A DNA stretch of 52,264 bases, taken from a virus. Taxonomy: Duplodnaviria; Caudoviricetes. The DNA is taken from the IMG/VR virus record IMGVR_UViG_3300030419_005497, positions 1 through 52,264 of that record. The stretch is one strand, 5' to 3'. Below the pieces are notes generated by a model that was not told the origin of the DNA, did not search any database, and saw only the letters and a list, made by a program, of their open reading frames with translations. The translations under genes and the position numbers were made by a program. This document shows, piece after piece, positions 1-52,264 of this stretch. Numbering within the stretch: the first letter of the stretch is position 1; each line of letters opens with the position of its first letter.

Positions 1-53
1 ATGTCTTGGATGTAGCCGCCCTCAATCCATACCATGAATTTAAGATTCTTCAT

Positions 54-275
54 TTACTCCTCCAACATCTCTTTTAGTTTCTTATCGCCTTGGGTGATGA
101 TCAAATCATCCTCCATTACATCGTTGTAATAATCTTGCATTTGATAAGTAGCCTCAAAGATTTCATCGCAATCCTCAACGCTTCTTTGATCGGCGGTGCA
201 GAGTCCCATCATACAGGAATCTCCGTAAAGCCGAGCGGCTTCCAATACTATCTCCATTGCTTCTTTATTGGTCAT
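54..275 (-). CDS. small hypothetical protein, MxNKEA..IVL family paralog 1
   Basis: 73-aa ORF with GGAGG SD; N-terminus MTNKEAMEIVLEAAR is shared with ORFs 6124-6354 and 14929-15099. Confidence 0.75.
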   Translation of the reverse strand: MTNKEAMEIVLEAARLYGDSCMMGLCTADQRSVEDCDEIFEATYQMQDYYNDVMEDDLIITQGDKKLKEMLEE

Positions 276-404
276 TTAGTCCTCCAATAAATAGTTTTTT
301 GCTGACTCAATTACTTTTTGATAATACTCATTATCTTCTGGCTCGAAACCATCAAGGCAATCTTGAATAGCACACAAACCGTCGATTGATTCTTCTTTGG
401 TCAT
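276..404 (-). CDS. small hypothetical protein (42 aa, not in ORF track)
   Basis: MTKEESIDGLCAIQDCLDGFEPEDNEYYQKVIESAKNYLLED*; fills the gap, ATGA overlap upstream and its TAA abuts the next ATG. Confidence 0.65.
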   Translation of the reverse strand: MTKEESIDGLCAIQDCLDGFEPEDNEYYQKVIESAKNYLLED

Positions 405-595
405 TTCGAGTGGTTCCTCATTGCTCCAAATGGTGTCGATACAAGTGGATACTGTAAGTCTCCCTTGGGGGTGTCTGCCTCCGCTTCCTCAACAGAATCG
501 TAAGGGCCGTTTAAGACGCATAACTCATCCTGAATCCAGAACTTCATTTCGCCTTTATGGGGTTTCTCAATGATTTCGTATAACTTGTTTTTCAT
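401..595 (-). CDS. hypothetical protein
   Basis: ORF 401-637; likely start is ATG 595 (MKNKLY) because the promoter occupies 609-654. Confidence 0.6.
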   Translation of the reverse strand: MKNKLYEIIEKPHKGEMKFWIQDELCVLNGPYDSVEEAEADTPKGDLQYPLVSTPFGAMRNHSK

Positions 596-596
596 A

Positions 597-806
597 TCAA
601 CTATAAAGATCGTATGCTTTTTTAAGTAAGGTGTCAAGATGTTTTTTTTCGTAATTATTATTCCTTAACATACCAGCCAGTTTAGAAAGTTCTATATACA
701 ATTCAGGGTCAAAATCTGCTCTTGCCACAAGTCTCCACTGTTTATCTCCATCTAGCTTTATCCAAGCAAGGCCCGGTTTTGCCCAAAGCATTATAGAGAG
801 GGTCAT
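597..806 (-). CDS. hypothetical protein
   Basis: 69-aa ORF with ATGA overlap to the upstream SprT gene. Confidence 0.55.
   Translation of the reverse strand: MTLSIMLWAKPGLAWIKLDGDKQWRLVARADFDPELYIELSKLAGMLRNNNYEKKHLDTLLKKAYDLYS
609..654 (-). promoter_or_regulatory. early sigma70-type promoter with TTACGAAAAAAAA upstream element
   Basis: TTGACA (637-632), 17 bp, TACGAT (614-609); TTACGAAAAAAAA upstream. Confidence 0.75.
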
Positions 807-1294
807 GCTATCTTAATCTCTCCCTTCATTCCTCTGGCGCACCTGTGAAGATAAGTCGCGCCCTTTTTAATTTTATTGGCGACTTTAGTTCCGACATGGA
901 CAGTTGCCCCACAACCTTTGCAAATCGTTTTGATCTTCTTATGCACCCTAGCTGGGGTGGTTTCGTAAGAGTGACAACGGGAGGTAGGCCCACCGAGAAT
1001 CCGCATCACCTTTTTCCAGAATCCATTATGACCACATCTGCCGTAATGTCGCGTTGCGATGATGTGACCCATTTCATGAGTGACGGTTCTTTTGATAAAA
1101 TCTTTTTTATACTTCAAAAGCAAGTCCTTGTTCAGTCGAACTTTATTCTGGTATGAAAAAGCCTGTCCCGCAGTACGACCACGCAGATCATAAAGAACGG
1201 TTGGCATTGGTTTACGCTCGATGCCGTAATGCTCTGCTTCCACATAAAGGCAGCGTTTGATTTCTTCGGTGACTTGTTCGTATAGCGTTTGCAT
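803..1294 (-). CDS. sprT: SprT-family zinc metalloprotease with C-terminal Zn ribbon
   Basis: LRGRTAGQA, THEMGH (HExxH), HNGFWKKVM, CHSY, CKGC...C motifs. Confidence 0.85.
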   Translation of the reverse strand: MQTLYEQVTEEIKRCLYVEAEHYGIERKPMPTVLYDLRGRTAGQAFSYQNKVRLNKDLLLKYKKDFIKRTVTHEMGHIIATRHYGRCGHNGFWKKVMRILGGPTSRCHSYETTPARVHKKIKTICKGCGATVHVGTKVANKIKKGATYLHRCARGMKGEIKIA

Positions 1295-1300
1295 GGTTTT

Positions 1301-1329
1301 TTTATATCAAAATTAAAGATCGCCGTCAA
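1301..1329 (-). promoter_or_regulatory. sigma70-type promoter giving a probably leaderless sprT mRNA
   Basis: TTGACG (1329-1324), 17 bp, TATAAA (1306-1301); ATG at 1294. Confidence 0.7.
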
Positions 1330-1444
1330 GGTTTTTCTTATGTTTTTCTTTTCTATTATAAGAACCCTTGCCCTTCTTTGTCCTATGCTCACGGGATGCA
1401 CTTCCCATGAAGCCTTCGGGGTTTACTCTCGCTTTTGTTTTCAT
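1313..1444 (-). CDS. arfA: ArfA-like alternative ribosome rescue factor (43 aa, not in ORF track)
   Basis: MKTKARVNPEGFMGSASREHRTKKGKGSYNRKEKHKKNLDGDL*; contains KKGKGSYxRKxKH, the hallmark motif of E. coli ArfA; own promoter directly upstream. Confidence 0.65.
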   Translation of the reverse strand: MKTKARVNPEGFMGSASREHRTKKGKGSYNRKEKHKKNLDGDL

Positions 1445-1450
1445 GTGTTT

Positions 1451-1494
1451 ATTAAACACTAAAAAAGACTTTAGTACAAGGATTATTTTCGTAA
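1451..1494 (-). promoter_or_regulatory. early promoter with TTACGAAAATAAT element (leaderless arfA-like mRNA)
   Basis: TTGTAC (1479-1474), 17 bp, TTTAAT (1456-1451); ATG at 1444. Confidence 0.6.
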
Positions 1495-1506
1495 GTTATT
1501 CACACG

Positions 1507-1542
1507 TTTAGGGTCAATTACATACACTATTCAGGGTCGAAA
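1507..1542 (+). repeat. left copy of ~36-bp imperfect direct repeat with two AGGGTCRA motifs
   Basis: tttagggtcaattacatacactattcagggtcgaaa versus 2782-2818 tttagggtcaatatacacacactatttagggtcgaaa. Confidence 0.85.
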
Positions 1543-1771
1543 TTTTGAAAAAGTCCCTTTGGAAAATTATAACATGATTTTGTTTCGTATGTCAACACTA
1601 TTTTACTAACAAAAAAAGCCCTTGTTGTTAATAAGTTTATATTGACTATTAAATAAAAGTATGATCCGCGATACGAAAAAAAGTTTTCAAATAATGAAAA
1701 AAAAGCTTGGCATGAAAAGAATCTATGATAAGATTGATCTCAGTTAAGGGAATTACAAACCACTAAACATT

Positions 1772-2695
1772 ATGCCAAAAATAATAAATCAAACTACTGA
1801 CTACGACTACGAAGTGACTACCCGTCCTTTGTACGACCTCACCCCTGAGCAAGTCACTTTGCTTCAGGACAATGACGCTGATGCCACTTTTGCTGGTGTC
1901 TACGGCAACTTCCGCGAAGATGTAGATTCTGCCTTGGGCATTGTCACTGAGCGTTACGCCCTAGTTCAAAACTCTGAAGTAGTAGGAAACATCGAGGAAT
2001 CTTTAGATCGCCGTGGACTGTTGGACATGGTTGAAAAGGATTTCAATGTAGTTGACTACGGCAAGCGTTTCTACGCTCGTTACAGCATCAAGAATCCCAA
2101 GTCTGAATTCAACTTCACCCCTGCAAAGGGCGACAATGTTGGAGTCAGTTTCACCTTTCAAAATAGCTTTGATTGCACAAAGCGTTTGAATGTGGCTCTT
2201 GGTTTCTTGCGCTTGGTTTGCACCAACGGCATGACTTCACTCTCTAAACAGTACGAAGTCAATTTCCGCCACCAAAACGGAATCAATGTTGGAGCAATCG
2301 GTGACGGCATCGACGCTGCACTGGACAAGCTCACCGACCAGACAAAGGTATTCCAGCGTCTCGCAAATACCGGAATCGACCATGAGAAGGGTTTGAACAT
2401 CCTTGAAAACCTCACCAAGAAAAAGGTGATCTCTGGCGCGGTACGCGATAACATCGCTGCAATCTGGAACGCGCAAGCTCAAGACGAAACCATTCACGAT
2501 GGTTTGGACAGGGATCGCAACCTGTGGAACCTCTACAACGCCGCGACTCAGCATATCACTCGCGTGATCGAGCCAAAGCGTTTCGAGCAAGCCTCCCGAC
2601 TCAGCGGGTCGATCCTGTCGGCCTTTGATCGGGCGGCGACCACTAAAAAGTTCTTGACTGACATCACCCAAGAGGCTAAAGTCGAGAACAACTAG
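1772..2695 (+). CDS. DUF932/DUF945-family phage protein
   Basis: LGIVTERYALVQN, NSFD...RLVCTNGM and NLWNLYNAAT motifs; only + strand gene in the early region. Confidence 0.85.
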   Translation: MPKIINQTTDYDYEVTTRPLYDLTPEQVTLLQDNDADATFAGVYGNFREDVDSALGIVTERYALVQNSEVVGNIEESLDRRGLLDMVEKDFNVVDYGKRFYARYSIKNPKSEFNFTPAKGDNVGVSFTFQNSFDCTKRLNVALGFLRLVCTNGMTSLSKQYEVNFRHQNGINVGAIGDGIDAALDKLTDQTKVFQRLANTGIDHEKGLNILENLTKKKVISGAVRDNIAAIWNAQAQDETIHDGLDRDRNLWNLYNAATQHITRVIEPKRFEQASRLSGSILSAFDRAATTKKFLTDITQEAKVENN

Positions 2696-2735
2696 GGGGA
2701 GCGATCTCCTAGTTTTTTGTACTGCTCATAACATT

Positions 2736-2769
2736 GGGGAGGGGGTCGAAAGATCCCCTCTTCTTTTTG
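2736..2769 (+). terminator. intrinsic terminator
   Basis: gggagggggtc-GAAA-gatcccctcttc followed by ttttt. Confidence 0.85.
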
Positions 2770-2781
2770 TCTAAAATTTTT

Positions 2782-2874
2782 TTTAGGGTCAATATACACA
2801 CACTATTTAGGGTCGAAAAATACTACGTACACGTACTATTTTTTAGGGTCGAAATTTAGTACGTACACGTACTA
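2782..2874 (+). repeat. right copy of direct repeat extended into a 3-unit TTAGGGTC array with an 18-bp palindrome
   Basis: AGGGTCRA at 2785, 2809, 2845; tacgtacacgtacta twice; tagtacgt-ac-acgtacta palindrome at 2857-2874. Confidence 0.85.
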
Positions 2875-2957
2875 CCTAGAGCCATTTTTTTTAGTATAAA
2901 AACCTTACGCATTTTTTCCCCCTTTATTTGGCCGAATCCTGAAAAGTGGGCGATTTT

Positions 2958-3314
2958 TTAATCTATGTAGTCATCACACTTCCATTCTAGAAGTTCAAGT
3001 ATATCTGAGAAGGTAGGAGTCGATGGTTTAAATTTTTTTGTAATCAAATCCTCAAGCTCACCCTTCTTTATTATTAGTGATGCCATATTACCAAAGCCAG
3101 TTTTATTTGATGCTATTATTTTTCTTTCTCCAAAATCTAATTCATAATACGTTTCACCCATGCACATTGATAACAATCCAGATTTATATTTAAAGTCAAC
3201 AAGGTAATTATCTGAGTGCGCTATCCAGTGTCCTTCATTCACCTGCATAGCAGAGGAGAAAACCATTCCCCCTCGCAACTGAGATCCAAACTCAACGTCC
3301 ACAAATTGCAGCAT
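2958..3314 (-). CDS. hypothetical protein
   Basis: 118-aa ORF overlapping the ruvB stop. Confidence 0.6.
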   Translation of the reverse strand: MLQFVDVEFGSQLRGGMVFSSAMQVNEGHWIAHSDNYLVDFKYKSGLLSMCMGETYYELDFGERKIIASNKTGFGNMASLIIKKGELEDLITKKFKPSTPTFSDILELLEWKCDDYID

Positions 3315-4236
3315 AATCCTTGAGGTACTTCTGACCCGCCTTGGTTAAGCTGCGACCAGTTGGCTTCACTTGCATGAGACTCTTTTTAAGAAGGAAAATC
3401 TCAAGGTTAGTTCTAACGGCAGTTGCCTCCATGTCTAATTTGGAAGCAAGGTGAGTAAGGCTAAATTCAGTCCCACTCCCCAACGCTTGCAGTAACCGAA
3501 TCTCACTTGCGGTAAGGCCAAGGGGCTTTACATTAAGGAAATCACAAAGAGTGTCCCAATCTTTCATGGTCATGCTCTTTTTCTTACGAGCCTTTAGGTA
3601 GCTAAAGATACGATTGGCGTACTGAACCGCTTTGCGAGGCTCGTCACGGAGAACACTCGCGATACTCTCAAGGACTCCTTTCGCGAATTTGATCTTCGGC
3701 AAATTACCCTTGACGATTTTGGCAAGCTGATCGGGAGTGTAATGATCCAAGTCAATCTTCCAAAGGCGACTCATTAAAGCATGGAAAACCTTATGAGGCT
3801 CGGTTGTCGCAAACAAAAACGTGTGGCGAGTAAAATCAATTTGGATGTCAACATCGCCATGAGAATAACTGGTTCGGTTATTCTTATTGTCTGCAAGCAT
3901 AGTCAGAAGGGCAGTCTGAACATCCATCGGAAGCTCATGAGCCTCATCGATAAGGACGCAACACTCCCCGCCCATCACATCTCTGGCAATAACGTCAGCC
4001 ATAAACTGATCGAGGTTACGCCATGAGGAGGCGGTCTTGACCACGAACCTTTTAGTCGTCCGATGTTTCTGCATTGCGACTCCCAGCGCAGTAGCAAAAG
4101 CAGTCTTGCCATGACCGCGAGGCGCAATGAACATCAAATTGGGCAGAAGATTGCTATTCTTCCAATCATCAAACAAGAAGTTTAATGTTTTTCTAGGCCC
4201 ACGTTGACCTATGAACTCGGTGAATATATCTTTCAT
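3292..4236 (-). CDS. ruvB: Holliday junction branch-migration AAA+ ATPase RuvB-like
   Basis: EFIGQ, Walker A APRGHGKT, Walker B LIDEAH, FATT, SRL arginine finger, C-terminal wHTH with E.FL...GR.LT. Confidence 0.9.
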   Translation of the reverse strand: MKDIFTEFIGQRGPRKTLNFLFDDWKNSNLLPNLMFIAPRGHGKTAFATALGVAMQKHRTTKRFVVKTASSWRNLDQFMADVIARDVMGGECCVLIDEAHELPMDVQTALLTMLADNKNNRTSYSHGDVDIQIDFTRHTFLFATTEPHKVFHALMSRLWKIDLDHYTPDQLAKIVKGNLPKIKFAKGVLESIASVLRDEPRKAVQYANRIFSYLKARKKKSMTMKDWDTLCDFLNVKPLGLTASEIRLLQALGSGTEFSLTHLASKLDMEATAVRTNLEIFLLKKSLMQVKPTGRSLTKAGQKYLKDYAAICGR

Positions 4237-4275
4237 AATGTTATTTTGTATAATCTATTTGTATCAAATTTGAAA

Positions 4276-4563
4276 CTACCAGTCAACCTTATTCTTCTTG
4301 GGTAAGCTACTTACAGCTTCTTCGGTTGCCTCATCGTTCTTGGCATCGACGGTGACTTGGTTGTCCACAACGCTACGAGTTTTGTAGTCGGCGTTCATGG
4401 GCGATGTTTCTAGCTTCAAAACTTCAGCGAACTTCCTACTAATAGGAATCATCGCGTCAGAGCATCCCTTGTTGATCTTATTAAAAAGTTCGTCGGGCTT
4501 AACTAGAACAAAGCTGGTCGCTCCTTTGACCTTGCCTCTGTAATTTCCAGTTCTCTTACTCAT
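4276..4563 (-). CDS. hypothetical basic protein
   Basis: 95-aa ORF with own promoter TTGACA (4598-4593), 17 bp, TAACAT (4575-4570). Confidence 0.75.
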   Translation of the reverse strand: MSKRTGNYRGKVKGATSFVLVKPDELFNKINKGCSDAMIPISRKFAEVLKLETSPMNADYKTRSVVDNQVTVDAKNDEATEEAVSSLPKKNKVDW

Positions 4564-4610
4564 GGATGTATGTTAATTTATTTCGTAATTGATGTCAATG
4601 ATTTTTTTTC

Positions 4611-4802
4611 TTAATCATTAAATCTTTCTTCTGCTAATTCGTTAGTTAGTTTAACTACCTCTTTAGATACTCGATCCCACTGGGGGTCATCGTCTTTATG
4701 ATTGACGATGATTTCGTATTTCCATTTAGGTAGTGATTGAACGACATCGTTCCATGCCTTTTCGTATACTATGGCCGCAGGGGCTTGTCCAGTAGCTTTC
4801 AT
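4611..4802 (-). CDS. hypothetical protein
   Basis: 63-aa ORF; promoter TTGACT, 16 bp, TAGGAT at 4838-4811. Confidence 0.65.
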   Translation of the reverse strand: MKATGQAPAAIVYEKAWNDVVQSLPKWKYEIIVNHKDDDPQWDRVSKEVVKLTNELAEERFND

Positions 4803-5028
4803 CTACATAGATCCTAAATCATTTAAATTTAAAGTCAATGTAAAAACATAATTATTTTCGTAAGTTTATTTAACTATAGAAAAGGATAGGTATAAACGCG
4901 AAAGAACCAAAATAATCCAAATTTAAAATGCAGTTATTCTACTATGAAAATAGCTGTCAAGTCAAGATATTTTTACAATAGAAAAACTTTCAGGGTCGAA
5001 AAATTTTCCTTGCATTTCTCTCTGTGTA

Positions 5029-5381
5029 TATTTAGAATAGAAAAATGTTCGGAGTTAAAATGCACATTATTTCGCAGCCCAAAATCTTCGGAGTAATTTT
5101 TTAAAATTATTCAAATTTGGTTTGTCGATCATTTGTGATTGGCTAATTCGTTTGCCGATCATTATGTGCAGTTCTTGATTGGCAACGCATTATTTGGCCG
5201 CTCAAAATCTTCGGAGTATTTCGCGCTCCAGATTCTTCGGAGCTACATTATTTCGAGTGTGAAAATGTTCGGAGTTAATTTAAAATTATTTAAAATAGAT
5301 TCAAACCTAATTAATTTATATTTAAAATGCGGCTTACTTTATATGTATGTGCATTATTTCGAGCTTGTAATTCTTCGGAGT
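5029..5381 (+). repeat. six ~30-bp bipartite direct repeats (iteron-like): CATTATTTCG-N6-AAAATCTTCGGAGT
   Basis: units at 5029-5055, 5065-5094, 5188-5217, 5217-5243, 5246-5275, 5352-5381, all with a 6-nt variable centre. Confidence 0.85.
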
Positions 5382-5782
5382 AAATCTGACCATACAGCAA
5401 GTGTGATAACTAATGAAATATATAATAGAAACAAGAAGGATATATATATAAACTCAAATATATTCCAGATCTTTTTCACTATGTAATCGAATCTAAATAA
5501 ATTAAAATAGGTTTTAGAATCTAATTTGAAATAAATAAAAGTTCGGCACTACCATATTCTAAATAATCCTAATTTAAATGATTAAGGTTAATCTCTTTAT
5601 GTCCCTGTATTACTGTATCTATATGTATATCGAACAATATCAATATATCTGTTCTGCTTGTATGCAATAAGATATGTATAAAAACAAAAATTGTATATTT
5701 TAAAATGCCCAAATTAAGCCTTTCATATATAGAAAAGAAAACAATTAGCCCCGAAATGTCCCTTTCTTATATATACAAAACA
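5382..5782. other. very AT-rich non-coding tract (possible DNA-unwinding element)
   Basis: no credible ORF; long A/T runs and short degenerate repeats next to the iteron-like cluster. Confidence 0.45.
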
Positions 5783-5826
5783 AAAAAGGAGAGGAAGTCT
5801 AAATCACCTTTTTAAACCTCCTCCCC
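5783..5826 (-). terminator. intrinsic terminator closing the structured RNA
   Basis: minus strand ggggaggaggtttaaa/tttagacttcctctcc stem with G-U pairs, followed by a U6 tract. Confidence 0.8.
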
Positions 5827-6092
5827 TCTTGTCTCCACCCTGTTACCCCTTGGTAAAAGTTAAACCCATAGTGTTAAACGTGTGTTGTTCGGAGTTTTCT
5901 TCCGACTCTATTCTATGGGTTTAGTGGGATGCTAATTGGGGGGTCTAGCTATCCCACTTGTATCACTAAAGGAGGATCGCGGTCTACCTTGATGTGATAC
6001 TTTTTACGGTGTTCAATACAGGAATAACATAGTAGTCCCGTGCGCGGCTCTCCCACGCCTCTATTCCGTAAATTTCAAAGATCAAAAAAACC
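5783..6092 (-). ncRNA. putative structured non-coding RNA (unassigned)
   Basis: four abutting helices (6003-6072, 5960-6000, 5923-5958, 5861-5923); G-U pairs favour the minus strand; boxA-like TGATCTTTGAAA at the 5' end; TTGACA at 6127-6122; terminator at the 3' end; no credible ORF. Confidence 0.6.
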
Positions 6093-6123
6093 TACAAATA
6101 TGTAAGATGTAGGTTGTGTAATG

Positions 6124-6354
6124 TCAAGCAATAAGTCTCTGTTTAACCTCGTAACACACCAACGAGTTGGGATCACGATAATTGGGATCACTGGGAGTGT
6201 TTTCTTCCATTACCTCATCGTGATAAAATTCCAACTGGTCTATTGCCTGTATCTCCTCGCTAGTTGCTGGCCCCTCTCTATAATCAAACGGATTCATATT
6301 GAGATTTAGCCTAGCAAGATTTAATACAATGCTTAATGCTTCTTTATTGTCCAT
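6124..6354 (-). CDS. small hypothetical protein, MxNKEA..IVL family paralog 2
   Basis: MDNKEALSIVLNLAR N-terminus; overlaps the rIIB stop. Confidence 0.7.
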   Translation of the reverse strand: MDNKEALSIVLNLARLNLNMNPFDYREGPATSEEIQAIDQLEFYHDEVMEENTPSDPNYRDPNSLVCYEVKQRLIA

Positions 6355-7210
6355 CGCTTAAAAGTCCTTTCACCAAGTCCTCTTTAGCTTGCTTGTAGCC
6401 TTCGTTGTAGCCTTGCTCTTTGCCAGAGTCATAGCCCTCATTGTAGTCGCTATCATCGTCCCAATCTGGATCTTCCTCTCCATCATAGTAATCGTCGGTA
6501 GCTTCAGTTTCGATAATGGTTTTAACCACTCCAACAACCTTATACTTCGCAGTACGCAACTTCTGGCAGTCGCAGTCATGCGGGACGCTAACAACGTCAG
6601 ACGGGTCGATTTGAACCGCCAATAAGTGACCTCCACCGGAGGCGTAACCATTGGCATACTCGTAGCTTCCAGCGTGGAAACCTTCACTACAACCGATGTT
6701 TGCATCGTCGCAGACGGTGTTTCGCGACATTTCGAGGGTTTGGCCGACAGAATTGTCGAATCTACCCGTGTGTCTGTCAGTGAAATTAGAATTCACTCCT
6801 TTATATGCAATAAAATCTCCTTCTGGAGTAATTGGCATATTCTTATGCTCTAAAAAGCGATAAAGCTCGCTTACAGCACGGCGGGAAGGGTTCTGCATCA
6901 GTTTGTCCAGAAAACGGATCAAACGCTTATACATTACCCCTTCAGACATACATCCGAGGATTTTATCGACCAGAACATTGTGAACTGGTTCGCCTTTGTA
7001 TAGAACTACTCCGCTTTCAACGGAAATGTTTCCATCGGTATAATCGACTACTGCTTTGCCTTGATCGAACATCTCTAGCAGACCATCGGTTTCTTCATTT
7101 AGCACTTTTTCCCTAATCTCTTTGAAAAGAGGGTGAGAATCAGTTGCTATATGAGTTTGAGAGTCCCAAAATACTGTGACTTTGGTATCTGTTATATTAT
7201 ATGCGTACAT
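6344..7210 (-). CDS. rIIB: rIIB-like protein
   Basis: L..NPS..AV.ELY.FL...PIT.EG.FIAYKGV, CS.GFH, V.IDP.DVVSVP.D...KLR..KY.V motifs; acidic tail with GYxEG repeats. Confidence 0.9.
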   Translation of the reverse strand: MYAYNITDTKVTVFWDSQTHIATDSHPLFKEIREKVLNEETDGLLEMFDQGKAVVDYTDGNISVESGVVLYKGEPVHNVLVDKILGCMSEGVMYKRLIRFLDKLMQNPSRRAVSELYRFLEHKNMPITPEGDFIAYKGVNSNFTDRHTGRFDNSVGQTLEMSRNTVCDDANIGCSEGFHAGSYEYANGYASGGGHLLAVQIDPSDVVSVPHDCDCQKLRTAKYKVVGVVKTIIETEATDDYYDGEEDPDWDDDSDYNEGYDSGKEQGYNEGYKQAKEDLVKGLLSDGQ

Positions 7211-7281
7211 TTTCTTTTATCCCTTTGTATTACAACCTTTAATAAAGCTCAGAGTAAATTTCCCCTTAATGCCTTAATGCC

Positions 7282-7476
7282 TTAACTGTTTTTAAGATTA
7301 ATGTATTCTACGGTTTCAGTCAAGCACTTTTTTTCGTTATTCTGCCTAAAATAAATTTCGTCGTTCATCTCTCTTATAGTGTCCAAAACTTCAATTCCAT
7401 CTATGTTTTTTTCTACAATCAAAAAATATCCACCAATTTTTTGATAATAAATAAACTTTGCCCCGTTCCCATCCAT
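7282..7476 (-). CDS. hypothetical protein between rIIA and rIIB
   Basis: 64-aa ORF with AAGGAG SD; its 3' end contains the rIIB promoter TTGACT (7323-7318), 17 bp, TAATCT (7300-7295). Confidence 0.6.
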   Translation of the reverse strand: MDGNGAKFIYYQKIGGYFLIVEKNIDGIEVLDTIREMNDEIYFRQNNEKKCLTETVEYINLKNS

Positions 7477-7537
7477 TTTAATCTCCTTTTACATTGGTCT
7501 AATTGTTTGTGTTTTAAAATTGTTTAAATTTAAATTT

Positions 7538-7578
7538 AGGGAGGCTCCCCCGCCAACTCCTTAACCGGAGAGCCTCCC
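7538..7578 (-). terminator. GC-rich hairpin after rIIA (probable terminator)
   Basis: gggaggctc...gagcctccc inverted repeat just downstream of the rIIA stop, followed by an AT-rich stretch. Confidence 0.55.
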
Positions 7579-7585
7579 GTTCACT

Positions 7586-9787
7586 CTACTTACCGTTTAG
7601 ATAAGCGGAGAGATACTTTACATCCCCTACTTCTATCCCGTGATAATAGTCATTCGGGTTCATGAACTTAATCATCGGGTATTCTTCAATGAGTTCATCC
7701 ACCTGTTGCAAGTACGGGTTCTCTCCATCAGTATCTTGCTCAGGTTTCATAATTTTTTCAACCTCGTCCCTATCGATACCAAGACGAGCAAGGCCGCAAC
7801 GTAGGTTACTGTAGTGATCTCTAGGGCTACGATTCACTTTCGCAGAATTCGCGGCATCAACTAAATCCATGTATAAATGGTTTTTGTTTTTTAGCTGGCT
7901 TCGCAAAGTATTAATAATCTCATCTTTTGCAATAATGAAATTAGCATGGTAGCGAATTTTATCGCGGTTGCACCAATCTACTGCATCTTCATAGGCGTTG
8001 TTTTCTTCGGCCCATTTTGTCACGATTTGAAAGGTGACATCTTTCAATGCAGTCCAACCCTTACCAAGTTTCTTTATGGCTGAACTTTTAACAGCATAAA
8101 CTTCATCTTCGGAAGGAATGTCCTCTACGACTTCACGCATAGACCTCAGATGCTTGAAATAGACTTGAGGTGTTTCACCATCAATTTTATATCGATTCAT
8201 TTCAATGAAAATTCCATCAGTCTTTTCATTTAGATCGCAGTCAACTGGTTTCCAGTAGTCAGAATCATTACCCGTTTCTCCTGCTGAACCGTCTCTAACG
8301 AATTTGAATACTTTCAGATTGTTTTTTGGATTAGTGGGAGTATAGGAGCGAGTACCACTTGTGGTACGCTTCCCAAAGTCCTCTGGGAGAGAAACCTCCG
8401 ACAAATTTTTAATTTCACAATCAACTTTTGTTTTATCTAAAAACTCCTCCATGCCGTTGACCATCTTGCCCTCATTGTTGGCGTAATGCTCTGGGCAACT
8501 AATAAGGTGAACGTCATTCCCTGCTTCTGCCTCGCTCACGCAACGAGCGTAGAGTCCACGGGGGTTGGGAAGATCATTGTAGTAAAGAACAGTGTTTGGC
8601 TTCACCGCAATGTTGCGAGTTTCAACTCTACGGAACTTTTGAGTGTTTCGAGACTTCTCATAGCGATAAACCTTGAGGGGGCTACTACGCAAGTCCCAGC
8701 AAGAGATATTGGCAGAGTCGATTGCTTGACCATCATAGTCCACCTTTTCCACGATTCGGGAAAGGGTGTAGTATCCACTTCCGTAATCAAAAAGCTCGCC
8801 ATAGAGCAGTTTCGCTCCCCAATAGGACTTTTCGTTGGCAAATTTCTCATGAATTTGCCCAACGATTTCCTCCTTAATCTTGAGCATCTTTTTTACTATG
8901 TTCTTAATCGTAACATCAGTATATTCCAACATCTCGCGAGAGGCGGCGACACTCAATTCCCCGATTTCAAATTCAATATGCAGACATTCGCTGAACATAT
9001 TCTCTAATTCCTCTGGGACGTTTTTGAGGTTACTCTTTTCAATCCGGTAAGCAACATTGCCCATGATCGCAACTGGCTTGTTGTCGGAGTAATAAGTAGA
9101 AGTATTCGATGTGTTCCACTCCCATTCATCCCCAGAAAGAATTGGATCTTTTTGATCTTCAAAAAAAGTTGGTCGGCCCTTTATGACGGGCTTAACCTTG
9201 AAGTAGCGGAAAAACTCTTGAGCCTTTTCCTCAAAGACATTTATATCGTCTGGCTCAACGGGAATAATAACTTCGATCCCGTTTTCCTCATTGGTATCAC
9301 TAACGCCAAGTAAATCGCACTGACCTACCTTACTTGGATCAATAATTGCATTGTAGTGATAGCACTTGCCATCGACGTATGACTTAACCATGAAACTATC
9401 GGAATAGGCAAAGGCAGACTTACAACCGATTCCAAACATACCGATTGCATCATTAGTTCCACGCTTGGTTGACTCACCGTATTGAGTGTAGATATTCCGA
9501 ACCTCATCAGTGGTCAAACCCTTGCCATAATCGCGAACCGAAAACTCAGTCAGTAATCGAGTAGGAAGCCCAATTACAATAGGTCTTTCGGGCTGACCTG
9601 TTTGAACATGAGCATCTACCGCATTGCAAGCATACTCACGCTGAACTGCTAAAATCTTGTCCGAATACATTGAGTTTCGGAGAATATCCAGAAGGTGAGG
9701 CAATCCACTTTCAGAGATTGCGAACGAGACGGATTCCTGTATCCCTTTTTGGGATAAGGCGTTTTCATTAATTGGAGTTGGTTTCAT
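7586..9787 (-). CDS. rIIA: rIIA-like protein with N-terminal GHKL/HATPase domain
   Basis: MYSDKILAVQREYACNAVDAH, VRDYGKGL, YGESTK, IGMFGIGCKSAFAYSDSF; MGNVAY and GEL...SRE.L.Y; upstream of rIIB. Confidence 0.9.
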   Translation of the reverse strand: MKPTPINENALSQKGIQESVSFAISESGLPHLLDILRNSMYSDKILAVQREYACNAVDAHVQTGQPERPIVIGLPTRLLTEFSVRDYGKGLTTDEVRNIYTQYGESTKRGTNDAIGMFGIGCKSAFAYSDSFMVKSYVDGKCYHYNAIIDPSKVGQCDLLGVSDTNEENGIEVIIPVEPDDINVFEEKAQEFFRYFKVKPVIKGRPTFFEDQKDPILSGDEWEWNTSNTSTYYSDNKPVAIMGNVAYRIEKSNLKNVPEELENMFSECLHIEFEIGELSVAASREMLEYTDVTIKNIVKKMLKIKEEIVGQIHEKFANEKSYWGAKLLYGELFDYGSGYYTLSRIVEKVDYDGQAIDSANISCWDLRSSPLKVYRYEKSRNTQKFRRVETRNIAVKPNTVLYYNDLPNPRGLYARCVSEAEAGNDVHLISCPEHYANNEGKMVNGMEEFLDKTKVDCEIKNLSEVSLPEDFGKRTTSGTRSYTPTNPKNNLKVFKFVRDGSAGETGNDSDYWKPVDCDLNEKTDGIFIEMNRYKIDGETPQVYFKHLRSMREVVEDIPSEDEVYAVKSSAIKKLGKGWTALKDVTFQIVTKWAEENNAYEDAVDWCNRDKIRYHANFIIAKDEIINTLRSQLKNKNHLYMDLVDAANSAKVNRSPRDHYSNLRCGLARLGIDRDEVEKIMKPEQDTDGENPYLQQVDELIEEYPMIKFMNPNDYYHGIEVGDVKYLSAYLNGK

Positions 9788-9820
9788 GATTTGTATGTGT
9801 TATTCGTTTAACTTGAGACG

Positions 9821-9864
9821 AGCTTATAGGAATACTTATGCGGAGTCAATCTTTTTTTTCGTTA
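9821..9864 (-). promoter_or_regulatory. early promoter with ACGAAAAAAAA element
   Basis: TTGACT (9849-9844), 17 bp, TAAGCT (9826-9821). Confidence 0.75.
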
Positions 9865-12123
9865 TTCTCCCCAAAACTTCCACCAAGGCTTTTCCTCTGT
9901 TTTCGGTTCAAATATAGCCCCCTCTTTTTCGGTGGAGGTTTGAACTTCGACTTCAGCTTCCTTGTCTGGCTGTTCGTTAACTTGTTGGTCTACTACTTTC
10001 GATTTTAAATTTGAAAGATTTTGGTTTATGACTTCTGCCGCTACTTTAACCTTATCCAAAAGGCCACTAGGGGTAGAATCATCATCAAGGAGAATATGAT
10101 GTGTTCGCTTCCCCTTCTTCATAAGGTGTTCTGCTCTAGCCTCAAGCACTTTGTCCATATCCTTATCCCCAACGCTTACTGTTTCCCATGTGCAATACTC
10201 TCCCTCTGGCCTTATATTAACTGGTACAGGGAAATCGCTTGGCTTGTAAAAACCCCATCTGCTTTTTGCTTTACCATTCTTAAATTTTTCATGTTTCCTA
10301 ATTCGGATATGAGGCATCGGGGTTTGCCCATTCCCCTTGTTGTAGTCCTTGCGCTTAACCGTGCCATCTGATTCGTCGTAGTAATACTTCTTCTTGTTTC
10401 TCGGAACGCTGATGTTCCTAGCTTCGTATGCTTCAGTTTCTTCGTCGGATACTGGAGGCGCGTTTTCACCTTTGGATCTTTTTTCTTCGCGGTCTTTGTT
10501 CTCTCTTTCTACCCATTCAACCGTCTCTTGATTGATTCGTACTAGATTTTTTATACTAAAAAGGACAAGTCCTATAATGGAATCTTTTAAGACCGCATAC
10601 GTTTCTCGGTGCATCAAATCCTCAAGGACTGTAAAATCGCCGTTATACGAAATAGTTAAGTCTTTGCTTACTGTAATATCAAAAGAAGGATTAAACATAG
10701 TCCAATCATGTTCCGCTACCTTGAATTTTTCAAACTTTTCCTTCGGTACTACTTTTTCAGTGAAAGTATTGCGGTAAAATGTGAACCTCATGACTCCTCT
10801 CCTATCCGAATGACCCTCTCTCTGTTTGTTGATAGAAGCGTTCCATAAAAACTGCCTTTTCGTGAAAAACTTTTGAAAATCTTCTCCATTCTCAAGCGTG
10901 ACCTTTTCCGATTGCTCCCAATACATAGACTTCATGCTACTCAGCATAGTGGGATGCACCAAAGGCAAGCAATGATGCTGGTTCAATGTCACCGGATCAG
11001 TCGCTCCTTCTTTATCACACTTTTCCTTCTCGGTTTGTGAGAAGCAAGTTCCTGACCCAATATGTCTACCTAACCCAAGTAAAGCCTCTTTTTGTGGTTC
11101 TCCAAAAATCTGCTCAAATCTTTTAACGTCATCATCTTCTTCGGTTAATTTCGTTATAGTAAAAGATGGCAATGTTTTATCTTCATGCTCTACGACATAG
11201 GCACTTCTGTTGGAAAAGCATATATCAAACCAATTAGATGGAAGATCATCCCTAAAAACAAAAGGAATAGCAGGGTACAACTCCTGTTTAATTTCCCTGT
11301 CGAAACCGTCAGGATCTTTTTGGTCGCCATCGGCATAGTAACAATCAGTCCAATCGTTTTCATCTGAGCCAATAATTTTTGATCTAGTTTTGCCAATTTT
11401 CCATATCGCCCTACTCTCAGACATGAAAATCTTTTCGCATATCAAATCTTTAAGGTATTGATCCGCTATGCCATACCAGTTTGGGTCATCTACGTTCCCC
11501 ATCTTCCAGTTCAGATCGCTCTTTATCTTTTTTGAGTCTCTTAAATCATCCAATACTTCATTAATGTTATCCATGCACCAATTTACATAAGCAACATAAG
11601 ACTCCATGATCCATTCTTCATCGAGCGGTCTTAACCCCCTGTATCTTTCGTTCAAAATTCCGTCTTTATGCCTACCACTCTTAATTAGCTTGTTAATATG
11701 ATTTCTAAAACTAGGTTGACCAAGGGGGGATTCTTCATCGTGCTTCAGCATGAGAAGTCGATTTTTCAGACAATCTTTTTCTAATGCGTTTGGACTCGCA
11801 ATTTCCCACTTCGGCCTAACCAGTATTTTTTGAACTTCAGACTTATCGTATAAATAACCATTTTTATAGTCAAAGTCACTCATGTCCCTCAAATGACTAG
11901 AAGAAAGGGAATCTTTGGTAATGGAAGAAGATAGAGAGCGATTTGAGTAGGGTTCTCTATCGTAGTTTTCTTGCCTTGAATTAAAATAGGCCCACTGGTT
12001 TTTGTCTCCAGCTTTCGGCGTATTACCGATTTGGTTTGCGTCAGCGGTGAACCCAACGGACTTATTCTTTTTCCGTCTTGGGGTTGGCCCCCTTCCCTTT
12101 TTTCTACCCTTACTCTTTGGCAT
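9862..12123 (-). CDS. large hypothetical protein (753 aa)
   Basis: long uninterrupted ORF; very basic N-terminus, PMPHIRIRKH segment, C-terminal KPWWKFW; own promoter. Confidence 0.85.
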   Translation of the reverse strand: MPKSKGRKKGRGPTPRRKKNKSVGFTADANQIGNTPKAGDKNQWAYFNSRQENYDREPYSNRSLSSSITKDSLSSSHLRDMSDFDYKNGYLYDKSEVQKILVRPKWEIASPNALEKDCLKNRLLMLKHDEESPLGQPSFRNHINKLIKSGRHKDGILNERYRGLRPLDEEWIMESYVAYVNWCMDNINEVLDDLRDSKKIKSDLNWKMGNVDDPNWYGIADQYLKDLICEKIFMSESRAIWKIGKTRSKIIGSDENDWTDCYYADGDQKDPDGFDREIKQELYPAIPFVFRDDLPSNWFDICFSNRSAYVVEHEDKTLPSFTITKLTEEDDDVKRFEQIFGEPQKEALLGLGRHIGSGTCFSQTEKEKCDKEGATDPVTLNQHHCLPLVHPTMLSSMKSMYWEQSEKVTLENGEDFQKFFTKRQFLWNASINKQREGHSDRRGVMRFTFYRNTFTEKVVPKEKFEKFKVAEHDWTMFNPSFDITVSKDLTISYNGDFTVLEDLMHRETYAVLKDSIIGLVLFSIKNLVRINQETVEWVERENKDREEKRSKGENAPPVSDEETEAYEARNISVPRNKKKYYYDESDGTVKRKDYNKGNGQTPMPHIRIRKHEKFKNGKAKSRWGFYKPSDFPVPVNIRPEGEYCTWETVSVGDKDMDKVLEARAEHLMKKGKRTHHILLDDDSTPSGLLDKVKVAAEVINQNLSNLKSKVVDQQVNEQPDKEAEVEVQTSTEKEGAIFEPKTEEKPWWKFWGE

Positions 12124-12129
12124 GGATCG

Positions 12130-12173
12130 ACACTACTATCTAATCAGTAGTTCGTCAATTATTTTTTTCGTAA
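12130..12173 (-). promoter_or_regulatory. early promoter with TTACGAAAAAAA element (leaderless)
   Basis: TTGACG (12158-12153), 17 bp, TAGTGT (12135-12130); ATG at 12123. Confidence 0.75.
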
Positions 12174-12404
12174 TTATCTATGTATGTAATCAAAACCATC
12201 TGGCCCATCTGTCCTTGTTTCGATTTCAAAATTCTCCAAATAAGATTCGTCTAGCATTTCACTAAAAGGTGTGTCCATAAACATCTCGTAAGCTGCTTTA
12301 TGGGCATCCTCATGAGCGTTAGCTTTTATCACTACGGTTTTTGCAACAGAAAAAACAATCTTAACTGGAACTTCATTATTCTTGTCACCTTGTTCTATTC
12401 TCAT
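12174..12404 (-). CDS. hypothetical protein
   Basis: 76-aa ORF in the co-oriented cluster. Confidence 0.6.
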   Translation of the reverse strand: MRIEQGDKNNEVPVKIVFSVAKTVVIKANAHEDAHKAAYEMFMDTPFSEMLDESYLENFEIETRTDGPDGFDYIHR

Positions 12405-12502
12405 ATTTTTTCCACTTTCGCTTTATGTAGTCCCACAACATGATTCCTATTCCCAGTATAAAATAAAGCACCTTCATGTCTATTTTTACACCAAGAAAAA
12501 CT

Positions 12503-12579
12503 TGGTTGGCCCGTAGGGACTTGAACCCTAAACCTTGGAATTATGAGTTCCCTGCTCTAACCGATTGAGCTACGGGCCA
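12503..12579 (-). tRNA. tRNA with CAT anticodon, probably tRNA-Ile2 (alternatively elongator Met)
   Basis: TGGCCCG TA GCTC..GAGC A GGGAA CT CAT AA TTCCA..TAGGG TTCAAGT CCCTA CGGGCCA A CCA; C4/C5 in acceptor stem as in Ile2; encoded CCA. Confidence 0.9.
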
Positions 12580-13033
12580 TCCAGATTGGTCTGGGGGTCT
12601 TGCCCCATTTGGCAAAATACGATTTCTCTCCGTTGTAGTAATCTCGATATGCTTGAACCGGATCTTCTTTTTTATACTCATCTGGCATCGCTTGAGCAAA
12701 CGGAGTCAAGCCAACGTCAGGTAAATTAAGTTTGTCGTAGTGGTTATCGCACCAATCAATAGCATCAAGAGATTTATGGATTTTACCGTAACGCTCAAAG
12801 TATTCTTCGCACAACTGATATGCGTGAGTAAGTAACCACTCATAGTTGGATTTGGACTCACGCGCCCATTTAGTGCAAGGATGATTATAGTATGCTCTAC
12901 GGTACGGAGCTTTACCATTTTCAAAGGCAGAGCATAACATTTGTGCAGACTCAAGAATCATTTTAACAACGTGCTTATCGCACAACTGACGCGCTGCCGT
13001 CTTGGGGTCTTTATGGACAATGAATATATTCAT
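12557..13033 (-). CDS. pyrimidine-dimer DNA glycosylase (DenV-related)-family phage protein
   Basis: MNIF...D.HVVKMILESAQML, NHPCTKWARES..NY.WL, TPFAQAMPD.Y...V.AYR.YY motifs; start taken at ATG 13033. Confidence 0.75.
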   Translation of the reverse strand: MNIFIVHKDPKTAARQLCDKHVVKMILESAQMLCSAFENGKAPYRRAYYNHPCTKWARESKSNYEWLLTHAYQLCEEYFERYGKIHKSLDAIDWCDNHYDKLNLPDVGLTPFAQAMPDEYKKEDPVQAYRDYYNGEKSYFAKWGKTPRPIWMARSSIG

Positions 13034-13392
13034 TCGTAATAGCCGATAGTCTTGACAAAGGCTGGAGTATAATCTCCCACATAAGAACATTCAACATTAT
13101 ATGAAAAGTATTGCTCTGCTTCGTCATACCAAGAAATAAAATCTACGATACCATCCCCCTTGCCTTCGGAGGGGTCACTAGCAATAAAGTCCTCCATCAA
13201 AAGATCAAGGCATTTATAGTAGCAGTAACAAGCTCTTGGGTTATCCCCAAAGGTTTCTGAAACCCCAATGAAAGCCTCATCGAAACCGTCAGCGAGGAGG
13301 ATTTTACCCGAAAGTTCGGGGTAATGCTCCTCGATGTAGCCTTCTATCCTCCTTCTTTCTTTTGAGCTATTCTTTCCCATCGGCAAACTCAT
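13030..13392 (-). CDS. conserved phage hypothetical protein
   Basis: ADGFDEAFIGV...EA.QYF.YN...YVG..TP.F pattern. Confidence 0.75.
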   Translation of the reverse strand: MSLPMGKNSSKERRRIEGYIEEHYPELSGKILLADGFDEAFIGVSETFGDNPRACYCYYKCLDLLMEDFIASDPSEGKGDGIVDFISWYDEAEQYFSYNVECSYVGDYTPAFVKTIGYYE

Positions 13393-13708
13393 CTTCTACC
13401 GTAGCAAACTGCCCTTCAGCTTGCTTCTCGGATTGATCCATTATGTATTTAACGAGTTCGTGTATTTCATGATATATTTTCAGATGTCGGTTATTTTCGA
13501 CTGCCTTCATCATTACATCTTCTCTTTGCTCGTCGCTCAACTCAGAGAATTTCTCTTTTTCCATTCGACAAGCGAGAGGAGGAAGGAAGTCTATAGAGTC
13601 GTGAGTGATATGAACAACGGCATCGTGTTCGCCAACAGTGATTGTAGTATTATTGTCTTTCATTTTTTTAAGATGGTTTGTCGCCATGATATTTTTCGTA
13701 GAGAACAT
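13367..13708 (-). CDS. hypothetical protein
   Basis: ORF in overlapping co-oriented string; start uncertain. Confidence 0.6.
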   Translation of the reverse strand: MFSTKNIMATNHLKKMKDNNTTITVGEHDAVVHITHDSIDFLPPLACRMEKEKFSELSDEQREDVMMKAVENNRHLKIYHEIHELVKYIMDQSEKQAEGQFATVEDEFADGKE

Positions 13709-14297
13709 GATATAAACTTTCTTTGTTCTTATACGGCATCTCTTTAATGACTTTCATAGTGACTTCTGGTTCCGATAACAAGGGTAGAATTCTTTTTTCT
13801 AGTCTGGTTAATTTTTCCTTTTCTTCTTTGTTCATTAATGGAATGTGATTGGGTTTACAATACAAAGCTCTATCAAAACTGATAACACCGCCCAAATAAT
13901 AAAGCCCTCAAGAGGATTAAACAAACCAAATAATACGAGGGTAATCGCTATCCCCAAGGCAATGTAAACTCCCATTATTTTCTCTCCCTCATTTTTTGAA
14001 GGTTAATCGATTTTACGCCTTCTTCCTTGGAGAATTCTTCCTTCCATAATTTTTTGAGTTCATTCCATTGCTCTAAATCAAGATCTTTTTCTGGCTCCTC
14101 CACTACAATTATTACCTTATACTTCATTTCTATTCCTCTTTGCCTAATTCTTTGGGGATTGTGGGTCGTTCTCTTTCAATCAAATCTATAATATCTTGAC
14201 AACGATCAACGTATTGGTCTGTGGTTAAATGATTGCCGTCTCGCATATCGGGGCATCTGTCGTAAATTGCTTTTATGATTTCGTAGTTTCTCATATA

Positions 14298-14576
14298 TCA
14301 TTTCTCTTTAGAATATAGACCCGACCTTTCATCTATATCTTTAGATTGCTTTGTTAATTTTTTAATTATTGTATCGTAAGCAGGTTTACCCCATTCTCCT
14401 AAATGACTACAATGTTTTGCTAGGGGGTCATTAGGTTGAGGCACTCCGAGTATTTTGTAGCGCGTTTTATTAATTTTTTCCACCTGTTCGCAAGTAGAAC
14501 GAGCTACACAAAAGTTAATAGCGTCCACTACCATCCATATTTCTGCTCTGTTAAGTTCGGCTTCTTCGTCAGTCAT
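14298..14576 (-). CDS. hypothetical protein
   Basis: 92-aa ORF with GGAGG SD and TAAATG junction. Confidence 0.7.
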   Translation of the reverse strand: MTDEEAELNRAEIWMVVDAINFCVARSTCEQVEKINKTRYKILGVPQPNDPLAKHCSHLGEWGKPAYDTIIKKLTKQSKDIDERSGLYSKEK

Positions 14577-14768
14577 TTAACCCTCCATGTGTTTTTCAAG
14601 TTGTTCGCGCAAGCGGAGGAACTCATCGTCAGATAAATCCATCTCCTCTGCAATTTCATCTCCTACCATCGCCATGCCAAGGCGAGCTATTTCTAAATAA
14701 GTGATCGCATCTTCTTTCATTCTAAAACTCCCTCCTTTCCAAATCGTCCATTTGCCCAAGTTGGTCAA
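14577..14768 (-). CDS. hypothetical protein
   Basis: ORF; likely start at internal MKEDA after AGGAGG. Confidence 0.6.
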   Translation of the reverse strand: MTNLGKWTIWKGGSFRMKEDAITYLEIARLGMAMVGDEIAEEMDLSDDEFLRLREQLEKHMEG

Positions 14769-14928
14769 TAACTTGCCATCCCAACTCGACCATCCGGTCT
14801 TGGATATTTCTCTCGTTCCTACTCAAGAACTCTACTGCTTGCTCCTCGCTCACATTGAACAGGTCTTGCACATCGCTAGTAGTCCAAACTACTTTCGCGT
14901 ATAAATTTTTGCCGTCTTTAATTGTCAT
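14722..14928 (-). CDS. hypothetical protein
   Basis: 68-aa ORF with GGAGGACTAAATG junction. Confidence 0.7.
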   Translation of the reverse strand: MTIKDGKNLYAKVVWTTSDVQDLFNVSEEQAVEFLSRNERNIQDRMVELGWQVIDQLGQMDDLERREF

Positions 14929-15099
14929 TTAGTCCTCCCTAATGTTTTCATCGTAGTCAATATAGGCTTCAGCAATTTCAATCGCCTGTCGTTCAAGGCT
15001 GGCTTGCGCTTCCTGTTCAGCATACATGATGTCATGTTCAGCAAGGGTATTAGCTTTTGCCAATTTTAATACAATATCAAATGCTTCTTTGTTAGTCAT
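14929..15099 (-). CDS. small hypothetical protein, MxNKEA..IVL family paralog 3 (56 aa, not in ORF track)
   Basis: MTNKEAFDIVLKLAKANTLAEHDIMYAEQEAQASLERQAIEIAEAYIDYDENIRED*. Confidence 0.7.
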   Translation of the reverse strand: MTNKEAFDIVLKLAKANTLAEHDIMYAEQEAQASLERQAIEIAEAYIDYDENIRED

Positions 15100-15307
15100 T
15101 TAGTTGCCCGTTTGCGTTCAACCAAGTCTCTTGCGTTTCTATATCTTCAATACTCTCAATCTCTGCGTTCTCAACCCAAGCATTACTGACTTCGGTATCC
15201 ATTTGTAATTCTTCTATCGCTGCCTCCTCTGCAAACTTTTTGCTTGGAGCCTCCACATGGTAGGTGCGATAGGTTGTTGATTTAAATTCTACTTCGTATG
15301 TTTTCAT
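15092..15307 (-). CDS. hypothetical protein
   Basis: 71-aa acidic ORF (Y.V.....Y.VEA.S...AEE pattern common in small phage proteins). Confidence 0.7.
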   Translation of the reverse strand: MKTYEVEFKSTTYRTYHVEAPSKKFAEEAAIEELQMDTEVSNAWVENAEIESIEDIETQETWLNANGQLND

Positions 15308-15335
15308 TTTAATTTAATTCAATTTTGGTTTGATA

Positions 15336-15524
15336 TTAATTCTCCGTTATTCTTTCTTTAACGTGTGTTTCCCAATACTCAATGACACTATCGTCATCCA
15401 TATTCTTCCAACCAGAGCATCCTTCCATCAACAAGCAGTAAGTGTCGTTAATGTCCAGCATTTCATCTTCATGCTCGCAGCACTGTTCGCGCATTTCTTG
15501 TAATTGTTCATGTGTGTATTTCAT
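15336..15524 (-). CDS. hypothetical protein
   Basis: 62-aa ORF in co-oriented cluster. Confidence 0.65.
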   Translation of the reverse strand: MKYTHEQLQEMREQCCEHEDEMLDINDTYCLLMEGCSGWKNMDDDSVIEYWETHVKERITEN

Positions 15525-15698
15525 AATTTATCTTTCTATCTTTTCAAATTGTTTATCAAGAATACCATAAGCAATATCCTCCGCGATTTGTTGCCCAAAT
15601 TGTGGGTTAATATCGCCATTCTCTATCAATTTATCCATGTAATCAAACACGGCATATTGAATATCTTCTTTTAGGTCTGGTATCTTGTATCCCATAAT

Positions 15699-15971
15699 TT
15701 AATTCCCCAATTTGTCTTGGTAATGTTTCTTAACCCAACCGTCATTGTGTCCACCGTTTGCTTCGGCTTTCCATTTCGTTTCTACTTGTTCTTCTATGGA
15801 TCGGTTTCTATTATACGAGGCAATTTCTTCTTCCTCGTCTTGCCTTTGCCATTCTTGATCGATAAAACTTCTTACGCTTTGAATCTCTAGGGTATTATCC
15901 ATTCCTTTGAAATTACCTTCAATGAAACAAAGTCTCCTGTGGGCTTCTTCTAGTATTTCTTTATCTGTCAT
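15699..15971 (-). CDS. hypothetical protein
   Basis: 90-aa ORF in co-oriented cluster. Confidence 0.65.
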   Translation of the reverse strand: MTDKEILEEAHRRLCFIEGNFKGMDNTLEIQSVRSFIDQEWQRQDEEEEIASYNRNRSIEEQVETKWKAEANGGHNDGWVKKHYQDKLGN

Positions 15972-16235
15972 TTTAATTTAATTTTTAATATACCAATCTA
16001 AATAAATTTCGTAGCCAATTCCGATTGCTGCTACGCATATAGAGGACGCAATCAATACCCCGATTACTAACATTGTTGAATCTGGCTCTTTCATTTTAGT
16101 CTGTTACCCCATTCAAGTTGTAGTGCTAACATGATTTTTTTCGCAAGCATTTCTCTAGCTGCTTCAGAGGCTAAATTGATTTGACCATCAGCGTAGCCTT
16201 CTAATACTTCCATCACTATTTTCTTTTCGTATTCG

Positions 16236-16601
16236 TTAACTTTCATTTTTCGAGTTCCCTTTTATGTATAGATTCTCTGGAGCCTTATCGTAATACCTAA
16301 ATAAAGCTGGGCATAGCCAGACATCCAAATCTGATCCAGCAACCTTATACCAAGTTCCATTGGTCATATCGAGATCCGTTTTTGAGGTGTGTTTTTTCAA
16401 ATGAAAATCAAATTTGGGTAATTTATTGTCTGAGAAAATTAAATTAAAGTCGCCATACTTCTTAAAAAGTTGAGAGCATAAAATGTCTGCCCCGCAGACC
16501 AAAGGCTCTCGCTCAAGTCCTTTTGACGAATCATCGAAAACCCATTGTCCTTCTATCTTATATGGCGATATTACATATAATGCGTTTTTAGTAGGTGTCA
16601 T
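16236..16601 (-). CDS. DUF6717-like protein
   Basis: VI.PYK..G.WVFDD...GL.REP.V.GAD...G.WY...WLCPALF.YY..AP..LY. Confidence 0.75.
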   Translation of the reverse strand: MTPTKNALYVISPYKIEGQWVFDDSSKGLEREPLVCGADILCSQLFKKYGDFNLIFSDNKLPKFDFHLKKHTSKTDLDMTNGTWYKVAGSDLDVWLCPALFRYYDKAPENLYIKGNSKNES

Positions 16602-16603
16602 AT

Positions 16604-16789
16604 TTAAGATCCCTTTTTAATTTCGTAGTAAGTATGACCATTCTGGTCTTTGTGTTCGATAGATTCTTCTTCGTCTAATTCGCGGATGCAACTTCCACCG
16701 TACATTAATGCCGTTTCTTTTGCCTCCTCCAAGTTTTCGGCTTGGGTAATGAAGGTTTCGTTGTGTTCAATACATAAATACTTTTTCAT
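16604..16789 (-). CDS. hypothetical protein
   Basis: 61-aa ORF. Confidence 0.65.
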   Translation of the reverse strand: MKKYLCIEHNETFITQAENLEEAKETALMYGGSCIRELDEEESIEHKDQNGHTYYEIKKGS

Positions 16790-16791
16790 AA

Positions 16792-17430
16792 TTATCTAGT
16801 CATTCCATAAGGTAATTCTTTTAGTCTTTGAATTTTAGCTTCGTACTCTTTAATCTGTAAGGCTTTGTGTGCCTCGTTCATTTCTTTCCTCGTTGCAAAT
16901 TCTTCATAGAGATAAATAGGTTCCAAGTTAAGATCGTCTTGAGTCAGACCGTGTTCCTTAATGAAATCACATGACCGAACTTCATCGCTCAACTTGATTT
17001 GGTATGGATCGGTAAGCCGCTTCCACACGCTTTCCTCCATCTGTGCCTTGGATGACCACCAATCATTGCCTATTGTCCGATTGGTTTTCCAAGCGTCAGG
17101 TTCCCAAAGCATATACTTGTTAGCCTTCTTCCAATAGTTTTTGGACAAGGGATTAAACGGGTAGTCTCCTATACTTTTATCAAAGTAAAGATTATGCTCC
17201 TCGAAATCATAACGAGGACTATGCCACTCGTTACTATTCCAATACTGTTTTATGATACCAAGATTGGCTCCAGCAAACTCTTTCTTGCCCCTTTTGGGGC
17301 CGAGAGTTTTATCGTTGTCCCATTGGTATGTGTACCCCTCAAAAGATACCGCCCATTCATCACCGAGACTCATGTAGAGTAATTCTGATTCGTCTACGCG
17401 AAAGTGATTTGAGTTACAAGTGTATCCCAT
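16792..17430 (-). CDS. hypothetical protein
   Basis: 212-aa aromatic-rich ORF. Confidence 0.75.
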   Translation of the reverse strand: MGYTCNSNHFRVDESELLYMSLGDEWAVSFEGYTYQWDNDKTLGPKRGKKEFAGANLGIIKQYWNSNEWHSPRYDFEEHNLYFDKSIGDYPFNPLSKNYWKKANKYMLWEPDAWKTNRTIGNDWWSSKAQMEESVWKRLTDPYQIKLSDEVRSCDFIKEHGLTQDDLNLEPIYLYEEFATRKEMNEAHKALQIKEYEAKIQRLKELPYGMTR

Positions 17431-17431
17431 G

Positions 17432-17803
17432 CTAAAGTCCCAATGCTCGTTTAACTCTGTTCACAACATCATTGACTTGTTCAAAGTCAAATTCATCATC
17501 TAGCTCGCCGCTCAAGGCGTACCCCTCGAAATCCCTGCCAAATTGAACCCTTGCAGTTTTAGAAAAAGGTTGGGTTGACCCCCAGCTTGTGATTTGCCTT
17601 TTAGACTTGCCGCGAATATGAATAGTAATCCAAGGGCTGCTGGATGCTACATCCTTCATGCGAACCGTAGCTTCATCCTCTGGGAAAAATTGAGTTTGAG
17701 TCCGGTCAATAATCTCTTGAGGCTCTATGTATCCCACTTTGCAAAGATTGACTACCCTGCTGTTCTTCTCCCAATTTAGTTTTATATGTTTGTCAGCTTC
17801 CAT
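17432..17803 (-). CDS. hypothetical protein
   Basis: 123-aa ORF tightly packed with neighbours. Confidence 0.7.
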   Translation of the reverse strand: MEADKHIKLNWEKNSRVVNLCKVGYIEPQEIIDRTQTQFFPEDEATVRMKDVASSSPWITIHIRGKSKRQITSWGSTQPFSKTARVQFGRDFEGYALSGELDDEFDFEQVNDVVNRVKRALGL

Positions 17804-17805
17804 TT

Positions 17806-17997
17806 CTAATTTGTATCCTTTTGGTTTTCAAACACATCCTTGATGATGTCTTTAATCTCGTTTTCTAGCTCAGACTTCTCAATTTCACCCACATCTTCAC
17901 CGTCCTCGTCAGCAACAAAGATCCTCTTATCCGCGAACGGGTAAGTATGGAAGATGTGAATGATCTCATCAGCCAAGTTTTTCTGTAATTCCTTCAT
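17806..17997 (-). CDS. hypothetical protein
   Basis: 63-aa ORF, first gene after an early promoter. Confidence 0.7.
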   Translation of the reverse strand: MKELQKNLADEIIHIFHTYPFADKRIFVADEDGEDVGEIEKSELENEIKDIIKDVFENQKDTN

Positions 17998-18005
17998 CTG
18001 CTCCG

Positions 18006-18050
18006 AGGCTACTATTAATCATTCTTTAAGTCAATGCTTTTTTTTCGTAA
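18006..18050 (-). promoter_or_regulatory. early promoter with TTACGAAAAAAAA element
   Basis: TTGACT (18034-18029), 17 bp, TAGCCT (18011-18006). Confidence 0.75.
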
Positions 18051-18065
18051 TTAATCGAAATTTTT

Positions 18066-18461
18066 TTAGGGATATAACTCATCTGGTTTATCGGTATCTT
18101 TTGGGTCTTGAAACATCTTTTTTGATATAGCAAAAGGAGAGCATCTACCAATCCACACATCACTTCTACGCTTCAATACGGGAGACTTTTCTAATAGGAA
18201 TCCCCCGTACCAATCGAAAGGCCCAAAGTATTCATTTGGGGTCATATCTGGCTTATGCTCGTATATCCCAGCGATTACACTCAATTCAAGAGTCTCGTCT
18301 GGTTGGTCTTTAAACCATTGAATACCCAATCTAGCGACTTCTTCTCTTATCGCTCTATCTCTCTTGGCAAGAGGGGTTATGTGATCGAACTTGGAAACAT
18401 CGACTTTTATTTTAGTCTCAAATCCCACCCCCTGAAACACAAACTCTCTGATGTCTGACAT
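18066..18461 (-). CDS. hypothetical protein
   Basis: 131-aa ORF. Confidence 0.7.
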   Translation of the reverse strand: MSDIREFVFQGVGFETKIKVDVSKFDHITPLAKRDRAIREEVARLGIQWFKDQPDETLELSVIAGIYEHKPDMTPNEYFGPFDWYGGFLLEKSPVLKRRSDVWIGRCSPFAISKKMFQDPKDTDKPDELYP

Positions 18462-18470
18462 TTCAAAATT

Positions 18471-18764
18471 TTACATTTTAGATTTAAGATCTTTTTTTAG
18501 TTTGAGTATCTCCCTTCTTAATTCTCTTTCCGTGAGTAATAGCCTGTAAGTCCTTTTGGTTACTTTTTTCATAGCGGGGAGATAATCTTCCTCAAAACTT
18601 ATCATGCCATCGTTCTCTAATGACTTAATATACATTATACCATTAGTATAATTACCGCGAAAGGCTTCTTGTCCTTTATTTGTGACTACAAAGGTAGAAG
18701 GCTTGGTGCTGTGATCCCAATACGTATTTAAGTCGGTTGAAGATTCTTCAGTCATTTTACCCAT
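18471..18764 (-). CDS. hypothetical protein
   Basis: 97-aa ORF. Confidence 0.65.
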   Translation of the reverse strand: MGKMTEESSTDLNTYWDHSTKPSTFVVTNKGQEAFRGNYTNGIMYIKSLENDGMISFEEDYLPAMKKVTKRTYRLLLTERELRREILKLKKDLKSKM

Positions 18765-18778
18765 TGTTTTATTTAATG

Positions 18779-18808
18779 TAAAAAAGGGGGAGCTTTCGCT
18801 CCCCCCTT
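18779..18808 (-). terminator. intrinsic terminator
   Basis: minus strand aagggggagc-GAAA-gctccccctt followed by a U-tract. Confidence 0.9.
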
Positions 18809-18821
18809 GGGTTGGGTTGCC

Positions 18822-19820
18822 CTATTGGGAGTCTTTTAAGGAGTCCCAATCAACTGGTGATCCTTTGTATTCATCAAGCCTTTTCAAGTTCTGGCCTTCC
18901 ATCCATTTAAAAATGGCATTGATCGTTTTCTTATAGATGGTTTTATAGTTCATAGAGCCTCCACGATAGCCTCCTTTGCTTCCAACGGTGAGAATCATAT
19001 TCCTCAACATAAGAATAGGAGAGCCTTCTTGGAGGTTAGTACCTGAAACCAAGCTCTTGGTAAACTCTAACGCCTTCTCTGGGAAATAATAAGCGAACTC
19101 ACAAGTAGCATCTTTTACGGGTGCAAACTTATGCCCATTAACTCCATTCCTTAATTCATCGATTACAGGGATATATTTCTCCCCATGCGTATCCTGAAGG
19201 TTCTTCATGTCTACATCGTTGACGACTCCCTTGTATCTTTGGAGGCCCAAGGTTTTCACCAACTTCTTCGTAGTTGAGCGAACTTGTGGGTCATGACCAA
19301 GAAGTTTCGCGATGTTGTCATTGGTGCGAGACTTGCCCATATCGGCTTTTTGGATGGACTCTTTGTCTAATCCATAAGCAACCACAATAGGCATCTTATA
19401 CTCTTGATCGCCAAGAGACAGCACTGGAACCCCAAGGCTTTGTGCGATTTCCTCATTCGTTTTTACTACAGCAGCAAGGCGATGCTGACCATTGAAAAGC
19501 GTTCCATCTACGTCGATAGAAATACTTTCTCCAGTTAAGCAATAATTGCCATCTCGCATATCAGAGGAATACTTTTTTACAATGCCCAATAAGGGTTTTC
19601 TATTTCCTACATTGTGATAACTCAGCATATTTAATGCTTCACTATATCCTATTTCAGTTACTTCTACTGAGGGGGTGTTTGAGACGAACCTATGAATTGG
19701 AATTTCTGCTCCTTCTTCTCTCAAGGCTTCTCTTTTTTCGTAACAGCCATTACCGCCCTTCTTAAACATGAAGTGCAAGACGGATTTTTGGCTCCTTTTT
19801 TCTTTAGTGTTATTTGCCAT
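18822..19820 (-). CDS. ParB/Srx-like N-terminal domain protein
   Basis: NRK...Y..DM..G...TGE.I..D.DG.L.NGQHRLAAV motif. Confidence 0.7.
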   Translation of the reverse strand: MANNTKEKRSQKSVLHFMFKKGGNGCYEKREALREEGAEIPIHRFVSNTPSVEVTEIGYSEALNMLSYHNVGNRKPLLGIVKKYSSDMRDGNYCLTGESISIDVDGTLFNGQHRLAAVVKTNEEIAQSLGVPVLSLGDQEYKMPIVVAYGLDKESIQKADMGKSRTNDNIAKLLGHDPQVRSTTKKLVKTLGLQRYKGVVNDVDMKNLQDTHGEKYIPVIDELRNGVNGHKFAPVKDATCEFAYYFPEKALEFTKSLVSGTNLQEGSPILMLRNMILTVGSKGGYRGGSMNYKTIYKKTINAIFKWMEGQNLKRLDEYKGSPVDWDSLKDSQ

Positions 19821-19839
19821 ATCGGGTGAGGTTGTAACA

Positions 19840-20346
19840 CTAATTCATTTCGGGGTCAACGCTTTTCTTTAAAAAAATTCTACGCACCCCTAAATGCTTC
19901 CTCATACTACTTATTTGGCTCACAGATTTTTCGGGGAAAAACTTGGTTTGCAAGTCTCCCCTTGTCATATAAGCACCGTGGTCAATAAGGATTGCTCTCT
20001 GTTCATTTGTCCAAACAGGAGGTTTTTTGAGGCCCATTTGCATTTTCTTTTGATTTATTTGCACGGGAGTTTTAGAGGGTATAAACTTTTCACTTATTTC
20101 CCTTTGGTTGTAGTCTTTCCAAACATTTAAAAGTATTTGGGTTTCTTCTTCAGTCCAAATTTGATGTTTTTGCATTTTAATATAAAGGCCAAGTTTTTGC
20201 CTTTGCTCTCTTATACCTCTTACCGTCCTATGTGGCAAGAATTTTTTTTGTATCTGCTCCTCGGATAAACGAGGCCAGTTATCTTTGATAATATTTAGTT
20301 CATTGGGCTTCCACCTAATGGACTCAAGGTATTTCTCACTGAACAT
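19840..20346 (-). CDS. protein with three tandem Myb/SANT-like helix-turn-helix repeats
   Basis: WKPNELNII..., WTEEETQIL..., WTNEQRAIL..., each followed by FxP.(R/K)(T/S)..(G/Q)I......(L/M)G(L/V). Confidence 0.7.
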   Translation of the reverse strand: MFSEKYLESIRWKPNELNIIKDNWPRLSEEQIQKKFLPHRTVRGIREQRQKLGLYIKMQKHQIWTEEETQILLNVWKDYNQREISEKFIPSKTPVQINQKKMQMGLKKPPVWTNEQRAILIDHGAYMTRGDLQTKFFPEKSVSQISSMRKHLGVRRIFLKKSVDPEMN

Positions 20347-20843
20347 TGTTTGACTATGGATTTGTTTATTATTTGTTTGGCTTTAGTTTTATTGAACCAG
20401 TTTCCCACCCATACTTTCTTGCCTTCTACGTTCTTGTAGTTTTTAAGAAAATCTTTAGTTATCTCAAGAAAATCATCCTTTAAATCTCTCATAGAGTTGA
20501 CGCTATTAATAAACGTAGGAATACCAAGCATCTTATAGTCCATTTTATCATCTTCGGTCATCTCAAGCCCACCTATTATCTTGCACTCTGAAACGCTACC
20601 CATATTGAAGGAGAACCTAGAGTATATAATAACGTCTAAAGGGTCGCCATCATCTGCGATAGTTTGAGGTATAAACCCATAGTTAACTGGGTAATTCATG
20701 GCACTAATCAAACACCTATCTACCTTAAAGACATTTAAGTCTATATCGTATTCGTATTTTACGTTAGTACCCTTTGGTATTTCTACCACGCAGTTAACAA
20801 CACTAGGACATTTATTACCTAGTGGTACTTGATAATAGTTCAT
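20295..20843 (-). CDS. ppa: family I inorganic pyrophosphatase
   Basis: VEIPKG..KYE, YPVNYGFIPQT..DDGDPLDV, D.K motifs. Confidence 0.92.
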   Translation of the reverse strand: MNYYQVPLGNKCPSVVNCVVEIPKGTNVKYEYDIDLNVFKVDRCLISAMNYPVNYGFIPQTIADDGDPLDVIIYSRFSFNMGSVSECKIIGGLEMTEDDKMDYKMLGIPTFINSVNSMRDLKDDFLEITKDFLKNYKNVEGKKVWVGNWFNKTKAKQIINKSIVKQCSVRNTLSPLGGSPMN

Positions 20844-21208
20844 CGACTAATTCTACAACTGTCAGAGTCTTTGTGGAAAGTGCTAGATTCAATGATTATT
20901 GTATCTTCTAGCGCAATTAGTTTATGAGGTAATGGGGGATTTACTTCTAGTGATTGACCCTCTTTAATCACGCCTTCGTGTTCCTCGCCTTTTTGAGTGT
21001 CAATAAGTTTTACTTTCAATAACCCGCTTTGGACATAAAGAGTCTCCGCTTTTTCATAATGAAAATGGAGAGATGACTCAAAACCTTTTTTGATAAAAAG
21101 AATCTTGCCGCAGTAATCATTTGCCTCGTTGTTAGCCATCCATATTTCATAGCCCCAATCCTTCTCAACTTTTTTTGGAGTAAATATATTTGGCTTAAAT
21201 GAACTCAT
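20840..21208 (-). CDS. cupin-domain protein (mannose-6-phosphate isomerase-like)
   Basis: VEKDWGYE, SLHFH..KAETLYV..G, PH.L.A..D..I.E.ST. Confidence 0.8.
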   Translation of the reverse strand: MSSFKPNIFTPKKVEKDWGYEIWMANNEANDYCGKILFIKKGFESSLHFHYEKAETLYVQSGLLKVKLIDTQKGEEHEGVIKEGQSLEVNPPLPHKLIALEDTIIIESSTFHKDSDSCRISR

Positions 21209-21230
21209 TTTAAATTTAAATCTTTTTGGT

Positions 21231-21515
21231 TTAGTTATTTGATGGCTGTATCTTCAAATTGAATTTTTTCATTAACCTAGATACCCCGACTATTTCGATA
21301 CCTACCTGAGTGTTTACTTCATCTGTGTCTATCGATACCATGTCTCCTTCGTCTGCATAAACCATTACCGACCCTACTCGGCCTTGCGGTGGAGCTACAT
21401 AAATATACATGGAGTCAGTTTCTTCATCGTAGCTTATACGATTATCAAAGTCGTATTCGTTATACTCTCCGTAGCCCTCTGGAAATTTAGCTTTCATTGT
21501 TTCCAAGCGTCCCAA
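21231..21515 (-). CDS. DUF2283-like protein
   Basis: ISYDEETDSMYI...IDTD....VGIEI pattern. Confidence 0.65.
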   Translation of the reverse strand: MGRLETMKAKFPEGYGEYNEYDFDNRISYDEETDSMYIYVAPPQGRVGSVMVYADEGDMVSIDTDEVNTQVGIEIVGVSRLMKKFNLKIQPSNN

Positions 21516-21736
21516 TTAAACCCATCTTCTTCAGGTTCTTCGGCTTCTTCTTGTTTTATTTGCTCGTCTAAAAAATCCATCTTTTTTATTTCTATTTTAT
21601 AATCTTGGCCCTCTATAAGAGGGGAAAAAGATTTCGCGTATACTTCGGCGTATTTTTTATTTAAAAAAAAGCCTACAGACCTCCCCCTGTGAAAAACTTG
21701 ATAGAAATGCTTTATTGGATCTTTATTTACCTTCAT
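21494..21736 (-). CDS. hypothetical protein
   Basis: 80-aa ORF with overlapping junctions. Confidence 0.6.
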   Translation of the reverse strand: MKVNKDPIKHFYQVFHRGRSVGFFLNKKYAEVYAKSFSPLIEGQDYKIEIKKMDFLDEQIKQEEAEEPEEDGFNWDAWKQ

Positions 21737-22046
21737 GATATTTCTTTGCCTCCTCGTAGTCTGAATAATGGTATCTCGGCTGATTATCTATAATTCTATG
21801 AGGCATACTAGGCTCATAGTATTTCCGCTGCTTGGCACAAGTGAGATGCTCGTAAGTTTCTGTACGGGGGCGAACGTGCTTATCCAAATATTTTTGTCTT
21901 TTTCTGCACCTCTCTCGTTCTTCTTCTTCCTCAATGTATTCAAGGTACATATCAAAGATCTTATTTACGCGAGGTCTATCGGGGGCGACCCACCACGTTA
22001 TCCGAAACAAAATCTTAAATAAAAAAATTCTAACTGCTAAAAACAT
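21723..22046 (-). CDS. hypothetical protein
   Basis: 107-aa ORF. Confidence 0.6.
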   Translation of the reverse strand: MFLAVRIFLFKILFRITWWVAPDRPRVNKIFDMYLEYIEEEEERERCRKRQKYLDKHVRPRTETYEHLTCAKQRKYYEPSMPHRIIDNQPRYHYSDYEEAKKYHEGK

Positions 22047-22096
22047 TTAATTCTCAAATATACGACTCTCAAATTTAAATGTAAATAAATTAAATG

Positions 22097-22858
22097 CTAA
22101 ATGCCAAAATAGTTTTTCTCATGCTCCCACATTAACTTATTCATATCCTCAAAAGTCTTTATTTCGCTATCTTTTCGACACATATACTCGTATGCCTTTT
22201 TGTCGCTCGACCATTTTTCACCATCCCAAAACTCAAAACCTGTAAAATCTCTTTTGTATATGCAAGTTTCTTCGTATCCCGACATCATATACAGATAATC
22301 CATTCCATTTTCTTTCGCGTATTCTATCTCTTTTATGATGCTATATTTCCCAAGTGAAATTGATGGTTTGTGATAATCCCAACAAAATTGAAGTCCCGTC
22401 ATAGAGTTTGAACCAGAGTAAGTTCTCAATAAGGTGAACGCTCTCAAAACTCCTTCGTCGTAATACTGGAAAACTATCTTCTTATCCTTGTCTATTTCCT
22501 CCTTTAGCGATAAGGCTCCAAGGTCATCGCTAAAGCCTCTGTGCTTCATGTATCTATCGTACAAATCTTGAAGCTCATCAATGTTTGCGTTCTCCAGAGA
22601 CTTTATTTCGTGAGATACGCTTGGACATCGACGTAATATCCTATTTGTTTTTTTGTTATATTTAAGTTCTGAAACCTTGAGTCTTACTTGGCGAGCTTGA
22701 AACCATAATCTGGGAGTTTTTTTAGTCCACTCATCAACTGCCCAGCCATTTTTAAGGGCGTGATCTTCTTCGTTTTCTTCCACTTCTGCATATGCGTTAG
22801 CATAAATCAGACTCATGTCTGTCATCTTGCCAGTGATATGGTGAAAGAATATTTTCAT
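22097..22858 (-). CDS. ATE1/Bpt-like aminoacyl-tRNA--protein transferase (GNAT-fold ATE_C domain)
   Basis: AL..GW...R; LY.RY...R; WDY..P..SLGKYSIIKEIEYAK..G..YLY....Y.....YK..F...E matches the ATE C-terminal SLG.Y..L..I...YLY...YK pattern. Confidence 0.72.
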   Translation of the reverse strand: MKIFFHHITGKMTDMSLIYANAYAEVEENEEDHALKNGWAVDEWTKKTPRLWFQARQVRLKVSELKYNKKTNRILRRCPSVSHEIKSLENANIDELQDLYDRYMKHRGFSDDLGALSLKEEIDKDKKIVFQYYDEGVLRAFTLLRTYSGSNSMTGLQFCWDYHKPSISLGKYSIIKEIEYAKENGMDYLYMMSGYEETCIYKRDFTGFEFWDGEKWSSDKKAYEYMCRKDSEIKTFEDMNKLMWEHEKNYFGI

Positions 22859-22932
22859 TTAGGGCAACAAATTGGACATTGCTCCCCTTTTGATTTATTG
22901 CAGTCGCAGGTTTTATCTTTACTCTTTTTCAT
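22855..22932 (-). CDS. 25-aa Cys-rich peptide (not in ORF track)
   Basis: MKKSKDKTCDCNKSKGEQCPICCPK*; its TGA overlaps the ATG of the ATE-like gene. Confidence 0.5.
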   Translation of the reverse strand: MKKSKDKTCDCNKSKGEQCPICCPK

Positions 22933-23170
22933 TTTTCTTCTTCCAAGGTCTAGGGTTACTTTTTGGACTGGATTGATAGGGGATACCGAAAGTTTCATTT
23001 CCACATACTCTTAAATCGTTAGAATCAAAATGTTTTACCATACCTGAATCGGTAAGGAAAACGACCCAAATGGTATTAAAATCTGGACTGTAATCAATTA
23101 CTATTTGCGCCCACCCCTCCCCCAGAGGGGTTTCGACTGGTATAGGAGGGTTTAGTTGTATCATGCTCAT
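22919..23170 (-). CDS. conserved phage hypothetical protein
   Basis: QLNPPIPV.TP.G.G.A...IDY......WV pattern; GTGTAA motif upstream. Confidence 0.75.
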   Translation of the reverse strand: MSMIQLNPPIPVETPLGEGWAQIVIDYSPDFNTIWVVFLTDSGMVKHFDSNDLRVCGNETFGIPYQSSPKSNPRPWKKKNEKE

Positions 23171-23313
23171 TCCATGTATATTTACACGAAAAAAGCTGTG
23201 AAATTACAACGTGAGAAATAAAATAATACCTGTTACAGCAAGAAATACAAACAGTCCGAAAAGTTTTGCGTCTTTTGGAACCTTTCCCTTGTTTGCATCA
23301 TGAGGCAGGATCA

Positions 23314-24555
23314 TCAGATGTCACCATCCGCCTTTCGATAAGAGTCTTTCACTTTGCCGCCTCTTTTCATTTTGAGGAACATATTAACGCGAGCCATCGC
23401 CCAACCTCCTCGGCTCATATTTGGCCGATGACTTTGGGAAAATGCTCCTGCTCCTCTACGGTAAACTTTTTTAAGTTGACCAAGGGTTACTTTTTTAGAG
23501 TGTTTGGCATTGTGTTCTTTGACCTTATTTTTAAGAGAGGTTAAAACTTTCTCAGAGAAAGTAATTGATCCACCGCCTTTGCCAGCACTACCTTTGGGAT
23601 TTTTAGATGATCCTTTTTTTCTTTCGCTAGGCTTTGCTGGGGTTTGTGCTGCGCTTTTAGGGCCAGATCTTTTAGCTGTGGAATCTTCGAGATCTAATTC
23701 CTCGCCAGACATAACTTCATCGTACTCTTCTAAAGACATCTCGTAGTTGGCAGTTACTTTGCCGTAATCTTTTGCCTTTTTTTGAGCTTTCTTGATCTGC
23801 TCTGCTGTTGGCGCACCCTTGTCGCCTTTCTTTCTCATTTTCTCTCCAGAGCCAGACTTAATTCTTTCTTTCTTTTTGCGGATATTCTCCCATAGACTAG
23901 CATAGTTTTGCTTCTCTGTTAAAGCGGATTCTGATGTATTAGCTTCCTCACAGCTACACTCTTCACAGCCACAATCATCTTTTTCAGTTACTTCTTCGGT
24001 CACTGAAGCCAACTCAGGGTTCATGGCAAGAAGTTCATCGTGATTGAAAATAGTCTCTCCATCCCACTCATACTCATTATCGACGGTAGATTGAATGGAG
24101 GCTTCCACCTTTTTGCCTCCGCGCCACTGACGGCAAGACCAATAGCGAGCCTTCGTTTTAGGGCCGGGGTTATCACAGTTGTGTCTAGCTCTAAAATTCT
24201 TTCTGCGATTAGGGTCGTCTCTTTTGATCTCCATATTTGGATCTCCAAAGTTCACTTTCACAACATTCCCTTTTTCGTTTTTTACATAGACCGAAAACTT
24301 TTTCGGGCCTTTTGGAGTTCTAAAGGGTTTATTTAGAGTTTTCTTTTCCTTTTCTGCGAGAATCTCATCAGAGAAATCAATTACATAGCTACCGTCTTGT
24401 ATTTCAACATTAGCACTAGATTTCTCCCATTGAGAGTAGCATACCGCCGCTCTTTGTTCGTCGTCTGGAAACTCCTTCACCATTTTAAGATTATCCATGC
24501 AGATATTTACGAAATCTTTTTTATCCTGTCCTTTTTTTGGTGTCGGTAATGGCAT
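23314..24555 (-). CDS. multi-module phage protein (MPLP.P N-module, DUF6321-like module, VYRRG..A...RP...WA.ARVN module)
   Basis: VNFGDPNM.IKRDDP.RRK.FRARH.C....K.KARYWSC; C-terminal LKKVYRRGAGAF..SHRP....WAMARVN. Confidence 0.75.
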   Translation of the reverse strand: MPLPTPKKGQDKKDFVNICMDNLKMVKEFPDDEQRAAVCYSQWEKSSANVEIQDGSYVIDFSDEILAEKEKKTLNKPFRTPKGPKKFSVYVKNEKGNVVKVNFGDPNMEIKRDDPNRRKNFRARHNCDNPGPKTKARYWSCRQWRGGKKVEASIQSTVDNEYEWDGETIFNHDELLAMNPELASVTEEVTEKDDCGCEECSCEEANTSESALTEKQNYASLWENIRKKKERIKSGSGEKMRKKGDKGAPTAEQIKKAQKKAKDYGKVTANYEMSLEEYDEVMSGEELDLEDSTAKRSGPKSAAQTPAKPSERKKGSSKNPKGSAGKGGGSITFSEKVLTSLKNKVKEHNAKHSKKVTLGQLKKVYRRGAGAFSQSHRPNMSRGGWAMARVNMFLKMKRGGKVKDSYRKADGDI

Positions 24556-24743
24556 AATGTTTCCTGTTTTAGATTACACAATTTTATTTCTTCGGTATAA
24601 AAAATACTCTACGGAGAGTCTCTTTAAATGGAATTTCATCTGGAAAATCCTCCAATTTTACCGTTTCCCATCGTAAAATAAACAAAACGCTGAAAAGGAA
24701 AGGTAATGTTAGAGGCAAGTATTCCATATATAATATTACACTT

Positions 24744-25346
24744 TTAAGTGATCCAATTATTGAAAGTTATTATTATGTATCTAGAGCCTTTGGTAACTGG
24801 TCGCGCTCCATGATAATGAGTAAACATCCCTTGATGAAACATCATGTAACCAACTTTAGCTTTAACTAATCTTTTAGCGTCCAAAAACCAAGTCCCTCCA
24901 CCTTCAAAGTTATTATTAAGGGTCAGCATCGTCGTGACGCTGCTAAAATCGTGATGTAACCCCAAGTGAGCTTGTTTGTCTGGGGTATATTTGGCTATAA
25001 AACTTTCAGGGGTAAATCTTTGGTCTAGTTTTTGATCCCCCAAAATATCATCAAGGTGATAGGCGTGAATTATAGCTGGGTAAACTATTTTAAATAAAAC
25101 ATGATTGTATAGTACATCTAAATTGCCTATATCACTGAGAAGCATATCATAGGTTGCGTAATCAGTATTCGTTTCTCTCTGACCGCTATCCCAAAGATTT
25201 TTTTCTTCTGCCGCTTTTATTATTTTCTCGCAGATTTCCTCGTTGAATAATTGAAATCCATAGCAACCATAAAAAATCTCGTCTAAAACGAGATCCCATT
25301 CACCTTTTAATACAGGGGGAGATATAAATTTAGAAAAGTCCTCCAT
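24744..25346 (-). CDS. 2OG-Fe(II) oxygenase (procollagen lysyl-hydroxylase C-terminal-like)
   Basis: F.AKY.P..Q..L..HHD.S..T....LN..FEGGGT.F, H..HGARPVTKG.RY. Confidence 0.88.
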   Translation of the reverse strand: MEDFSKFISPPVLKGEWDLVLDEIFYGCYGFQLFNEEICEKIIKAAEEKNLWDSGQRETNTDYATYDMLLSDIGNLDVLYNHVLFKIVYPAIIHAYHLDDILGDQKLDQRFTPESFIAKYTPDKQAHLGLHHDFSSVTTMLTLNNNFEGGGTWFLDAKRLVKAKVGYMMFHQGMFTHYHGARPVTKGSRYIIITFNNWIT

Positions 25347-25714
25347 TATTTATTAGGATCTTCTTTATTTCTCAGATCGAAAAGCTCATCACTTACCTTA
25401 TTATACTCCCCCTTCCAGTATTCGTTAAGTGCATCTATTTGGACTTCTAATTGGAGATTTGTTACCTGTGACCCGCGATACAAAGCCTCCCAATAATCTC
25501 TAGCCTGTTTCATTTTCCATAACTGCTCCTTTATTTCTCTGTTGTCAGAATCTGCCTCATTGAGCATCCTCACATAGATGCTAGTAGACTTATTGTTATT
25601 TTCCAAAGCCTTATCTGTGACGTAATGATAATAAAGCTGATAACAATAAAAAATAATTATCCATAGTGAAATCAGAGCTAAAAATCTTTGATTTATGGTG
25701 AGTCCTTTAAACAT
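25346..25714 (-). CDS. membrane-anchored coiled-coil protein
   Basis: N-terminal transmembrane segment followed by heptad-rich region. Confidence 0.65.
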   Translation of the reverse strand: MFKGLTINQRFLALISLWIIIFYCYQLYYHYVTDKALENNNKSTSIYVRMLNEADSDNREIKEQLWKMKQARDYWEALYRGSQVTNLQLEVQIDALNEYWKGEYNKVSDELFDLRNKEDPNK

Positions 25715-26198
25715 ATTCTATCAATGCTCCATCTGCTGTATGGTCAATATAGTCTGGATGAATCCATTTTGTTTCCTTATAGGGATTTAACTTGGCCCAA
25801 TAATTATAAATATGTTTAGGTGCGACCAATGGGTCTTGTGACCTCTCATGAAAAACTTCGTAAGCGATTTCAGTTTCAAACGAAACTACGCGACTATGAA
25901 TATCTATAAAGTCAACCGCTTTCCCAAAACCATAAAAACGTAATTGACCGTTAATCCACTTGTCACCCATATATCCCTCGTCTTTTATGCCTGTATGATC
26001 ACCGCCAAAAATGCCCTTTTTATATTCTTCTAGCGGCCAATATTTTTGGTTTTGAATATAGCAGTTTACAAAGTAAGGATATTTAAGTTTTAAATGATCT
26101 GTGCCTTTTGGGCGGCTATACAGGGTATCTGCTTTAAGAGCTAGGGTCGTTCCCGCTGTGAGTGCTGGGACTGTTTTGATGAATTCTCTCCTGTTCAT
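25707..26198 (-). CDS. protein with twin-arginine (Tat)-like signal peptide
   Basis: MNRREFIK followed by hydrophobic/Ala stretch ending ALKA. Confidence 0.65.
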   Translation of the reverse strand: MNRREFIKTVPALTAGTTLALKADTLYSRPKGTDHLKLKYPYFVNCYIQNQKYWPLEEYKKGIFGGDHTGIKDEGYMGDKWINGQLRFYGFGKAVDFIDIHSRVVSFETEIAYEVFHERSQDPLVAPKHIYNYWAKLNPYKETKWIHPDYIDHTADGALIEYV

Positions 26199-26698
26199 TA
26201 TTTGGTTCTTTCATAGCCAAATGGCGCATTTGGCCAAGGGTTTATGCCCACCGAAACTCTTTGCCCTCTAATAACTGGCGAAACCCCATGAAACATAACG
26301 CTAGGAAATATTATCATACTATTTGTTTTTGGCTCGACGGTTAAATGATCCGTGTAAAAAGTACCACCATTTAATTCCTTGATCAAAGGGTAATATACCA
26401 TACTTACCATTGGGTGCTTTTCCTCCCCTGTTTCAAGAAAGCGTACTTCGTCTCTATCTACATGGTAAGAAACATAATCAGTGTAATTATGATGCATCTC
26501 AAAACCAGCCATATCCGACAAATCTACATAATCATTTACTATTTTGAGGATCGCCTTTACAGAATCGAATTTTAAATTTAAAAGATTTTGATTGTACCAA
26601 AAGTCCCCCAAGCCATTTGTTTCTGCATCATCGTAGTTATGATTTAAGATCTCCTCTCTTAGCTCACCACTTAAAACATCATGTAAAATTCGTATCAT
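26198..26698 (-). CDS. 2OG-Fe(II) oxygenase
   Basis: HVDRD, S.V.YP....GG, P..N...IF....HGV..V..G.R.S. Confidence 0.85.
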   Translation of the reverse strand: MIRILHDVLSGELREEILNHNYDDAETNGLGDFWYNQNLLNLKFDSVKAILKIVNDYVDLSDMAGFEMHHNYTDYVSYHVDRDEVRFLETGEEKHPMVSMVYYPLIKELNGGTFYTDHLTVEPKTNSMIIFPSVMFHGVSPVIRGQRVSVGINPWPNAPFGYERTK

Positions 26699-26701
26699 GA
26701 A

Positions 26702-27049
26702 CTACTCTTTCCAAGCTATCTCTATTAAGTTTTCCCCAAAAAATTCTTCAGTGTATTTAACAGGTGTTTTAGGATCAAAAGCTCTGCAAGTATAAACATC
26801 CACAGAAAAGAAGCAGGGCTTTCTATCGTCCCAAGCGTAAATGTGCATACCACTTTCCTTCCAATGAACGTAAGCGCACCAACCATAATCGGGATCATAG
26901 TTGCAGAAAGGGGCAGTTGCTTCAGTCATGTTTAGGACTTTAGTGATTTCACGGCAATACCTATCCATATCTTCAGGCTTGAAAGGGTTATGAAGAGTGC
27001 CTTCAATAACAATTCTTTGTCTGCATATGTCAGGAGCTAGGTCTTTCAT
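26702..27049 (-). CDS. S-adenosylmethionine decarboxylase-like proenzyme
   Basis: ES pyruvoyl-cleavage site (WKESGMHIYAW) and SVDVYTC motif. Confidence 0.7.
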   Translation of the reverse strand: MKDLAPDICRQRIVIEGTLHNPFKPEDMDRYCREITKVLNMTEATAPFCNYDPDYGWCAYVHWKESGMHIYAWDDRKPCFFSVDVYTCRAFDPKTPVKYTEEFFGENLIEIAWKE

Positions 27050-27366
27050 AAATCTTTTAACTTTTTAACATCATACCCATCTTCTTTAGCTAGACCCTTT
27101 TCGAGTAGCTCTACAAAAAACTCCTGTATTCCTTTATTGCTGACTCGCTTACGATTTTTTTCTTTCTTAAAGAGTTCGTCAAAAGCCTTATTAGTAGAAA
27201 TTTCCATAGAGCAGGTATCGTTTGGGTTGTCTTTAATGTCATGTACATAAACCCTTGGAAAATCACTAGACATGACTTCTTCAAAAGATTCGTCGTTTAG
27301 AAAATCATCCGTATCTCCAACGGCCCAGTCTTTTTTCTCTAATCGTTCTTTTTTATTTTTCTTCAT
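27046..27366 (-). CDS. hypothetical protein
   Basis: 106-aa ORF with ATGA overlaps. Confidence 0.65.
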   Translation of the reverse strand: MKKNKKERLEKKDWAVGDTDDFLNDESFEEVMSSDFPRVYVHDIKDNPNDTCSMEISTNKAFDELFKKEKNRKRVSNKGIQEFFVELLEKGLAKEDGYDVKKLKDL

Positions 27367-27602
27367 GATTCTATTTCATGGTCTTTAAATTCTATTTCAG
27401 TCGCCACAAGAACTGACGTGTCCTTTATGTCTCTCAATATTTGTTCCGCTTGTTCTACCGCTTCTTCTTCGGTTTCTCCAACGATAGTAATTGGGTCTTC
27501 GGTGTGGGCATAAATACTACCGTCTTCATTATAAAAGACTTCATGTATGCTATACCAAGTAACTCCGTCCTTTTCGTGTTTTATGATTCTATTGTTCCAC
27601 AT
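27363..27602 (-). CDS. conserved phage hypothetical protein
   Basis: WN.R.......Y.IHEV.Y..DG.....T..P....GE pattern. Confidence 0.75.
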   Translation of the reverse strand: MWNNRIIKHEKDGVTWYSIHEVFYNEDGSIYAHTEDPITIVGETEEEAVEQAEQILRDIKDTSVLVATEIEFKDHEIES

Positions 27603-27793
27603 TTTTTCTTTTTAATCCCGTCGATTTCCACGGGATTGTTTTTTTGTTTTTCGTATTCTCGCCCCGCCTCAAAAGCCTGTCGGCAAAGTTTTTTAGCCAA
27701 CTCTACTACCGCCAAAGTATTTAGGGAAAGGTCTGACTTCAAAGGTCTTGGGCCTTCGCTTTCTTTCCACCATTCTTCAAATTCCATTTTCAT
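27581..27793 (-). CDS. hypothetical protein
   Basis: 70-aa ORF (FEEWW...AF.AG pattern). Confidence 0.65.
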   Translation of the reverse strand: MKMEFEEWWKESEGPRPLKSDLSLNTLAVVELAKKLCRQAFEAGREYEKQKNNPVEIDGIKKKKCGTIES

Positions 27794-28136
27794 TTTCTTC
27801 TTTTTCCATCTCTCTTACCCACTCAGTAACGTGGTCGTATTCATCCTGAATCCACGTACAAAGCTGTCTTGATTCTTCTTTACGTAAAACTAACTGGTCG
27901 TCATAATAATTGCCCTTAAATAAAGCCAAGTAACACAGCTTCAGTCTCATCCACCAAGTTAACTTAACGGGGTTTATACCCTCTCGCCAAAAACTAACAT
28001 AGATTTCTTCTTCGCCGTCAAACTTGGTAAGTAGCATACCTTCGCCGTGACAACTGCATTTTATGAATTTTTCTCGATCAGCCATTCTTTCCAAATACTT
28101 CGTTTGATTGCTGAGTGACTCTAACGAAAGTTGCAC
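27777..28136 (-). CDS. hypothetical protein
   Basis: ORF with CSCH; likely start MADRE at 28085. Confidence 0.65.
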
Positions 28137-29238
28137 ATTTGGGCATATCCTTTATCCTCTTAGCCCCAATATAAGTACAAGTAGAGCGCAACCCGCCAAG
28201 AATACTTTCCATAGTGTCTTTAAGTCTTCCGCGATGTTTTATCCTTACTGTTTTTCCTTCTGACGAACGATAGCTCGCAACGCCACCATGATACTTGTTC
28301 ATGGCTGTATCAGAACTCATTCCGTAAAATGCTTTGTAAGTCTCTCCATTTACTATTTCTTCTTGCCCCGCTGATTCATTATGACCAGCCAGCATCCCGC
28401 CCAACATAACAAAATCAGCACCAGCACAAAAGGCCTTGGCCACATCGCCAGCGCACACGCACCCCCCATCAGCCATAATATGCCCACCAATCCCATGTGC
28501 AGCATCCGCGCATTCAATGACCGCGCTGAGTTGAGGATAACCCACACCAGTTTGTATACGAGTAGTACAGACAGACCCGCCGCCAATGCCCACTTTAACA
28601 ATATCTGCTCCACTTAAAAGTATCTCCTCTGTCATTTCGCCAGTAACAACATTGCCAGCGATTATAATAATATGCGGAAATTCTTCACGCACCCTTTTAA
28701 TAAAATCGCAGAACTTGGCACTATAACCATTTGCGATATCAATACAAACAAACTGATTATGGTAAAAATTCCATTGAATGTTTCTAAGATAATCTAAATC
28801 ATCGGTATCTTTTTCGCTATATTTGATTCCAATAGAGGGCGAGAGATGCTTGTAAATTCTGTTTTGCCAACGATCTGAATCTCTATCATATTCCCAATTC
28901 TCTTCATTGGCTTCTTTCTGCTCCTTATTCTTCCAAACTCCATAGCCATTCAATTTGTGCGCCCAAACATCACCATCGTAATGTTTACTTATGCAAGTTA
29001 GGCCGTGATACTGAGCGAGAACTTTACCTGTCTCAAAAGTTCCTACTGTATCCATGTTTGAAGCAACGATAGGAACACCTGTCCAACCGTAACTCGGATT
29101 ACCAGCACCATCTGCCCCAGCGTTCTTGAAGGTGAAAGTACGCATCAAGTCTACCTCACTACGAGACGTAAGCTCTGATCGCTTTGGGCGTAAAAGAACG
29201 TCTTTATAGTCCAGCTTTATATCTGACTCAATTCTCAT
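28078..29238 (-). CDS. guaC: GMP reductase
   Basis: [64 protein letters not shown]. Confidence 0.95.
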
Positions 29239-29542
29239 CTAAATCCAGAGTGTTTGTCCCTGCCCTTTTAACTAAGTCTAATCTTTCCTTTAGATCTTCA
29301 GATAGCCATTTTTTAGCCAACTTCTCATTTTTTATCGCTTGGTCATACAGGAAACATATGTATTCAGAATTAATTGACCCAAGTAGCTTATCAAGGGTTA
29401 AGAAATAATTTTGGAGCTTCTTGTCCATGAGCTTGAATTGCCCTTTGTGCTGCCCTTTGGATTCGACAATGCTTCTAACGCAAAATTGCATTGAGGAAAG
29501 TTGCTCGTAAGCAGTTCTTCTATTTCTATGTTTTGTTATCAT
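29228..29542 (-). CDS. hypothetical protein
   Basis: ORF 29228-29611; start taken at MITKH (ATGA overlap). Confidence 0.6.
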
Positions 29543-29721
29543 TCGTAATTTTTCCTCATTCTCATCAAGTAATGATGATGCATCCTTACATAAGGAGGGC
29601 AATCGGGGCAATCTCCGTTAATTAATTTGTCGCCGCAAACTTCGCACTTTTCTGTATTTTTATTTTTGAGGGCTTGATCCTCAAGGTCTTTGATTATCTT
29701 TTGCTTCTCTTCCTCCGTCAC
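29539..29721 (-). CDS. small CxxC...CxxC protein
   Basis: CEVC...CPDC. Confidence 0.6.
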   Translation of the reverse strand: MTEEEKQKIIKDLEDQALKNKNTEKCEVCGDKLINGDCPDCPPYVRMHHHYLMRMRKNYE

Positions 29722-30236
29722 CCAAGCTCTTTCAGACCATCAAGCAAACTTTTAAAAGTATCTTCCGAGTCTCTGTCAGTATTTAAAGTCATTGAAGGGC
29801 TGCCGTCCTCAAAGTCTTCAACATGGTATTCCCTTCTCATCTGTCTTTGAGAGGTTAGCAAGATGCTGAACACTTGTCCAGCATTATTTTTCGTAAGTTC
29901 ATCCCTCAGTTCCTCATAAGGGTTAACAAGGCATAACACCACATCTGTATTGTCTTTTACTGGGCGACCTTGAATACTATTCCCGCCATCTGATTTACAG
30001 TAAATCGCAACCCAATCATTTTTGACTGATTTTTTATTTAGGTATGTTGCTACGGCGTTGGCATTTCTAATATTCTCCACTCGCCCTTCTTTGCCGTAAT
30101 TTTTGTTAGTAAACATTTCTCTAAATTCATCTCCGTCAATGATGAAGGGGGTATTTAGATGGTCGGCAAGCATTTTGCCTAAAGTGGTCTTTCCTGAAGC
30201 TGGTTGACCATATAAAACGTATATCATTTCTCTCAA
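29718..30236 (-). CDS. adenylylsulfate kinase (CysC)-like P-loop kinase
   Basis: GQPASGKTTL, IDGD.FR, Y..EGR..N, V.P....R motifs. Confidence 0.75.
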   Translation of the reverse strand: MREMIYVLYGQPASGKTTLGKMLADHLNTPFIIDGDEFREMFTNKNYGKEGRVENIRNANAVATYLNKKSVKNDWVAIYCKSDGGNSIQGRPVKDNTDVVLCLVNPYEELRDELTKNNAGQVFSILLTSQRQMRREYHVEDFEDGSPSMTLNTDRDSEDTFKSLLDGLKELG

Positions 30237-30460
30237 CTTTCGGCTTCTGGCCCCCTTGGCCCCTTCACTCCATAAGATCCATTCACTCTTTTCCCTTTGC
30301 TATCCACCATCATTTCCCCACATCCCTCGCACAAAACTATAATGACCTCACCATCTTTACAAAGGTCTTTAAAATCATTTAATTCCGCCTCTACGCCAAG
30401 CACCTCGTATACGCAATCCCAACAAAAATCGGCCATGACTATATATCCCAATCGTCGCAA
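30233..30460 (-). CDS. small Zn-finger-like protein
   Basis: ADFCWDC...LCEGCG...VD..G. Confidence 0.65.
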   Translation of the reverse strand: MRRLGYIVMADFCWDCVYEVLGVEAELNDFKDLCKDGEVIIVLCEGCGEMMVDSKGKRVNGSYGVKGPRGPEAES

Positions 30461-30801
30461 GCCATATCCATAATTACTTCGGGCGAATAATCTGGATTAG
30501 CTTGTGCTATCCTTATAGCGGAAAGAACAACCTCTTGAGTCAAGCCCCATTGCTCTGCTTGTTGGAGGTAATACCCTATGTCTGGGCTAATCTCATCTGA
30601 CATAATCTAGTAATATGTTAAGTGTTCAATCCTTGCCAGAAATTCGTCCACATCTTCAATTGCCATTCTTTGTTTTACGGTGAGATCCCAATGAGTTTTG
30701 GGAGGGTTCTTTTTCATCTCCTCAACGACAATAAAGGATTCTTCTAGCGTTAAATAATCTTCTTTCCAATTCATTTTTTCCTCTCGAAAGAATGTTTTTA
30801 C

Positions 30802-31338
30802 TTACCTCAATTCTTTCCTTAGTAGCCTCCAACGGTCACTATCGATCTTCTTTTCCCCAGAGTCAATCTTCTTAATCATATCTAGGACTTCATCTATGCT
30901 ATCATAGATATACTTGTCTATTTTCATACCCATCATCCAAAGAGGTGTTTGAGATTTGCCGCCCTGCATGGAAATAAAAATAGGCTTTTTCATCCTGACT
31001 GCGGTAACGATTTCTTCCGCACTTCCCCAACTTGCAACTTCGGGGAGTAAATGAGCTATAATGAAATCAGATCTATCAACAAGATTAAGGTCGTAGCTTC
31101 TAACGATACTCATTCTTTCTACTACATCGCTATAATGACCATTGGTCATATCTTCAGCCATTCTAAGGCGAGCAGACTCATCCTCGTCTACATCCTTAAC
31201 AAAAGGTTTTCGATAGGGGTTAAACGTAATAATATTTAATTTTTGAAGCTCGTCTTCGACTTTGACCCTCCAATCTTGGCCATCTGCATACTGCATATGG
31301 CCGACTAAATACGTTCTGGTTCTTTCTAATAGGTTCAC
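30802..31338 (-). CDS. nucleoside 2-deoxyribosyltransferase-like protein
   Basis: YL.G.M....DWR, F.P, DL..V..SD.I, S.G...E...A...KP. Confidence 0.8.
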   Translation of the reverse strand: MNLLERTRTYLVGHMQYADGQDWRVKVEDELQKLNIITFNPYRKPFVKDVDEDESARLRMAEDMTNGHYSDVVERMSIVRSYDLNLVDRSDFIIAHLLPEVASWGSAEEIVTAVRMKKPIFISMQGGKSQTPLWMMGMKIDKYIYDSIDEVLDMIKKIDSGEKKIDSDRWRLLRKELR

Positions 31339-31339
31339 A

Positions 31340-31540
31340 TTACCTCCAGAGTCTATCTTCTGCCGCTTGTTGCTTGGCTGCGTACTTGGCCTTTCTTTTC
31401 TTCTCGTAATTCACTCGACTCTTCTTTTGGTAAAACTTTCTATCTCTTACCTCTATCAGAGTTTTTTCCTTCGCTGTTTTTCTTCTCAGGGCTTTTAAGG
31501 CTAGTTCTAGATGGCCTCCTTTTACGTTTACTTCTGTCAT
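31340..31540 (-). CDS. rpsU: ribosomal protein bS21
   Basis: V.V.....E.AL..L.RK......E.R.R..Y.K.S....EK.RKA, 66 aa, basic. Confidence 0.8.
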   Translation of the reverse strand: MTEVNVKGGHLELALKALRRKTAKEKTLIEVRDRKFYQKKSRVNYEKKRKAKYAAKQQAAEDRLWR

Positions 31541-31665
31541 AATTTTTCTTTAATATTTTGGTTATATCTAATTTTATACTTTTCACCGCCTGAAATCCAT
31601 AAAGACCCACCCTCTTTGAATGTGTGTCTTCTGACTCGGCAAGGTTTTTGTAGTAGATTAATTTG

Positions 31666-32025
31666 TCATCCACCACCTTTATTATGTCTAATACCGTTTT
31701 CTGGTTCATATCTTTGGTATAGTTCAGTCAAGGCTTTGTCTGTATGCATTTTAAAATCTTCATATTTTATTTCATGAATGGATCTTAGCTCTATTACCTT
31801 CCCGTATAAATCGCCATCAAAATCGCAAATATAGACTTCAATTACTTCAGGGGAAGTTGCAAAAACTGAAATCATACATATTCCAAGAATGTCGCCCTCT
31901 GTAAGACATTCCCCTATATAACTACCAATTGAGAGTTTTGGGCTAGACTGTGAAATATTTGCGGTGGGCAGAAGCCTCCAATTTTTATATTTGCCCTGAC
32001 CGAAAATAACCTTTCCCTTTATCAT
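31666..32025 (-). CDS. monofunctional riboflavin kinase-like protein
   Basis: G.V..G.G....PTANI and E.YI.DFDGDLYG..I (RibF C-terminal kinase domain). Confidence 0.75.
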   Translation of the reverse strand: MIKGKVIFGQGKYKNWRLLPTANISQSSPKLSIGSYIGECLTEGDILGICMISVFATSPEVIEVYICDFDGDLYGKVIELRSIHEIKYEDFKMHTDKALTELYQRYEPENGIRHNKGGG

Positions 32026-33002
32026 TTTATCAAGCTTCTGACTTTTCTTATAATGTAATCTTCATCCGACTTTAGTACCCAACTCGGATTATATTTCATT
32101 GAGTTATTGTTTAAGTCGTAATCTATATCGTAGATTTTCAAATCGTGAATCATTTTCACCTTAGAAATACCAGCAAAAGCAAAAATCTCTAAAGTCTTTT
32201 TGAGTTTAATAACTGCCCTGAAAGCAAAGTCTACTTCGGCTGCTCTCTGCTTCGCGTCTTTAGCCTTATCTTCCTTGAATAGCTTTTTATCCATTATTTC
32301 CTTGGCTGCTCCTTGGATACTTTTAGATTCAAGACCTATTAATTTACTTTTATACTCGCGGATTATTTTCCCTTTTTTCTCGCAAGCTGGCTTTTCCAAG
32401 ATTGAGGCTTTAGTCCAAACTTTTCTGCCGTCTCCGCTCCACCTTGGACTTGGAGAACAATCGCCTCTCTTACCTTTTCTCCACTTCGTCCCTACTGTTT
32501 TTTGAGTTTGAGTAATCACTCTGTAAAACAGCTTCCCCTTGTTATTGGTAAATATATGAGGGACGATATTCACCGCTCTAGGAATATCATCAGTTCTATC
32601 TCTTTTAATCCAATCTAGTTGTTTTAATTGTCCCACCTTGCTTTCTCTTTTTTTTAGGTCTTGCTTAGATATAGGCTTTAAATACCCATTAGATTCCGAA
32701 ATAATTCTTTTGATATCTTTCTTTAGGAGATAGTTATTCTTATCTATCATGGTGTCGAAAGATGGAGAGTATCTGCACTCTTTTTTGGGGTCTGAAACAG
32801 ACAAGACAATCCTCGCCTTTCCCGAAAGCTCCCCCTTTTTTATTCTTCCGTAATACCACCTTTTGATTTTCTTTACGGCTTCTTCTCTAGTTCTACAAGA
32901 AACCTTCTTAACCTGTTTGTTATTATAATATGCTGTGTACTCTGTCATATTAGTTAAACTCTCCGATATTAAGGGAGTCGTATAACTTTCTAGTTTTCTC
33001 AT
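32022..33002 (-). CDS. basic hypothetical protein
   Basis: 326-aa Lys/Arg-rich ORF, no recognised motif; start uncertain. Confidence 0.7.
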   Translation of the reverse strand: MRKLESYTTPLISESLTNMTEYTAYYNNKQVKKVSCRTREEAVKKIKRWYYGRIKKGELSGKARIVLSVSDPKKECRYSPSFDTMIDKNNYLLKKDIKRIISESNGYLKPISKQDLKKRESKVGQLKQLDWIKRDRTDDIPRAVNIVPHIFTNNKGKLFYRVITQTQKTVGTKWRKGKRGDCSPSPRWSGDGRKVWTKASILEKPACEKKGKIIREYKSKLIGLESKSIQGAAKEIMDKKLFKEDKAKDAKQRAAEVDFAFRAVIKLKKTLEIFAFAGISKVKMIHDLKIYDIDYDLNNNSMKYNPSWVLKSDEDYIIRKVRSLIK

Positions 33003-33390
33003 CGAGGTAAATTTCCTCGACGAATTCTAACATGGTCGGACCATCTGAGTCATTAAAATGGTCAAATTTCATCTCCCTAGTTTTCCATAGAATGGACATC
33101 ACATTTGAAGCCCCTTGATTGTCTTTATCTAGCTTATAGTAAACTTTATCTTCCGCTTTTATTTTGGATATAAAAACTTCGCACTCAAACTTTCTGCTCA
33201 GGATGATTCCCTTAATAATCGCAGCATAAAGCTGTGGGTTATTCTCACCCATGTGATCCATCCATTTCTTTCTAGCTTCTTTTTTTGATACTAAAATACC
33301 CTGTTCGAACATTATTGTCGTGTTCGGAGGGGGCGTAGAAGAGCAGCCTGAGAAAATAATGAGTAGACAAATTGGGAACAAATTCTTCAT
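32950..33390 (-). CDS. putative lipoprotein
   Basis: MKNLFPICLLIIFSG-C lipobox. Confidence 0.7.
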   Translation of the reverse strand: MKNLFPICLLIIFSGCSSTPPPNTTIMFEQGILVSKKEARKKWMDHMGENNPQLYAAIIKGIILSRKFECEVFISKIKAEDKVYYKLDKDNQGASNVMSILWKTREMKFDHFNDSDGPTMLEFVEEIYLDEKTRKLYDSLNIGEFN

Positions 33391-33423
33391 TTGCCTCGAT
33401 ATTATTTATGGAAATTAATTAAG

Positions 33424-34203
33424 TCAAGGATTTTTAGCTTTATACCTCAAGGTTTCATCTACCTCAAGCCATGCTGATGGGTCGGGGTCATCTAAGAAGC
33501 TCGCTATATCTTCATAAAAATTACCACGATCCATCCAATCCATTGCTTTATAGGTGTAAGTTTCCAGTAATTTTTTGACCTGTTTAACTTCATCGAAGGC
33601 TATATGGCCCCCATGAATATTTGATTTTTTGTCCATTTCATCAAATTCTTTGAAGTTTTCTTGAATCTTTTTATTGGACTCTCTGCTGGTAGAAGAAATC
33701 ATATCTAACTTAATATCTTCATCTATTTTTAGATCTAAAAAACCTTCCAACTCGGAAAATATATAATCGTAGTCGTAAGCAAATTTTTCATAAAGTAAAA
33801 CTAATTGTGGCCCCCTGTACTTCTTCTTAAATTCATCCATGTAGATAAGTTGTTTCTTGTAATGATAAGAGTCTGTCCACAGAAGTGCTTCATGTTTTAA
33901 TCTAAGTTGTGTTCCGTCAGGCATTACAACTTCAAATTGATTGTCTGGATCTTCAAAGTGAGTCACAAATTTTTCTGTATCCCCCTTGAATCTAGTGACC
34001 CTAATATAAGATAGTAAAGATTCCATAGTATCGCGCTCAGTAATAACGCATGGAGATTTACCATCTAACACATCCTGCGTGGTTCCCATAACGTGGAGCT
34101 TTTTTACATCTTCATTCTTTAGAATCTTTTTAATGCATTGCCATATTAAAGTAGATCCTGTGCGACTTGCACTCATTACGAAAACCTCTTCTTTGTTATT
34201 CAT
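33424..34203 (-). CDS. sulfotransferase-family protein
   Basis: S..RTGST PAPS-binding loop, RD....L.S, L.YE motifs. Confidence 0.7.
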   Translation of the reverse strand: MNNKEEVFVMSASRTGSTLIWQCIKKILKNEDVKKLHVMGTTQDVLDGKSPCVITERDTMESLLSYIRVTRFKGDTEKFVTHFEDPDNQFEVVMPDGTQLRLKHEALLWTDSYHYKKQLIYMDEFKKKYRGPQLVLLYEKFAYDYDYIFSELEGFLDLKIDEDIKLDMISSTSRESNKKIQENFKEFDEMDKKSNIHGGHIAFDEVKQVKKLLETYTYKAMDWMDRGNFYEDIASFLDDPDPSAWLEVDETLRYKAKNP

Positions 34204-35042
34204 GACTTCTTATCCAAATATACTTTCTTTTTTCTTTTATATAGGTCTTTGACTTTAAGCATGGCTATCCTTTCTATCTGCCTTATTCTTTCTCTAGTGA
34301 CGCTAAAAATCTTCCCTATCTCTTCCAAGGTCTGGGGTTCGTCTCCATCGATGCCAAATCTTCTTTCTAGGATTCTTCTTTCTCTTAAAGATAGCTCATG
34401 TAAAATTTTGTGTATTTCTCTAACGTGATTCTCGCCTTCTATTTTCTCAGAGGGGTCTTGAGTATTATTGTCTTTTATTACCTCGTTGAAGCTGTCGCTA
34501 TCCTCATCCTCTCCTACTTTAGAATCTAAAGAGATTATAGCAGATCCAGCCTCTATCATCTCGTTAACCTTCCTAACCGAAATGCCTAGCTCCTTTGAAG
34601 CCTCATTCGGGGTAGGCTTTCTGTCGTGTTTTTCTTGGAAAGCTTCGGCATATTTTAGATAATTTAAATAAATTTGCTTAAGGTAGCATGGCATCCTTAT
34701 CATAGACCCATGATTGCTCAAGGCTCTCATTATCTTTTGCCTTATCCAAAACCCTGCATAAGTAGAAAATTTTGCACCCTTTTGGGGATTGAATCTATCG
34801 ACTGCTTGAATTAAGCCTAGGTTTCCTTCGCTAACTAAATCTTCTAAATCCATGCCTAATCTTTCATAGGATCTAGCTATCTTGATAACTAGCCTTAAAT
34901 TACAGGCGATGAATTTGTTTTTGGCTTTTAGTCTTTCTTTCGGCTTGCCATTTTTTATCTTCAAATAAAGTTCGTTCTCTTCTTTTACCGTAAGAAGGTT
35001 TGGCAATTTTTGCTCTCCGTAAAAACTATACTCCGATTTCAA
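34200..35042 (-). CDS. RNA polymerase sigma70-family factor (RpoD/RpoS-like, regions 1.2-4)
   Basis: NLRLVIKIA, DLVSEGNLGL..AVDRF.P.KG.KFSTYA.FWIRQ, IR.P, SLD, L..RER.I...RFG, TLEEIG..F.VTRERIRQIE. Confidence 0.95.
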   Translation of the reverse strand: MKSEYSFYGEQKLPNLLTVKEENELYLKIKNGKPKERLKAKNKFIACNLRLVIKIARSYERLGMDLEDLVSEGNLGLIQAVDRFNPQKGAKFSTYAGFWIRQKIMRALSNHGSMIRMPCYLKQIYLNYLKYAEAFQEKHDRKPTPNEASKELGISVRKVNEMIEAGSAIISLDSKVGEDEDSDSFNEVIKDNNTQDPSEKIEGENHVREIHKILHELSLRERRILERRFGIDGDEPQTLEEIGKIFSVTRERIRQIERIAMLKVKDLYKRKKKVYLDKKS

Positions 35043-35464
35043 ACCACCCCCTTTGAGTTTATCTTGATTAATTCAATGCTATAAAAATCAAAAATGTCTT
35101 TGGCCTTAGTGTCTCTATCGTAATCTTCTGAATATATTACTCTAGGGATTTCATAGGCAGCTATTGCTGTGGCGCAAGCAGAACATGGAAGTAGCGTAAC
35201 CGCTAATATCTTACATTCTCCAGCTTTAAAGAGGGATAAGCAATTAGCTTCAGCGTGTATCATGTAAGGTCTGCGTAGGTCTCTATCTTCCCAAAAGACA
35301 TCTGAGACTTCTTTACCAGAAGCTAGTCCATTATATCCTACTCCAAGAACCTTATTGCTATAATCAAGCGCACACGCACCGACCTTTTTATGAGGATCTT
35401 CACTCCTCAAAGACGCAGTACGGGCAAGTTCTATCGCATACTCTTCCCAAGAAAGGCGACTCAT
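35039..35464 (-). CDS. dCMP deaminase
   Basis: RS.D...VGA, GYNG, IHAEAN, T..PCSAC. Confidence 0.9.
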   Translation of the reverse strand: MSRLSWEEYAIELARTASLRSEDPHKKVGACALDYSNKVLGVGYNGLASGKEVSDVFWEDRDLRRPYMIHAEANCLSLFKAGECKILAVTLLPCSACATAIAAYEIPRVIYSEDYDRDTKAKDIFDFYSIELIKINSKGVV

Positions 35465-35733
35465 TTGGTCTGGTTTTTAATATAATAGAATAATAAGGTC
35501 AAGTATAAAAGATTAATTATCGAAACAAATCCATAAGACAATTGAGTCCAAACAAAATCAGTAGTTGCGATAAAAAAATAGAAAGTCCAAAAATTCCAAC
35601 AAGAGAAAAAAACAATACTTAATTTGCTGATACCTTTTACATCTTTGTCTTTCCACAGTTTAAAAAGATTTAAAATGTAAAAGAAGCCAGCTATAAATAT
35701 AAACGAGCTATTAATTATATCATAAGTCTGCAT
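35461..35733 (-). CDS. PQ-loop/SemiSWEET-like small membrane protein
   Basis: three hydrophobic helices, K..KDKDVKGIS motif. Confidence 0.65.
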   Translation of the reverse strand: MQTYDIINSSFIFIAGFFYILNLFKLWKDKDVKGISKLSIVFFSCWNFWTFYFFIATTDFVWTQLSYGFVSIINLLYLTLLFYYIKNQTK

Positions 35734-36430
35734 TCTCTAAAATGGATAAAGTGCTCCTATATTCCCCCACTTCGAACACTGTACCTCCATTTTCTAAAAC
35801 GTCCACTTTTACATCATAATCATTGCCGCCCTCAAAGCACTTATCCCCAAAAAATACCATGTCCTTCGTTTTATTTTTTCTTATCCATTTACTAGCCAAA
35901 GACTTATTGTTGCCTTTGGGCTGTATATCTATGCTTATTTGGCCCCCTAGCTTTGCTTCTAGGTCTGGAAATTTTTCCTCTATTTCTGAAGTTATTCTTT
36001 GCCTCTCTAAATTCTCAATGTCCCACTCTTCGTAAGCGGATCTTTCATGATTACTTGAAGATCTACCAGCGGTAGTATAATTCATCATTCCTATCCTGCT
36101 CTCCCACCAAACAGCCTTCTTGTTTGGGTAAGAGGAGTTATTTCTTTGCTCGGATAAATATTTTAGAAGTTTTAAATTTGGCTTCCACAAATTTTCATAA
36201 ATTATTTTGTTATCAATAGTAAATTTGTTGCCCATATTAGAAAAAATACCCGCACATCTGCCCAGTAAGCTGGTGGGTAGCTGCTCTTTTATTTTCTTTT
36301 CGTTACTGCCAGTAACCAGATAAACATTTTTATCTTTCATCCAGCCCAAAAAAAACATCAGAAAACTGGCATCAATCTTCTGACGGGGAGGGGTTAATGT
36401 ATTATCTATATCGAAAAGAAAGGCCGTCAT
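35720..36430 (-). CDS. HAD-IIB phosphomannomutase (PMM/SEC53-type)
   Basis: FDIDNTLTPPRQ, VTGS, E.R.GM.N....GR, GGQISIDI.P.G..K, FFGDKCFEGGNDY. Confidence 0.88.
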   Translation of the reverse strand: MTAFLFDIDNTLTPPRQKIDASFLMFFLGWMKDKNVYLVTGSNEKKIKEQLPTSLLGRCAGIFSNMGNKFTIDNKIIYENLWKPNLKLLKYLSEQRNNSSYPNKKAVWWESRIGMMNYTTAGRSSSNHERSAYEEWDIENLERQRITSEIEEKFPDLEAKLGGQISIDIQPKGNNKSLASKWIRKNKTKDMVFFGDKCFEGGNDYDVKVDVLENGGTVFEVGEYRSTLSILENADL

Positions 36431-36735
36431 TTTATCTTGCGCCAGCCGCATTTGTTAAAAAGTAGCCTACTCATATTGTTCGCAAATTGAGTCACTTTTG
36501 CTTCTGGAGCATCCCAAAAGTATGCATGACATACCTCATGGATGCAAGTATTTAACTCTGACTGCTGGGTAAGAGTCGGATTTATATATATTTTGGGCTC
36601 CTCCTCTTTTGGGTTCAAACAAAGACCATCTGCATCGCCATAACATTTATGAGGCTTACGAAAAAAAAGTGTATATTCTACTCCATCGTAGTTTTTGAAA
36701 GTGAAAGTTTTATTCTTTTCTTTTCTCCCCTTCAT
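36427..36735 (-). CDS. small HExxH metalloprotein
   Basis: GLC.....I.I.......T.IHEVCHA....E..V. Confidence 0.65.
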   Translation of the reverse strand: MKGRKEKNKTFTFKNYDGVEYTLFFRKPHKCYGDADGLCLNPKEEEPKIYINPTLTQQSELNTCIHEVCHAYFWDAPEAKVTQFANNMSRLLFNKCGWRKIK

Positions 36736-37036
36736 GGCTATCTCGCAATTCGAGAATATCAAAACCTGTCCAAGTATAAGAGGGGTCGTATTCTCTAACT
36801 ACTTTTACACCTTTTTTCTCGATAAAGCGCAATTCACCAGAAACCCCCAATAATGTGTCAACATCCTGAATGGGAACACGGGCTATTTGTGTCCTATTTG
36901 GGGTATTTACTGTTAATTTGAAGGCGTTGGCCTTTTTGGGAGGGGTGGGGATAAGTATATGTTCGCCGTTTTTTGACCGTATTTTTCTCATTCGAAAACA
37001 GTTTGTATTAGTTCTTTGGATAACTCGTCTTGGCAT
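36710..37036 (-). CDS. hypothetical protein
   Basis: ORF in co-oriented string; start uncertain. Confidence 0.6.
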   Translation of the reverse strand: MPRRVIQRTNTNCFRMRKIRSKNGEHILIPTPPKKANAFKLTVNTPNRTQIARVPIQDVDTLLGVSGELRFIEKKGVKVVREYDPSYTWTGFDILELRDSHEGEKRKE

Positions 37037-37263
37037 TCTTTTCTTTTCCTAAGTTCGTATTCGCCTTTAGTAGCTAAATAAATTAGATTTTGTTTCGAAT
37101 ATTCCAAGCAGGAAGCAATTGATCCATCTTCATCTTCGTTTGTCTCTAGTAATTCATTAAAGAAGTAAACTTCCTCTATCGCTTTTCGGCTCTCTTTTCC
37201 CCACCATTTAAGGACGTCATCTGAGTCTTTGAGCTTAGTTTGTATAGAGGATATTCCATTCAT
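36988..37263 (-). CDS. hypothetical protein
   Basis: 91-aa ORF. Confidence 0.6.
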   Translation of the reverse strand: MNGISSIQTKLKDSDDVLKWWGKESRKAIEEVYFFNELLETNEDEDGSIASCLEYSKQNLIYLATKGEYELRKRKECQDELSKELIQTVFE

Positions 37264-37559
37264 AACTCAAGAGATTCATCGTCTTTAAAGGGTTGTATTT
37301 CCATTAGTGATTTCTTCCTGCCGTTTATAAATGATATTTGATAAGTGTTTTTTTTGGTTCTCGAAATTTTATTTATATATTTAAATAAACACTCATGACA
37401 AATAATAGAAGTTTTCTTCCCGCTACTTACATCAAAATAAGCAATTTTTTTTCTATCGAAAAGTATTTTGTAATGGGGCTTTGGGTAGTCAATGCCGCAC
37501 TCACTACAGGATACCTCCTTAGTACATTTATACGGTCTTAAAACCTTAACCTCTATCAT
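37260..37559 (-). CDS. Zn-finger-like hypothetical protein
   Basis: CSEC...CHEC; GTGTAAAAT promoter upstream. Confidence 0.65.
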   Translation of the reverse strand: MIEVKVLRPYKCTKEVSCSECGIDYPKPHYKILFDRKKIAYFDVSSGKKTSIICHECLFKYINKISRTKKNTYQISFINGRKKSLMEIQPFKDDESLEL

Positions 37560-37761
37560 ATTTTATTTTACACTATTTATAGAGGACCACGCAAAGACCT
37601 AAAGCATAAAAATTTACTTCACCTCCTTTATAAAAAAATTATCGTTATTCTTTTTCTTGAGATCTCTTAAGTATCTCTTAGCTTTTCTAAGCCCTTCGTC
37701 ATTATAATCAAATGCTCCAAACGTAAAGTTTTTTTCATTTGTTATGACGTAGTAGCTTTTT

Positions 37762-37959
37762 TTATCTTTTATTTTGGGCATTACTACTTTCTTTTAGTTC
37801 TTCATCTAGTAACTCTTTAACTAATTTTAAGTTGTGTGTAATCCAGCCGTCTCCGTCCTGAGAAATATCAGGATTGTTTTTAGATTCCATTTTGTCATCA
37901 ATGGATGATTTTTCTATTATTTGGTCTAGTAAGTCCACAGCTTGTTGAACTCTTTTCAT
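37762..37959 (-). CDS. hypothetical protein
   Basis: 65-aa ORF. Confidence 0.6.
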   Translation of the reverse strand: MKRVQQAVDLLDQIIEKSSIDDKMESKNNPDISQDGDGWITHNLKLVKELLDEELKESSNAQNKR

Positions 37960-37990
37960 GAAGAAATTTTATATGATTTTTTCTGCGTGT

Positions 37991-38623
37991 CTAGCTTTTT
38001 TTGCTAATATACTCTGACTCTCTCACCCATTTTACCCCAATCCATTTAACTCCTTTTTTTACGGGTAACGATGAGTGTATGCTTTTTTCTTCGGGCTTGT
38101 TGTCGGAAAAATTAGACCAAAATAAAACCCTACCTATCCTTGGCTCTATTTTAAAATTATCTAATTTAGGAAATTCAGTTTCGCCCCCATCATAAGAATT
38201 ATTAAGGTAAAATAAAATGCTATAAACCCTTTGTCCTCCCCTGCTAATGGATTCATCGTAATTTTCCGACCCCTTTATAAAAAAGTCGTAATGCGGAACA
38301 TAGTGTCCACCTTCAGAATATCTTATTATGTTTAAATGTTCTTGGTTTTCTACAGGTAAGCAAGTAACGGTTGAAGTTATCTTTTCTATTTTTTCTATTA
38401 CGTCATAGATCTCTTGTTGAGAGTTGTAATGAGATTTTACAAGAAGTCTTTCCTTGGCCTCCCTAGACTTGGAGTCTTTCGTTGGTCCCTTGTCGTAGTC
38501 TAGAACCGTTACCTCTTCTAAATGTGGGCGAGCTTCTTTAGTAAGAAGAGAGCACTCCTCTGTTGACAGTAAGCCGTCGCATACCCAGAGAAATTCTCCT
38601 ATTTGAGAAAAATTATGAAGCAC
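37991..38623 (-). CDS. prolyl 4-hydroxylase-like 2OG-Fe(II) oxygenase
   Basis: E.L...RY..G..Y.PHYD, GGQR..S.L.YLN...GGET.FP, H.S.PV..G.KW...KW. Confidence 0.9.
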   Translation of the reverse strand: MLHNFSQIGEFLWVCDGLLSTEECSLLTKEARPHLEEVTVLDYDKGPTKDSKSREAKERLLVKSHYNSQQEIYDVIEKIEKITSTVTCLPVENQEHLNIIRYSEGGHYVPHYDFFIKGSENYDESISRGGQRVYSILFYLNNSYDGGETEFPKLDNFKIEPRIGRVLFWSNFSDNKPEEKSIHSSLPVKKGVKWIGVKWVRESEYISKKS

Positions 38624-38629
38624 TAAGGT

Positions 38630-38755
38630 CTACTTAGCGCAACTACATGGTGCTTTGCAAGAACATTTTTCCACGCAAGGGCATGAGCTTTGGCATGGTA
38701 AACACACACATCCCGCGATAAAAACAGAGGCAGTAGCAATTAGTAAATATTTCAT
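38630..38755 (-). CDS. 41-aa Cys-rich (metallothionein-like) putative lipoprotein (not in ORF track)
   Basis: MKYLLIATASVFIAG-CVCLPCQSSCPCVEKCSCKAPCSCAK*; lipobox IAGC; 9 Cys; starts 1 nt after the protease stop. Confidence 0.65.
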   Translation of the reverse strand: MKYLLIATASVFIAGCVCLPCQSSCPCVEKCSCKAPCSCAK

Positions 38756-38756
38756 A

Positions 38757-39746
38757 TTAGTGTTTCTCCATTGTCTTGAACTGTTGGGGGCTAGTCTTTA
38801 GAAAATCTGGGCGACCATCGTTATACTTTTCGTAAACCCTAAGCATGAATGGGAACATTTTTTCTGCATCGGCTGCATCTTCTGCATCCGCAGTTGGGTC
38901 TTCCTTGTCCTTCTTGGTTCGAGGCTCATTTTCTATGGGCATCTTTTTGATTTCTTCCTCTGAGGGCATCTTTTCATTTGGGTCTAAGGCCCACATGATT
39001 TTATGCTGCTTGCAATATTCTTTAACTCTGCGAACAGGCACAATAAGATTGAAGCCTTCTCCTGCTCCTCTAACTAGCATTCCTACATATTTTGCATCTT
39101 CTTTTCTATAAACGCCTCCTCCAGAACTCCCCGGAAAAGCGGTGCAAGTGGTCTGATCGAAGATCCTTTTATTTATTTGTTTTAGAATCCTACCGTGCTG
39201 AGAATAAATTCCATCCGTCATGGAATTAGCTCCTTGCTGGCCAAGTAGGCTTCCAACGTGTAGTAGGTCTGATCCTAGCGGTGGAATTTTTTCTTCTAAG
39301 TAAAATGTTACGGTGTCTTTAACAAAATTAAATTTGCGAACCCTCAAAAGAGCCAAGTCATGCCCGTCAGACGCATCGCTGTATTTTAAAACTTCGGCAT
39401 CCATTTGGAGTCTTCCCACGGTTCTTCCGTCCTGTCTTATCTCTTTGACTACCATAGGGTCTTTAAATTCTACGATAGTCTTTGACACTCCACCTATTAG
39501 GGTCTTTCTCTCTTTCCTCAAATTGTCTATGACATGACCCGCTGTCCAAACAAAATTGACTTGGTTCCCTTCTGCGTCTTTTCTCGTGAAAATAACTCCT
39601 GAACCCTCACCATTAGAAAATGATCCTTCAGAGCGAATCGTCACAGAAACATTTTGAAGATGTTCTGCCGTGGTTGGTTTTTTGGGCTTTTCCGCTCCGA
39701 AAACGAGACAGGAAGTGAGAAGTAGGGCAAATAAAGGTTTTTTCAT
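38757..39746 (-). CDS. secreted trypsin-like serine protease
   Basis: signal peptide; GSGV, TAGHV (His), DLALL (Asp), PGSSGGG (Ser). Confidence 0.9.
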   Translation of the reverse strand: MKKPLFALLLTSCLVFGAEKPKKPTTAEHLQNVSVTIRSEGSFSNGEGSGVIFTRKDAEGNQVNFVWTAGHVIDNLRKERKTLIGGVSKTIVEFKDPMVVKEIRQDGRTVGRLQMDAEVLKYSDASDGHDLALLRVRKFNFVKDTVTFYLEEKIPPLGSDLLHVGSLLGQQGANSMTDGIYSQHGRILKQINKRIFDQTTCTAFPGSSGGGVYRKEDAKYVGMLVRGAGEGFNLIVPVRRVKEYCKQHKIMWALDPNEKMPSEEEIKKMPIENEPRTKKDKEDPTADAEDAADAEKMFPFMLRVYEKYNDGRPDFLKTSPQQFKTMEKH

Positions 39747-39800
39747 CGTAATTTTCCTCTTAAGAATTTACACTGTTTTAACAGCGCAAAATGAGGAAAA

Positions 39801-40235
39801 CTACTTCAACCCAGTAAATTCGGAGGAAGATCTGATTTTTTCCCCTAAACCATCTACTATTTCTATACCAAGATTCGAGCAAACTGCATTCTCTGGTATC
39901 TCGTGAGATGTTCTGTCTCCCCCCTTTGCAAAAATATCAGGCTTTAAAAAAGCCAAACTAAGAGCAACTGTCGGGTCTATGTCTATAGATGTGAAGACTT
40001 CATCCACCACCCTTAAAGAGCTAACTATTTTAAGTCTGTCTTCTAAGGGCATAAAAGACTTTCCTTTCTTTAGGGAGGCTTGCTTGTCGTTATTAACTAT
40101 CACTATCAGCTTATCTCCAAGGCTCCTTGCCTTTTCTAGATATTCTATATGCCCTACATGGATAGGGTCAAAATACCCACTAGCGGCGACGACCTTACCT
40201 AAATGCAAAGGCTTAAAGTCTACGTTTGGATTCAT
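39801..40235 (-). CDS. cytidylyltransferase-family nucleotidyltransferase (TagD/RfaE/RibL-like)
   Basis: GYFDPIHVGH (HxGH), R...V....VDEV, KPD.F.KGGD, SSS. Confidence 0.88.
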   Translation of the reverse strand: MNPNVDFKPLHLGKVVAASGYFDPIHVGHIEYLEKARSLGDKLIVIVNNDKQASLKKGKSFMPLEDRLKIVSSLRVVDEVFTSIDIDPTVALSLAFLKPDIFAKGGDRTSHEIPENAVCSNLGIEIVDGLGEKIRSSSEFTGLK

Positions 40236-40457
40236 CTAGGCGGTTGACCTTGTAATTTTCTTGGAGACGGAATTATATTCGTCGCTAACATAATGCTCAT
40301 TTCCGCTATCGGTGGTAATCATAGTACCCCCTTTACCTTTAATTCTGAAAGACTCAATAGTGGCAATATTCTTAGGGTTAATAGAAAACTCTTGAGTCGC
40401 TGACCTTGGCGTTCCGAGCTTGGTGAAGTTATATTTATTTAGTTTTATCATTCTCAT
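40236..40457 (-). CDS. FlbD/SwrD-like small protein
   Basis: MIKL......F.INP..I..IE......T.IT..SG....V.......V..KI. Confidence 0.55.
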   Translation of the reverse strand: MRMIKLNKYNFTKLGTPRSATQEFSINPKNIATIESFRIKGKGGTMITTDSGNEHYVSDEYNSVSKKITRSTA

Positions 40458-40578
40458 TTTTTGCCTTTTTGTTGCTTTCCTTTTTCCAATCTATTTTATC
40501 GTAGTTATCCTTAAACTTTTTAGAGAAGCAGCTTCGGGGGTTATCCCCTTTCCCTGCTCCACTGGATTTCTTTGCCAT
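40435..40578 (-). CDS. small basic GKGD.PR-type phage protein (47 aa, not in ORF track)
   Basis: MAKKSSGAGKGDNPRSCFSKKFKDNYDKIDWKK... Confidence 0.6.
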   Translation of the reverse strand: MAKKSSGAGKGDNPRSCFSKKFKDNYDKIDWKKESNKKAKNENDKTK

Positions 40579-40612
40579 TTATTGGACTAAAAAGAAAATA
40601 ATTAGTCAAGCT

Positions 40613-41047
40613 TTAAACGCCAGAGCTTCCGAAACCTCCTTGGCCTCTTTCGCTGTCATTAAGATCTTCGACTTCATCAAACTCTACAGAAAAGCAAACT
40701 TCGAAAATTATTTGAGCGATTCTATCCCCAGCGTCTATGTCAATAGGTTTAGATCCCAAATTAATCAGAACTACCCCAATCTCATTCCTATACCCACTAT
40801 CAATTACGCCAGCCAATACATCCACTCCTTTTTTAACGGCCAAGCCACTCCTTGGCGCAATTCTTCCATAAAAGCCATTAGGGATGGAGATGCAAATTCC
40901 AGTTTTGATTACTCTCCTTTCGGAAGGTTTTATATGGTGGTCTTCCACGGAATAAAGGTCATATCCCGCATCTGAGTCATTTGCTTGAGTGGGAGTAATT
41001 GCTTTATCTGATATTTTTTTTATTTGTACAGGCCAATCTGTTTTCAT
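40613..41047 (-). CDS. dut: trimeric dUTPase
   Basis: AGYDL, RIAPRSG, GVIDSGYR, GDRIAQ, RGQGGFGSSG (motifs 1-5). Confidence 0.95.
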   Translation of the reverse strand: MKTDWPVQIKKISDKAITPTQANDSDAGYDLYSVEDHHIKPSERRVIKTGICISIPNGFYGRIAPRSGLAVKKGVDVLAGVIDSGYRNEIGVVLINLGSKPIDIDAGDRIAQIIFEVCFSVEFDEVEDLNDSERGQGGFGSSGV

Positions 41048-41049
41048 CG

Positions 41050-41652
41050 CTAGTCAATTTTATACCCATGATGGCTTAAAACTTCAATACATAAATTTAT
41101 AAATTCCCCCGTTGTCATGTCGCCTTTTGCCATATTAGCTTCCTTGCAAGTTACCCCAAGATTGTCTAGCTCGTTAGATCCACCTTTTGATACTGGATGT
41201 ATATGGTCTAACTGGTATTCGGCTTTATTTGAAAGGTCTACTGGCCTACCTGTAAGATAACATTCTGGATTTTCTCCAACTTTTTCCAAGAAGTCTTTAA
41301 CGCCAAAATTTCTTTTGCACCTATTCCTTCTGACTCCATCGTTAGCTCTTGATTTATACATCTGAACTTTCCTTTGTTGGGGGGAATGCTTTGTTACTTT
41401 CTTTTTCTTCTCTCTCTTTAGCTTATAAGCTGGAATATGATTTCTTACTTGAAGATAGTTTGTTATTTTATCGCCTACAACGCCAGCAATTGTTGAGCTT
41501 CTCCTTTTCAGGTTTCTTTTCAGCTGCTTTCTTTTAACTTCGGGATTACAATGATAAGCTATTGTTCCTTTAGAGCATCCTAACTCTGCAACTATTTGAT
41601 TATAGTTGTACCCTTTTCTTCTGAGTTCAAAAATTTGAGTTTTTAAATCCAT
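41050..41652 (-). CDS. HNH endonuclease with N-terminal HTH (probable homing endonuclease)
   Basis: G.NY.QI..ELGCSKGTIAYH; C..TG...DHIHP.SKGG.N..DNL...C..AN..K. Confidence 0.85.
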   Translation of the reverse strand: MDLKTQIFELRRKGYNYNQIVAELGCSKGTIAYHCNPEVKRKQLKRNLKRRSSTIAGVVGDKITNYLQVRNHIPAYKLKREKKKKVTKHSPQQRKVQMYKSRANDGVRRNRCKRNFGVKDFLEKVGENPECYLTGRPVDLSNKAEYQLDHIHPVSKGGSNELDNLGVTCKEANMAKGDMTTGEFINLCIEVLSHHGYKID

Positions 41653-41654
41653 AA

Positions 41655-41731
41655 TGGTACGTCCAGAGGGATTCGAACCCCCGACCCCAAGTTTAGAAGA
41701 CTCGTGCTCTATCCAACTGAGCTATGGACGC
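41655..41731 (-). tRNA. tRNA-Arg (TCT)
   Basis: GCGTCCA TA GCTC..GAGC A CGAGT CT TCT AA ACTTG..GGTTCGAATCC..TGGACGT A CCA. Confidence 0.95.
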
Positions 41732-41737
41732 ACAATT

Positions 41738-42619
41738 TTAAACTACTGCGCGGCCCTTGTCCTGCATCCAATCAAGTTCTGATCTATCTATAGTGTTGTT
41801 CCTACGAATAGCCGCCTCGATTAGAATTGGCGGTCGATCTTTCTCTGCCATTTGGTGAAGGAGGGAGTTCATGTCCTTGGGAAAGCAAGTACCTCCAAAA
41901 CCGCCTTTGCCATCTGGACCCGGAACAGTAGTGTGGCTCTCTCCAACTCTTTTATCAAGAGTCACCAATTCTCTAAGTTCATTATAATTCACCCCGCAAA
42001 CCTGAGAAAACTTTTCTATTTCATTAAAAAAAGAAACCTTTGTTGCCAAAAAACAATTCCTTGTTATTTTAACTAATTCAGCCATAGAGCTAGAAGTGGA
42101 ATGAATGTTTGGGGCGTTCTTAATCTTTCCGTCTTCTTTCGCAAACTTAATGATATGCTTCATTATCTGAGGCAAATTGGAATCATCAGTATCAAAAGAA
42201 CCTATTATCCAGTCTTTCTGTTCGTAAAAATCGTTTTGCCAGTTTTGCTCAGTTAAGAACTCTGGCATAAAATTCACGCCCATTTCCCCACAAAAACCAA
42301 CCGGAACCGTAGACCTAACTACTATATAGGGGCCATCATCGAGACCCTTCAGGTCTGAAATGACTTTTTCTACTATTTCAGTGTGGCACTCCCCGTTATG
42401 TTTCATGGGAGTAGGTACGCAAACAAAAACCACGTTGCAATATTTTAAAGATTCAAAATCAAAACCTTTGGGAGAACATTTGTCTGGATCAACATCATAG
42501 ATCACCACCTCCGTTCTTTTGGATTGGAGTAATGCCGTCGCTTTTCCGACGTATCCATTTCCAACGATTCCAATTCTTACATTCTTTATTTGAGATGGGG
42601 ATATATATTGTCTTTGCAT
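41738..42619 (-). CDS. UDP-glucose/GDP-mannose dehydrogenase-family protein (short form)
   Basis: GxGxxG, FVCVPTP, RSTVPVG, PEFL, AE..K...N.FLA.K..F.NE, GFGGTCFPKD. Confidence 0.9.
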   Translation of the reverse strand: MQRQYISPSQIKNVRIGIVGNGYVGKATALLQSKRTEVVIYDVDPDKCSPKGFDFESLKYCNVVFVCVPTPMKHNGECHTEIVEKVISDLKGLDDGPYIVVRSTVPVGFCGEMGVNFMPEFLTEQNWQNDFYEQKDWIIGSFDTDDSNLPQIMKHIIKFAKEDGKIKNAPNIHSTSSSMAELVKITRNCFLATKVSFFNEIEKFSQVCGVNYNELRELVTLDKRVGESHTTVPGPDGKGGFGGTCFPKDMNSLLHQMAEKDRPPILIEAAIRRNNTIDRSELDWMQDKGRAVV

Positions 42620-42632
42620 TTTAATACGTAAT

Positions 42633-42659
42633 TAAAAAACCCCCATTTGCATGGGGGTG
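42633..42659 (-). terminator. intrinsic terminator
   Basis: minus strand acccccat-GCAA-atgggggt followed by a U-tract. Confidence 0.85.
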
Positions 42660-42666
42660 TGATTTG

Positions 42667-42942
42667 CTACTGTGGAAGATCAGGAACTTCAGGGGTTTCC
42701 TTTGGTATCTGTCCTTCTTCAGAGGTCAAAATAGCATCTTGTAATTGGATGACTGAATGCACCAAATACCCAGTAAAAAGAAAATTAAATGCAAGCAGCA
42801 TGATCACAATCCTTTGCCGAAGTAGTCCTCCGTCTTGGTTGCAAGTTTCTCCATGTGCTTCGCACTCCTTCTTTTTAGGGGCTGCTTTTTTCGTTGGGGC
42901 CTTTTTAGGGGCTGCTTTCTTTGCTGTTTTCTTAGCTGGCAT
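42667..42942 (-). CDS. membrane protein with histone H1-like KKA(A)P repeats
   Basis: MPAKKTAKKAAPKKAPTKKAAPKKK then one transmembrane helix; start taken at MPAKK. Confidence 0.7.
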   Translation of the reverse strand: MPAKKTAKKAAPKKAPTKKAAPKKKECEAHGETCNQDGGLLRQRIVIMLLAFNFLFTGYLVHSVIQLQDAILTSEEGQIPKETPEVPDLPQ

Positions 42943-42989
42943 AGATTTTTTATCTTTAAGGTAATAAATACTAAAAGTCAACCGGATTT

Positions 42990-43271
42990 TTATTTAAAAG
43001 TAGAATTTTCGAAAATAAAGTCCGCTAAATCTCTAACGGTTATTATATCGTTAAAATCCATCATGTAATTGTTTATTTTTATGGAGTGAATTTCTTCCAT
43101 CGCCATCATCATATCTACGGTATCTAAGGAATCTATCTCTAATTGAGAAACGGGGGTATCAAGCGTCACTTCCAAGTCTCCAACTGCCGTGGCATCACTT
43201 ACTTCTTCAAGGACTATTTTATAAATTTTTTCTTTCTTCTCCTTGTCTTCCATTTTATATCTCCAATTCAA
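42990..43271 (-). CDS. acpP: acyl carrier protein
   Basis: acidic ~85 aa; L.IDSLD.VD.MM..EE...I.I, TV.D (DSL phosphopantetheine serine). Confidence 0.8.
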   Translation of the reverse strand: MNWRYKMEDKEKKEKIYKIVLEEVSDATAVGDLEVTLDTPVSQLEIDSLDTVDMMMAMEEIHSIKINNYMMDFNDIITVRDLADFIFENSTFK

Positions 43272-43482
43272 ACTTTAAGCATAGTCCTTTATAAAGCTCC
43301 CTGTGTTCATCTTTTATGTTTTCGCCGCCAATCTTTAATATGTGGTGGATAAAGCCAAGTTTGTAAAACGGGAGAAACTCTATGTCAACCTTTATTTGGC
43401 TTTTAGATAAGCTTACGAGCAAAAACATTAAAACGTCTAGCTCTTCTTCAGATAAAGAATTTATTATATGTCTATAAATCAC
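43255..43482 (-). CDS. hypothetical protein
   Basis: 75-aa ORF between acpS and ACP. Confidence 0.55.
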   Translation of the reverse strand: MIYRHIINSLSEEELDVLMFLLVSLSKSQIKVDIEFLPFYKLGFIHHILKIGGENIKDEHRELYKGLCLKFELEI

Positions 43483-43852
43483 CTAAGTTTTTATTCTCTA
43501 TAATGCAAACAGCCGTAGCGTACCCCCCAGAATGACTTATACTTAAAGAGGAGGTAAGTCCTTTCGGTAAGTTATTGTTGGGAAAATAAATTACAGGCTT
43601 TCCTTTTTCGTCCCTCATGATCTCCATTTCCGTAAAAGGAATCATCTCTTTGACGTTGCCTGTTAACGCTTTATGCGCTGCTTCTTTGGCTGCCCATCTA
43701 CCCGCTATAGAGTGAGAGCTATACCCTTTATTAAGGCAGTACTCTTTTTCTCTTTGGGTTAAAAACTTATCTAAAAAACGCTCACCAAAAGAAGACAATA
43801 AGGATTCTATTCTTGGAATATCTTGAATGTCAGTACCAATGCCAACTATCAT
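43472..43852 (-). CDS. acpS: holo-ACP synthase (AcpS-type phosphopantetheinyl transferase)
   Basis: IVGIGTDI..I.RI, F.T..E, AGRWAAKEA..KAL, G.P, LSISH...YA.A. Confidence 0.92.
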   Translation of the reverse strand: MIVGIGTDIQDIPRIESLLSSFGERFLDKFLTQREKEYCLNKGYSSHSIAGRWAAKEAAHKALTGNVKEMIPFTEMEIMRDEKGKPVIYFPNNNLPKGLTSSLSISHSGGYATAVCIIENKNLGDL

Positions 43853-44124
43853 ATTTTTAGAATTTCTTTCTCGTCCATTTTAACGGAGATATTCTCTGAG
43901 CCATAAACGGAAAGAATTAAAGCCTTATCCTCATTGGATAGCTTTCCATCGATGGCGGAAACAAAATTTTTAAATTCTTGAGCTTTTTGAGATTTATGGC
44001 ATTTACAGCAAGATAAAAAAGCCTTCCTTAGCAAATCAGCGCTTTTAAAAAACGGGATTTCCTTCAAGACTTCGTTAGACAATGCAAAATCCATAAAATT
44101 TCTGTAATCAATCTCCGTTGGCAT
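43849..44124 (-). CDS. hypothetical protein
   Basis: 91-aa ORF with CCKC. Confidence 0.6.
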   Translation of the reverse strand: MPTEIDYRNFMDFALSNEVLKEIPFFKSADLLRKAFLSCCKCHKSQKAQEFKNFVSAIDGKLSNEDKALILSVYGSENISVKMDEKEILKI

Positions 44125-44467
44125 AAAAAAACCTCCCTATTAATAAATACACTAAAAGGGAAACTAAATTAACTAACGGAAAAAAATAAATGAGGTCAAA
44201 CACTAAGCAAAAAACAAGACTTAACCACACGGACAAACAAGTCTGACAGGTGACGAGGGCCACTACAAAAGAATGTTCTTTATATTTAACTCTTAGAAAA
44301 GAAAGATAGTCTAAAATGTGGTCAGGATCTTCTTTGTCGTAAATATGAACTCCAAACCAAGTATGAAGATTAAAGTATCTGACATAATATTCAAAAGCGT
44401 CACTTTCAAACCAAATCACCATAATCAGAACTATCCAACCACAGCAAAGTGAAAAACTCTCAATCAT
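44108..44467 (-). CDS. membrane protein with CxxC (DUF1360-like)
   Basis: LVTCQTCLSVWL followed by transmembrane segments. Confidence 0.6.
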   Translation of the reverse strand: MIESFSLCCGWIVLIMVIWFESDAFEYYVRYFNLHTWFGVHIYDKEDPDHILDYLSFLRVKYKEHSFVVALVTCQTCLSVWLSLVFCLVFDLIYFFPLVNLVSLLVYLLIGRFFYANGD

Positions 44468-44879
44468 ATTTTAGGTCCATTTCCTCTGTCTTAGTAAACA
44501 GCAGTCTAGCTACTTCATCCCCTTTTTCAATAAAGAAAGTATTAGTATCGCCAAAAAAATGAGCCGAAGCTAAGGACGTTTTATTTTTTATAAATAAAAA
44601 GTCAGGTAAAGAATTATTAATAAAAACCACCTCTATGTTTTGGCCACTAGAAAAATAACTTACCGGAAAGAGGGCTCCGCTTGTATAGAGTAAATCCGGT
44701 ATGGGCAATACCTGCGCCATGATCCCGCTTGGCATCGTCAAAGAAATATCGAAAGACACCGCTGTTCTTTCGCATGGGTCTATTCTGAATCTTCTAGGAG
44801 AAAGAAGATGAAAGATATTGCCATCAACCCTAGCTGGGTCAATGGCTTGCTTGGACAGTTTTTTTACTGTGAAAAACAT
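44460..44879 (-). CDS. degenerate dUTPase-fold paralog
   Basis: VKKLS..A..P, I.P.ER..V, IEKGDEVARLLF resemble the dUTPase scaffold, but catalytic motifs 2, 3 and 5 are absent. Confidence 0.6.
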   Translation of the reverse strand: MFFTVKKLSKQAIDPARVDGNIFHLLSPRRFRIDPCERTAVSFDISLTMPSGIMAQVLPIPDLLYTSGALFPVSYFSSGQNIEVVFINNSLPDFLFIKNKTSLASAHFFGDTNTFFIEKGDEVARLLFTKTEEMDLKYD

Positions 44880-44901
44880 GACCTAGCGTAAGCTAGGACT
44901 T

Positions 44902-45207
44902 TCACCCAGTAAACTTACCTGTGCTTAGATCCACTCCAGCGTCATCGACTGTAGGGCAACACTTCCTGTAAGTGTAAAGCGGTCTGCCAACTGAATCTGC
45001 CTTTTTGCCAGTTCTAAAGATTACGCCATCTTTTACTGCTTTCCTCATTTTTACTCGAATGGCAGTTGGGGTTATCTCTTTTCCGGTGCTCTTCTTAAGT
45101 TCTGCAAGTACGTCTCTCGCAGTAAACTCTACGTTTGGCCATTCAACATCAATAGAGGGGCGTCCTCTTTTTTTAGCTATGGTTTTATTAGTTGTATTAT
45201 CTTTCAT
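44902..45207 (-). CDS. winged-helix DNA-binding protein with AT-hook-like RGRP
   Basis: KKRGRPS, FT..D, I....IR..M...V..G, GRP...Y; start taken at MKDN. Confidence 0.65.
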   Translation of the reverse strand: MKDNTTNKTIAKKRGRPSIDVEWPNVEFTARDVLAELKKSTGKEITPTAIRVKMRKAVKDGVIFRTGKKADSVGRPLYTYRKCCPTVDDAGVDLSTGKFTG

Positions 45208-45284
45208 CCGCCCCAAGTCTACTAATCAGAATCTCAATTACAAGCTTTTTTTTGATTTTTTTGATTTATCCGGTAACTTGAAGG

Positions 45285-45707
45285 GTGACTGTTTTTGATG
45301 CAAGCGTAACGCTTTTCGAGTGGTTCAAGAATAACGATAATTTTTCCATAAAATCGGATTTCAAGTCTGCTTTCCCTATTTCCTTAGAGGAAGAGAAAGA
45401 TAAGGCTGTAATCATGGCCGCTCTGAAGGATATGACAAATGCGGAAATGCTGGTCGAAGGGGAGGCTGATGGATCTGAAATTTGGCTGCTAAAAAGAAAA
45501 TTAGACCAAATGAACCAAACCATAGAGATAACTTACGACACCGCATCTCAGGTGTCTCTCCTCGTAAACACCTTTTGCGATGTAGCCGGAATGAGTCAAT
45601 ACACTTGCGATGCAAGCGAGATAAAGGAGCAGGATATAAAATCTTTGTGCTTTATAGCTCAAACTATGGCCGCCGGACAAGAAAGCCTTGACGAAGACAC
45701 CGAATAA
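45285..45707 (+). CDS. hypothetical protein (first gene after strand switch)
   Basis: 140-aa ORF, GTG start. Confidence 0.7.
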   Translation: MTVFDASVTLFEWFKNNDNFSIKSDFKSAFPISLEEEKDKAVIMAALKDMTNAEMLVEGEADGSEIWLLKRKLDQMNQTIEITYDTASQVSLLVNTFCDVAGMSQYTCDASEIKEQDIKSLCFIAQTMAAGQESLDEDTE

Positions 45708-45715
45708 TGCAAGCT

Positions 45716-46083
45716 TCAGTTCAAAAGGTAGCCAATCCTTTTAAGCTCGCTGAGAGCAATCAGTGGAGTTTCCTGAGATAACCGAAGAAAAGTAGGGTGG
45801 GATCAAGGCTTGTTCCCTATCAAAAGGATACCACCTGTTATGCGACAGGAAAAAGGACTCGTAGTTAATTACTGCGGCAATGCCCCGGCGTGTTGTGGTA
45901 GACGAACGTAAGTAGAGTTTTTAAGCACAGTCCCTCTCGCCTCCATGTGGGGTAGTTTGTCGCAGATGTCATGTCTGCTCGCATTTTGTCGCGCTCCCCA
46001 CGCATTATAATTAAGGGGCTTCAAAGAAGATTCGCATTTAGACAAAATAAGATACCCCTTTTTTTAAGGGGGTATTTTTGTCC
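45716..46083 (+). ncRNA. putative structured non-coding RNA (unassigned)
   Basis: GC-richer intergenic region with at least 8 helices, G-U pairs favouring + strand, TTGACG at 45688 upstream, terminator at 46052-46079. Confidence 0.6.
46052..46079 (+). terminator. intrinsic terminator
   Basis: atacccctt...aagggggtat followed by tttt. Confidence 0.75.
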
Positions 46084-46121
46084 TTATAGCTTAAAGAAAA
46101 GTTCCCATTTCTCAATAAAAC

Positions 46122-46150
46122 TTGTAATAAAAAAGTAACAAGTCTATAAT
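46122..46150 (+). promoter_or_regulatory. sigma70 promoter, leaderless kinase mRNA
   Basis: TTGTAA (46122-46127), 17 bp, TATAAT (46145-46150); ATG at 46158. Confidence 0.75.
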
Positions 46151-46157
46151 CATTATC

Positions 46158-46805
46158 ATGCCGAAAAAATTTTTTATTGGAATTGGAGGGGTAGCTGGAT
46201 GCGGGAAAGATACCTTTTATCAGATAACAAAAGATATTCTCCAAGAAGAGGGGATTTCCGTGGAAAGACTGTCATTAGCCGACCACCTTAAAGAAGATTT
46301 AAGGAAATTCATAATAGACAAGTTTGATATTGACCCGACCAACTGCACCCGCAACGAAAAAGACAAAATAAGACCCCTCCTCGTTGCCTACGCAAAACTA
46401 AAAAGGGAAACTTCAAGAGGTAGATATTGGATTGAAAAAGTAGATGATTACATAAAAACTTTATCTATTACAAAAAAGACTTTATTTATGGTTACGGATC
46501 TCAGGTTTAGTTTTTATGAAAAAGACGAAGTTTACTGGATTCAAGAACAAAAAAAGGGAATAGTTGTGCATTTAAGTAGATTTGAGGAGGATACAGACTC
46601 CGAAGGAAAAGCAATTAAAAGTACGATTACTCCAGCGAACGAGGAAGAAAGAATGCACGACCCGCTAGTTAAAGTTCGTGCTGATTACAAATTTAATTTC
46701 CCAACAATTGACGCCAATGATGATCAATTTATGAATAATTTAAAACCAAAAATTAAAAGCGCCCTTAATAAGATTAAAAAAGATCACGGACACTTTTTTA
46801 ATTGA
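46158..46805 (+). CDS. deoxynucleoside monophosphate kinase-like P-loop kinase
   Basis: IGIGG.AG.GKDT, LAD.LK, R.LL, W, VTD.RF...E. Confidence 0.8.
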   Translation: MPKKFFIGIGGVAGCGKDTFYQITKDILQEEGISVERLSLADHLKEDLRKFIIDKFDIDPTNCTRNEKDKIRPLLVAYAKLKRETSRGRYWIEKVDDYIKTLSITKKTLFMVTDLRFSFYEKDEVYWIQEQKKGIVVHLSRFEEDTDSEGKAIKSTITPANEEERMHDPLVKVRADYKFNFPTIDANDDQFMNNLKPKIKSALNKIKKDHGHFFN

Positions 46806-46841
46806 CAAGGATAATAACGACATGCTAGATACGAGGTGATT

Positions 46842-47117
46842 ATGTCAGACGATAATAACCAAAATAAAGAAAAAAACGAGTGGCAAGAGCGAGAGCTTGG
46901 AGCACTCTGGGTAAGAGAAGGCAAATCCGGTAAATATTTTTACGGGAAATTTGGCGATCAAGCATGTGTTATTTTTAGGAATAAACACAAAACCTCGGAT
47001 AAGCATCCAGACTTTATAGTATATAAGTCTGAAGACAGAAAATCCTTTACTCAAGAAAAAAGTAAAAGCGAAGAAACAGTATCTACCGCCGAAAACAACG
47101 ACGAAGATTTGTTTTAA
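46842..47117 (+). CDS. DUF736-like small protein (possible ssDNA-binding)
   Basis: GALW...K.G.Y..G...F.N..K..K.PDF.V and acidic tail DEDLF; GAGG SD. Confidence 0.6.
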   Translation: MSDDNNQNKEKNEWQERELGALWVREGKSGKYFYGKFGDQACVIFRNKHKTSDKHPDFIVYKSEDRKSFTQEKSKSEETVSTAENNDEDLF

Positions 47118-47120
47118 GAG

Positions 47121-48197
47121 ATGAACTTCGCCCTTCACTTACCACTCAATTCCGTTTCCTTTGGTCAAGTATCGGTTCAGATACTTAGGGAGATGTATAA
47201 GCGCTCCTTGGAGCCTTCAATTTTCACCATAGGAAACGGGGTTGATCTTTCTTCCCAACAAATCGACAAAGAATTTGGAGAATGGATACAAAACGGTATC
47301 AATAAATCTCTAACGTCTCACGACAGGAAGACCCCCACAATAAAACTTTGGCATCTAAACGGATCTTTAGAGTCCTTTAGTGAAAAGCAAATCTTAGTTA
47401 CTTTTTACGAATTGGATAACCCAACCCCTCACGAGCAAAATATAGCTAAAAACAATACTACAGTATTAACATCTAAATACGCTCAAGAAGTTTTCAATGT
47501 GAAAGGGGTGAAATGCGATTACGTACCCTTAGCATTCGATCACGATAACTTTAATACCACCAAAAAGAATTATTTCACTGATGGAAGAATCACTTTTAAT
47601 GTGGTGGGGAAACTAGAAAAAAGAAAAAGACACCAAAAGACTATACGGGCATGGGCTAAAAGATTTGGAAATGATAAAAAATATTTTTTGCAATGCTCTG
47701 TATACAATCCTTTCATCTCCGAACAAGACAACAACACCCTAATCAATCAAATCTTAGACGGTAAAGGATACTTTAATATAAACTTCTTGGGACACATGCA
47801 AAAAAACAGTGTCTACAACGACTTTCTTAACTCTGCTGATATAATTTTAGCCATGTCCGGAGGAGAAGGTTGGGGCTTACCTGAATTTCACTCTGCGGGA
47901 TTAGGCAAACACGCTGTAGTCATGAACGCTCACTCATATAAAGAATGGGCGAACGAAGAAAACTCTATCCTAGTAGAGCCCAAAGAAAAAATAGATTGCT
48001 ATGATGGAATGTTCTTTAAACCCGACCAACCATTCAATCAAGGGCAGATCTTTGATTACGACGAAGATGAATTCATCCATGCGTGTGAGGAAGTCATCAA
48101 AAAAGTTGAGTCAAGCAAAACAAACGAAGCTGGCCTAAAAATTCAAGAGAACTTCAAAATAGACAAAACTGTTGACACTCTCCTTGGCCTAATATAA
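47121..48197 (+). CDS. GT4-like glycosyltransferase
   Basis: VGK.EKRK, D.....S.GEGWGLP..(H)....GK motif. Confidence 0.8.
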   Translation: MNFALHLPLNSVSFGQVSVQILREMYKRSLEPSIFTIGNGVDLSSQQIDKEFGEWIQNGINKSLTSHDRKTPTIKLWHLNGSLESFSEKQILVTFYELDNPTPHEQNIAKNNTTVLTSKYAQEVFNVKGVKCDYVPLAFDHDNFNTTKKNYFTDGRITFNVVGKLEKRKRHQKTIRAWAKRFGNDKKYFLQCSVYNPFISEQDNNTLINQILDGKGYFNINFLGHMQKNSVYNDFLNSADIILAMSGGEGWGLPEFHSAGLGKHAVVMNAHSYKEWANEENSILVEPKEKIDCYDGMFFKPDQPFNQGQIFDYDEDEFIHACEEVIKKVESSKTNEAGLKIQENFKIDKTVDTLLGLI

Positions 48198-48201
48198 GCT
48201 C

Positions 48202-48555
48202 ATGCCCTGTTACGTATTCGAGCACCCCACCTCAAAGGAAACGATTGAAGTTATTCAATCCATGAAGGAAGAGCACGTTTACGTTGACGAAGAAGGAGTT
48301 GAATGGAATAGAGTGTTTGCAGTCCCGAATGCGTCCGTAGACACTACTCCGCTTAACGCAAATCAGTTCGTAGAAAAAACGAGACATCAAAAAGGTTCGA
48401 TGGGGGATCTCTTTGATCAAGCTAAAGAAGCAAGCGATAAAAGAGCAAAAGAACGCGGGGGGGAAGACCCCGTAAAGAAAGACTATTACAAAAAGTGGAG
48501 CAAGGATCGAAACGGCAAAAGGCATCCAAACCAAGGGGGATCAGGACTTTACTAG
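48202..48555 (+). CDS. FmdB-like small protein
   Basis: MP.Y.F....(E)......M...H.....W.RVF..P N-terminal pattern. Confidence 0.6.
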   Translation: MPCYVFEHPTSKETIEVIQSMKEEHVYVDEEGVEWNRVFAVPNASVDTTPLNANQFVEKTRHQKGSMGDLFDQAKEASDKRAKERGGEDPVKKDYYKKWSKDRNGKRHPNQGGSGLY

Positions 48556-48654
48556 GCCTATCCGTACACCTTTTTTCTTCTCTTCAAATTAAAAGTTCTT
48601 CTGAGTTACTTTTTGTGAAACTTGTCACTAAAAAGCTGTAAATTCTATTACATC

Positions 48655-51123
48655 ATGAAACAAGATTCTCAGATCATACACGTAAAAAAAAGAAACGGGA
48701 GACTACAAAAACTAAACATAGATAAGATAAACCTTTGCGCCACATGGGCTTGTAGCGACCTAGAGAATGTATCAGCAAGTGAGGTAGTGCTAGATGCTCA
48801 CGTTCAAATTTATGATAAAATCACCACTGATGAGATAGACAAGGCTCTCATCATGAGTGCTCGCCAAAAAATAGAAAAGGAGCCCAACTATTCTTATGTA
48901 GCGGCTAGGCTTTTATTGTCTTCTCTATATAAGGAAGTATTTGGAGAAAGCGTAGATAAAGATACATACGATCATCAATATAAAATATCTTTCATAAGGA
49001 ATACTAAAAAACTAGTCAAAGAAGAAATCCTCGATGAGAAGTTACTAGACTTCGACTTAAAGCATCTTTCAGAACACCTAAAACTAGAAAGAGATTACAA
49101 ATTTAAATACCTTGGGCTTCAGATACTAAGTGATAGATATTTACATCACATTAATGAAAGAATAATGGAGACACCCCAAGCTTTCTGGATGCGTGTATCT
49201 ATGGGGCTTGCTCTTAACGAAGAAAACAAAAATGAAAAAGCTATTGAGTTTTATAATACGTTGTCTCAGTTTTATCTGTGTTGCTCTACTCCTACCCTCT
49301 TTAATAGTGGTAGTACTCACAGTCAGCTTTCCAGTTGTTATCTTAATACTTTTGACGATTCAATTGATGGAATTTTTGAGGGTTTGTGGCAAGAAGCTAG
49401 AAAGTCCAAATTTGCTGGAGGCCTAGGCTTTGACGTAAGCAGCTTTAGGGCGGCTAATTCTTACGTAAAAGGAACCAACGGCAAGTCTTCTGGCTTAATC
49501 CCTTGGCTTAAAATTTATAACGACACCTTAATTGCAGTAGACCAAGGAGGCAAAAGGCCGGGAGCAGGGTGCGCTTATCTTGAACCTTGGCACTTAGATA
49601 TAGAAGATTTTCTAGACCTCAAGAAAAACACCGGAGACGAACGCAGAAGGTGTCATGATATGAACACCGCAAACTGGATTCCCGATTTATTTATCAGAAG
49701 AGTTCAAGAGGATGGCGATTGGTATTTATTTTCCCCATCCGATGTAAGAGACCTTCACGAAATGCATGGGGATAAATTTGATAAAAGGTACAAAAAATAC
49801 TGCAAGCTCGCAGACAATGGCGAACTCGAAAATTTCAAGGTCATAAAGGCTAAAGACCTATGGAAAAGAATGCTAAGGGCTCTTTTTGAAACGGGGCATC
49901 CTTGGATGACCTTTAAAGATAACGCTAACATGCGGTACTCTAACAGTCATGAAGGAGTAGTTCATAGTTCAAATCTTTGCACCGAGATATTCCTACACAC
50001 AAAACCTTCTAGATTTAACGAGGGTGAAAAAACAGAGGTTGGGGAAACTGCCGTGTGCAACCTAAGTTCTGTAAATTTAAAACAGCATATTAAAGAGGAT
50101 AATACATTAGACTTTGATCAGTTGGCAAAAACCATAGAAGTCCAAATGCGTATGCTGGACAATGTAATCGATTTAAATTTTTACCCAACCAAAGAGGCCG
50201 AAAACTCGAACTTAAAACATAGACCCGTTGGCGCTGGAAGCATGGGGTGGGCAGATGTATTTCATGCTTACGAGGTAGACTTTTCAAGCGATGACGCAGT
50301 TAAGTTCTCTGATGAACTCTACGAATTCATTTCTTATCATTGCATCTTAAATTCTAATAAACTATCCAAAGAAAGAGGCTCTTATTCTACATACGATGGA
50401 TCTTTATGGAGTAAGGATATACTTCCCATAGATACATATAAAAACCTAATGGATTACCTAGGCGAAAAACCCTTAATTCATAGAGGAAAAAAGTTTTGCC
50501 CAGAACTAGACTGGAAAACTCTAAGAGGCGACATAAAAGAGCACGGTATGCGTAACAGTAACACTATGGCAATTGCCCCAACGGCAACTATCTCTTACAT
50601 TCAAGGATGTTCTCCTTGTATCGAGCCAGACTTCTCAGTTCTTTTTGTCTACGAAAACAAAAGCGGCAATCTAACCATTGTTAATGAATGGTTTATAAAA
50701 GAATGCAAAAAAAGAGGAATTTGGAATCAAGGCTTAATTGACGCCATAAAATCAGTAGATGGAGACATATCCCTACTTAACGGAGACATACCAGAAGACT
50801 TAAAGCATAGATTTTCAACTTGCTTCGAAAGAGATCAGTTCAAACTTATAGATTCAGCAGCAGCTAAACAAAAGTGGATTGATATGGGGCAATCTTTGAA
50901 CCTATTCAACAAAGAGACATCACTAAAATACTTGAATGACTTATATATTCATGCTAGAAACAGAGGCTTGAAAAGCACCTACTACCTGAGAAACCTATCA
51001 GCTAGTAAAATAGAGAAATCGACGAATACACCCATGCAAGAAATAGAGGGCAAGCACGAAGCAATAGGGGAAATGGCAAAGGCTTGCAGTATTCTAGATC
51101 CAACATGCGAAAGCTGCCAATAA
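48655..51123 (+). CDS. nrdA: ribonucleotide reductase class I alpha subunit with ATP cone
   Basis: VKKRNG ATP cone, STPTLFNSG, QLSSCYL, SSNLCTEI, AVCNL, AIAPTATIS, KSTYYLR, C-terminal CESCQ. Confidence 0.97.
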   Translation: MKQDSQIIHVKKRNGRLQKLNIDKINLCATWACSDLENVSASEVVLDAHVQIYDKITTDEIDKALIMSARQKIEKEPNYSYVAARLLLSSLYKEVFGESVDKDTYDHQYKISFIRNTKKLVKEEILDEKLLDFDLKHLSEHLKLERDYKFKYLGLQILSDRYLHHINERIMETPQAFWMRVSMGLALNEENKNEKAIEFYNTLSQFYLCCSTPTLFNSGSTHSQLSSCYLNTFDDSIDGIFEGLWQEARKSKFAGGLGFDVSSFRAANSYVKGTNGKSSGLIPWLKIYNDTLIAVDQGGKRPGAGCAYLEPWHLDIEDFLDLKKNTGDERRRCHDMNTANWIPDLFIRRVQEDGDWYLFSPSDVRDLHEMHGDKFDKRYKKYCKLADNGELENFKVIKAKDLWKRMLRALFETGHPWMTFKDNANMRYSNSHEGVVHSSNLCTEIFLHTKPSRFNEGEKTEVGETAVCNLSSVNLKQHIKEDNTLDFDQLAKTIEVQMRMLDNVIDLNFYPTKEAENSNLKHRPVGAGSMGWADVFHAYEVDFSSDDAVKFSDELYEFISYHCILNSNKLSKERGSYSTYDGSLWSKDILPIDTYKNLMDYLGEKPLIHRGKKFCPELDWKTLRGDIKEHGMRNSNTMAIAPTATISYIQGCSPCIEPDFSVLFVYENKSGNLTIVNEWFIKECKKRGIWNQGLIDAIKSVDGDISLLNGDIPEDLKHRFSTCFERDQFKLIDSAAAKQKWIDMGQSLNLFNKETSLKYLNDLYIHARNRGLKSTYYLRNLSASKIEKSTNTPMQEIEGKHEAIGEMAKACSILDPTCESCQ

Positions 51124-51124
51124 G

Positions 51125-52135
51125 ATGAGTAAAACCGGATTATTACTTGATGAAAACACAACTGGCGTAAACCAGATCCTCCCTCATAAACATCAATACG
51201 CTTGGGACCTATTTCTTAAAGGGGTAGCGAATAATTGGTCTCCAGCCGAAATAAACATGTCGGATGACGTAAAACAATGGAAAGGAGATGATTTATCCAA
51301 AGATGAAAAACTACTGGTTAAAAGATGCCTTGGCTTTTTCGCTGGAAGTGAGTCCTTGGTTGGCAATAATTTACTTCTTAATGTCGCGAAATGGATAACT
51401 GATGCGGAGTGCGGTCAATATATAATGAGACAAGCTTATGAAGAGTCTCTTCACAACTGGACAGTTGTAACTTGCTGCGATAGCTACTCATTGAAAATAT
51501 CAGAGGTATACGAAGCATACATTAATGTCCCCTCAATAAAAGCCAAAGACGAGTTTTTAATGGGGATAACCTCAGATATCAACAGGCAAGACTTCACTAC
51601 TAAGACGATAGAAGGGAAAAAAGAATTCCTCAGAAACTTAATTACATACTACATCGTATGCGAGGGAACCTTTTTCTTTAGTGGATTTGCTATGCTCTTG
51701 GCTCTTGGCAGACAAAACAAACTCCCCGGACTTTCTGATCAAATCAGATACACGTTAAGAGATGAAAGCCTACATATTCAATTTGGTACGTACCTAATCA
51801 ACACGATCAAAGAACAATACCCATCGGTGTGGACTAAAAAATTCGAAGAAGAAACAATTGAGCATATTAAAAAAGCCGTAGAGCTTGAGATACAATATGC
51901 CCACGACGTTCTTCCACGAGGCATTCTTGGCTTAAACGCCGAGATGTTTGTTGATTATATGCAGTATATTGGAAACAGAAGGCTTGAAGGTATTGGAATT
52001 GACTTTTCTTTCGAGAACGCTCAAAATCCGTTTCCTTGGCTGTCCGAAGTTGTTGACACTACAGCAATGACGAACTTCTTCGAAAGGAAAGTTAAAGATT
52101 ATCAAAGCTCTGGAGTTCTAGAGGATGATTTTTAA
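51125..52135 (+). CDS. nrdB: ribonucleotide reductase beta subunit, class Ic (R2c)-type signature
   Basis: FFAGSESLVGNN (Glu as first ligand), EESLHNWTV (Val at radical-Tyr position), EG.FF.SGF, RDESLH, NFFE..V..Y. Confidence 0.92.
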   Translation: MSKTGLLLDENTTGVNQILPHKHQYAWDLFLKGVANNWSPAEINMSDDVKQWKGDDLSKDEKLLVKRCLGFFAGSESLVGNNLLLNVAKWITDAECGQYIMRQAYEESLHNWTVVTCCDSYSLKISEVYEAYINVPSIKAKDEFLMGITSDINRQDFTTKTIEGKKEFLRNLITYYIVCEGTFFFSGFAMLLALGRQNKLPGLSDQIRYTLRDESLHIQFGTYLINTIKEQYPSVWTKKFEEETIEHIKKAVELEIQYAHDVLPRGILGLNAEMFVDYMQYIGNRRLEGIGIDFSFENAQNPFPWLSEVVDTTAMTNFFERKVKDYQSSGVLEDDF

Positions 52136-52152
52136 AGTGTAATGAATTTTAC

Positions 52153-52264
52153 GGGAGCGTACTGGTTTCGATTTAGAACCTTACGCAAGATTGCAAGCAG
52201 AGGATGATAGTCGGCCTCTTAAATCATCTATCAAGGTATTCAACTGCCAATAATGTTGATATGG
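52153..52264 (+). ncRNA. ssrA: tmRNA, 5' part (truncated by window end)
   Basis: GGGAGCGTACTGGTTTCGA 5' tRNA-like end; pseudoknot 1 agagg/cctct with gatag/ctatc; resume context CAACT-GCC giving tag A-N-N-V-D-M from 52246. Confidence 0.88.

What the first reader, a model, noticed from the sequence alone, without database searches (positions are those of the whole stretch)
1313..1444. Unannotated, pre-truncated ArfA-like ribosome rescue factor under an early promoter
Seen: a 43-aa ORF missed by the ORF track carries KKGKGSYNRKEKH, has its own promoter and ends in a normal stop 8 codons after the motif. Known: E. coli ArfA contains KKGKGSYMRKGKH, recruits RF2 to non-stop ribosomes, and is made from a truncated non-stop mRNA so tmRNA destroys it unless trans-translation is saturated. 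Inference: the phage makes a short ArfA-like peptide that escapes tmRNA control, for constitutive rescue or as a ribosome-channel blocker during takeover. The N-terminal RF2-contacting part is divergent.
Basis: partly seen in the sequence, partly recalled or inferred. Interest (0 to 1): 0.72.

Follow-up and report, generated by a model that had tools for sequence, protein, structure and literature searches.

The report
Phage-encoded short ArfA-like rescue peptide
An uncultured marine phage carries a real, conserved 43-residue gene whose rear half copies the ribosome-binding tail of the bacterial rescue factor ArfA while its front half is a phage-specific module, so it most likely frees stalled ribosomes during infection, though this is untested.

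Summary
Window 1313-1444 (-) is a 43-aa ORF with KKGKGSYNRKEKH and a TAA stop 8 codons later.

It is a real gene:
- 26 related viral loci were found.
- A profile search found 78 representative clusters.
- pN/pS is 0.24 in frame, against 1.5-1.7 in four of the five other frames.

Likeness to ArfA is significant but partial:
- Pfam ArfA scores 24.8 bits (cut-off 25.5) and covers only profile positions 26-44 of 44.
- hhalign gives 95-96 % probability.
- The only solved chains matched are ArfA.
- The tail's invariant residues coincide with ArfA's.
- The ORFs stop where mature, truncated ArfA ends, with no hydrophobic C-terminus and no internal hairpin.

ArfA's N-terminal RF2-activating minidomain is missing. 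A phage-specific block (R6, G11, M13 invariant) takes its place.

In 19 of 23 loci a sigma-70-type promoter ends 6 nt before the ATG, which suggests a leaderless early mRNA. The window also has a perfect promoter 115 nt upstream.

Best reading (about 0.5): a constitutive rescue factor for non-stop ribosomes that depends on a release factor. Two cultured marine phages already carry genes annotated ArfA, but these are not this family and none has been tested. I rate it a new variant of a known kind.

The parts
1313..1444 (-). 43-aa ORF (stop included) encoding the ArfA-like peptide
   Evidence: Translation. Homologues. pN/pS is 0.239 in frame, with third-position variability 0.495 against 0.18.
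1385..1432 (-). Phage-specific N-terminal module, residues 5-20 (ARVNPEGFMGSASREH). R6, G11 and M13 are invariant in 45 diverse members.
   Evidence: Alignments A1 and A3. The broad profile does not align this part to ArfA.
1334..1384 (-). ArfA-type basic tail, residues 21-37 (RTKKGKGSYNRKEKHKK). It corresponds to E. coli ArfA K31-N47, the part that lies in the empty mRNA tunnel.
   Evidence: Pfam ArfA profile positions 26-44. hhalign results. PDB ArfA chains. The structural role comes from PMC5378476 passages.
1451..1479 (-). Proximal sigma-70-like promoter, TTGTAC (1479-1474), 17 nt, TTTAAT (1456-1451). It ends 6 nt before the ATG, which implies a leaderless or near-leaderless transcript.
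   Evidence: Sequence. It scores 8/12. The same layout is found in 19 of 23 unique relatives, 11 of them at 10/12 or better.
1566..1595 (-). Distal consensus promoter TTGACA-N18-TATAAT with a TG extension. It would give a leader of about 115 nt.
   Evidence: It is the only exact match in the window, with 0.04 expected by chance.
1495..1505 (-). GTGTGAATAAC motif between the two promoters. Similar words lie upstream of the gene in several relatives, in either orientation.
   Evidence: It is not enriched window-wide (13 matches against 13.1 expected at up to 2 mismatches). Its role is unknown.
1301..1329 (-). Promoter of the next gene, TTGACG-17-TATAAA, ending 6 nt before the ATG at 1294. It lies inside the 3' end of the peptide ORF.
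   Evidence: 10/12. Sequence.
803..1294 (-). Downstream SprT-like zinc metalloprotease gene (context only). It lies near the peptide gene in only 3 of 28 related loci.
   Evidence: Pfam SprT-like E 5.4e-13. NCBIfam match. Synteny.
1772..2695 (+). Divergent DUF932 gene, the most constant neighbour of the peptide gene.
   Evidence: Pfam DUF932 63.3 bits. Present within the fetched flank in 23 of 28 core-family loci.

Best explanation
The ORF encodes a small, intrinsically unstructured ribosome-rescue peptide of the ArfA/ArfT/BrfA functional kind.

Proposed mechanism:
- The basic tail (K23-K37: KKGKGS-Y-x-R-x-x-KH) threads into the mRNA tunnel. It can do so only when the tunnel is empty, so it recognises ribosomes stalled at the 3' end of truncated mRNAs.
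- The phage-specific block in front of it (A5-H20) then lies in the A site and decoding centre. There it recruits or activates a host class-I release factor, which hydrolyses the peptidyl-tRNA.
- The ORF has its own stop codon and ends at the length of mature ArfA. The peptide is therefore not made from a non-stop mRNA and is not destroyed by tmRNA tagging.
- It is made from host-RNA-polymerase (sigma-70-type) promoters, probably as a leaderless early transcript.

Likely benefit: it keeps ribosomes recycling when host or phage mRNAs are being cut, whether by host takeover or by RNA-cleaving defences, and it does so independently of the host's own back-up systems.

Shown: the gene is real, the tail is homologous to ArfA's, the ORF is stop-terminated at mature ArfA length, and the promoter layout is as described.

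Inferred: ribosome binding, use of a release factor, timing of expression, and the benefit to the phage.
For: Real gene:
- 15 close homologues among 17 candidates.
- 26 core-family loci among 32 confirmed viral loci.
- 78 representative clusters at E<=1e-3, 48 of them at <=1e-10.
- pN/pS is 0.239 in frame, against 1.5-1.66 in four other frames and 0.35 in one antisense frame.

Tail homology:
- Pfam ArfA E 1.5e-5, 24.8 bits.
- Family members score 19.4-29.1 bits, always on profile positions 25/26-44.
- hhalign against an ArfA alignment gives 94.7 % (E 5.6e-8) and 96.1 % (E 3.2e-9).
- A profile search of the PDB returns 6 distinct sequences, all ArfA, at E 1.4e-4 to 1.6e-3.
- The ESM Atlas nearest clusters are 40-48-aa proteins with PF03889 on 33-82 % of members.

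Matching conservation:
- The tail invariants of A1 are K23, G25, K26, G27, S28, R31, K34 and H35.
- Each of them falls on an invariant or near-invariant ArfA column except K23, which pairs with K33. The ArfA columns are K34, G35, K36, G37, S38, R41, K44 and others.
- They include the K-H pair that contacts 16S U534 in ArfA and BrfA (PMC6881298 passages).
- Some members read R-I-E-K-P-KKGKGSF, almost the ArfA R-V-E-K-N-KKGKGSY.

Length:
- 22 of 23 unique ORFs stop 4-10 residues after the KH position. In E. coli numbering that is 49-55.
- ArfA is active when cut at N47, and mature ArfA is 52-55 aa (passages).

Front block:
- The block ahead of the tail is even better conserved than the tail. R6, G11 and M13 are invariant in 45 diverse members. 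This argues for a specific partner beyond tunnel occupancy.

Other points:
- ArfT shows that a 40-aa protein with no ArfA-like hydrophobic patch can activate RF1 or RF2 (passages).
- No RF-1-domain gene was found in 4 of 4 related records, two of them at least 91 % complete, so a host factor would be needed.
- The AF2 model has no secondary structure and pTM 0.17. This fits a peptide that folds only on its target, but it is weak evidence.
- Promoters are described.
Against: - The protein falls just under the Pfam ArfA cut-off (24.8 against 25.5 bits). NCBIfam has no match.
- ArfA's N-terminal minidomain activates RF2 through I11, A18, L19, L24 and F25 (passages). It has no counterpart here, because only four residues precede the conserved block.
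- The tentative pairing A5-A18 / F12-F25 seen with the narrow profile disappears with the broad one.
- A short basic tail could arise by convergence.
- The same tail occurs inside unrelated, larger phage proteins (L028-L032). The tail alone therefore does not define a rescue factor.
- Nothing here shows transcription, translation, ribosome binding or peptide release.
- The host is unknown, so it is unknown which release factor would be used.
Confidence: 0.5

Rival explanations
1. A-site or mRNA-tunnel blocker. The peptide uses the ArfA tail to occupy vacant ribosomes or non-stop complexes but recruits no release factor. It thereby shuts out tmRNA-SmpB or ArfB, or shuts off host translation during takeover.
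For: - The tail is homologous to ArfA's.
- The RF2-activating minidomain is absent.
- ArfA A18T shows that a variant can bind with RF2 yet be catalytically dead (PMC5378476 passages).
Against: - The best-conserved residues (R6, G11, M13) lie outside the tail, and a plug would not need them.
- Occupying the tunnel would block phage mRNAs as well, leaderless ones included (inference).
- Per the eLife passages, ArfA alone was not seen on ribosomes without RF2.
Confidence: 0.17
2. A vacant-tunnel sensor with a different output. The tail anchors the peptide on stalled or idle ribosomes, but the front block recruits something other than RF1 or RF2. Candidates are a phage or host nuclease, a splitting or hibernation factor, or protection of ribosomes from a host defence effector.
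For: The same tail is joined to at least four other front ends:
- HTVC027P gp30.
- 120-165-aa phage proteins at L028-L032.
- L033.
- A Bacillota 99-aa ORF at L036.

This suggests a portable anchor with interchangeable effector parts. In addition, the front block has no detectable relative in Pfam, the PDB or NCBIfam.
Against: - No conserved partner gene encodes a recognisable translation factor. The constant neighbour is a DUF932 gene.
- All characterised short proteins with this kind of tail (ArfA, BrfA, ArfT) work through release factors (papers).
Confidence: 0.15
3. A basic nucleic-acid-binding peptide unrelated to the ribosome, such as a DNA- or RNA-binding early protein. On this reading the ArfA-like motif is convergent.
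For: - The peptide is very lysine- and arginine-rich and is predicted to be disordered.
- The similarity covers only about 20 residues.
- The tail also occurs in the middle of larger lysine-rich phage proteins.
Against: - The residue-by-residue conservation pattern of the tail matches ArfA's, including G-K-G-S, R41 and K-H.
- Profile searches of the PDB return ArfA and nothing else.
- hhalign gives 96 % probability.
Confidence: 0.08

Closest known systems
[quoted passage not shown]
   Same: - The basic tail has the same conserved pattern, K-K-G-K-G-S-[YF]-x-R-x-x-K-H, and the arginine five residues ahead of it (R18 / R28).
- The total tail length equals that of active, truncated ArfA.
- Both are small, unstructured proteins.
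   Different: - There is no N-terminal hydrophobic minidomain (I11, A18, L19, L24, F25).
- A 16-residue phage-specific block takes its place, with 3 extra residues in the narrow-profile alignment.
- The ORF ends in a normal stop codon. It has no hydrophobic C-terminus and no internal hairpin, so there is no tmRNA feedback.
- It is carried by phages, not by beta- or gamma-proteobacteria.
- The score is below the Pfam cut-off.
ArfT of Francisella tularensis (PMC6299226)
   Same: - About 40 aa, with a basic tail that has a KKGG/KGKGS-like arrangement.
- Stop-terminated and apparently not regulated through a non-stop mRNA.
- It lacks the ArfA hydrophobic patch yet activates release factors (passages).
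   Different: - The ArfT tail is KKGGSTNKK, not the full ArfA pattern.
- I did not have the ArfT sequence, so no alignment was made.
- Burroughs and Aravind place ArfT in a wide family of repeated charged helices (PMC6514570 passages), which this peptide does not resemble.
BrfA of Bacillus subtilis (PMC6881298)
   Same: - A release-factor-dependent rescue factor whose C-terminal part monitors the empty mRNA channel.
- It shares the Lys-His pair that contacts 16S U534 (passages).
   Different: - BrfA has two N-terminal helices that bind 23S rRNA, and it is made from a non-stop mRNA.
- The family profile found no solved chain other than ArfA at E<=10.
Phage genes already annotated as ArfA: Citromicrobium phage vB_CbaS-RXM g10 (PMC8953757) and Pelagibacter phage HTVC027P gp30 (PMC12753301)
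   Same: - Small proteins of marine phages carrying the ArfA-type tail.
- RXM g10 passes the Pfam cut-off at 29.6 bits, while gp30 scores 20.2 bits.
- gp30 is reported to be transcribed early and late (passage).
- RXM g10 lies among small early genes near ardA.
   Different: - Neither has the ARVNPEGFMGSASREH-type block.
- RXM g10 keeps the canonical P-x-F-R-Q-R of ArfA and a hydrophobic C-terminus.
- gp30 has yet another front end.
- Both papers only annotate the gene. In the passages I read there is no functional or comparative analysis.

Membership tests
ArfA (PF03889) | Score at or above the Pfam gathering cut-off (25.5 bits) | tested here: not met
   This protein scores 24.8 bits, E 1.5e-5. 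Of seven relatives or look-alikes scanned, P0075 (29.1) and RXM g10 (29.6) pass. P0002, P0006, P0014, P0083 and HTVC027P gp30 do not.
ArfA (PF03889) | Basic C-terminal tail with KGKGS, R41 and K44-H45 that fills the mRNA tunnel, reaching at least to position 47 | tested here: met
   K23-H35 aligns to K33-H45 with 12/18 identities. The invariant columns coincide. The tail runs 8 residues past H35. Actual binding in the tunnel was not tested.
ArfA (PF03889) | Mid-region strand (residues 25-29, with P23 and F25) that pairs with the RF2 domain-2 sheet | tested here: inconclusive
   R18 pairs with R28 in both hhalign runs. F12-F25 pairs only with the narrow profile and with low confidence, and not with the broad one.
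ArfA (PF03889) | N-terminal hydrophobic minidomain (I11, A18, L19, L24, F25) that contacts RF2 W319 and activates it | tested here: not met
   Only 4 residues precede the conserved block. Pfam aligns only profile positions 26-44 of 44. The broad hhalign run aligns only from A16 onward.
ArfA (PF03889) | Made from a non-stop mRNA (internal hairpin, RNase III site or terminator, hydrophobic unstable C-terminus), and so repressed by tmRNA | tested here: not met
   There is a TAA stop at codon 44. 22 of 23 unique relatives stop 4-10 residues after KH. The transcript fold has z = -0.64, and no terminator-like site lies on the coding strand within 700-1900.
ArfA (PF03889) | Recruits RF2, not RF1, to non-stop ribosomes and triggers peptide release | not testable with these tools
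   This needs in vitro release assays or cryo-EM.
ArfA (PF03889) | [quoted passage not shown] | tested here: not met
   The family sits on viral contigs. Of 25 pattern matches in one genome for each of 185,579 bacterial and archaeal species, only 3 were confirmed as relatives, and all 3 are MAG contigs. One of them has the phage synteny.
ArfT | Sequence likeness to Francisella ArfT, and activation of RF1 or RF2 | not tested
   No ArfT sequence was available from any call. Only its size and its KKGGSTNKK tail were read, in PMC6299226.
BrfA | Sequence likeness to B. subtilis BrfA (N-terminal helices plus tail) | tested here: not met
   A profile search of all PDB chains at E<=10 returned ArfA chains only. 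That BrfA chains are among those searched rests on the cryo-EM structure reported in PMC6881298. I did not check the file for them.

The most novel reading that the evidence does not exclude
The peptide founds a phage-specific class of constitutive rescue factors. An ArfA-type 'empty-tunnel anchor' is joined to a new A-site module (R-x4-G-x-M-G-S-A) that activates host release factors by a mechanism different from ArfA's minidomain. It may work with RF1 as well as RF2, and in hosts that have no ArfA. It would be made from leaderless early mRNAs to keep ribosomes turning over while mRNAs are being destroyed by takeover or by RNA-cleaving defences. More broadly, the anchor would be a portable module that phages and bacteria have joined to at least five different front ends.
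Probability: 0.35. Interest if true: 0.72.

Novelty: new variant of a known kind. Interest (0 to 1): 0.55.

Why it matters
Release-factor-dependent rescue factors (ArfA, ArfT, BrfA) are known only as narrowly distributed bacterial back-ups that tmRNA keeps switched off. A widespread phage family that keeps the tunnel-sensing tail, drops the feedback control and swaps the activating part would have three consequences.
- It would show that phages manipulate ribosome rescue directly.
- It would offer a natural minimal peptide for studying how a release factor is activated without a stop codon.
- It would point to ribosome stalling as a battleground between phages and RNA-targeting defences.

In print I found only two bare annotations of phage 'ArfA' genes (PMC8953757, PMC12753301). 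I found them through six full-text searches (and for ArfT). Subscription-only papers and supplementary files were not searchable.

Tried and rejected
- **Complex prediction.** The peptide (alignment A1) was folded with E. coli RF2. The result was no verdict: ipSAE 0.00 in two runs and the controls were not run. This is not evidence either way.
- **RNA evidence.**
  - One metatranscriptome run (X20) holds a single 167-nt contig at 1794-1960, inside the DUF932 gene, and nothing over the ORF.
  - Contigs cannot show absence, so expression remains open.
- **Cultured relatives.**
  - megablast of 700-2800, tblastn of the peptide and blastn of the ORF against 50,697 phage records all gave no match. 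BLAST's low-complexity filter may have hidden peptide matches.
  - tblastn of the DUF932 neighbour found only one weak hit, a Microcystis phage at 23 % identity.
- **Fused forms.**
  - The 'longer' search gave one protein (P0217), which looks like read-through of a stop.
  - The long representatives are mostly over-extended N-termini or unexplained C-terminal fusions (P0044, P0039, P0071), with no informative PHROG.
- **NCBIfam.** No match.
- **PHROGs.** Only weak tail matches to families of unknown function.
- **ArfA sampling.** PF03889 found only 2 of 201 genomes in the class of a MAG that holds a family-bearing contig. The ArfA alignment A2 is therefore mostly enterobacterial (10 of 12 rows), which limits the profile comparison.
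- **Hairpin or terminator in the mRNA.** None found: z = -0.64, and the two terminator-like hits in 700-1900 are on the other strand.
- **GTG start at 1459 (48 aa).** Rejected, because relatives begin at the MKTKARV methionine.

Full report
**1. The observation**

The minus strand of window 1313-1444 encodes MKTKARVNPEGFMGSASREHRTKKGKGSYNRKEKHKKNLDGDL followed by TAA.
- E. coli K-12 ArfA, read from NC_000913, contains KKGKGSYMRKGKH.
- BLASTP of the two proteins gives 12/18 identities over R18-H35 / R28-H45, E 2e-5.
- A GTG 15 nt upstream would give 48 aa, but relatives start at the MKTKARV methionine.

**2. It is a real gene**

The window is a 52,264-base virus record, estimated one third complete.
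- It has rIIA, rIIB, ribonucleotide reductase and a clamp-loader-like ATPase.
- Its best cultured rIIA relatives are Rhodobacter phage RcXuper and Phaeobacter phage MD18, at only 28-34 % identity.
- Four related records of 137-178 kb have no T4 Gp23-type capsid gene (where the control genomes did not ring either).

Homologues of the peptide:
- The word-indexed search gave 15 homologues among 17 candidates, 42-65 aa long.
- A scan of viral contigs gave 32 confirmed loci out of 59 pattern matches. Of these, 26 (L002-L027) carry the whole peptide. Five (L028-L032) carry only the tail inside proteins of 120-165 aa. One (L033) has another front end.
- A profile search of 1.84 billion representatives found 78 clusters at E<=1e-3, 48 of them at <=1e-10.
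- In one genome for each of 185,579 bacterial and archaeal species, only 3 of 25 pattern matches were confirmed as relatives, and all 3 lie on MAG contigs. L035 has the phage gene order.

Selection test over the 93-nt core in 29 loci (23 distinct nucleotide sequences):
- Mean pairwise differences per site are 0.179, 0.180 and 0.495 for codon positions 1, 2 and 3.
- pN/pS is 0.239 in the proposed frame. It is 1.5-1.66 in four other frames and 0.35 in one antisense frame.

Occurrence in nature:
- Five DNA runs from three studies, other than the possible source run, hold half or more of the sampled words of 600-3000.
- In the three that I laid, contigs at 99 % identity or more lie on parts of the stretch.
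- One run differs at 1397 and 1320. By my reading of the sequence, 1397 is a synonymous change in A16 and 1320 changes D42 in the variable end.

**3. How far it is ArfA**

Scores:
- Pfam ArfA matches at E 1.5e-5 and 24.8 bits, just under the 25.5-bit cut-off. It covers only profile positions 26-44 of 44.
- Five other family members score 19.4-29.1 bits, always on positions 25/26-44, and one passes the cut-off.
- hhalign of the 16-sequence family alignment against an ArfA alignment gives 94.7 % probability, E 5.6e-8, over 36 columns. The ArfA alignment has 10 enterobacterial rows and 2 others.
- With a 45-sequence family alignment, hhalign gives 96.1 %, E 3.2e-9, but only over A16-L39 against R26-G49.
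- The narrow run tentatively paired A5 with A18 and F12 with F25, with a 3-residue insertion. That pairing did not survive the broader profile, so I do not rely on it.
- The family profile finds six distinct PDB sequences at E<=10, and all are ArfA chains.

Conservation:
- The tail's invariant residues are K23, G25, K26, G27, S28, R31, K34 and H35.
- Each of them falls on a conserved ArfA column except K23, which pairs with K33.
- K-H is the pair that contacts 16S U534 in both ArfA and BrfA (PMC6881298, passages read).

What is missing is ArfA's N-terminal minidomain.
- According to the passages I read in PMC5378476, I11, A18, L19, L24 and F25 form a hydrophobic fold that binds RF2 W319 and couples tunnel sensing to RF2 opening. 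A18T kills activity.
- Here only four residues precede a different, strongly conserved block.
- Across 45 diverse members, the only invariant residues are R6, G11 and M13.
- This block has no relative in Pfam, NCBIfam or the PDB.

**4. 'Pre-truncated'**

- ArfA is encoded as 72 aa. It is made from an mRNA cut or terminated at an internal hairpin, which gives 52-55 aa.
- The full-length form is unstable because of its hydrophobic end, and truncation at N47 is still active (passages in PMC8012679, PMC6299226 and PMC5378476).
- The phage ORF ends at the equivalent of position 53.
- In 22 of 23 unique relatives the stop comes 4-10 residues after the KH position, E. coli 49-55. The exception, L006, runs on for about 100 residues.
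- The transcript from the distal promoter to the next gene is no more structured than shuffles (z -0.64).
- The inference that the product escapes tmRNA feedback is therefore reasonable, but it remains an inference.

**5. Promoters**

- A perfect TTGACA-N18(TG)-TATAAT lies at 1595-1566 on the coding strand. It is the only exact match in the window, with 0.04 expected by chance.
- More telling is what lies next to the ATG. In 19 of 23 unique loci, a -10 hexamer ends exactly 6 nt before it, 17 nt downstream of a -35 that is often a perfect TTGACA.
- Of these 23 loci, 14 score at least 9/12 and 11 score at least 10/12.
- The window's copy is weaker: TTGTAC-17-TTTAAT, 8/12.
- Transcription from such a promoter would start at or next to the A of the ATG, giving a leaderless mRNA. 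This is inferred from standard promoter geometry and is not shown.
- It would also explain the absence of a Shine-Dalgarno sequence.
- The layout is not peculiar to this gene. In 22 non-redundant loci it occurs at 52 of 783 first ATGs of ORFs of 40 aa or more, against 15 of 1491 internal ATGs.
- In the window it occurs at four of 633 ATGs, among them the next gene, the SprT-like one. That gene's promoter lies inside the 3' end of the peptide ORF.
- Only 11 of 44 larger ORFs in the window have even a loose Shine-Dalgarno-like word.

**6. Most likely mechanism**

The tail senses an empty mRNA tunnel as in ArfA. The conserved front block sits at the decoding centre and brings in or activates a host release factor. 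The peptide is made early and constitutively.
- ArfT shows that a 40-aa, stop-terminated protein without ArfA's hydrophobic patch can activate RF1 or RF2 (PMC6299226, passages).
- The related phage records encode no RF-1-domain protein (0 of 4).
- A plausible benefit is keeping ribosomes available when mRNAs are being cut. A comparative study of jumbo phages describes tRNAs and peptidyl-tRNA hydrolases in this light but does not mention ArfA (PMC7824862, passages).
- I put this reading at about 0.5. The rivals are in their own section.

**7. What is already known**

- Two papers annotate an 'ArfA' in cultured marine phages of Alphaproteobacteria.
- The first is Citromicrobium phage RXM g10 (PMC8953757, passages).
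- The second is Pelagibacter phage HTVC027P gp30, which is said to be highly expressed early and late (PMC12753301, passages).
- I read both genes. RXM g10 is a canonical-looking ArfA with P-x-F-R-Q-R and a hydrophobic end (29.6 bits). gp30 has the tail on yet another front end (20.2 bits). Neither belongs to this family.
- One family member also carries a JGI name of ArfA.
- The general idea is therefore not new, but it is unexamined. The stop-terminated design, the distinct front block, the size of the family and the leaderless layout are new as far as my six searches reach.

**8. Verdict**

- The gene is real.
- The tail is homologous to ArfA's.
- Membership in ArfA proper fails on the minidomain and on the mode of regulation.
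- The function as a rescue factor is likely but untested.
- It is a new variant of a known kind, with interest 0.55.

Noticed in passing
window 803-1294(-), 4276-4563(-), 37762-37959(-), 46158-46805(+); loci L002-L035: Sigma-70-type promoters end 6-7 nt before the start codon, so the mRNAs would be leaderless. This is common in this phage group. It occurs at 52 of 783 first ATGs against 15 of 1491 internal ATGs in 22 loci, and at 4 of 633 ATGs in the window. Shine-Dalgarno-like words are rare (11 of 44 larger ORFs).
   Followed up: partly
L028-L031 (165-aa ORF, e.g. L028:3692-4189), L032:1922-2302, L033:508-669: The ArfA-type tail (H-K-T-KKGKGSY-x-RK) also occurs in the middle of lysine-rich phage proteins of 120-165 aa, and on a different 45-53-aa peptide. 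Pfam ArfA gives 22.9 bits for the L028 protein. No PHROG with a known function matches.
   Followed up: partly
L036:2833-3132 (+), a 203-kb contig of a Bacillota MAG; also P0093: A 76-99-aa bacterial ORF has a beta-rich-looking front part, the tail KVHKTKKGKGSYTRKEK, and then a hydrophobic end (NTSLCFF...). The layout is like non-stop-regulated ArfA or BrfA. It may be an undescribed rescue factor of Firmicutes.
   Followed up: no
window 1772-2695 (+): A DUF932 gene (63 bits) is the constant neighbour of the peptide gene, present in 23 of 28 core loci. It is usually on the same strand just upstream, but here and in L014 it is divergent. It has no cultured-phage relative beyond one weak hit.
   Followed up: partly
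window 1508-1520 and 2783-2795 (+): Two copies of TTAGGGTCAAT(TA) flank the DUF932 gene. Contigs in three DNA runs match about 21-31 nt at 1526-1546 and 2824-2854, with 17 other letters between. These are probably related phages sharing only these intergenic words.
   Followed up: partly
L006:433-864: In this one relative the peptide ORF has no stop after the tail and runs on for about 100 residues. This could be a fusion, a lost stop or an assembly error.
   Followed up: no
window 6344-9787 (-); records G204-G207: rIIA and rIIB are present, yet no Gp23-type major capsid gene was found in four related records of 137-178 kb. The Gp23 control genomes did not ring, so this is weak. The lineage is not T4-like in the strict sense, and the host is unknown.
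   Followed up: partly
window 12503-12579 (-), 41655-41731 (-): The phage carries tRNA-Met(CAT) and tRNA-Arg(TCT). No other Rfam family reaches its gathering score in the window.
   Followed up: yes

Follow-up and report, generated by a model that had tools for sequence, protein, structure and literature searches.

Mini-ArfA-like and ATE1-like genes among the translation-related elements of an uncultured marine T4-like phage

Aquatic myophages with genomes of 140-210 kb have been reported to carry rpsU, tRNA-Arg(tct), ssrA, nrdAB and 2OG-Fe oxygenase genes, and the sections of these reports consulted here describe tmRNA as common yet not defining in such phages (bioRxiv 10.1101/2021.08.24.457595; PMC7162821; PMC6375957). 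The phage analyzed in this study resembles these pelagimyophage/Melnitz-like and huge phages in harboring the same kinds of genes, namely bS21, tRNA-Arg(TCT) and tmRNA, whose occurrence in such phages is thus already published. However, Melnitz is reported to have a two-piece tmRNA, whereas the tmRNA found here is of the one-piece type with a long tag, and some huge phages are described as having SmpB, which was not found in the phage records searched here. The consulted sections on Melnitz-like and huge phages also do not mention ArfA-like or ATE-like genes. Since neither a phage mini-ArfA nor a phage ATE-like family without an ATE_N domain was found in the literature searched, these two constitute the new part of this work.

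The stretch of DNA analyzed (hereafter the window; 52,264 nt) is the whole of IMG/VR record IMGVR_UViG_3300030419_005497, which is 33% complete according to CheckV and represents about one third of the genome, approximately 155-160 kb, of an uncultured marine T4-like, rIIA-bearing myophage. The record encodes rIIA (phrog_612, E 1e-113), and 38 of the 109 ORFs in the window are shared with a complete relative of 158,301 bp possessing direct terminal repeats. No near sequence relative was present among GenBank phages, the top nrdA match being 46.8% and bS21 yielding one weak match, to phage Mosig. The window is an accessory-gene region of the phage genome, dense in auxiliary genes, in which the earlier note had recognized an ArfA-like peptide, a tRNA with anticodon CAT, an ATE1/Bpt-like transferase, bS21, tRNA-Arg(TCT) and tmRNA. 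All six identifications are borne out by profile, Rfam, ARAGORN, fold or family-conservation evidence, and the positions given for them were exact. Gene distribution was counted over 36 relatives, 11 of which are at least 90% complete; most of the 36 are fragments (18-83% complete), so that absences among them are soft, and one complete relative, G004, was added by hand after its discovery via the transferase. Because relatives have almost any combination of the elements, we consider it probable that the six, all of them real, are helper genes separately inherited or gained rather than one coordinated system, and we infer from their observed identities, conservation and distribution that each would plug into the host translation machinery.

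At its right end, the window contains the first 112 nt of a one-piece tmRNA (52153..52264, + strand; RF00023), including the acceptor arm, of which the 5' strand alone (GGGAGCG) lies inside the contig, the first pseudoknot and the start of the tag. The match covers RF00023 positions 1-115 of 374 (E 5.9e-10), and its score of 28.6 bits lies below the gathering cut-off of 47 only because the contig ends there. The fragment is identical at 106 of 112 positions to the start of the full-length tmRNA of the complete genome G004 (131.2 bits), whose tRNA-like domain has the G3-U70 pair and CCA. The tag begins with GCC AAT AAT GTT GAT ATG (ANNVDM), and a contig from run X1, covering 51351-52242 with 0 differences, has a loose end that extends it as VDMAPSVDEA. 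Tags of relatives finish in AAVAA or AAMAA, and 11 of 16 ARAGORN tag calls from relatives end in a ClpXP-type ...AA; the called tags (11-31 aa) are diverse across the group and unrecognized by ARAGORN, with 31 aa reached in the closest tmRNA relatives of the window. tmRNA is close to a core feature of the group, with 10 of 11 having it when relatives of at least 90% completeness are counted. Its location differs in every relative, and nrdB adjoins it in none of 26 tmRNA loci. A gene for SmpB (PF01668) was found in none of five records searched, among them the window and one 100% complete relative; host SmpB would be needed. Relying on SmpB, alanyl-tRNA synthetase and proteases of the host, the tmRNA would free ribosomes stalled on broken mRNAs, which phage-driven mRNA decay should make plentiful.

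The mini-ArfA-like gene (1313..1444, - strand) encodes 43 aa and heads a run of leftward genes, with a SprT-like protease gene 19 nt downstream of it; it was recognized by its PF03889 tail and its homologues. The peptide scores 24.6 bits (48-aa form) or 24.8 bits (43-aa form) against PF03889, missing the gathering cut-off of 25.5 by up to 0.9, and the match is limited to profile positions 26-44, corresponding to the KKGKGSYxRKxKH tail, with positions 1-25 unaligned. This tail is identical at 13 of 19 positions to residues 27-45 of E. coli ArfA (PDB chains), and a profile of the phage family matches PDB ArfA with an E-value of 0.0022. The family comprises 15 further homologues of 42-65 aa; 15 of its 16 members match PF03889 at E ≤ 0.001, and G25, K26, G27, S28, R31, K34 and H35 are invariant. 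The N-terminal part of the family, ARVNPEGFMGSASREH, is strongly conserved and matches nothing known. Across the 33 codons of the alignment, 32 third positions vary versus 18 first and 19 second positions, pairwise comparison counts 1735 synonymous versus 1207 non-synonymous codon differences, and the frame is stop-free; the ORF is a real, conserved coding gene under purifying selection.

E. coli ArfA is encoded by a 72-codon gene with an RNase III-truncated non-stop mRNA as template; in published ArfA-ribosome structures its basic C-terminal tail occupies the mRNA channel, while its N-terminal and central region contacts and activates RF2. In the part of the literature consulted, production of ArfA from non-stop mRNA after hairpin cleavage is reported to place it under repression by tmRNA (PMC10107115). 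The phage ORF closes with its own TAA stop, and no significant hairpin was detected at 1280-1470 (z = -1.84; 8 of 200 shuffles were equally good). The 43-aa peptide would likewise free stalled ribosomes, inserting its conserved KGKGSY-R-K-KH tail where the mRNA channel is empty and summoning a host release factor, although the recruitment step is an assumption because only the tail is shared with ArfA.

The ATE1/Bpt-like aminoacyl-tRNA transferase (22097..22858, - strand; 253 aa), assigned by PF04377 and Foldseek, scores 38.3 bits against PF04377 (ATE_C; cut-off 25), a domain also matched by 53 of 79 family members. The AlphaFold model (pLDDT 95.4) retrieves ATE1 as all of the top eight Foldseek chains (E 2.2e-9 to 3.3e-8; TMq 0.56-0.60), aligned over most of its length (245-288 columns), and is thus predicted to adopt the ATE1-like two-lobed GNAT fold. 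The family profile likewise matches ATE1 (E 4.8e-10), with an sLGklS...YlYlG...YK core in common with yeast ATE1. The best score against the NCBIfam arginyltransferase equivalog is 50.5 bits, short of its cut-off of 170. ATE_N (PF04376) gave no match in the transferase, and across all 79 members the five families matched at E ≤ 0.001 do not include it; residues 1-90 contain one Cys only. Searches of GenBank phages and PHROGs with the transferase gave no match. Directly upstream lies an 83-aa ORF (22919..23170, - strand), which belongs to no known family according to Pfam and PHROG searches; it is 86-92% identical in relatives whose transferase is just 48-67% identical and is present at four of eight transferase loci, and any association of the two genes is tentative. 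The putative activity of the enzyme is to pass an amino acid from aminoacyl-tRNA to an acceptor, most likely a protein N-terminus.

Both tRNA genes encode CCA and score well above the Rfam cut-off of 29 bits. The tRNA with anticodon CAT (12503..12579, - strand; ARAGORN, Rfam 66.8 bits) was considered as an initiator. In initiator tRNA-fMet, positions 1 and 72 do not pair and the anticodon stem contains three G-C pairs in a row, whereas here U1-A72 is paired and the anticodon stem reads G.A, G-C, G-C, A-U, A-U; the pairing and the missing triple G-C run rule out tRNA-fMet, so this tRNA is of the elongator type, either Met or, if lysidine-modified, Ile2. tRNA-Arg(TCT) (41655..41731, - strand; ARAGORN, Rfam 67.7 bits) is abutted by an HNH endonuclease gene, with HNH domains at 41050-41652. 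Over the 56 ORFs with 100 codons or more, AGA accounts for 45% of Arg codons and ATA for 38% of Ile codons. One of the two tRNAs would read AGA and the other ATA or ATG, with AGA and ATA being AT-rich, heavily used codons. Ribosomal protein bS21 (31340..31540, - strand; 66 aa; PF01165, TIGR00030, phrog_21469) ends 1 nt before a nucleoside-deoxyribosyltransferase-like gene and scores 35.2 bits against PF01165 (cut-off 27) and 38.9 bits against TIGR00030 (cut-off 28.95), and the match extends from profile position 1 to 53 of 55. The gene has the same position in G004 as in the window and is missing from the matching syntenic slot in G001 and G002. Shine-Dalgarno-like 4-mers precede only 15 of 70 ORFs. 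The bS21 of another phage is reported, in the section consulted, to be incorporated into ribosomes in E. coli (PMC6375957), and it is on such published phage work that a role in initiation is proposed: by analogy, the protein may swap into the host 30S subunit and favor initiation on phage mRNAs mostly without Shine-Dalgarno sites.

The earlier note had gone further, proposing that the six elements may form one programme for initiation, rescue, and C- and N-terminal degron tagging, by which the phage would possibly counter RNA-cleaving, ribosome-stalling host defences. This is in keeping with the presence of every element within 52 kb, which exceeds any relative sampled, with the ClpXP-type tag ends mentioned above, and with the recurrence of tmRNA together with the ArfA-like gene in the window, G015, G016, G020, G046 and G050. 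However, of the 36 relatives, 26 have tmRNA, 12 the ATE-like gene, 7 bS21 and 7 the ArfA-like gene, with all four found together in none and three in just one. Fisher tests, for which the relatives are non-independent samples because they share phylogeny, detected no positively associated pair and a negative association between tmRNA and bS21 (p=0.01). The ArfA-like and ATE-like genes coincide in a single relative, which is not among the 11 of at least 90% completeness. The genes are, moreover, dispersed among unrelated metabolic genes and placed differently in relatives; ClpS and RF-1/RF-2 domain genes, which the note had suggested looking for along with smpB, were, like SmpB, found in none of the five records searched, the 100% complete relative included; and the window ORFs scanned yielded no RNA-repair gene of the ligase or kinase type. 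Since the 36 relatives show no positive co-occurrence, which the note itself had listed among the refuting observations, a coordinated set appears quite unlikely. The gene identifications of the note stand. Of the records reaching 90% completeness, the two with an ArfA-like gene both have tmRNA as well, so some functional pairing of the two is conceivable and may exist, whereas the single set extending to initiation and both degron routes finds no counterpart in the co-occurrence data. Separate helper genes thus remain the preferred reading of the six elements.

Two individual roles also admit other explanations. The ArfA-like peptide could be a mimic that sits in the unoccupied mRNA channel of 30S/70S particles, stalled or free, but activates no release factor, thereby blocking host rescue or marking ribosomes for the phage. 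Its resemblance to ArfA is confined to the channel-binding tail, its N-terminal half differs from that of ArfA and is strongly conserved, and nearly all known members of the family are carried by phages (32 IMG/VR loci versus three MAG contigs when 185,579 species were searched with a single genome per species, one of the three having the same phage gene module). However, 28 of the 30 nearest clusters in a language-model search are short ArfA-domain families, and several of these phages also have tmRNA, as would be expected if rescue benefits the phage rather than being blocked; we regard the mimic as very unlikely and retain rescue as the probable role. For the transferase, a protein acceptor is not to be assumed because Mom, a phage GNAT enzyme, modifies DNA with Gly-tRNA as donor, and its substrates are, according to the section consulted, not predictable from its structure (PMC13219725). 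On this precedent, the ATE1-like enzyme might make no N-degrons and instead modify a lipid, a cell-wall precursor or, like Mu Mom, the phage DNA. Further matches of the model are to aminoacyl-phosphatidylglycerol synthases and FemX (E 4e-8 to 2e-6), none of the 79 family members matches ATE_N at E ≤ 0.001, 2OG-Fe(II) oxygenases and an AdoMet-decarboxylase-like gene lie nearby, and ClpS was not found in the five records. Nevertheless, the best structural and sequence matches are to ATE1 itself (Foldseek E 2e-9, TMq 0.58-0.60; profile E 4.8e-10), and the eight NCBIfam matches are headed by seven bacterial arginyltransferase (Bpt-type) models, which makes a non-protein acceptor rather unlikely and a protein N-terminus the favored target.

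The peptide, the tmRNA and the transferase each share some features with their known counterparts and differ in others. The phage peptide is small and basic and has the same KKGKGSYxRKxKH C-terminal motif as ArfA (PF03889) of beta- and gammaproteobacteria, but it is 43 aa long, is carried by phages, has its own stop and no significant hairpin, and has an unrelated N-terminal half. Likewise, the tmRNA differs from bacterial tmRNA-SmpB in its diverse tags of up to 31 aa and in the lack of SmpB from the phage records searched, whereas its G004 homologue shares with the bacterial system the resume codon GCC (Ala), the tag end AAVAA and the G3-U70/CCA tRNA-like domain. The transferase departs from ATE1/Bpt in having no ATE_N match, one Cys in its first 90 residues and scores far below the NCBIfam cut-offs, but shares with these enzymes the ATE_C domain, the predicted ATE1-like fold and the core motif of yeast ATE1.

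The window spans an entire linear IMG/VR virus record of 52,264 bp, which is 33% complete according to CheckV and has a GC content of 38.8%, with genes on the minus strand until approximately 45.5 kb and on the plus strand beyond. Family scans (five Pfam batches of ten ORFs, three focal proteins and one PHROG batch) revealed the gene content of a T4-like accessory region, including rIIA (phrog_612, E = 1e-113), a sigma-70 factor and a RuvB-like AAA protein. Nucleotide metabolism is represented by nrdA, nrdB, a GMP reductase/IMPDH-type enzyme, dCMP deaminase, inorganic pyrophosphatase, a nucleoside-deoxyribosyltransferase-like (Ndt-like) gene, and two dUTPase-family genes (40613-41047 and 44460-44879, minus strand), one full-length (E = 2e-40) and the other divergent (E = 7.7e-8). 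The window also encodes a phosphomannomutase, a UDP-glucose dehydrogenase-like protein, a cytidylyltransferase, a glycosyltransferase, trypsin-like and SprT-like proteases, DUF932 and an HNH endonuclease. The surroundings of the ATE1/Bpt-like transferase include four genes for 2OG-Fe(II) oxygenases and one for an AdoMet-decarboxylase-like protein, and the sugar-nucleotide genes lie elsewhere, as does a phosphopantetheinyl transferase; in combination, these genes (24744-27049 and 37991-38623) could constitute a DNA- or surface-modification repertoire. The listed sequencing runs with the window sequence come from marine or seawater metagenomes, and none is an RNA run. Megablast of a 25-kb portion against GenBank phages returned no match, and the nearest nrdA in that set shares 46.8% identity. 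A cyanophage or pelagiphage identity, prompted by an ANNIV-type tag start, which resembles those of such phages, and by a weak bS21 match to Pelagibacter phage Mosig (the only one among GenBank phages), was rejected because the top nrdA matches were only 40-47% identical and belonged to Acinetobacter and Pseudomonas phages. Of 109 ORFs in the window, 38 are shared with G004, a complete relative that has direct terminal repeats and a length of 158,301 bp, and this suggests a genome size of approximately 155-160 kb.

All six elements described in the earlier note were confirmed at their coordinates, namely an ArfA-like peptide (1313-1444, minus strand), tRNA-CAT (12503-12579, minus), the transferase (22097-22858, minus), bS21 (31340-31540, minus), tRNA-Arg(TCT) (41655-41731, minus), and a tmRNA (52153-52264, plus). 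Their distribution was surveyed in relatives selected for carrying the Ndt-like gene (30802-31338), a marker with no link to translation. The search found 147 relatives, of which the best 80 were kept; the 44 of these on contigs of at least 60 kb, together with G004 added by hand, made up a sample of 45, and 36 of the 45 were searched. These 36 records are mostly fragments and mutually related, and one of them (G004) entered through the transferase. The tmRNA is close to a core feature among the relatives, scoring above the Rfam cut-off in 26 of 36 (10 of the 11 records at least 90% complete). ATE-like genes were found in 12 of 36 (4 of 11), and bS21 and ArfA-like genes in 7 of 36 each (1 of 11 and 2 of 11, respectively). 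No record contains all four genes, one (G004) contains three, 17 contain two, 15 contain one, and three contain none. Fisher tests on these 36 related and mostly fragmentary records revealed no positive pairwise association among the four genes, and ArfA-like and ATE-like genes occur together in a single relative and in none of the 11 near-complete records. The proposal that the six elements function together in a single coordinated system for quality control and proteostasis is therefore not supported, with all four genes in 0 of 36 relatives and no positive pairing. When records were instead sampled through the ArfA-like gene (25 of 26 loci searched), tmRNA was present in 5 of 25, including both of the records at least 90% complete.

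The association between tmRNA and bS21 was negative (p = 0.01, Fisher, 36 relatives). In the window and G004, bS21 immediately precedes the Ndt-like gene, the same slot is without bS21 in two other related records (G001 and G002), and in five loci of distant relatives (L148, L150, L155, L156, and L171) tmRNA lies within approximately 0.7 kb of the Ndt-like gene. Thus, this slot (30802-31540 in the window) has the appearance of a hot spot for accessory genes, occupied by either bS21 or tmRNA depending on lineage, and its sharing may be the cause of the negative association. Unlike in the window, nrdB does not lie beside tmRNA in any of the 26 tmRNA loci of relatives. Given this independent reshuffling in related phages, finding several such genes together in a single window is not grounds for calling them a system.

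The window tmRNA matches positions 1-115 of 374 in RF00023 (E = 5.9e-10, 28.6 bits against a cut-off of 47), and because the match is truncated, it is missed by ARAGORN and by a gathering-threshold scan. It is identical at 106 of 112 positions to the start of the full-length tmRNA of G004, which scores 131 bits and carries G3-U70 and CCA. A contig from sequencing run X1 covers nrdB and the tmRNA start (51351-52242) with 0 differences to the window, and its loose end extends the tag (VDMAPSVDEA); as X1 is possibly the source sample, this contig does not count as independent evidence. ARAGORN detects tmRNA in 14 of 24 fetched loci scoring above the cut-off in Infernal, and its tags are given here as printed, although a few look truncated or misplaced relative to the alignment. 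The 16 tags called in the phage group (relatives L010, L011, and L148-L169) are 11-31 aa long, most of at least 15 aa, and diverse, for example ANNNVDMAPSVAEADAILAKHGWAEEAAVAA, GKNKNRVVAFSPKAEQLALAA, and AKAKNGESYDSTEILSFEEDLAMAA; 11 of 16 end in AA, and ARAGORN matches none of them to known tags. Tags of the window type share a conserved internal stretch, EADAILAK-GW-EEAA. The earlier note had suggested looking for smpB, clpS, and release factors in the rest of the genome; genes for SmpB, ClpS, and RF-1 domain proteins were found in none of five records, including the complete G004. Since no SmpB gene was found in the phage records searched, the phage tmRNA would require host SmpB.

Both tRNAs were detected by ARAGORN and by Rfam. 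The TCT tRNA would decode AGA, a heavily used codon that accounts for 45% of Arg codons in the window ORFs. At 2 nt past the 3' CCA of this tRNA begins a gene (41050-41652, minus strand) for an HNH endonuclease that has a helix-turn-helix at its N terminus and is possibly a homing endonuclease inserted next to the tRNA. An initiator identity was considered for the CAT tRNA and rejected, as it is of the elongator type. Because it has C4-G69 and C5-G68, which are determinants of lysidine formation, it could be an Ile2 tRNA decoding ATA (38% of Ile codons), and this is offered as a lead. A longest-ORF call for a pyrimidine-dimer glycosylase (Pyr_excise, T4 endonuclease V type; 12557-13090, minus strand) extends 23 nt into the 5' end of the CAT tRNA. 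The bS21 protein scores above both Pfam and TIGRFAM cut-offs. A loose Shine-Dalgarno-like 4-mer was present upstream of 15 of 70 window ORFs, with A/T-rich upstream regions, and this scarcity suggests a host with Shine-Dalgarno-independent initiation. The count is consistent with the idea, put forward in two papers, that phage bS21 biases initiation in hosts not using Shine-Dalgarno pairing (PMC9723584; PMC6375957).

The transferase (253 aa) matches ATE_C (38.3 bits against a cut-off of 25), but scores far under the NCBIfam arginyltransferase cut-offs (50.5 against 170). A search of 1.84 billion representatives placed 290 clusters in its family at E<=0.001. ATE_C is matched by 53 of 79 aligned members, ATE_N is absent from the five families matched by any of these 79, and tblastn against GenBank phages returned no match. 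The closest structures to its AlphaFold model (pLDDT 95.4, pTM 0.90) are human, K. lactis, and yeast ATE1 (E = 2.2e-9 to 3.3e-8, TMq 0.56-0.60), followed by aminoacyl-phosphatidylglycerol synthases and FemX, all of which use aminoacyl-tRNA, and the family profile matches yeast ATE1 at 4.8e-10 via a common core motif. Given the ATE_C match, the absence of ATE_N, and the structural and profile matches to ATE1, the protein is predicted to comprise an ATE1/Bpt-type catalytic core and to lack the cysteine-bearing domain at the N terminus. According to a 2026 paper, the GNAT enzyme Mom of phage Mu modifies DNA using Gly-tRNA, and its substrates are not predictable from its structure (PMC13219725). 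Directly upstream of the transferase, an 83-aa ORF (22919-23170, minus strand) is 86-92% identical in relatives whose transferases are 48-67% identical. It accompanies the transferase at four of eight loci and in 3 of 12 transferase-bearing records of a larger set. Its product matches no known family, with an Atlas search returning unnamed clusters alone, and a complex prediction with the transferase yielded no answer (score 0.00) and speaks neither for nor against binding.

The ArfA-like peptide (43 aa, hereafter mini-ArfA) scores 24.6-24.8 bits against the Pfam cut-off of 25.5, with the match confined to the tail of the model. Its family consists of proteins of 42-65 aa (15 of 17 candidates at E<=0.01) with a nearly invariant core, ARVNPEGFMGSASREH-K/R-V/T-KKGKGS-Y/F-xRxxKH, and 15 of 16 members match PF03889 at E<=0.001. 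All PDB matches of the family profile with E <0.03 are ArfA chains (best 0.0022, over the tail KKGKGSYMRKGKH), and short ArfA-domain families account for 28 of the 30 nearest Atlas clusters. The core could be extracted in 23 of 27 copies, which yielded 18 different DNA sequences, in which 32 of 33 codons vary at the third position, 18 at the first, and 19 at the second, with 1735 synonymous versus 1207 non-synonymous differences and no stops. The opposite-strand frames, in contrast, contain stops and show mostly non-synonymous change. Third-position variation, the synonymous excess, and the lack of stops, unlike the opposite-strand frames, indicate that mini-ArfA is a real coding gene. The family is phage-borne: IMG/VR contains 32 loci, 26 of them strong, and cellular genomes (one for each of 185,579 species) yielded three MAG contigs. 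One of the three carries a phage module of DUF932, AAA, and ArfA-like genes, and the inconsistent taxonomy of these contigs gave no host assignment. Of the 26 strong loci (L116-L141), 18 have a DUF932 homologue within 3 kb of the ArfA-like gene, and in 7 a RuvB-like AAA gene accompanies it; DUF932 is co-directional with the ArfA-like gene in most relatives and divergent in the window (1772-4236).

Trapped-ribosome complexes would be expected to rise during infection, and tmRNA and mini-ArfA would each release ribosomes trapped on broken mRNA, the latter presumably by recruiting a release factor. A broader reading, which we consider rather unlikely, is that marine T4-like phages carry their own rescue kit independent of host regulation, combining a phage-specific 43-aa mini-ArfA (the channel-sensing ArfA tail only, a new release-factor-recruiting head, and its own stop so that tmRNA cannot silence it) with a tmRNA whose tag of up to 31 aa has a conserved interior that does more than mark for degradation, while the ATE_N-less enzyme represents a new class of aminoacyl-tRNA transferase with a phage-specific target. 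If active, the 43-aa peptide would be among the smallest rescue factors and a natural experiment on how much of ArfA is required, and would point to ribosome stalling as a genuine bottleneck when abundant marine bacteria are infected.

Retuning of host translation by phage genes is a known theme, and bS21, tRNA-Arg(TCT), and tmRNA are already known for this kind of phage. The mini-ArfA and ATE_N-less ATE1-like families, both sizeable in marine viral contigs, are apparently new in phages; searches of the open literature, which did not extend to supplementary tables, returned no report of a phage ArfA-type peptide or ATE1/Bpt-type transferase. The N-terminal half of mini-ArfA has no similarity to ArfA. 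Compared with E. coli arfA, its mRNA lacks an exceptional RNA hairpin (fold unexceptional, z = -1.84), and the gene carries its own stop codon. Because it ends in this stop codon, we infer that mini-ArfA should escape the tmRNA repression that acts on E. coli arfA.

Follow-up and report, generated by a model that had tools for sequence, protein, structure and literature searches.

A region of about 310 nt at the 3′ end of a phage rIIA-rIIB operon carries two copies of a compact RNA motif, a three-way junction (3WJ) closed by a single helix. The region (positions 5783-6092, minus strand) had been flagged in an earlier note as one structured RNA. That the motif represents a real RNA family, new relative to Rfam 15 and present in two copies in the flagged region, is strongly supported by model matches and by compensatory changes in its helices. 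The motif is widespread in uncultured aquatic phages and essentially restricted to phages. We read the module as a terminator-coupled cis element, either an attenuator or a 3′-end domain, and put the probability of this reading at about 0.4.

A structured array at the end of an rII operon

The window, by which we mean the whole stretch of DNA analysed, is a 52,264-bp IMG/VR virus record with a completeness estimate of 33%. Its source is an uncultured marine phage with a genome of roughly 150 kb, and the DNA runs containing the stretch are marine or seawater metagenomes. The closest cultured phages, ~147-kb phages of Rhodobacter and roseobacters, show only 28-34% identity in rIIA. Searches with tblastn found no cultured close relatives of the neighbouring proteins, and blastn of positions 5700-6200 against a phage collection gave no match. 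Other genes of the window encode NrdA/NrdB, a sigma factor and an IMPDH-like dehydrogenase.

Folding of the minus-strand RNA from 6100 to 5775 gave -110.3 kcal/mol, compared with -79.9 ± 5.4 kcal/mol for 100 shuffled sequences (z -5.64, with none of the shuffles as good), whereas the plus-strand fold of the same stretch reached a z of only -1.82. No minus-strand ORF of at least 40 aa was found inside 5783-6092 in the ORF listing, which places a plus-strand ORF at 6121-6309 and other ORFs further out. The region is the ORF-free trailer of the rIIA-rIIB operon, and its description as a structured, non-coding RNA of the minus strand was borne out. The minus-strand reading, the fold and a terminator scan also recovered every helix that had been listed, the small ttacc/ggtaa hairpin and the terminator, each where the earlier note had placed it. 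What did not stand was the idea of a single ~310-nt RNA. The region is structured, but under the covariance model R1 it resolves into an array of two ~85-nt 3WJ modules, extra lineage-specific hairpins and a terminator. The features of the array and its surroundings are as follows.

6124..9787, minus strand: upstream operon, from ORFs and PHROG matches, with the array as its 3′ trailer
7586-9787, minus strand: rIIA-like gene (phrog_612, 1.3e-113)
7282-7476, minus strand: ORF of 64 aa, from the ORF listing
6344-7210, minus strand: rIIB-like gene (phrog_609, 6e-71)
6124-6354, minus strand: ORF of 76 aa, from the ORF listing
6084..6113, minus strand: weak hairpin CCUACA / UGUAGG with an 11-nt loop, then U7, just past the stop of the small ORF (sequence reading)
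5994..6081, minus strand: 3WJ motif copy 1, full form (R1, 68.6 bits, E 1.7e-15, filters off)
6072-6066 with 6009-6003, minus strand: copy 1 P1, equal to the outer stem of the previously described helix 1, with the inner hairpins within it
6065-6059, minus strand: copy 1 J1/2, AAUAGAG (sequence)
6058-6053 with 6047-6042, minus strand: copy 1 P2, with the loop GAGAG at 6052-6048
6041-6040, minus strand: copy 1 AC, followed by P3 and then by J3/1 with AUUGAACA at 6017-6010 (sequence)
5960..6000, minus strand: hairpin 2 (helix 2), with a GUAUCAC/GUGAUAC outer stem, an inner AAGG/CCUU pairing and a CCUCCU run; lineage-specific (minimum-free-energy fold)
5924..5957, minus strand: hairpin 3 (helix 3), GUGGGAU/AUCCCAC plus GCUAG/UUAGC with a C-rich loop; lineage-specific (fold)
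5856..5928, minus strand: 3WJ motif copy 2, reduced, without P3, which is replaced by 6 nt (R1, 42.3 bits, E 1e-08)
5920-5913 with 5871-5864, minus strand: copy 2 P1, equal to the outer stem of the previously described helix 4
5912-5906, minus strand: copy 2 J1/2, AAUAGAG (sequence)
5905-5901 with 5893-5889, minus strand: copy 2 P2, with a GAAAA-type loop
Within copy 2 and onwards, minus strand: J3/1 ending in UUUAACA, then a U-rich but interrupted tail (sequence)
5843..5856, minus strand: small hairpin UUACC-AAGG-GGUAA (fold)
5775..5830, minus strand: strong intrinsic terminator closing the array, with 20 pairs, a 7-nt loop and a U-rich tail, the hairpin being 5830-5784 (terminator scan and fold)
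5891..6054, strand not given: stretch found in two metatranscriptome libraries, one contig each (runs X19 and X20; 164 and 163 nt, 5891/5892-6054)
3292-4236, minus strand: clamp-loader/RuvB-like ATPase gene, further on from the array

Because R1 matches at these two places, helices 1 and 4 of the original description represent the same module twice, and helices 2 and 3 are additional hairpins in between. Both copies score significantly and have P1, P2 and the junction strands in place; the third-best R1 match in the window, with filters off, scored 9.8 bits. The hairpin at 6084..6113 looks from its sequence like a leaky terminator, and it was not flagged by the terminator scan, which accepts loops of up to 8 nt. 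A TTGACA hexamer (6127-6122) overlaps the stop codon of the small ORF.

A variant strain, represented by a contig of the DNA run X2, carries a change at 5930 that turns a U-A pair of hairpin 3 into a U-G pair, a change at 5943 in a loop, and a change at 5854 that turns an A-U pair of the small hairpin into a G-U pair. These pair-keeping variants weakly support hairpin 3 and the small hairpin. A conformational switch into a four-way junction had also been proposed, through an alternative pairing of 6007-5999 with 5860-5853. The pairing exists, with only 6 contiguous A/U-rich pairs and a bulge. Perfect 6-mer complements number 26 in the array RNA, against a mean of 13.3 in shuffled sequences; since this count lies within the shuffle maximum of 29, the switch helix does not go beyond chance and is not supported. 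A two-core pattern scan of viral contigs found no homologue of the whole array. At the spacing seen in the window the pattern matched one stretch, which was rejected as coding sequence and a chance match.

The array occurs in RNA libraries, as contigs that carry no strand, ends or level and that may reflect DNA carry-over. The X19 and X20 contigs show no differences from the window and come from two libraries of one study. Since these runs consist of contigs only and are very small, at about 4 million letters, the lack of cover elsewhere in 5400-7400 proves nothing.

Covariation and distribution of the motif

A search with nhmmer of the whole RNA against 57 rIIB-neighbour loci returned only two weak, adjacent matches, both in one locus (L009) and both on the first helix of the window, and these led to the motif. 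That locus carries two tandem units of ~80 nt which have in common with the window the closing stem, GGAAUAGAG, a GAGAG-loop hairpin, a second hairpin and UUGAACACC. The core of the motif, over a length of ~85 nt, reads GG / AAUAGAG / P2 with a GAGA(R) loop / AC / P3 / YAUUGAACA / CC. P1 is the closing helix, with a G-G/C-C top, P2 is a hairpin of 5-6 bp and P3 is a variable hairpin; the junction strands between them measure 7, 2 and 9 nt. About 24 junction and loop nucleotides are near-invariant, and the near-invariant positions comprise the G-G/C-C top of P1, AAUAGAG, the GAGA of the P2 loop, AC and UGAACA.

A strict core pattern matched 41 stretches in viral contigs, where by our own arithmetic about one would be expected by chance, and a looser pattern matched at least 119. 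R1 gave 49 matches on the first locus set. Of 57 newly listed loci, L101-L157, 50 contained 51 matches between them and seven (L112, L116, L123, L124, L138, L142 and L144) contained none; among the loose-pattern stretches, L158-L186 were left out of this model run. Together with the uncultured podovirus AP013544.1, the only named record carrying the motif, the total came to 103 matches, with 85 distinct sequences in 79 loci. Grouping by at least two common proteins at 70% identity or more placed the 79 phage loci in 28 groups.

The covariation of the motif is strong. Thirty-five distinct units align with obvious compensatory changes, and 88.7% of their helix cells are paired, compared with 57.9% in shuffled alignments and 35-46% when the pairing partners are slid. 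A second alignment, built with the model from 89 matches in IMG/VR phage contigs, one GenBank uncultured podovirus and, in 5 cases, MAG contigs, gave 90.8% paired cells against 57.8 ± 0.9% in shuffles and 35-44% in the slid controls. Cells changed on both sides numbered 588, against 175 in shuffles, and none of 500 shuffles reached either value. A comparison of homologues, which the earlier note had named as a way of checking its RNA, came out in favour of a conserved structure. The top 13 column pairs by mutual information are all annotated base pairs, and no column pair outside the helices is prominent in a way that would indicate a tertiary or pseudoknot pair. The abundance of G-U pairs identifies the modelled strand as the RNA strand. 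Conservation of the core is partly forced, as most copies were retrieved by patterns that fix it; the core is kept, with few changes, in copies found by the model only, namely window copy 2, the second copy in L091, the third in L075, the second in L077, L017, L005, L018 and AP013544.1.

Outside viral contigs, the strict pattern was run on one genome per species for 185,579 bacterial and archaeal species and matched 11 stretches, about the chance level by our arithmetic. The model confirmed 5 of these 11, all on MAG contigs. Three of them (L189, L193 and L194) have clear phage-family genes alongside and a fourth (L190) has a weak virion-protein match; among the neighbours of the MAG copies are a Holliday-junction resolvase and helicase, a protein of tail assembly and members of further PHROG families. 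In the one order that was sampled, the motif occurred in 1 of 151 genomes, the centre genome only. R1 found no match in five whole cultured records (RcXuper, MD18, DSS3P8, HTVC109P and HTVC021P), an empty result that is uninformative. Five large viral contigs scanned whole had 1-3 copies each, and tandem pairs were seen in the window, in G001, in G004 and in the MAG G008.

Tandem three-way junctions are also typical of flaviviral xrRNAs, and by analogy the module might stabilise phage mRNA as an exonuclease-resistant or otherwise protective fold, placed either 3′-terminally on the message before it or 5′-terminally on the message after it. Its position at message boundaries in diverse phages with no common partner gene would fit such a role, as would the tandem copies, the presence of the array in RNA libraries and an invariant core that seems compatible with action through shape only. 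Mutual information, however, gave no sign of a pseudoknot or tertiary pair, and with 1-3 copies per genome fragment the module is too rare to stabilise phage messages in general. We consider this explanation quite improbable.

Gene context, possible terminator coupling and proposed roles of the module

The module lies on the coding strand, between genes of the same strand. Of the 85 distinct copies, 67 have the end of a same-strand ORF no more than 130 nt upstream, and in 24 the distance is 15 nt or less. Downstream, 62 copies have a same-strand ORF start inside 130 nt, and 34 have one inside 30 nt; the remaining 23, some of them at locus ends, have no such start. The 61 downstream genes scanned included T7-like RNA polymerase (6), DNA polymerase (5), Holliday-junction resolvases (5 and 3), an excisionase-type regulator (3) and large terminase (2), and further a ParB-methylase fusion, PAPS reductase, HNH endonuclease, exonuclease and an IMPDH/GMP-reductase-like enzyme. 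The sites of the motif, ahead of polymerase, recombination and packaging genes, are control points. Upstream genes were equally mixed, and no protein family occurred in the fetched flanks of more than 4 of the 28 groups. Given these varied neighbours and the lack of a common protein, the module is generic and self-contained, or it has a universal partner.

The position just after P1 is enriched in U. A U-rich tract, defined as at least 5 U in 8 nt starting 0-4 nt past P1, was found in 46 of the 85 distinct copies and in 16 of the 28 phage groups, compared with 57 of 767 sites that follow ORF stops in these loci and serve as a crude control. In many copies the tract starts 0-2 nt past the last P1 pair, sometimes with a matching A tract upstream. 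A separate hairpin-plus-U terminator lies within 130 nt in 9 of the 85 copies, the window included. Thirty-nine copies have no U-rich tail, among them copy 1 of the window and most of the T7-like RNA polymerase group. In this group the start codon lies 3-13 nt past P1, and P1 would occupy the landing zone of the ribosome. In another locus (L074) a 12-bp P1 is followed by U7, AAGGAGG and ATG; there, the next gene needs read-through because there is no room for a promoter.

We infer the terminator-coupled reading because the module is often built like an intrinsic terminator in which a conserved three-way junction serves as the hairpin. The module would act in cis on the phage transcript. Folding of the conserved core would allow P1 to close, and with the U tract directly after it, in about half of the copies, the whole module would then be shaped like an intrinsic terminator. 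If P1 closed only in part or under certain conditions, this would set the share of transcription that reaches the next gene, be it RNA polymerase, DNA polymerase, resolvase, terminase or another, and the terminated RNA would keep a compact 3′ domain. In the window, transcription of the rII unit would stop at the two copies and the canonical terminator, and its RNA would keep a stable, structured tail. This reading leaves the invariant junction and the 39 copies without a tract unexplained. Since a plain terminator needs no invariant junction, the core must have some further role.

Other orphan RNA motifs that combine an invariant junction core with strong covariation have earlier proved to be riboswitches, ribozymes or sites where the core machinery binds. 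It is possible, though doubtful, that the module is a new, phage-only and autonomous RNA class, with the junction as its binding or active site: either a riboswitch-like sensor of a host metabolite or factor that gates transcription into key genes, such as those for RNA polymerase, DNA polymerase and terminase, or a new self-cleaving ribozyme. If the junction binds a ligand or catalyses cleavage, a new class would be added to a short list; if the sensor reading is true, it would be the first phage-only riboswitch-like class.

The more specific proposal of a self-cleaving or self-processing RNA that cuts polycistronic phage transcripts between genes is rather unlikely in our estimation. In phage-like contexts this is the supposed role of hammerhead, twister, pistol and hatchet ribozymes, and the small size of the module, its near-invariant nucleotides and its freely covarying stems would suit a ribozyme. 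So would its few, sometimes tandem, copies per genome and its near-exclusive occurrence in phages (only the 5 confirmed copies among the bacterial and archaeal species, at least 3 of them beside clear phage genes, and the single genome of the order sampled). The neighbours ParB-methylase, PAPS reductase, HNH endonuclease and terminase point the same way, since these genes were reportedly associated with twister and hammerhead ribozymes by Weinberg and colleagues in 2015. Against a ribozyme, no Rfam 15 ribozyme family matches, and the enrichment of U tracts after P1 is not a ribozyme feature. The hammerhead core, CUGANGA/GAAA, is absent on direct reading, and in the RNA-library contigs neither copy 1 at J3/1 nor copy 2 at J1/2 is interrupted.

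The same contigs, which lie on the array, would fit a stable trans-acting sRNA or decoy, acting in immunity, in anti-defence or as a sponge for a host RNA-binding factor, and released from the 3′ end of the operon by termination and processing. The C4/CI immunity RNAs of P1/P7 and P4, which have three helices, are comparable in outline, and bacterial sRNAs usually end, as many modules do, in a U tail after a closing stem. Tandem arrays would agree with this, and in the window and several large phages the motif is followed by a terminator and/or an AT-rich, ORF-poor region, with no gene nearby. However, the 34 of 85 copies that lie within 30 nt of the next start codon are a better fit to a cis element. 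The P3 loop, the only variable single-stranded part, showed no signal of complementarity to its own flanks (-7.2 kcal/mol for cognate and -7.2 kcal/mol for non-cognate flanks), Rfam gave no C4 match and the flanks no partner protein. An sRNA or decoy is accordingly an unlikely explanation.

Downstream of the array, the window continues into an AT-rich region (GC 0.22-0.30) that contains repeats. The earlier note had remarked that the RNA points into an AT-rich, iteron-bearing region. The motif has an AT-rich, ORF-poor region after it in several large phages, with similar AT-rich tracts in L017, L005, L061 and L076; in most other lineages it lies directly between genes. A boxA-like leader had also been claimed ahead of the first helix. 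TGATCTTTGAAA is present at 6083-6072, but columns 1-8 of the 5′ flank are merely U-rich across the family, with at most 48% identity, and the leader is not common to the family; as a defining feature it is not supported, and a lambda-type nut site was rejected.

We regard it as very unlikely that the module is a nut/put-type site of processive antitermination, at which RNA polymerase would be made to pass the terminators beyond it, or that its RNA serves as a replication primer in the AT-rich repeats nearby; none of the results speaks for either in particular. Terminators often follow the module, and P2, a 5-6-bp hairpin with a purine pentaloop, resembles lambda boxB. J3/1 variants of the form UUUAACA resemble the 3′ half of boxA, and TGATCTTTGAAA stands ahead of window copy 1. 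Against antitermination stand the unconserved 5′ flank, the lack of an N-like or Q-like gene common to the flanks, and the U tract with which, in half of the copies, the module would itself be a terminator and not a suppressor. As for priming, the AT-rich region with repeats and the similar tracts in the four loci named above would be in its favour, but most copies are closely flanked by genes and have no AT-rich region beside them, and the 34-nt repeats of the window are on the opposite strand, at least 400 nt from the array.

Relation to known RNA classes

At the gathering threshold, Rfam 15 found in the whole window only two tRNAs, both elsewhere. Positions 5400-6500 searched at E ≤ 10 gave sub-threshold noise only, headed by a miRNA model that reached 25.5 of 70 bits on the terminator. 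No match was obtained for 15 motif loci at the gathering threshold or for 119 nt around the best-scoring copy at E ≤ 10, and nothing relevant for six motif loci at E ≤ 5. The comparison with Rfam proposed at the outset thus gave no confident match to a known family, and the RNA is novel relative to Rfam 15, as had been suggested. The further claim that it is neither tRNA nor tmRNA is confirmed by ARAGORN, which reports in the window only tRNA-Met (12503-12579) and tRNA-Arg (41655-41731). The two-hairpin module and its 7-, 2- and 9-nt junctions are also unlike a tRNA. The hammerhead ribozyme was rejected on its junction strands (AAUAGAG, AC and YAUUGAACA in the module) and for want of an Rfam match.

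Full-text literature searches found no description of the 3WJ motif. A catalogue of structured RNA candidates (PMC10690425; Fremin, Bhatt and Kyrpides 2023) describes in its main text 10,006 unnamed candidates predicted from viral data that include IMG/VR. According to the same main text, some candidates precede genes for large terminase, resolvase, RusA and methyltransferase, and predicted terminators occur in 1241 of 8495 candidates. Its IMG/VR source and its terminase and resolvase contexts are the same as those of the 3WJ motif. It describes neither a three-way-junction motif nor any motif ahead of RNA polymerase genes: the terms 'three-way', 'junction' and 'RNA polymerase' have 0 occurrences in that main text, and the supplementary tables may list the motif under a DNAVirus number. 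A term search in the searchable text of a bioRxiv preprint (10.64898/2026.10.21.760802) likewise gave 0 occurrences.

The module offers a compact (~85 nt), testable object for the timing of gene expression in phages without cultured relatives, and R1 can be used to annotate the motif. With respect to riboswitches, the module has a conserved, aptamer-like core and covarying stems, but its downstream genes do not belong to one coherent pathway, and it is nearly absent from the bacterial genomes scanned. Riboswitches whose aptamer overlaps the terminator stem are known, for example the HMP-PP/thiS class.

Like lambda nut boxA/boxB and HK022 put, the module would be a cis-acting phage RNA element placed before terminators, with a P2 that resembles a boxB-type hairpin. 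It differs from them in having no conserved boxA flank, in its three helices closed by P1, in often carrying a U tract of its own and in having no N-like partner. With the ribozymes of phage contexts (hammerhead, twister, twister-sister, pistol and hatchet) and with RAGATH motifs, which were found beside the same genes as these ribozymes, it has in common its size, its junction-centred conservation, its patchy distribution in phages and its neighbour genes. In contrast to them, it matches no Rfam model, its junctions are unlike the hammerhead core and its association with U tracts is specific to the module.

The module belongs to no Rfam 15 family, and in our best guess it works most like a terminator or attenuator. 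A stable stem with an immediate U tract is present in the window hairpin 5830-5784, and the 46 of 85 module copies with a tract show the same order of closing helix and U tract as intrinsic terminators and attenuators; like these, the module lies within operons, before genes reached by read-through, and is at times tandem. It is set apart by the lack of a U tract in about half of the copies, by the absence of a common pathway, by its near-complete confinement to phages and by having as its hairpin a three-way junction in which about 24 nucleotides are near-invariant.

Candidate promoter of the array

The minus-strand array of structured RNA follows the rIIA-rIIB operon, whose last ORF encodes 76 aa, and a perfect TTGACA hexamer was found at this boundary:

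6097-6127, minus strand: interval in which TTGACA overlaps the stop codon of this ORF

TTGACA is followed by TACATA at 17 nt and by CATATT at 19 nt, within the loop formed by the weak hairpin that precedes the first motif copy. The site is a possible promoter belonging to the array itself. The consensus scan did not flag it. Because the phage encodes its own sigma factor, its own promoters may not resemble sigma-70 sites:

34200-35042, minus strand: phage-encoded sigma factor (phrog_351, 2.7e-71)

AT-rich tract and repeats downstream of the motif

GC content drops to 0.22-0.30 over ~900 bp in the gap that separates the array from the next genes on the minus strand (4800-5800), and this gap contains direct repeats:

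5026-5385, plus strand: ~34-nt direct repeat present six times, with 62-100% identity to the reference copy

Every copy starts with CATTATTTCG and ends with TTCGGAGT plus a few bases, and the copies are spaced 26-123 nt apart. These repeats may be iterons, or they may form a cluster of promoters for the ORF at 5139-5486 on the plus strand. In the phage-contig loci L017, L005, L061 and L076, the motif is likewise followed by tracts that are rich in AT, poor in ORFs and dotted with short A-rich repeats. At another such locus, L091, tandem elements were found after the motif copy at 9719-9808 (minus strand):

L091, 20-130 nt downstream of the motif copy: ~33-nt element repeated three times in tandem

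Each copy carries a TTTACTAATGCGATT-like box and then a TAAAATATA-like box, and the arrangement looks like a promoter cluster.

Genes encoded by the phage or neighbouring the motif

Further genes of the window are as follows:

48622-52135, plus strand: NrdA/NrdB ribonucleotide reductase pair
28078-29238, minus strand: IMPDH/GMP-reductase-like protein (phrog_9582)
12503-12579, minus strand: phage tRNA-Met (CAT)
41655-41731, minus strand: phage tRNA-Arg (TCT)

G001, a related large phage, has a motif copy (L075 504-589) directly upstream of a gene of the same IMPDH/GMP-reductase-like family; the motif search of the window detected no copy directly upstream of its own gene. Throughout the L131 group (17 loci), the motif is preceded by a protein of ~480-500 aa (for example, L131 1313-2755) that belongs to phrog_33218, a PHROG of unknown function matching 16 of the 67 upstream ORFs scanned. 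For the one phrog_33218 example checked, no Pfam domain was detected and tblastn against the phage collection gave zero matches.

Pairing within hairpin 2

Hairpin 2, the lineage-specific hairpin between the two motif copies (5960-6000, minus strand), contains the purine run AAGG, base-paired with a run containing CCUCCU, which we take to resemble the 3′ end of 16S rRNA.

Follow-up and report, generated by a model that had tools for sequence, protein, structure and literature searches.

Phage-borne structured RNAs without assigned function are an established kind of genetic element. Large RNAs that combine many covarying helices and pseudoknots with a conserved unpaired core are, to our knowledge, rare; past examples are ribozymes, guide RNAs and self-assembling architectures such as the GOLLD and ROOL complexes. 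GOLLD and ROOL are at least about twice the size of the RNA described here. T4 carries the stable RNAs C and D (species 1 and 2), which are about 120–140 nt long and are located in its tRNA cluster, and primer or origin transcripts are represented by ColE1 RNA II and by the early transcripts at the T4 replication origins. GOLLD and ROOL have been described as large ornate non-coding RNAs that are often carried by phages or prophages (bioRxiv 10.1101/2024.12.08.627333). In a survey of IMG/VR, 10,006 candidate structured RNAs were predicted (Fremin et al. 2023, PMC10690425).

In the window (the whole stretch of DNA that was analysed, a viral contig of 52,264 bases estimated to represent about one third of a genome), an earlier note had proposed, from the sequence alone, a stand-alone structured RNA of unknown class at 45716–46083 that is not simply a leader. 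The structured RNA is confirmed, and its stand-alone character is supported by its own promoter and terminator, by covariation, by its non-coding nature and by the relocation of the module in some lineages. The locus is almost certainly a real structured non-coding RNA gene of a family undescribed so far, which is restricted to an uncultured clade of marine T4-like phages. Comparison with described families revealed neither homology nor a shared architecture.

Like GOLLD and ROOL, the RNA is stand-alone, large, intricately folded and phage-carried, with a conserved core and without an assigned function. In contrast, it gives no covariance-model match to them, does not lie beside tRNA genes (about 4 kb separate it from the nearest tRNA) and is found in marine T4-like phages. 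The T4 RNAs C and D are likewise non-coding RNAs of unknown function in a T4-type phage; the present RNA, with about 350 nt and its own promoter and terminator, is set apart from them by description and not by sequence. With riboswitch or attenuator leaders it shares a pseudoknotted core followed by a terminator and a neighbourhood of nucleotide-metabolism genes, but it differs from these in having its own promoter, a further promoter-like site past the terminator and variable, separated or convergent downstream genes, and in being much larger than known aptamers. It resembles ColE1 RNA II and the T4 origin transcripts as a structured, presumably early transcript beside a divergent promoter region with direct repeats nearby. 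Compared with origin modules, however, two repeats are present here, and the structural and sequence conservation of the RNA far exceeds the known needs of priming.

The RNA derives from the same source collection as the candidates of Fremin et al., and from the same kind of evidence, i.e., covariation in viral intergenic regions. The main text of PMC10690425 contains no motif in the context found here, with zero occurrences of 'dUTPase', 'kinase' and 'winged'; the family may be among the candidates, the comparison covering the main text. Literature searches gave no description of the RNA. Rfam 15 (4227 covariance models), searched with the whole window at the gathering score, returned only two tRNAs elsewhere and no family at the RNA, in agreement with the earlier view of an RNA of unknown class. 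At E ≤ 10 the interval 45200–46400 gave only three look-alikes in the terminator region (E 2.3–7), which score 17–21 bits against cut-offs of 55–65. A likeness of AGGGUGG (45794–45800) to a T-box motif is weakened by its lack of conservation across lineages and the absence of an Rfam hit. ARAGORN found no tRNA or tmRNA in the RNA region; elsewhere in the window it found only a tRNA-Met (CAT, 12503–12579) and a tRNA-Arg (TCT, 41655–41731), both on the minus strand. No match was obtained when the region was compared by blastn with 50,697 phage records, nor by tblastn of both flanking proteins or by a locus search with the adjacent 140-aa protein as single query.

Both rIIA and a clamp loader are encoded in the window, which therefore belongs to a T4-like phage. 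Its rIIA homologue (7586–12123, minus strand; phrog_612, E = 6.9e-113) is only 28% identical to the best cultured relative. The adjoining ORF of 752 aa, possibly a divergent rIIB, matches no PHROG at E ≤ 1e-5. By eye, the translations of 42990–43271 and 43472–43852 (minus strand) resemble acyl carrier protein and holo-ACP synthase, a pair that is unusual phage cargo.

Gene organization and transcription signals

The coordinates of the RNA gene and its surroundings are given in Table 1. The RNA lies near a strand switch, with genes running leftward up to 45216 and rightward from 45285. The usual order, found in most lineages, is a dUTPase-like gene, a gene for a small basic protein, the strand switch, the 140-aa gene, the RNA and the dNMP-kinase-like gene, and this conservation makes a local role for the RNA possible. 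The G+C content is 0.48 at 45700–45999, compared to 0.33–0.39 in most neighbouring windows. The plus strand folds with -114.4 kcal/mol (z = -3.14), and none of 100 shuffles folds as well; the minus strand (z = -1.70, five of 100 shuffles as good) is not clearly above chance. A protein-coding gene was rejected, the window copy having 2–6 stops in each of the six frames and the copy lengths of 257–310 nt being spread over the modulo-3 classes (18, 11 and 16). The approximately 450 bases between the 140-aa gene and the kinase gene contain no credible ORF.

Table 1. Features of the RNA locus in the window
Feature	Position	Strand	Remarks
140-aa acidic winged-helix protein gene	45285–45707	+	usually directly before the RNA
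P1 promoter	45690–45718	+	-35 TTGACG 45690–45695; 17-nt spacer; -10-like AAGCTT 45713–45718
H0, 5'-terminal hairpin	45723–45742	+	AAAAGG/CCUUUU; 95.9% paired; 4 of 6 pairs with both-side changes
Ha, hairpin	45746–45768	+	CUCGCUG/CAGUGGAG, one bulged G; 100% paired; 4 of 7 both-side
H6, long-range helix	45771–45828	+	45771–74/45825–28 and 45777–79/45819–21
H1, small hairpin	45781–82/45792–93	+	enclosed by H6
H2, small hairpin	45799–802/45814–17	+	enclosed by H6; loop with UGGCUU
H3, hairpin	45834–45849	+	CCUGU/ACAGG; 97% paired; 5 of 5 pairs covary
PK1, pseudoknot	45840–45844/45980–45984	+	H3 loop with downstream strand; 75–85% paired; unfitted loop columns
H4, pseudoknot helix	45855–45933	+	GGACU 45855–59/AGUCC 45929–33; crosses Hc; 93.2% paired
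Hb, hairpin	45860–45876	+	CGUAGU/ACUGCG; 99.3% paired; 6 of 6 covary; also in unfitted alignment
Most conserved core	45877–45937	+	junction GCAAUGCCCCGGCGUGUUGUGGUA; Hc 5' strand (45901–07); GUAAGU
Hc	45901–45961	+	GACGAAC/GUUUGUC; encloses core hairpin and H5; 98.7% paired; 6 of 7 covary
Core helix	45914–17/45934–37	+	AGAG/CUCU; loop UUUUUAAGCACAGUCC
H5	45940–43/45949–52	+	92.9% paired; 3 of 4 covary
Hd, hairpin	45962–66/45974–78	+	GCAGA/UCUGC; 94.6% paired; 5 of 5 covary
He, hairpin	45991–93/46001–03	+	GCG/CGC; 89.5% paired; 3 of 3 covary
X-pre, first repeat copy	46018–46039	+	GCTTCAAAGAAGATTCGCATTT; last RNA segment before the terminator
Intrinsic terminator	46052–46081	+	stem 46052–61/46066–75 and U-tract; terminator scan
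X-post, second repeat copy	46089–46110	+	GCTTAAAGAAAAGTTCCCATTT; just past the terminator, about 33 nt before the next -35 box
P2, promoter-like site	46122–46150	+	TTGTAA-17-TATAAT; 10 of 12 matches; before the dNMP-kinase-like gene
dNMP-kinase-like gene, downstream	46158–46805	+	phrog_139, E = 7.5e-14

The upstream TTGACG that had been pointed out earlier is the -35 box of a conserved promoter, P1. Of 42 distinct upstream stretches, 41 contain TTGACN at 31–40 nt before the model start or first hairpin and 38 contain the full pattern TTGACN-N16-18-NANNNT, compared to rates of 7.9% and 2.0%, respectively, in random 78-mers of the same loci. In the window P1 overlaps the last codons of the upstream ORF, and the clade of the window has a weak -10 hexamer (AAGCTT). 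By eye, the -35 box overlaps the upstream stop codon in several lineages and is thus conserved as DNA, not as coding sequence. The terminator that had been noted for the RNA was recovered by the terminator scan; its C-run/G-run stem and U-tract are present in all 46 homologues, and the stem pairs are kept in the unfitted alignment. Likewise, the promoter that had been ascribed to the next gene has a counterpart in the promoter-like site P2. The pattern TTGNNN-N16-18-TANNNT occurs within 110 nt past the terminator in 25 of 44 homologues (control rate 12.5%), in 20 of these 25 at an offset of 45–55 from the terminator. From the positions of promoter and terminator we infer a transcript of about 350 nt, which would span approximately 45723 to 46081 on the plus strand.

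The arrangement of the RNA relative to its neighbours is not constant. The L027 lineage carries the RNA on the other strand (L027:3857–4257, minus strand), flanked by the dUTPase gene and a DUF1360-like gene, and its 140-aa gene directly abuts the kinase gene; in L086 and L087 the RNA is also on the opposite strand and similarly apart (L086:2255–2541, minus strand). The relocated module, which adjoins the dUTPase gene, consists of promoter, RNA, repeat, terminator and repeat. One sub-lineage (L004, L066) has a 196-aa ORF between terminator and kinase gene (L004:2344–2934), and in several lineages the downstream genes vary or converge. Because the module is relocated or separated from the next gene in some lineages, it is regarded as a stand-alone gene and not as a leader. 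The separations, relocations and convergent genes speak against the RNA as leader of the kinase gene and likewise as an obligatory 3' UTR.

The 140-aa protein family is present in 59 of the 78 RNA loci, most of the remainder being contigs that end early. It has no Pfam or PHROG family and comprises 40 clusters, all unnamed, in a collection of 5.8 billion proteins. The AlphaFold model (pLDDT 90.1) has a winged helix at the N-terminus and, after it, two long helices. A profile search against the PDB gave a weak match to the MarR-type proteins ZitR/AdcR (E = 0.014), and Foldseek with the model found no PDB entry at E ≤ 0.001, winged-helix proteins appearing at E 0.016–0.14. All 30 members analysed are strongly acidic, with pI values of 4.14–4.75 (median 4.47). 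This acidity would fit a protein–protein adaptor better than an RNA- or DNA-binding protein, and a ribonucleoprotein is therefore not claimed; such a complex with the adjacent protein is weakened further by the lineages in which gene and RNA are apart. In most lineages the first leftward gene at the strand switch encodes a basic protein of 104 aa (44902–45216, minus strand) with a KKRGRP stretch and without a Pfam or PHROG family. This protein is a stronger candidate for nucleic-acid binding than the acidic one.

Homologues and conserved fold

With the kinase protein five close and three distant loci (34–42% protein identity) were collected, and a profile of the close RNA copies revealed the RNA in all three distant contigs. 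Most further copies were fetched with a degenerate pattern derived from the shared core, which matched 16 stretches in viral contigs and 44 in metagenome contigs; among 185,579 prokaryote species, represented by one genome each, there were no matches. Each of the 79 sources has exactly one copy of the RNA. The copies, 72 of full length and seven cut by contig ends, reduce to 46 distinct full-length sequences. The invariance of the core in this set is partly forced, since most copies were fetched by the core pattern. Loci fetched via the neighbouring 140-aa protein (6-sequence alignment), free of any RNA pattern, were used as a control set. The RNA is present in 11 of these 12 loci, the twelfth ending inside the protein gene, and is thus found in every one that has flanking DNA; the RNA pattern had missed seven of these 11. 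The most divergent copy, L088:3963–4267, carries 8 additional nucleotides within the otherwise conserved GCGUGU-UGUGG junction and an altered AAGCACAGU box, and is useful for defining the core bases that are truly required.

On an unfitted MAFFT alignment RNAalifold predicts 32 base pairs, 20 of which show compensatory changes. A fuller structure model was derived by inspecting the variable segments, and a covariance model (293 positions, without the repeat X and the terminator) was built from this structure and the window sequence alone; all 46 copies are full-length matches to it. In the fitted alignment of the 46 copies, 96.0% of the cells in the 13 helices are paired, compared to 75.0 ± 0.5% in column shuffles and 39–50% after sliding the partners by 1–3 columns. 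Both sides change in 48 of the 60 pairs, with 564 both-side-changed cells against 169.5 ± 13 in the shuffles, and every one of the 13 helices contains at least one covarying pair. Model-fitted alignments lean such counts towards the model; that the covariation signal is real follows from the slide control and the unfitted MAFFT result. The 13 protein-found copies give a similar picture, with 96.9% of the cells paired, both-side changes in 43 of the 60 pairs and 164 both-side cells against 50.6 ± 5.8; in these copies 43 of the 293 positions are invariant, and the core is still highly conserved.

The complementary segments listed in the earlier note are all present at the positions given there, and with the 46 homologues six of its nine proposed helices find support in covariation, i.e., aaaagg/cctttt (H0), ctcgctg/cagtggag (Ha), cctgt/acagg (H3), ggac/gtcc (H4), cgtagt/actgcg (Hb) and gcaga/tctgc (Hd). 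The other three, ggtgg/ccacc, gtgggg/ccccac and the long-range alternative tgcgaca/tgtcgca, are not conserved and had to be abandoned, their joint pairing of 59.2% being no better than in the shuffles (56.1%). Ha and the Hc/H5 region are also supported on the unfitted alignment. In the domain formed by H6, H1 and H2, the helices are 86–100% paired and 11 of the 13 pairs show both-side changes; H2 is missing in some lineages. A closing helix between CCUUUU (45737–42) and the purine run of X was rejected, as CCUUUU covaries with the local AAAAGG instead.

The H4 pseudoknot, GGAC/GUCC, is well supported: two of its pairs switch between AU and GC, in 16 and 21 of 45 sequences. The loop-to-strand pseudoknot PK1 is moderately supported. 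Its native loop/strand duplexes are more stable than those with permuted partners, only four of 2000 permutations being as good, and the four lineages that lack H3 cannot form it. Within the most conserved core, the outer pair of the AGAG/CUCU helix covaries (UA 18, AU 14, GC 11, CG 2). A 15-nt segment of the upstream ORF (45646–45660) is 80% complementary to the core loop GAGUUUUUAAGCACA (45915–45929).

The direct repeat and the competing explanations

The terminator is flanked by two copies of a direct repeat, X, with a unit of 22–30 nt across lineages. Within the same genome X-pre and X-post align with a mean local score of 27.8 and a minimum of 20 (n = 45), whereas the score across lineages is 16.3 ± 3.5 and that of shuffled sequence 15.1 ± 3.0. 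Among the 19 alignments shown, X-pre has one extra base near its start, in a short palindromic core, in 16, and X-post has an extra base or two later in the copy in 13. In many lineages X-post ends beside a -35-like hexamer. The 22-mer of X-post is unique in the window, with no further copy elsewhere in it, and a third copy upstream of P1 was rejected, as the native score there (18.8) is close to that across lineages (18.0). A covariation scan revealed no partner of X inside the RNA or its core. The X pair could represent binding sites for a factor, X-post could be a DNA target to which the 3' segment of the RNA itself is directed, or gene conversion between the two neighbouring copies could preserve their likeness. 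The changes in step, together with the promoter-like site that often follows at a fixed distance, hint at a role in cis, at the level of DNA or transcription.

These properties are the basis for regarding the RNA as part of a cis-acting DNA/RNA module, an origin or a promoter-control element, which we consider unlikely. Since X-pre has the same sequence as X-post, the RNA would hybridise there, as R-loop, primer or guide; in a variant, one DNA-binding protein on both X copies would control the start of replication or P2. Such a module would explain why all 45 genomes keep their two copies alike, and it is favoured by the palindromic core with its extra base in X-pre, by the -35-like hexamer beside X-post, by the lack of an X partner inside the RNA and by the position of the RNA at the strand switch, at the cumulative GC skew minimum. 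The T4 origins, which use early transcripts as primers, provide a precedent. However, so elaborate an RNA, with 13 covarying helices, with pseudoknots and with a core that is conserved yet unpaired, is not needed for a primer or an operator. There are two repeat copies only, with no third near P1, the adjacent winged-helix protein is strongly acidic, and gene conversion in a recombination-prone phage could keep repeats alike without any function. A bolder proposal, in which the core is a catalytic or effector domain and X-pre addresses the RNA to the X-post DNA upstream of the next promoter, is very unlikely; if true, it would amount to a natural RNA-guided switch of transcription or replication, either independent of protein or dependent on a new protein.

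That the RNA is a riboswitch-like attenuator, in which the core senses a metabolite such as a nucleotide and sets the read-through into nucleotide-metabolism genes, is distinctly unlikely. In its favour, an intrinsic terminator comes directly after the conserved pseudoknotted core, and the module is always found amid genes of nucleotide metabolism (dUTPase, dCMP deaminase, dNMP kinase, ribonucleotide reductase). By eye, segments before the terminator can also pair alternatively; a scan for covariation between the pre-terminator segment and the core gave A-run/U-run matches only. Against attenuation stand the promoter-like site between terminator and next gene, the downstream gene that differs, converges or is separated by an inserted ORF according to lineage, and the size of the RNA, which with about 300 nt and 13 helices goes far beyond that of usual aptamers. 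The arrangement that marks a leader, in which the gene downstream is conserved and no promoter intervenes, was not found. Equally, a 3' UTR element of the upstream gene, or an RNA partner of the winged-helix protein, would account for the same-strand 140-aa gene ending at most about 30 nt from the RNA in most lineages, for the RNA in all protein-found loci with flanking DNA and for the same narrow distribution of protein and RNA families. This we hold to be highly improbable: the RNA has its own conserved promoter, in the L027, L034, L072 and L086 lineages RNA and gene are 0.6–2.4 kb apart on opposite strands, and a protein that is acidic throughout would be unusual as an RNA binder.

Proposed role of the RNA

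The best reading of the sequence evidence is that the folded RNA acts in trans as a molecule, which we consider fairly probable. Host RNA polymerase would start at the RNA's own sigma-70-type promoter, with the -35 box inside the last codons of the upstream gene, and transcription would end at the intrinsic terminator. The transcript would then adopt a fold of at least 13 helices with one well-supported and a second, moderately supported pseudoknot, arranged around a strongly conserved core that is largely unpaired in the model. The folded RNA would probably be made early in infection, and its core may bind a conserved partner, such as a small ligand or a protein of the host or the phage, or may be involved in catalysis. 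It would not act as leader or 3' UTR of a neighbouring gene.

The RNA is well defined by its boundaries, promoter and terminator, by at least 46 diverse copies and by a testable fold, and can readily be taken into structure probing, cryo-EM and activity screens. The repeat that flanks the terminator and changes in step in each phage is a concrete mechanistic puzzle. The RNA is carried, amid nucleotide-metabolism genes, by an abundant and uncultured group of marine T4-like phages.
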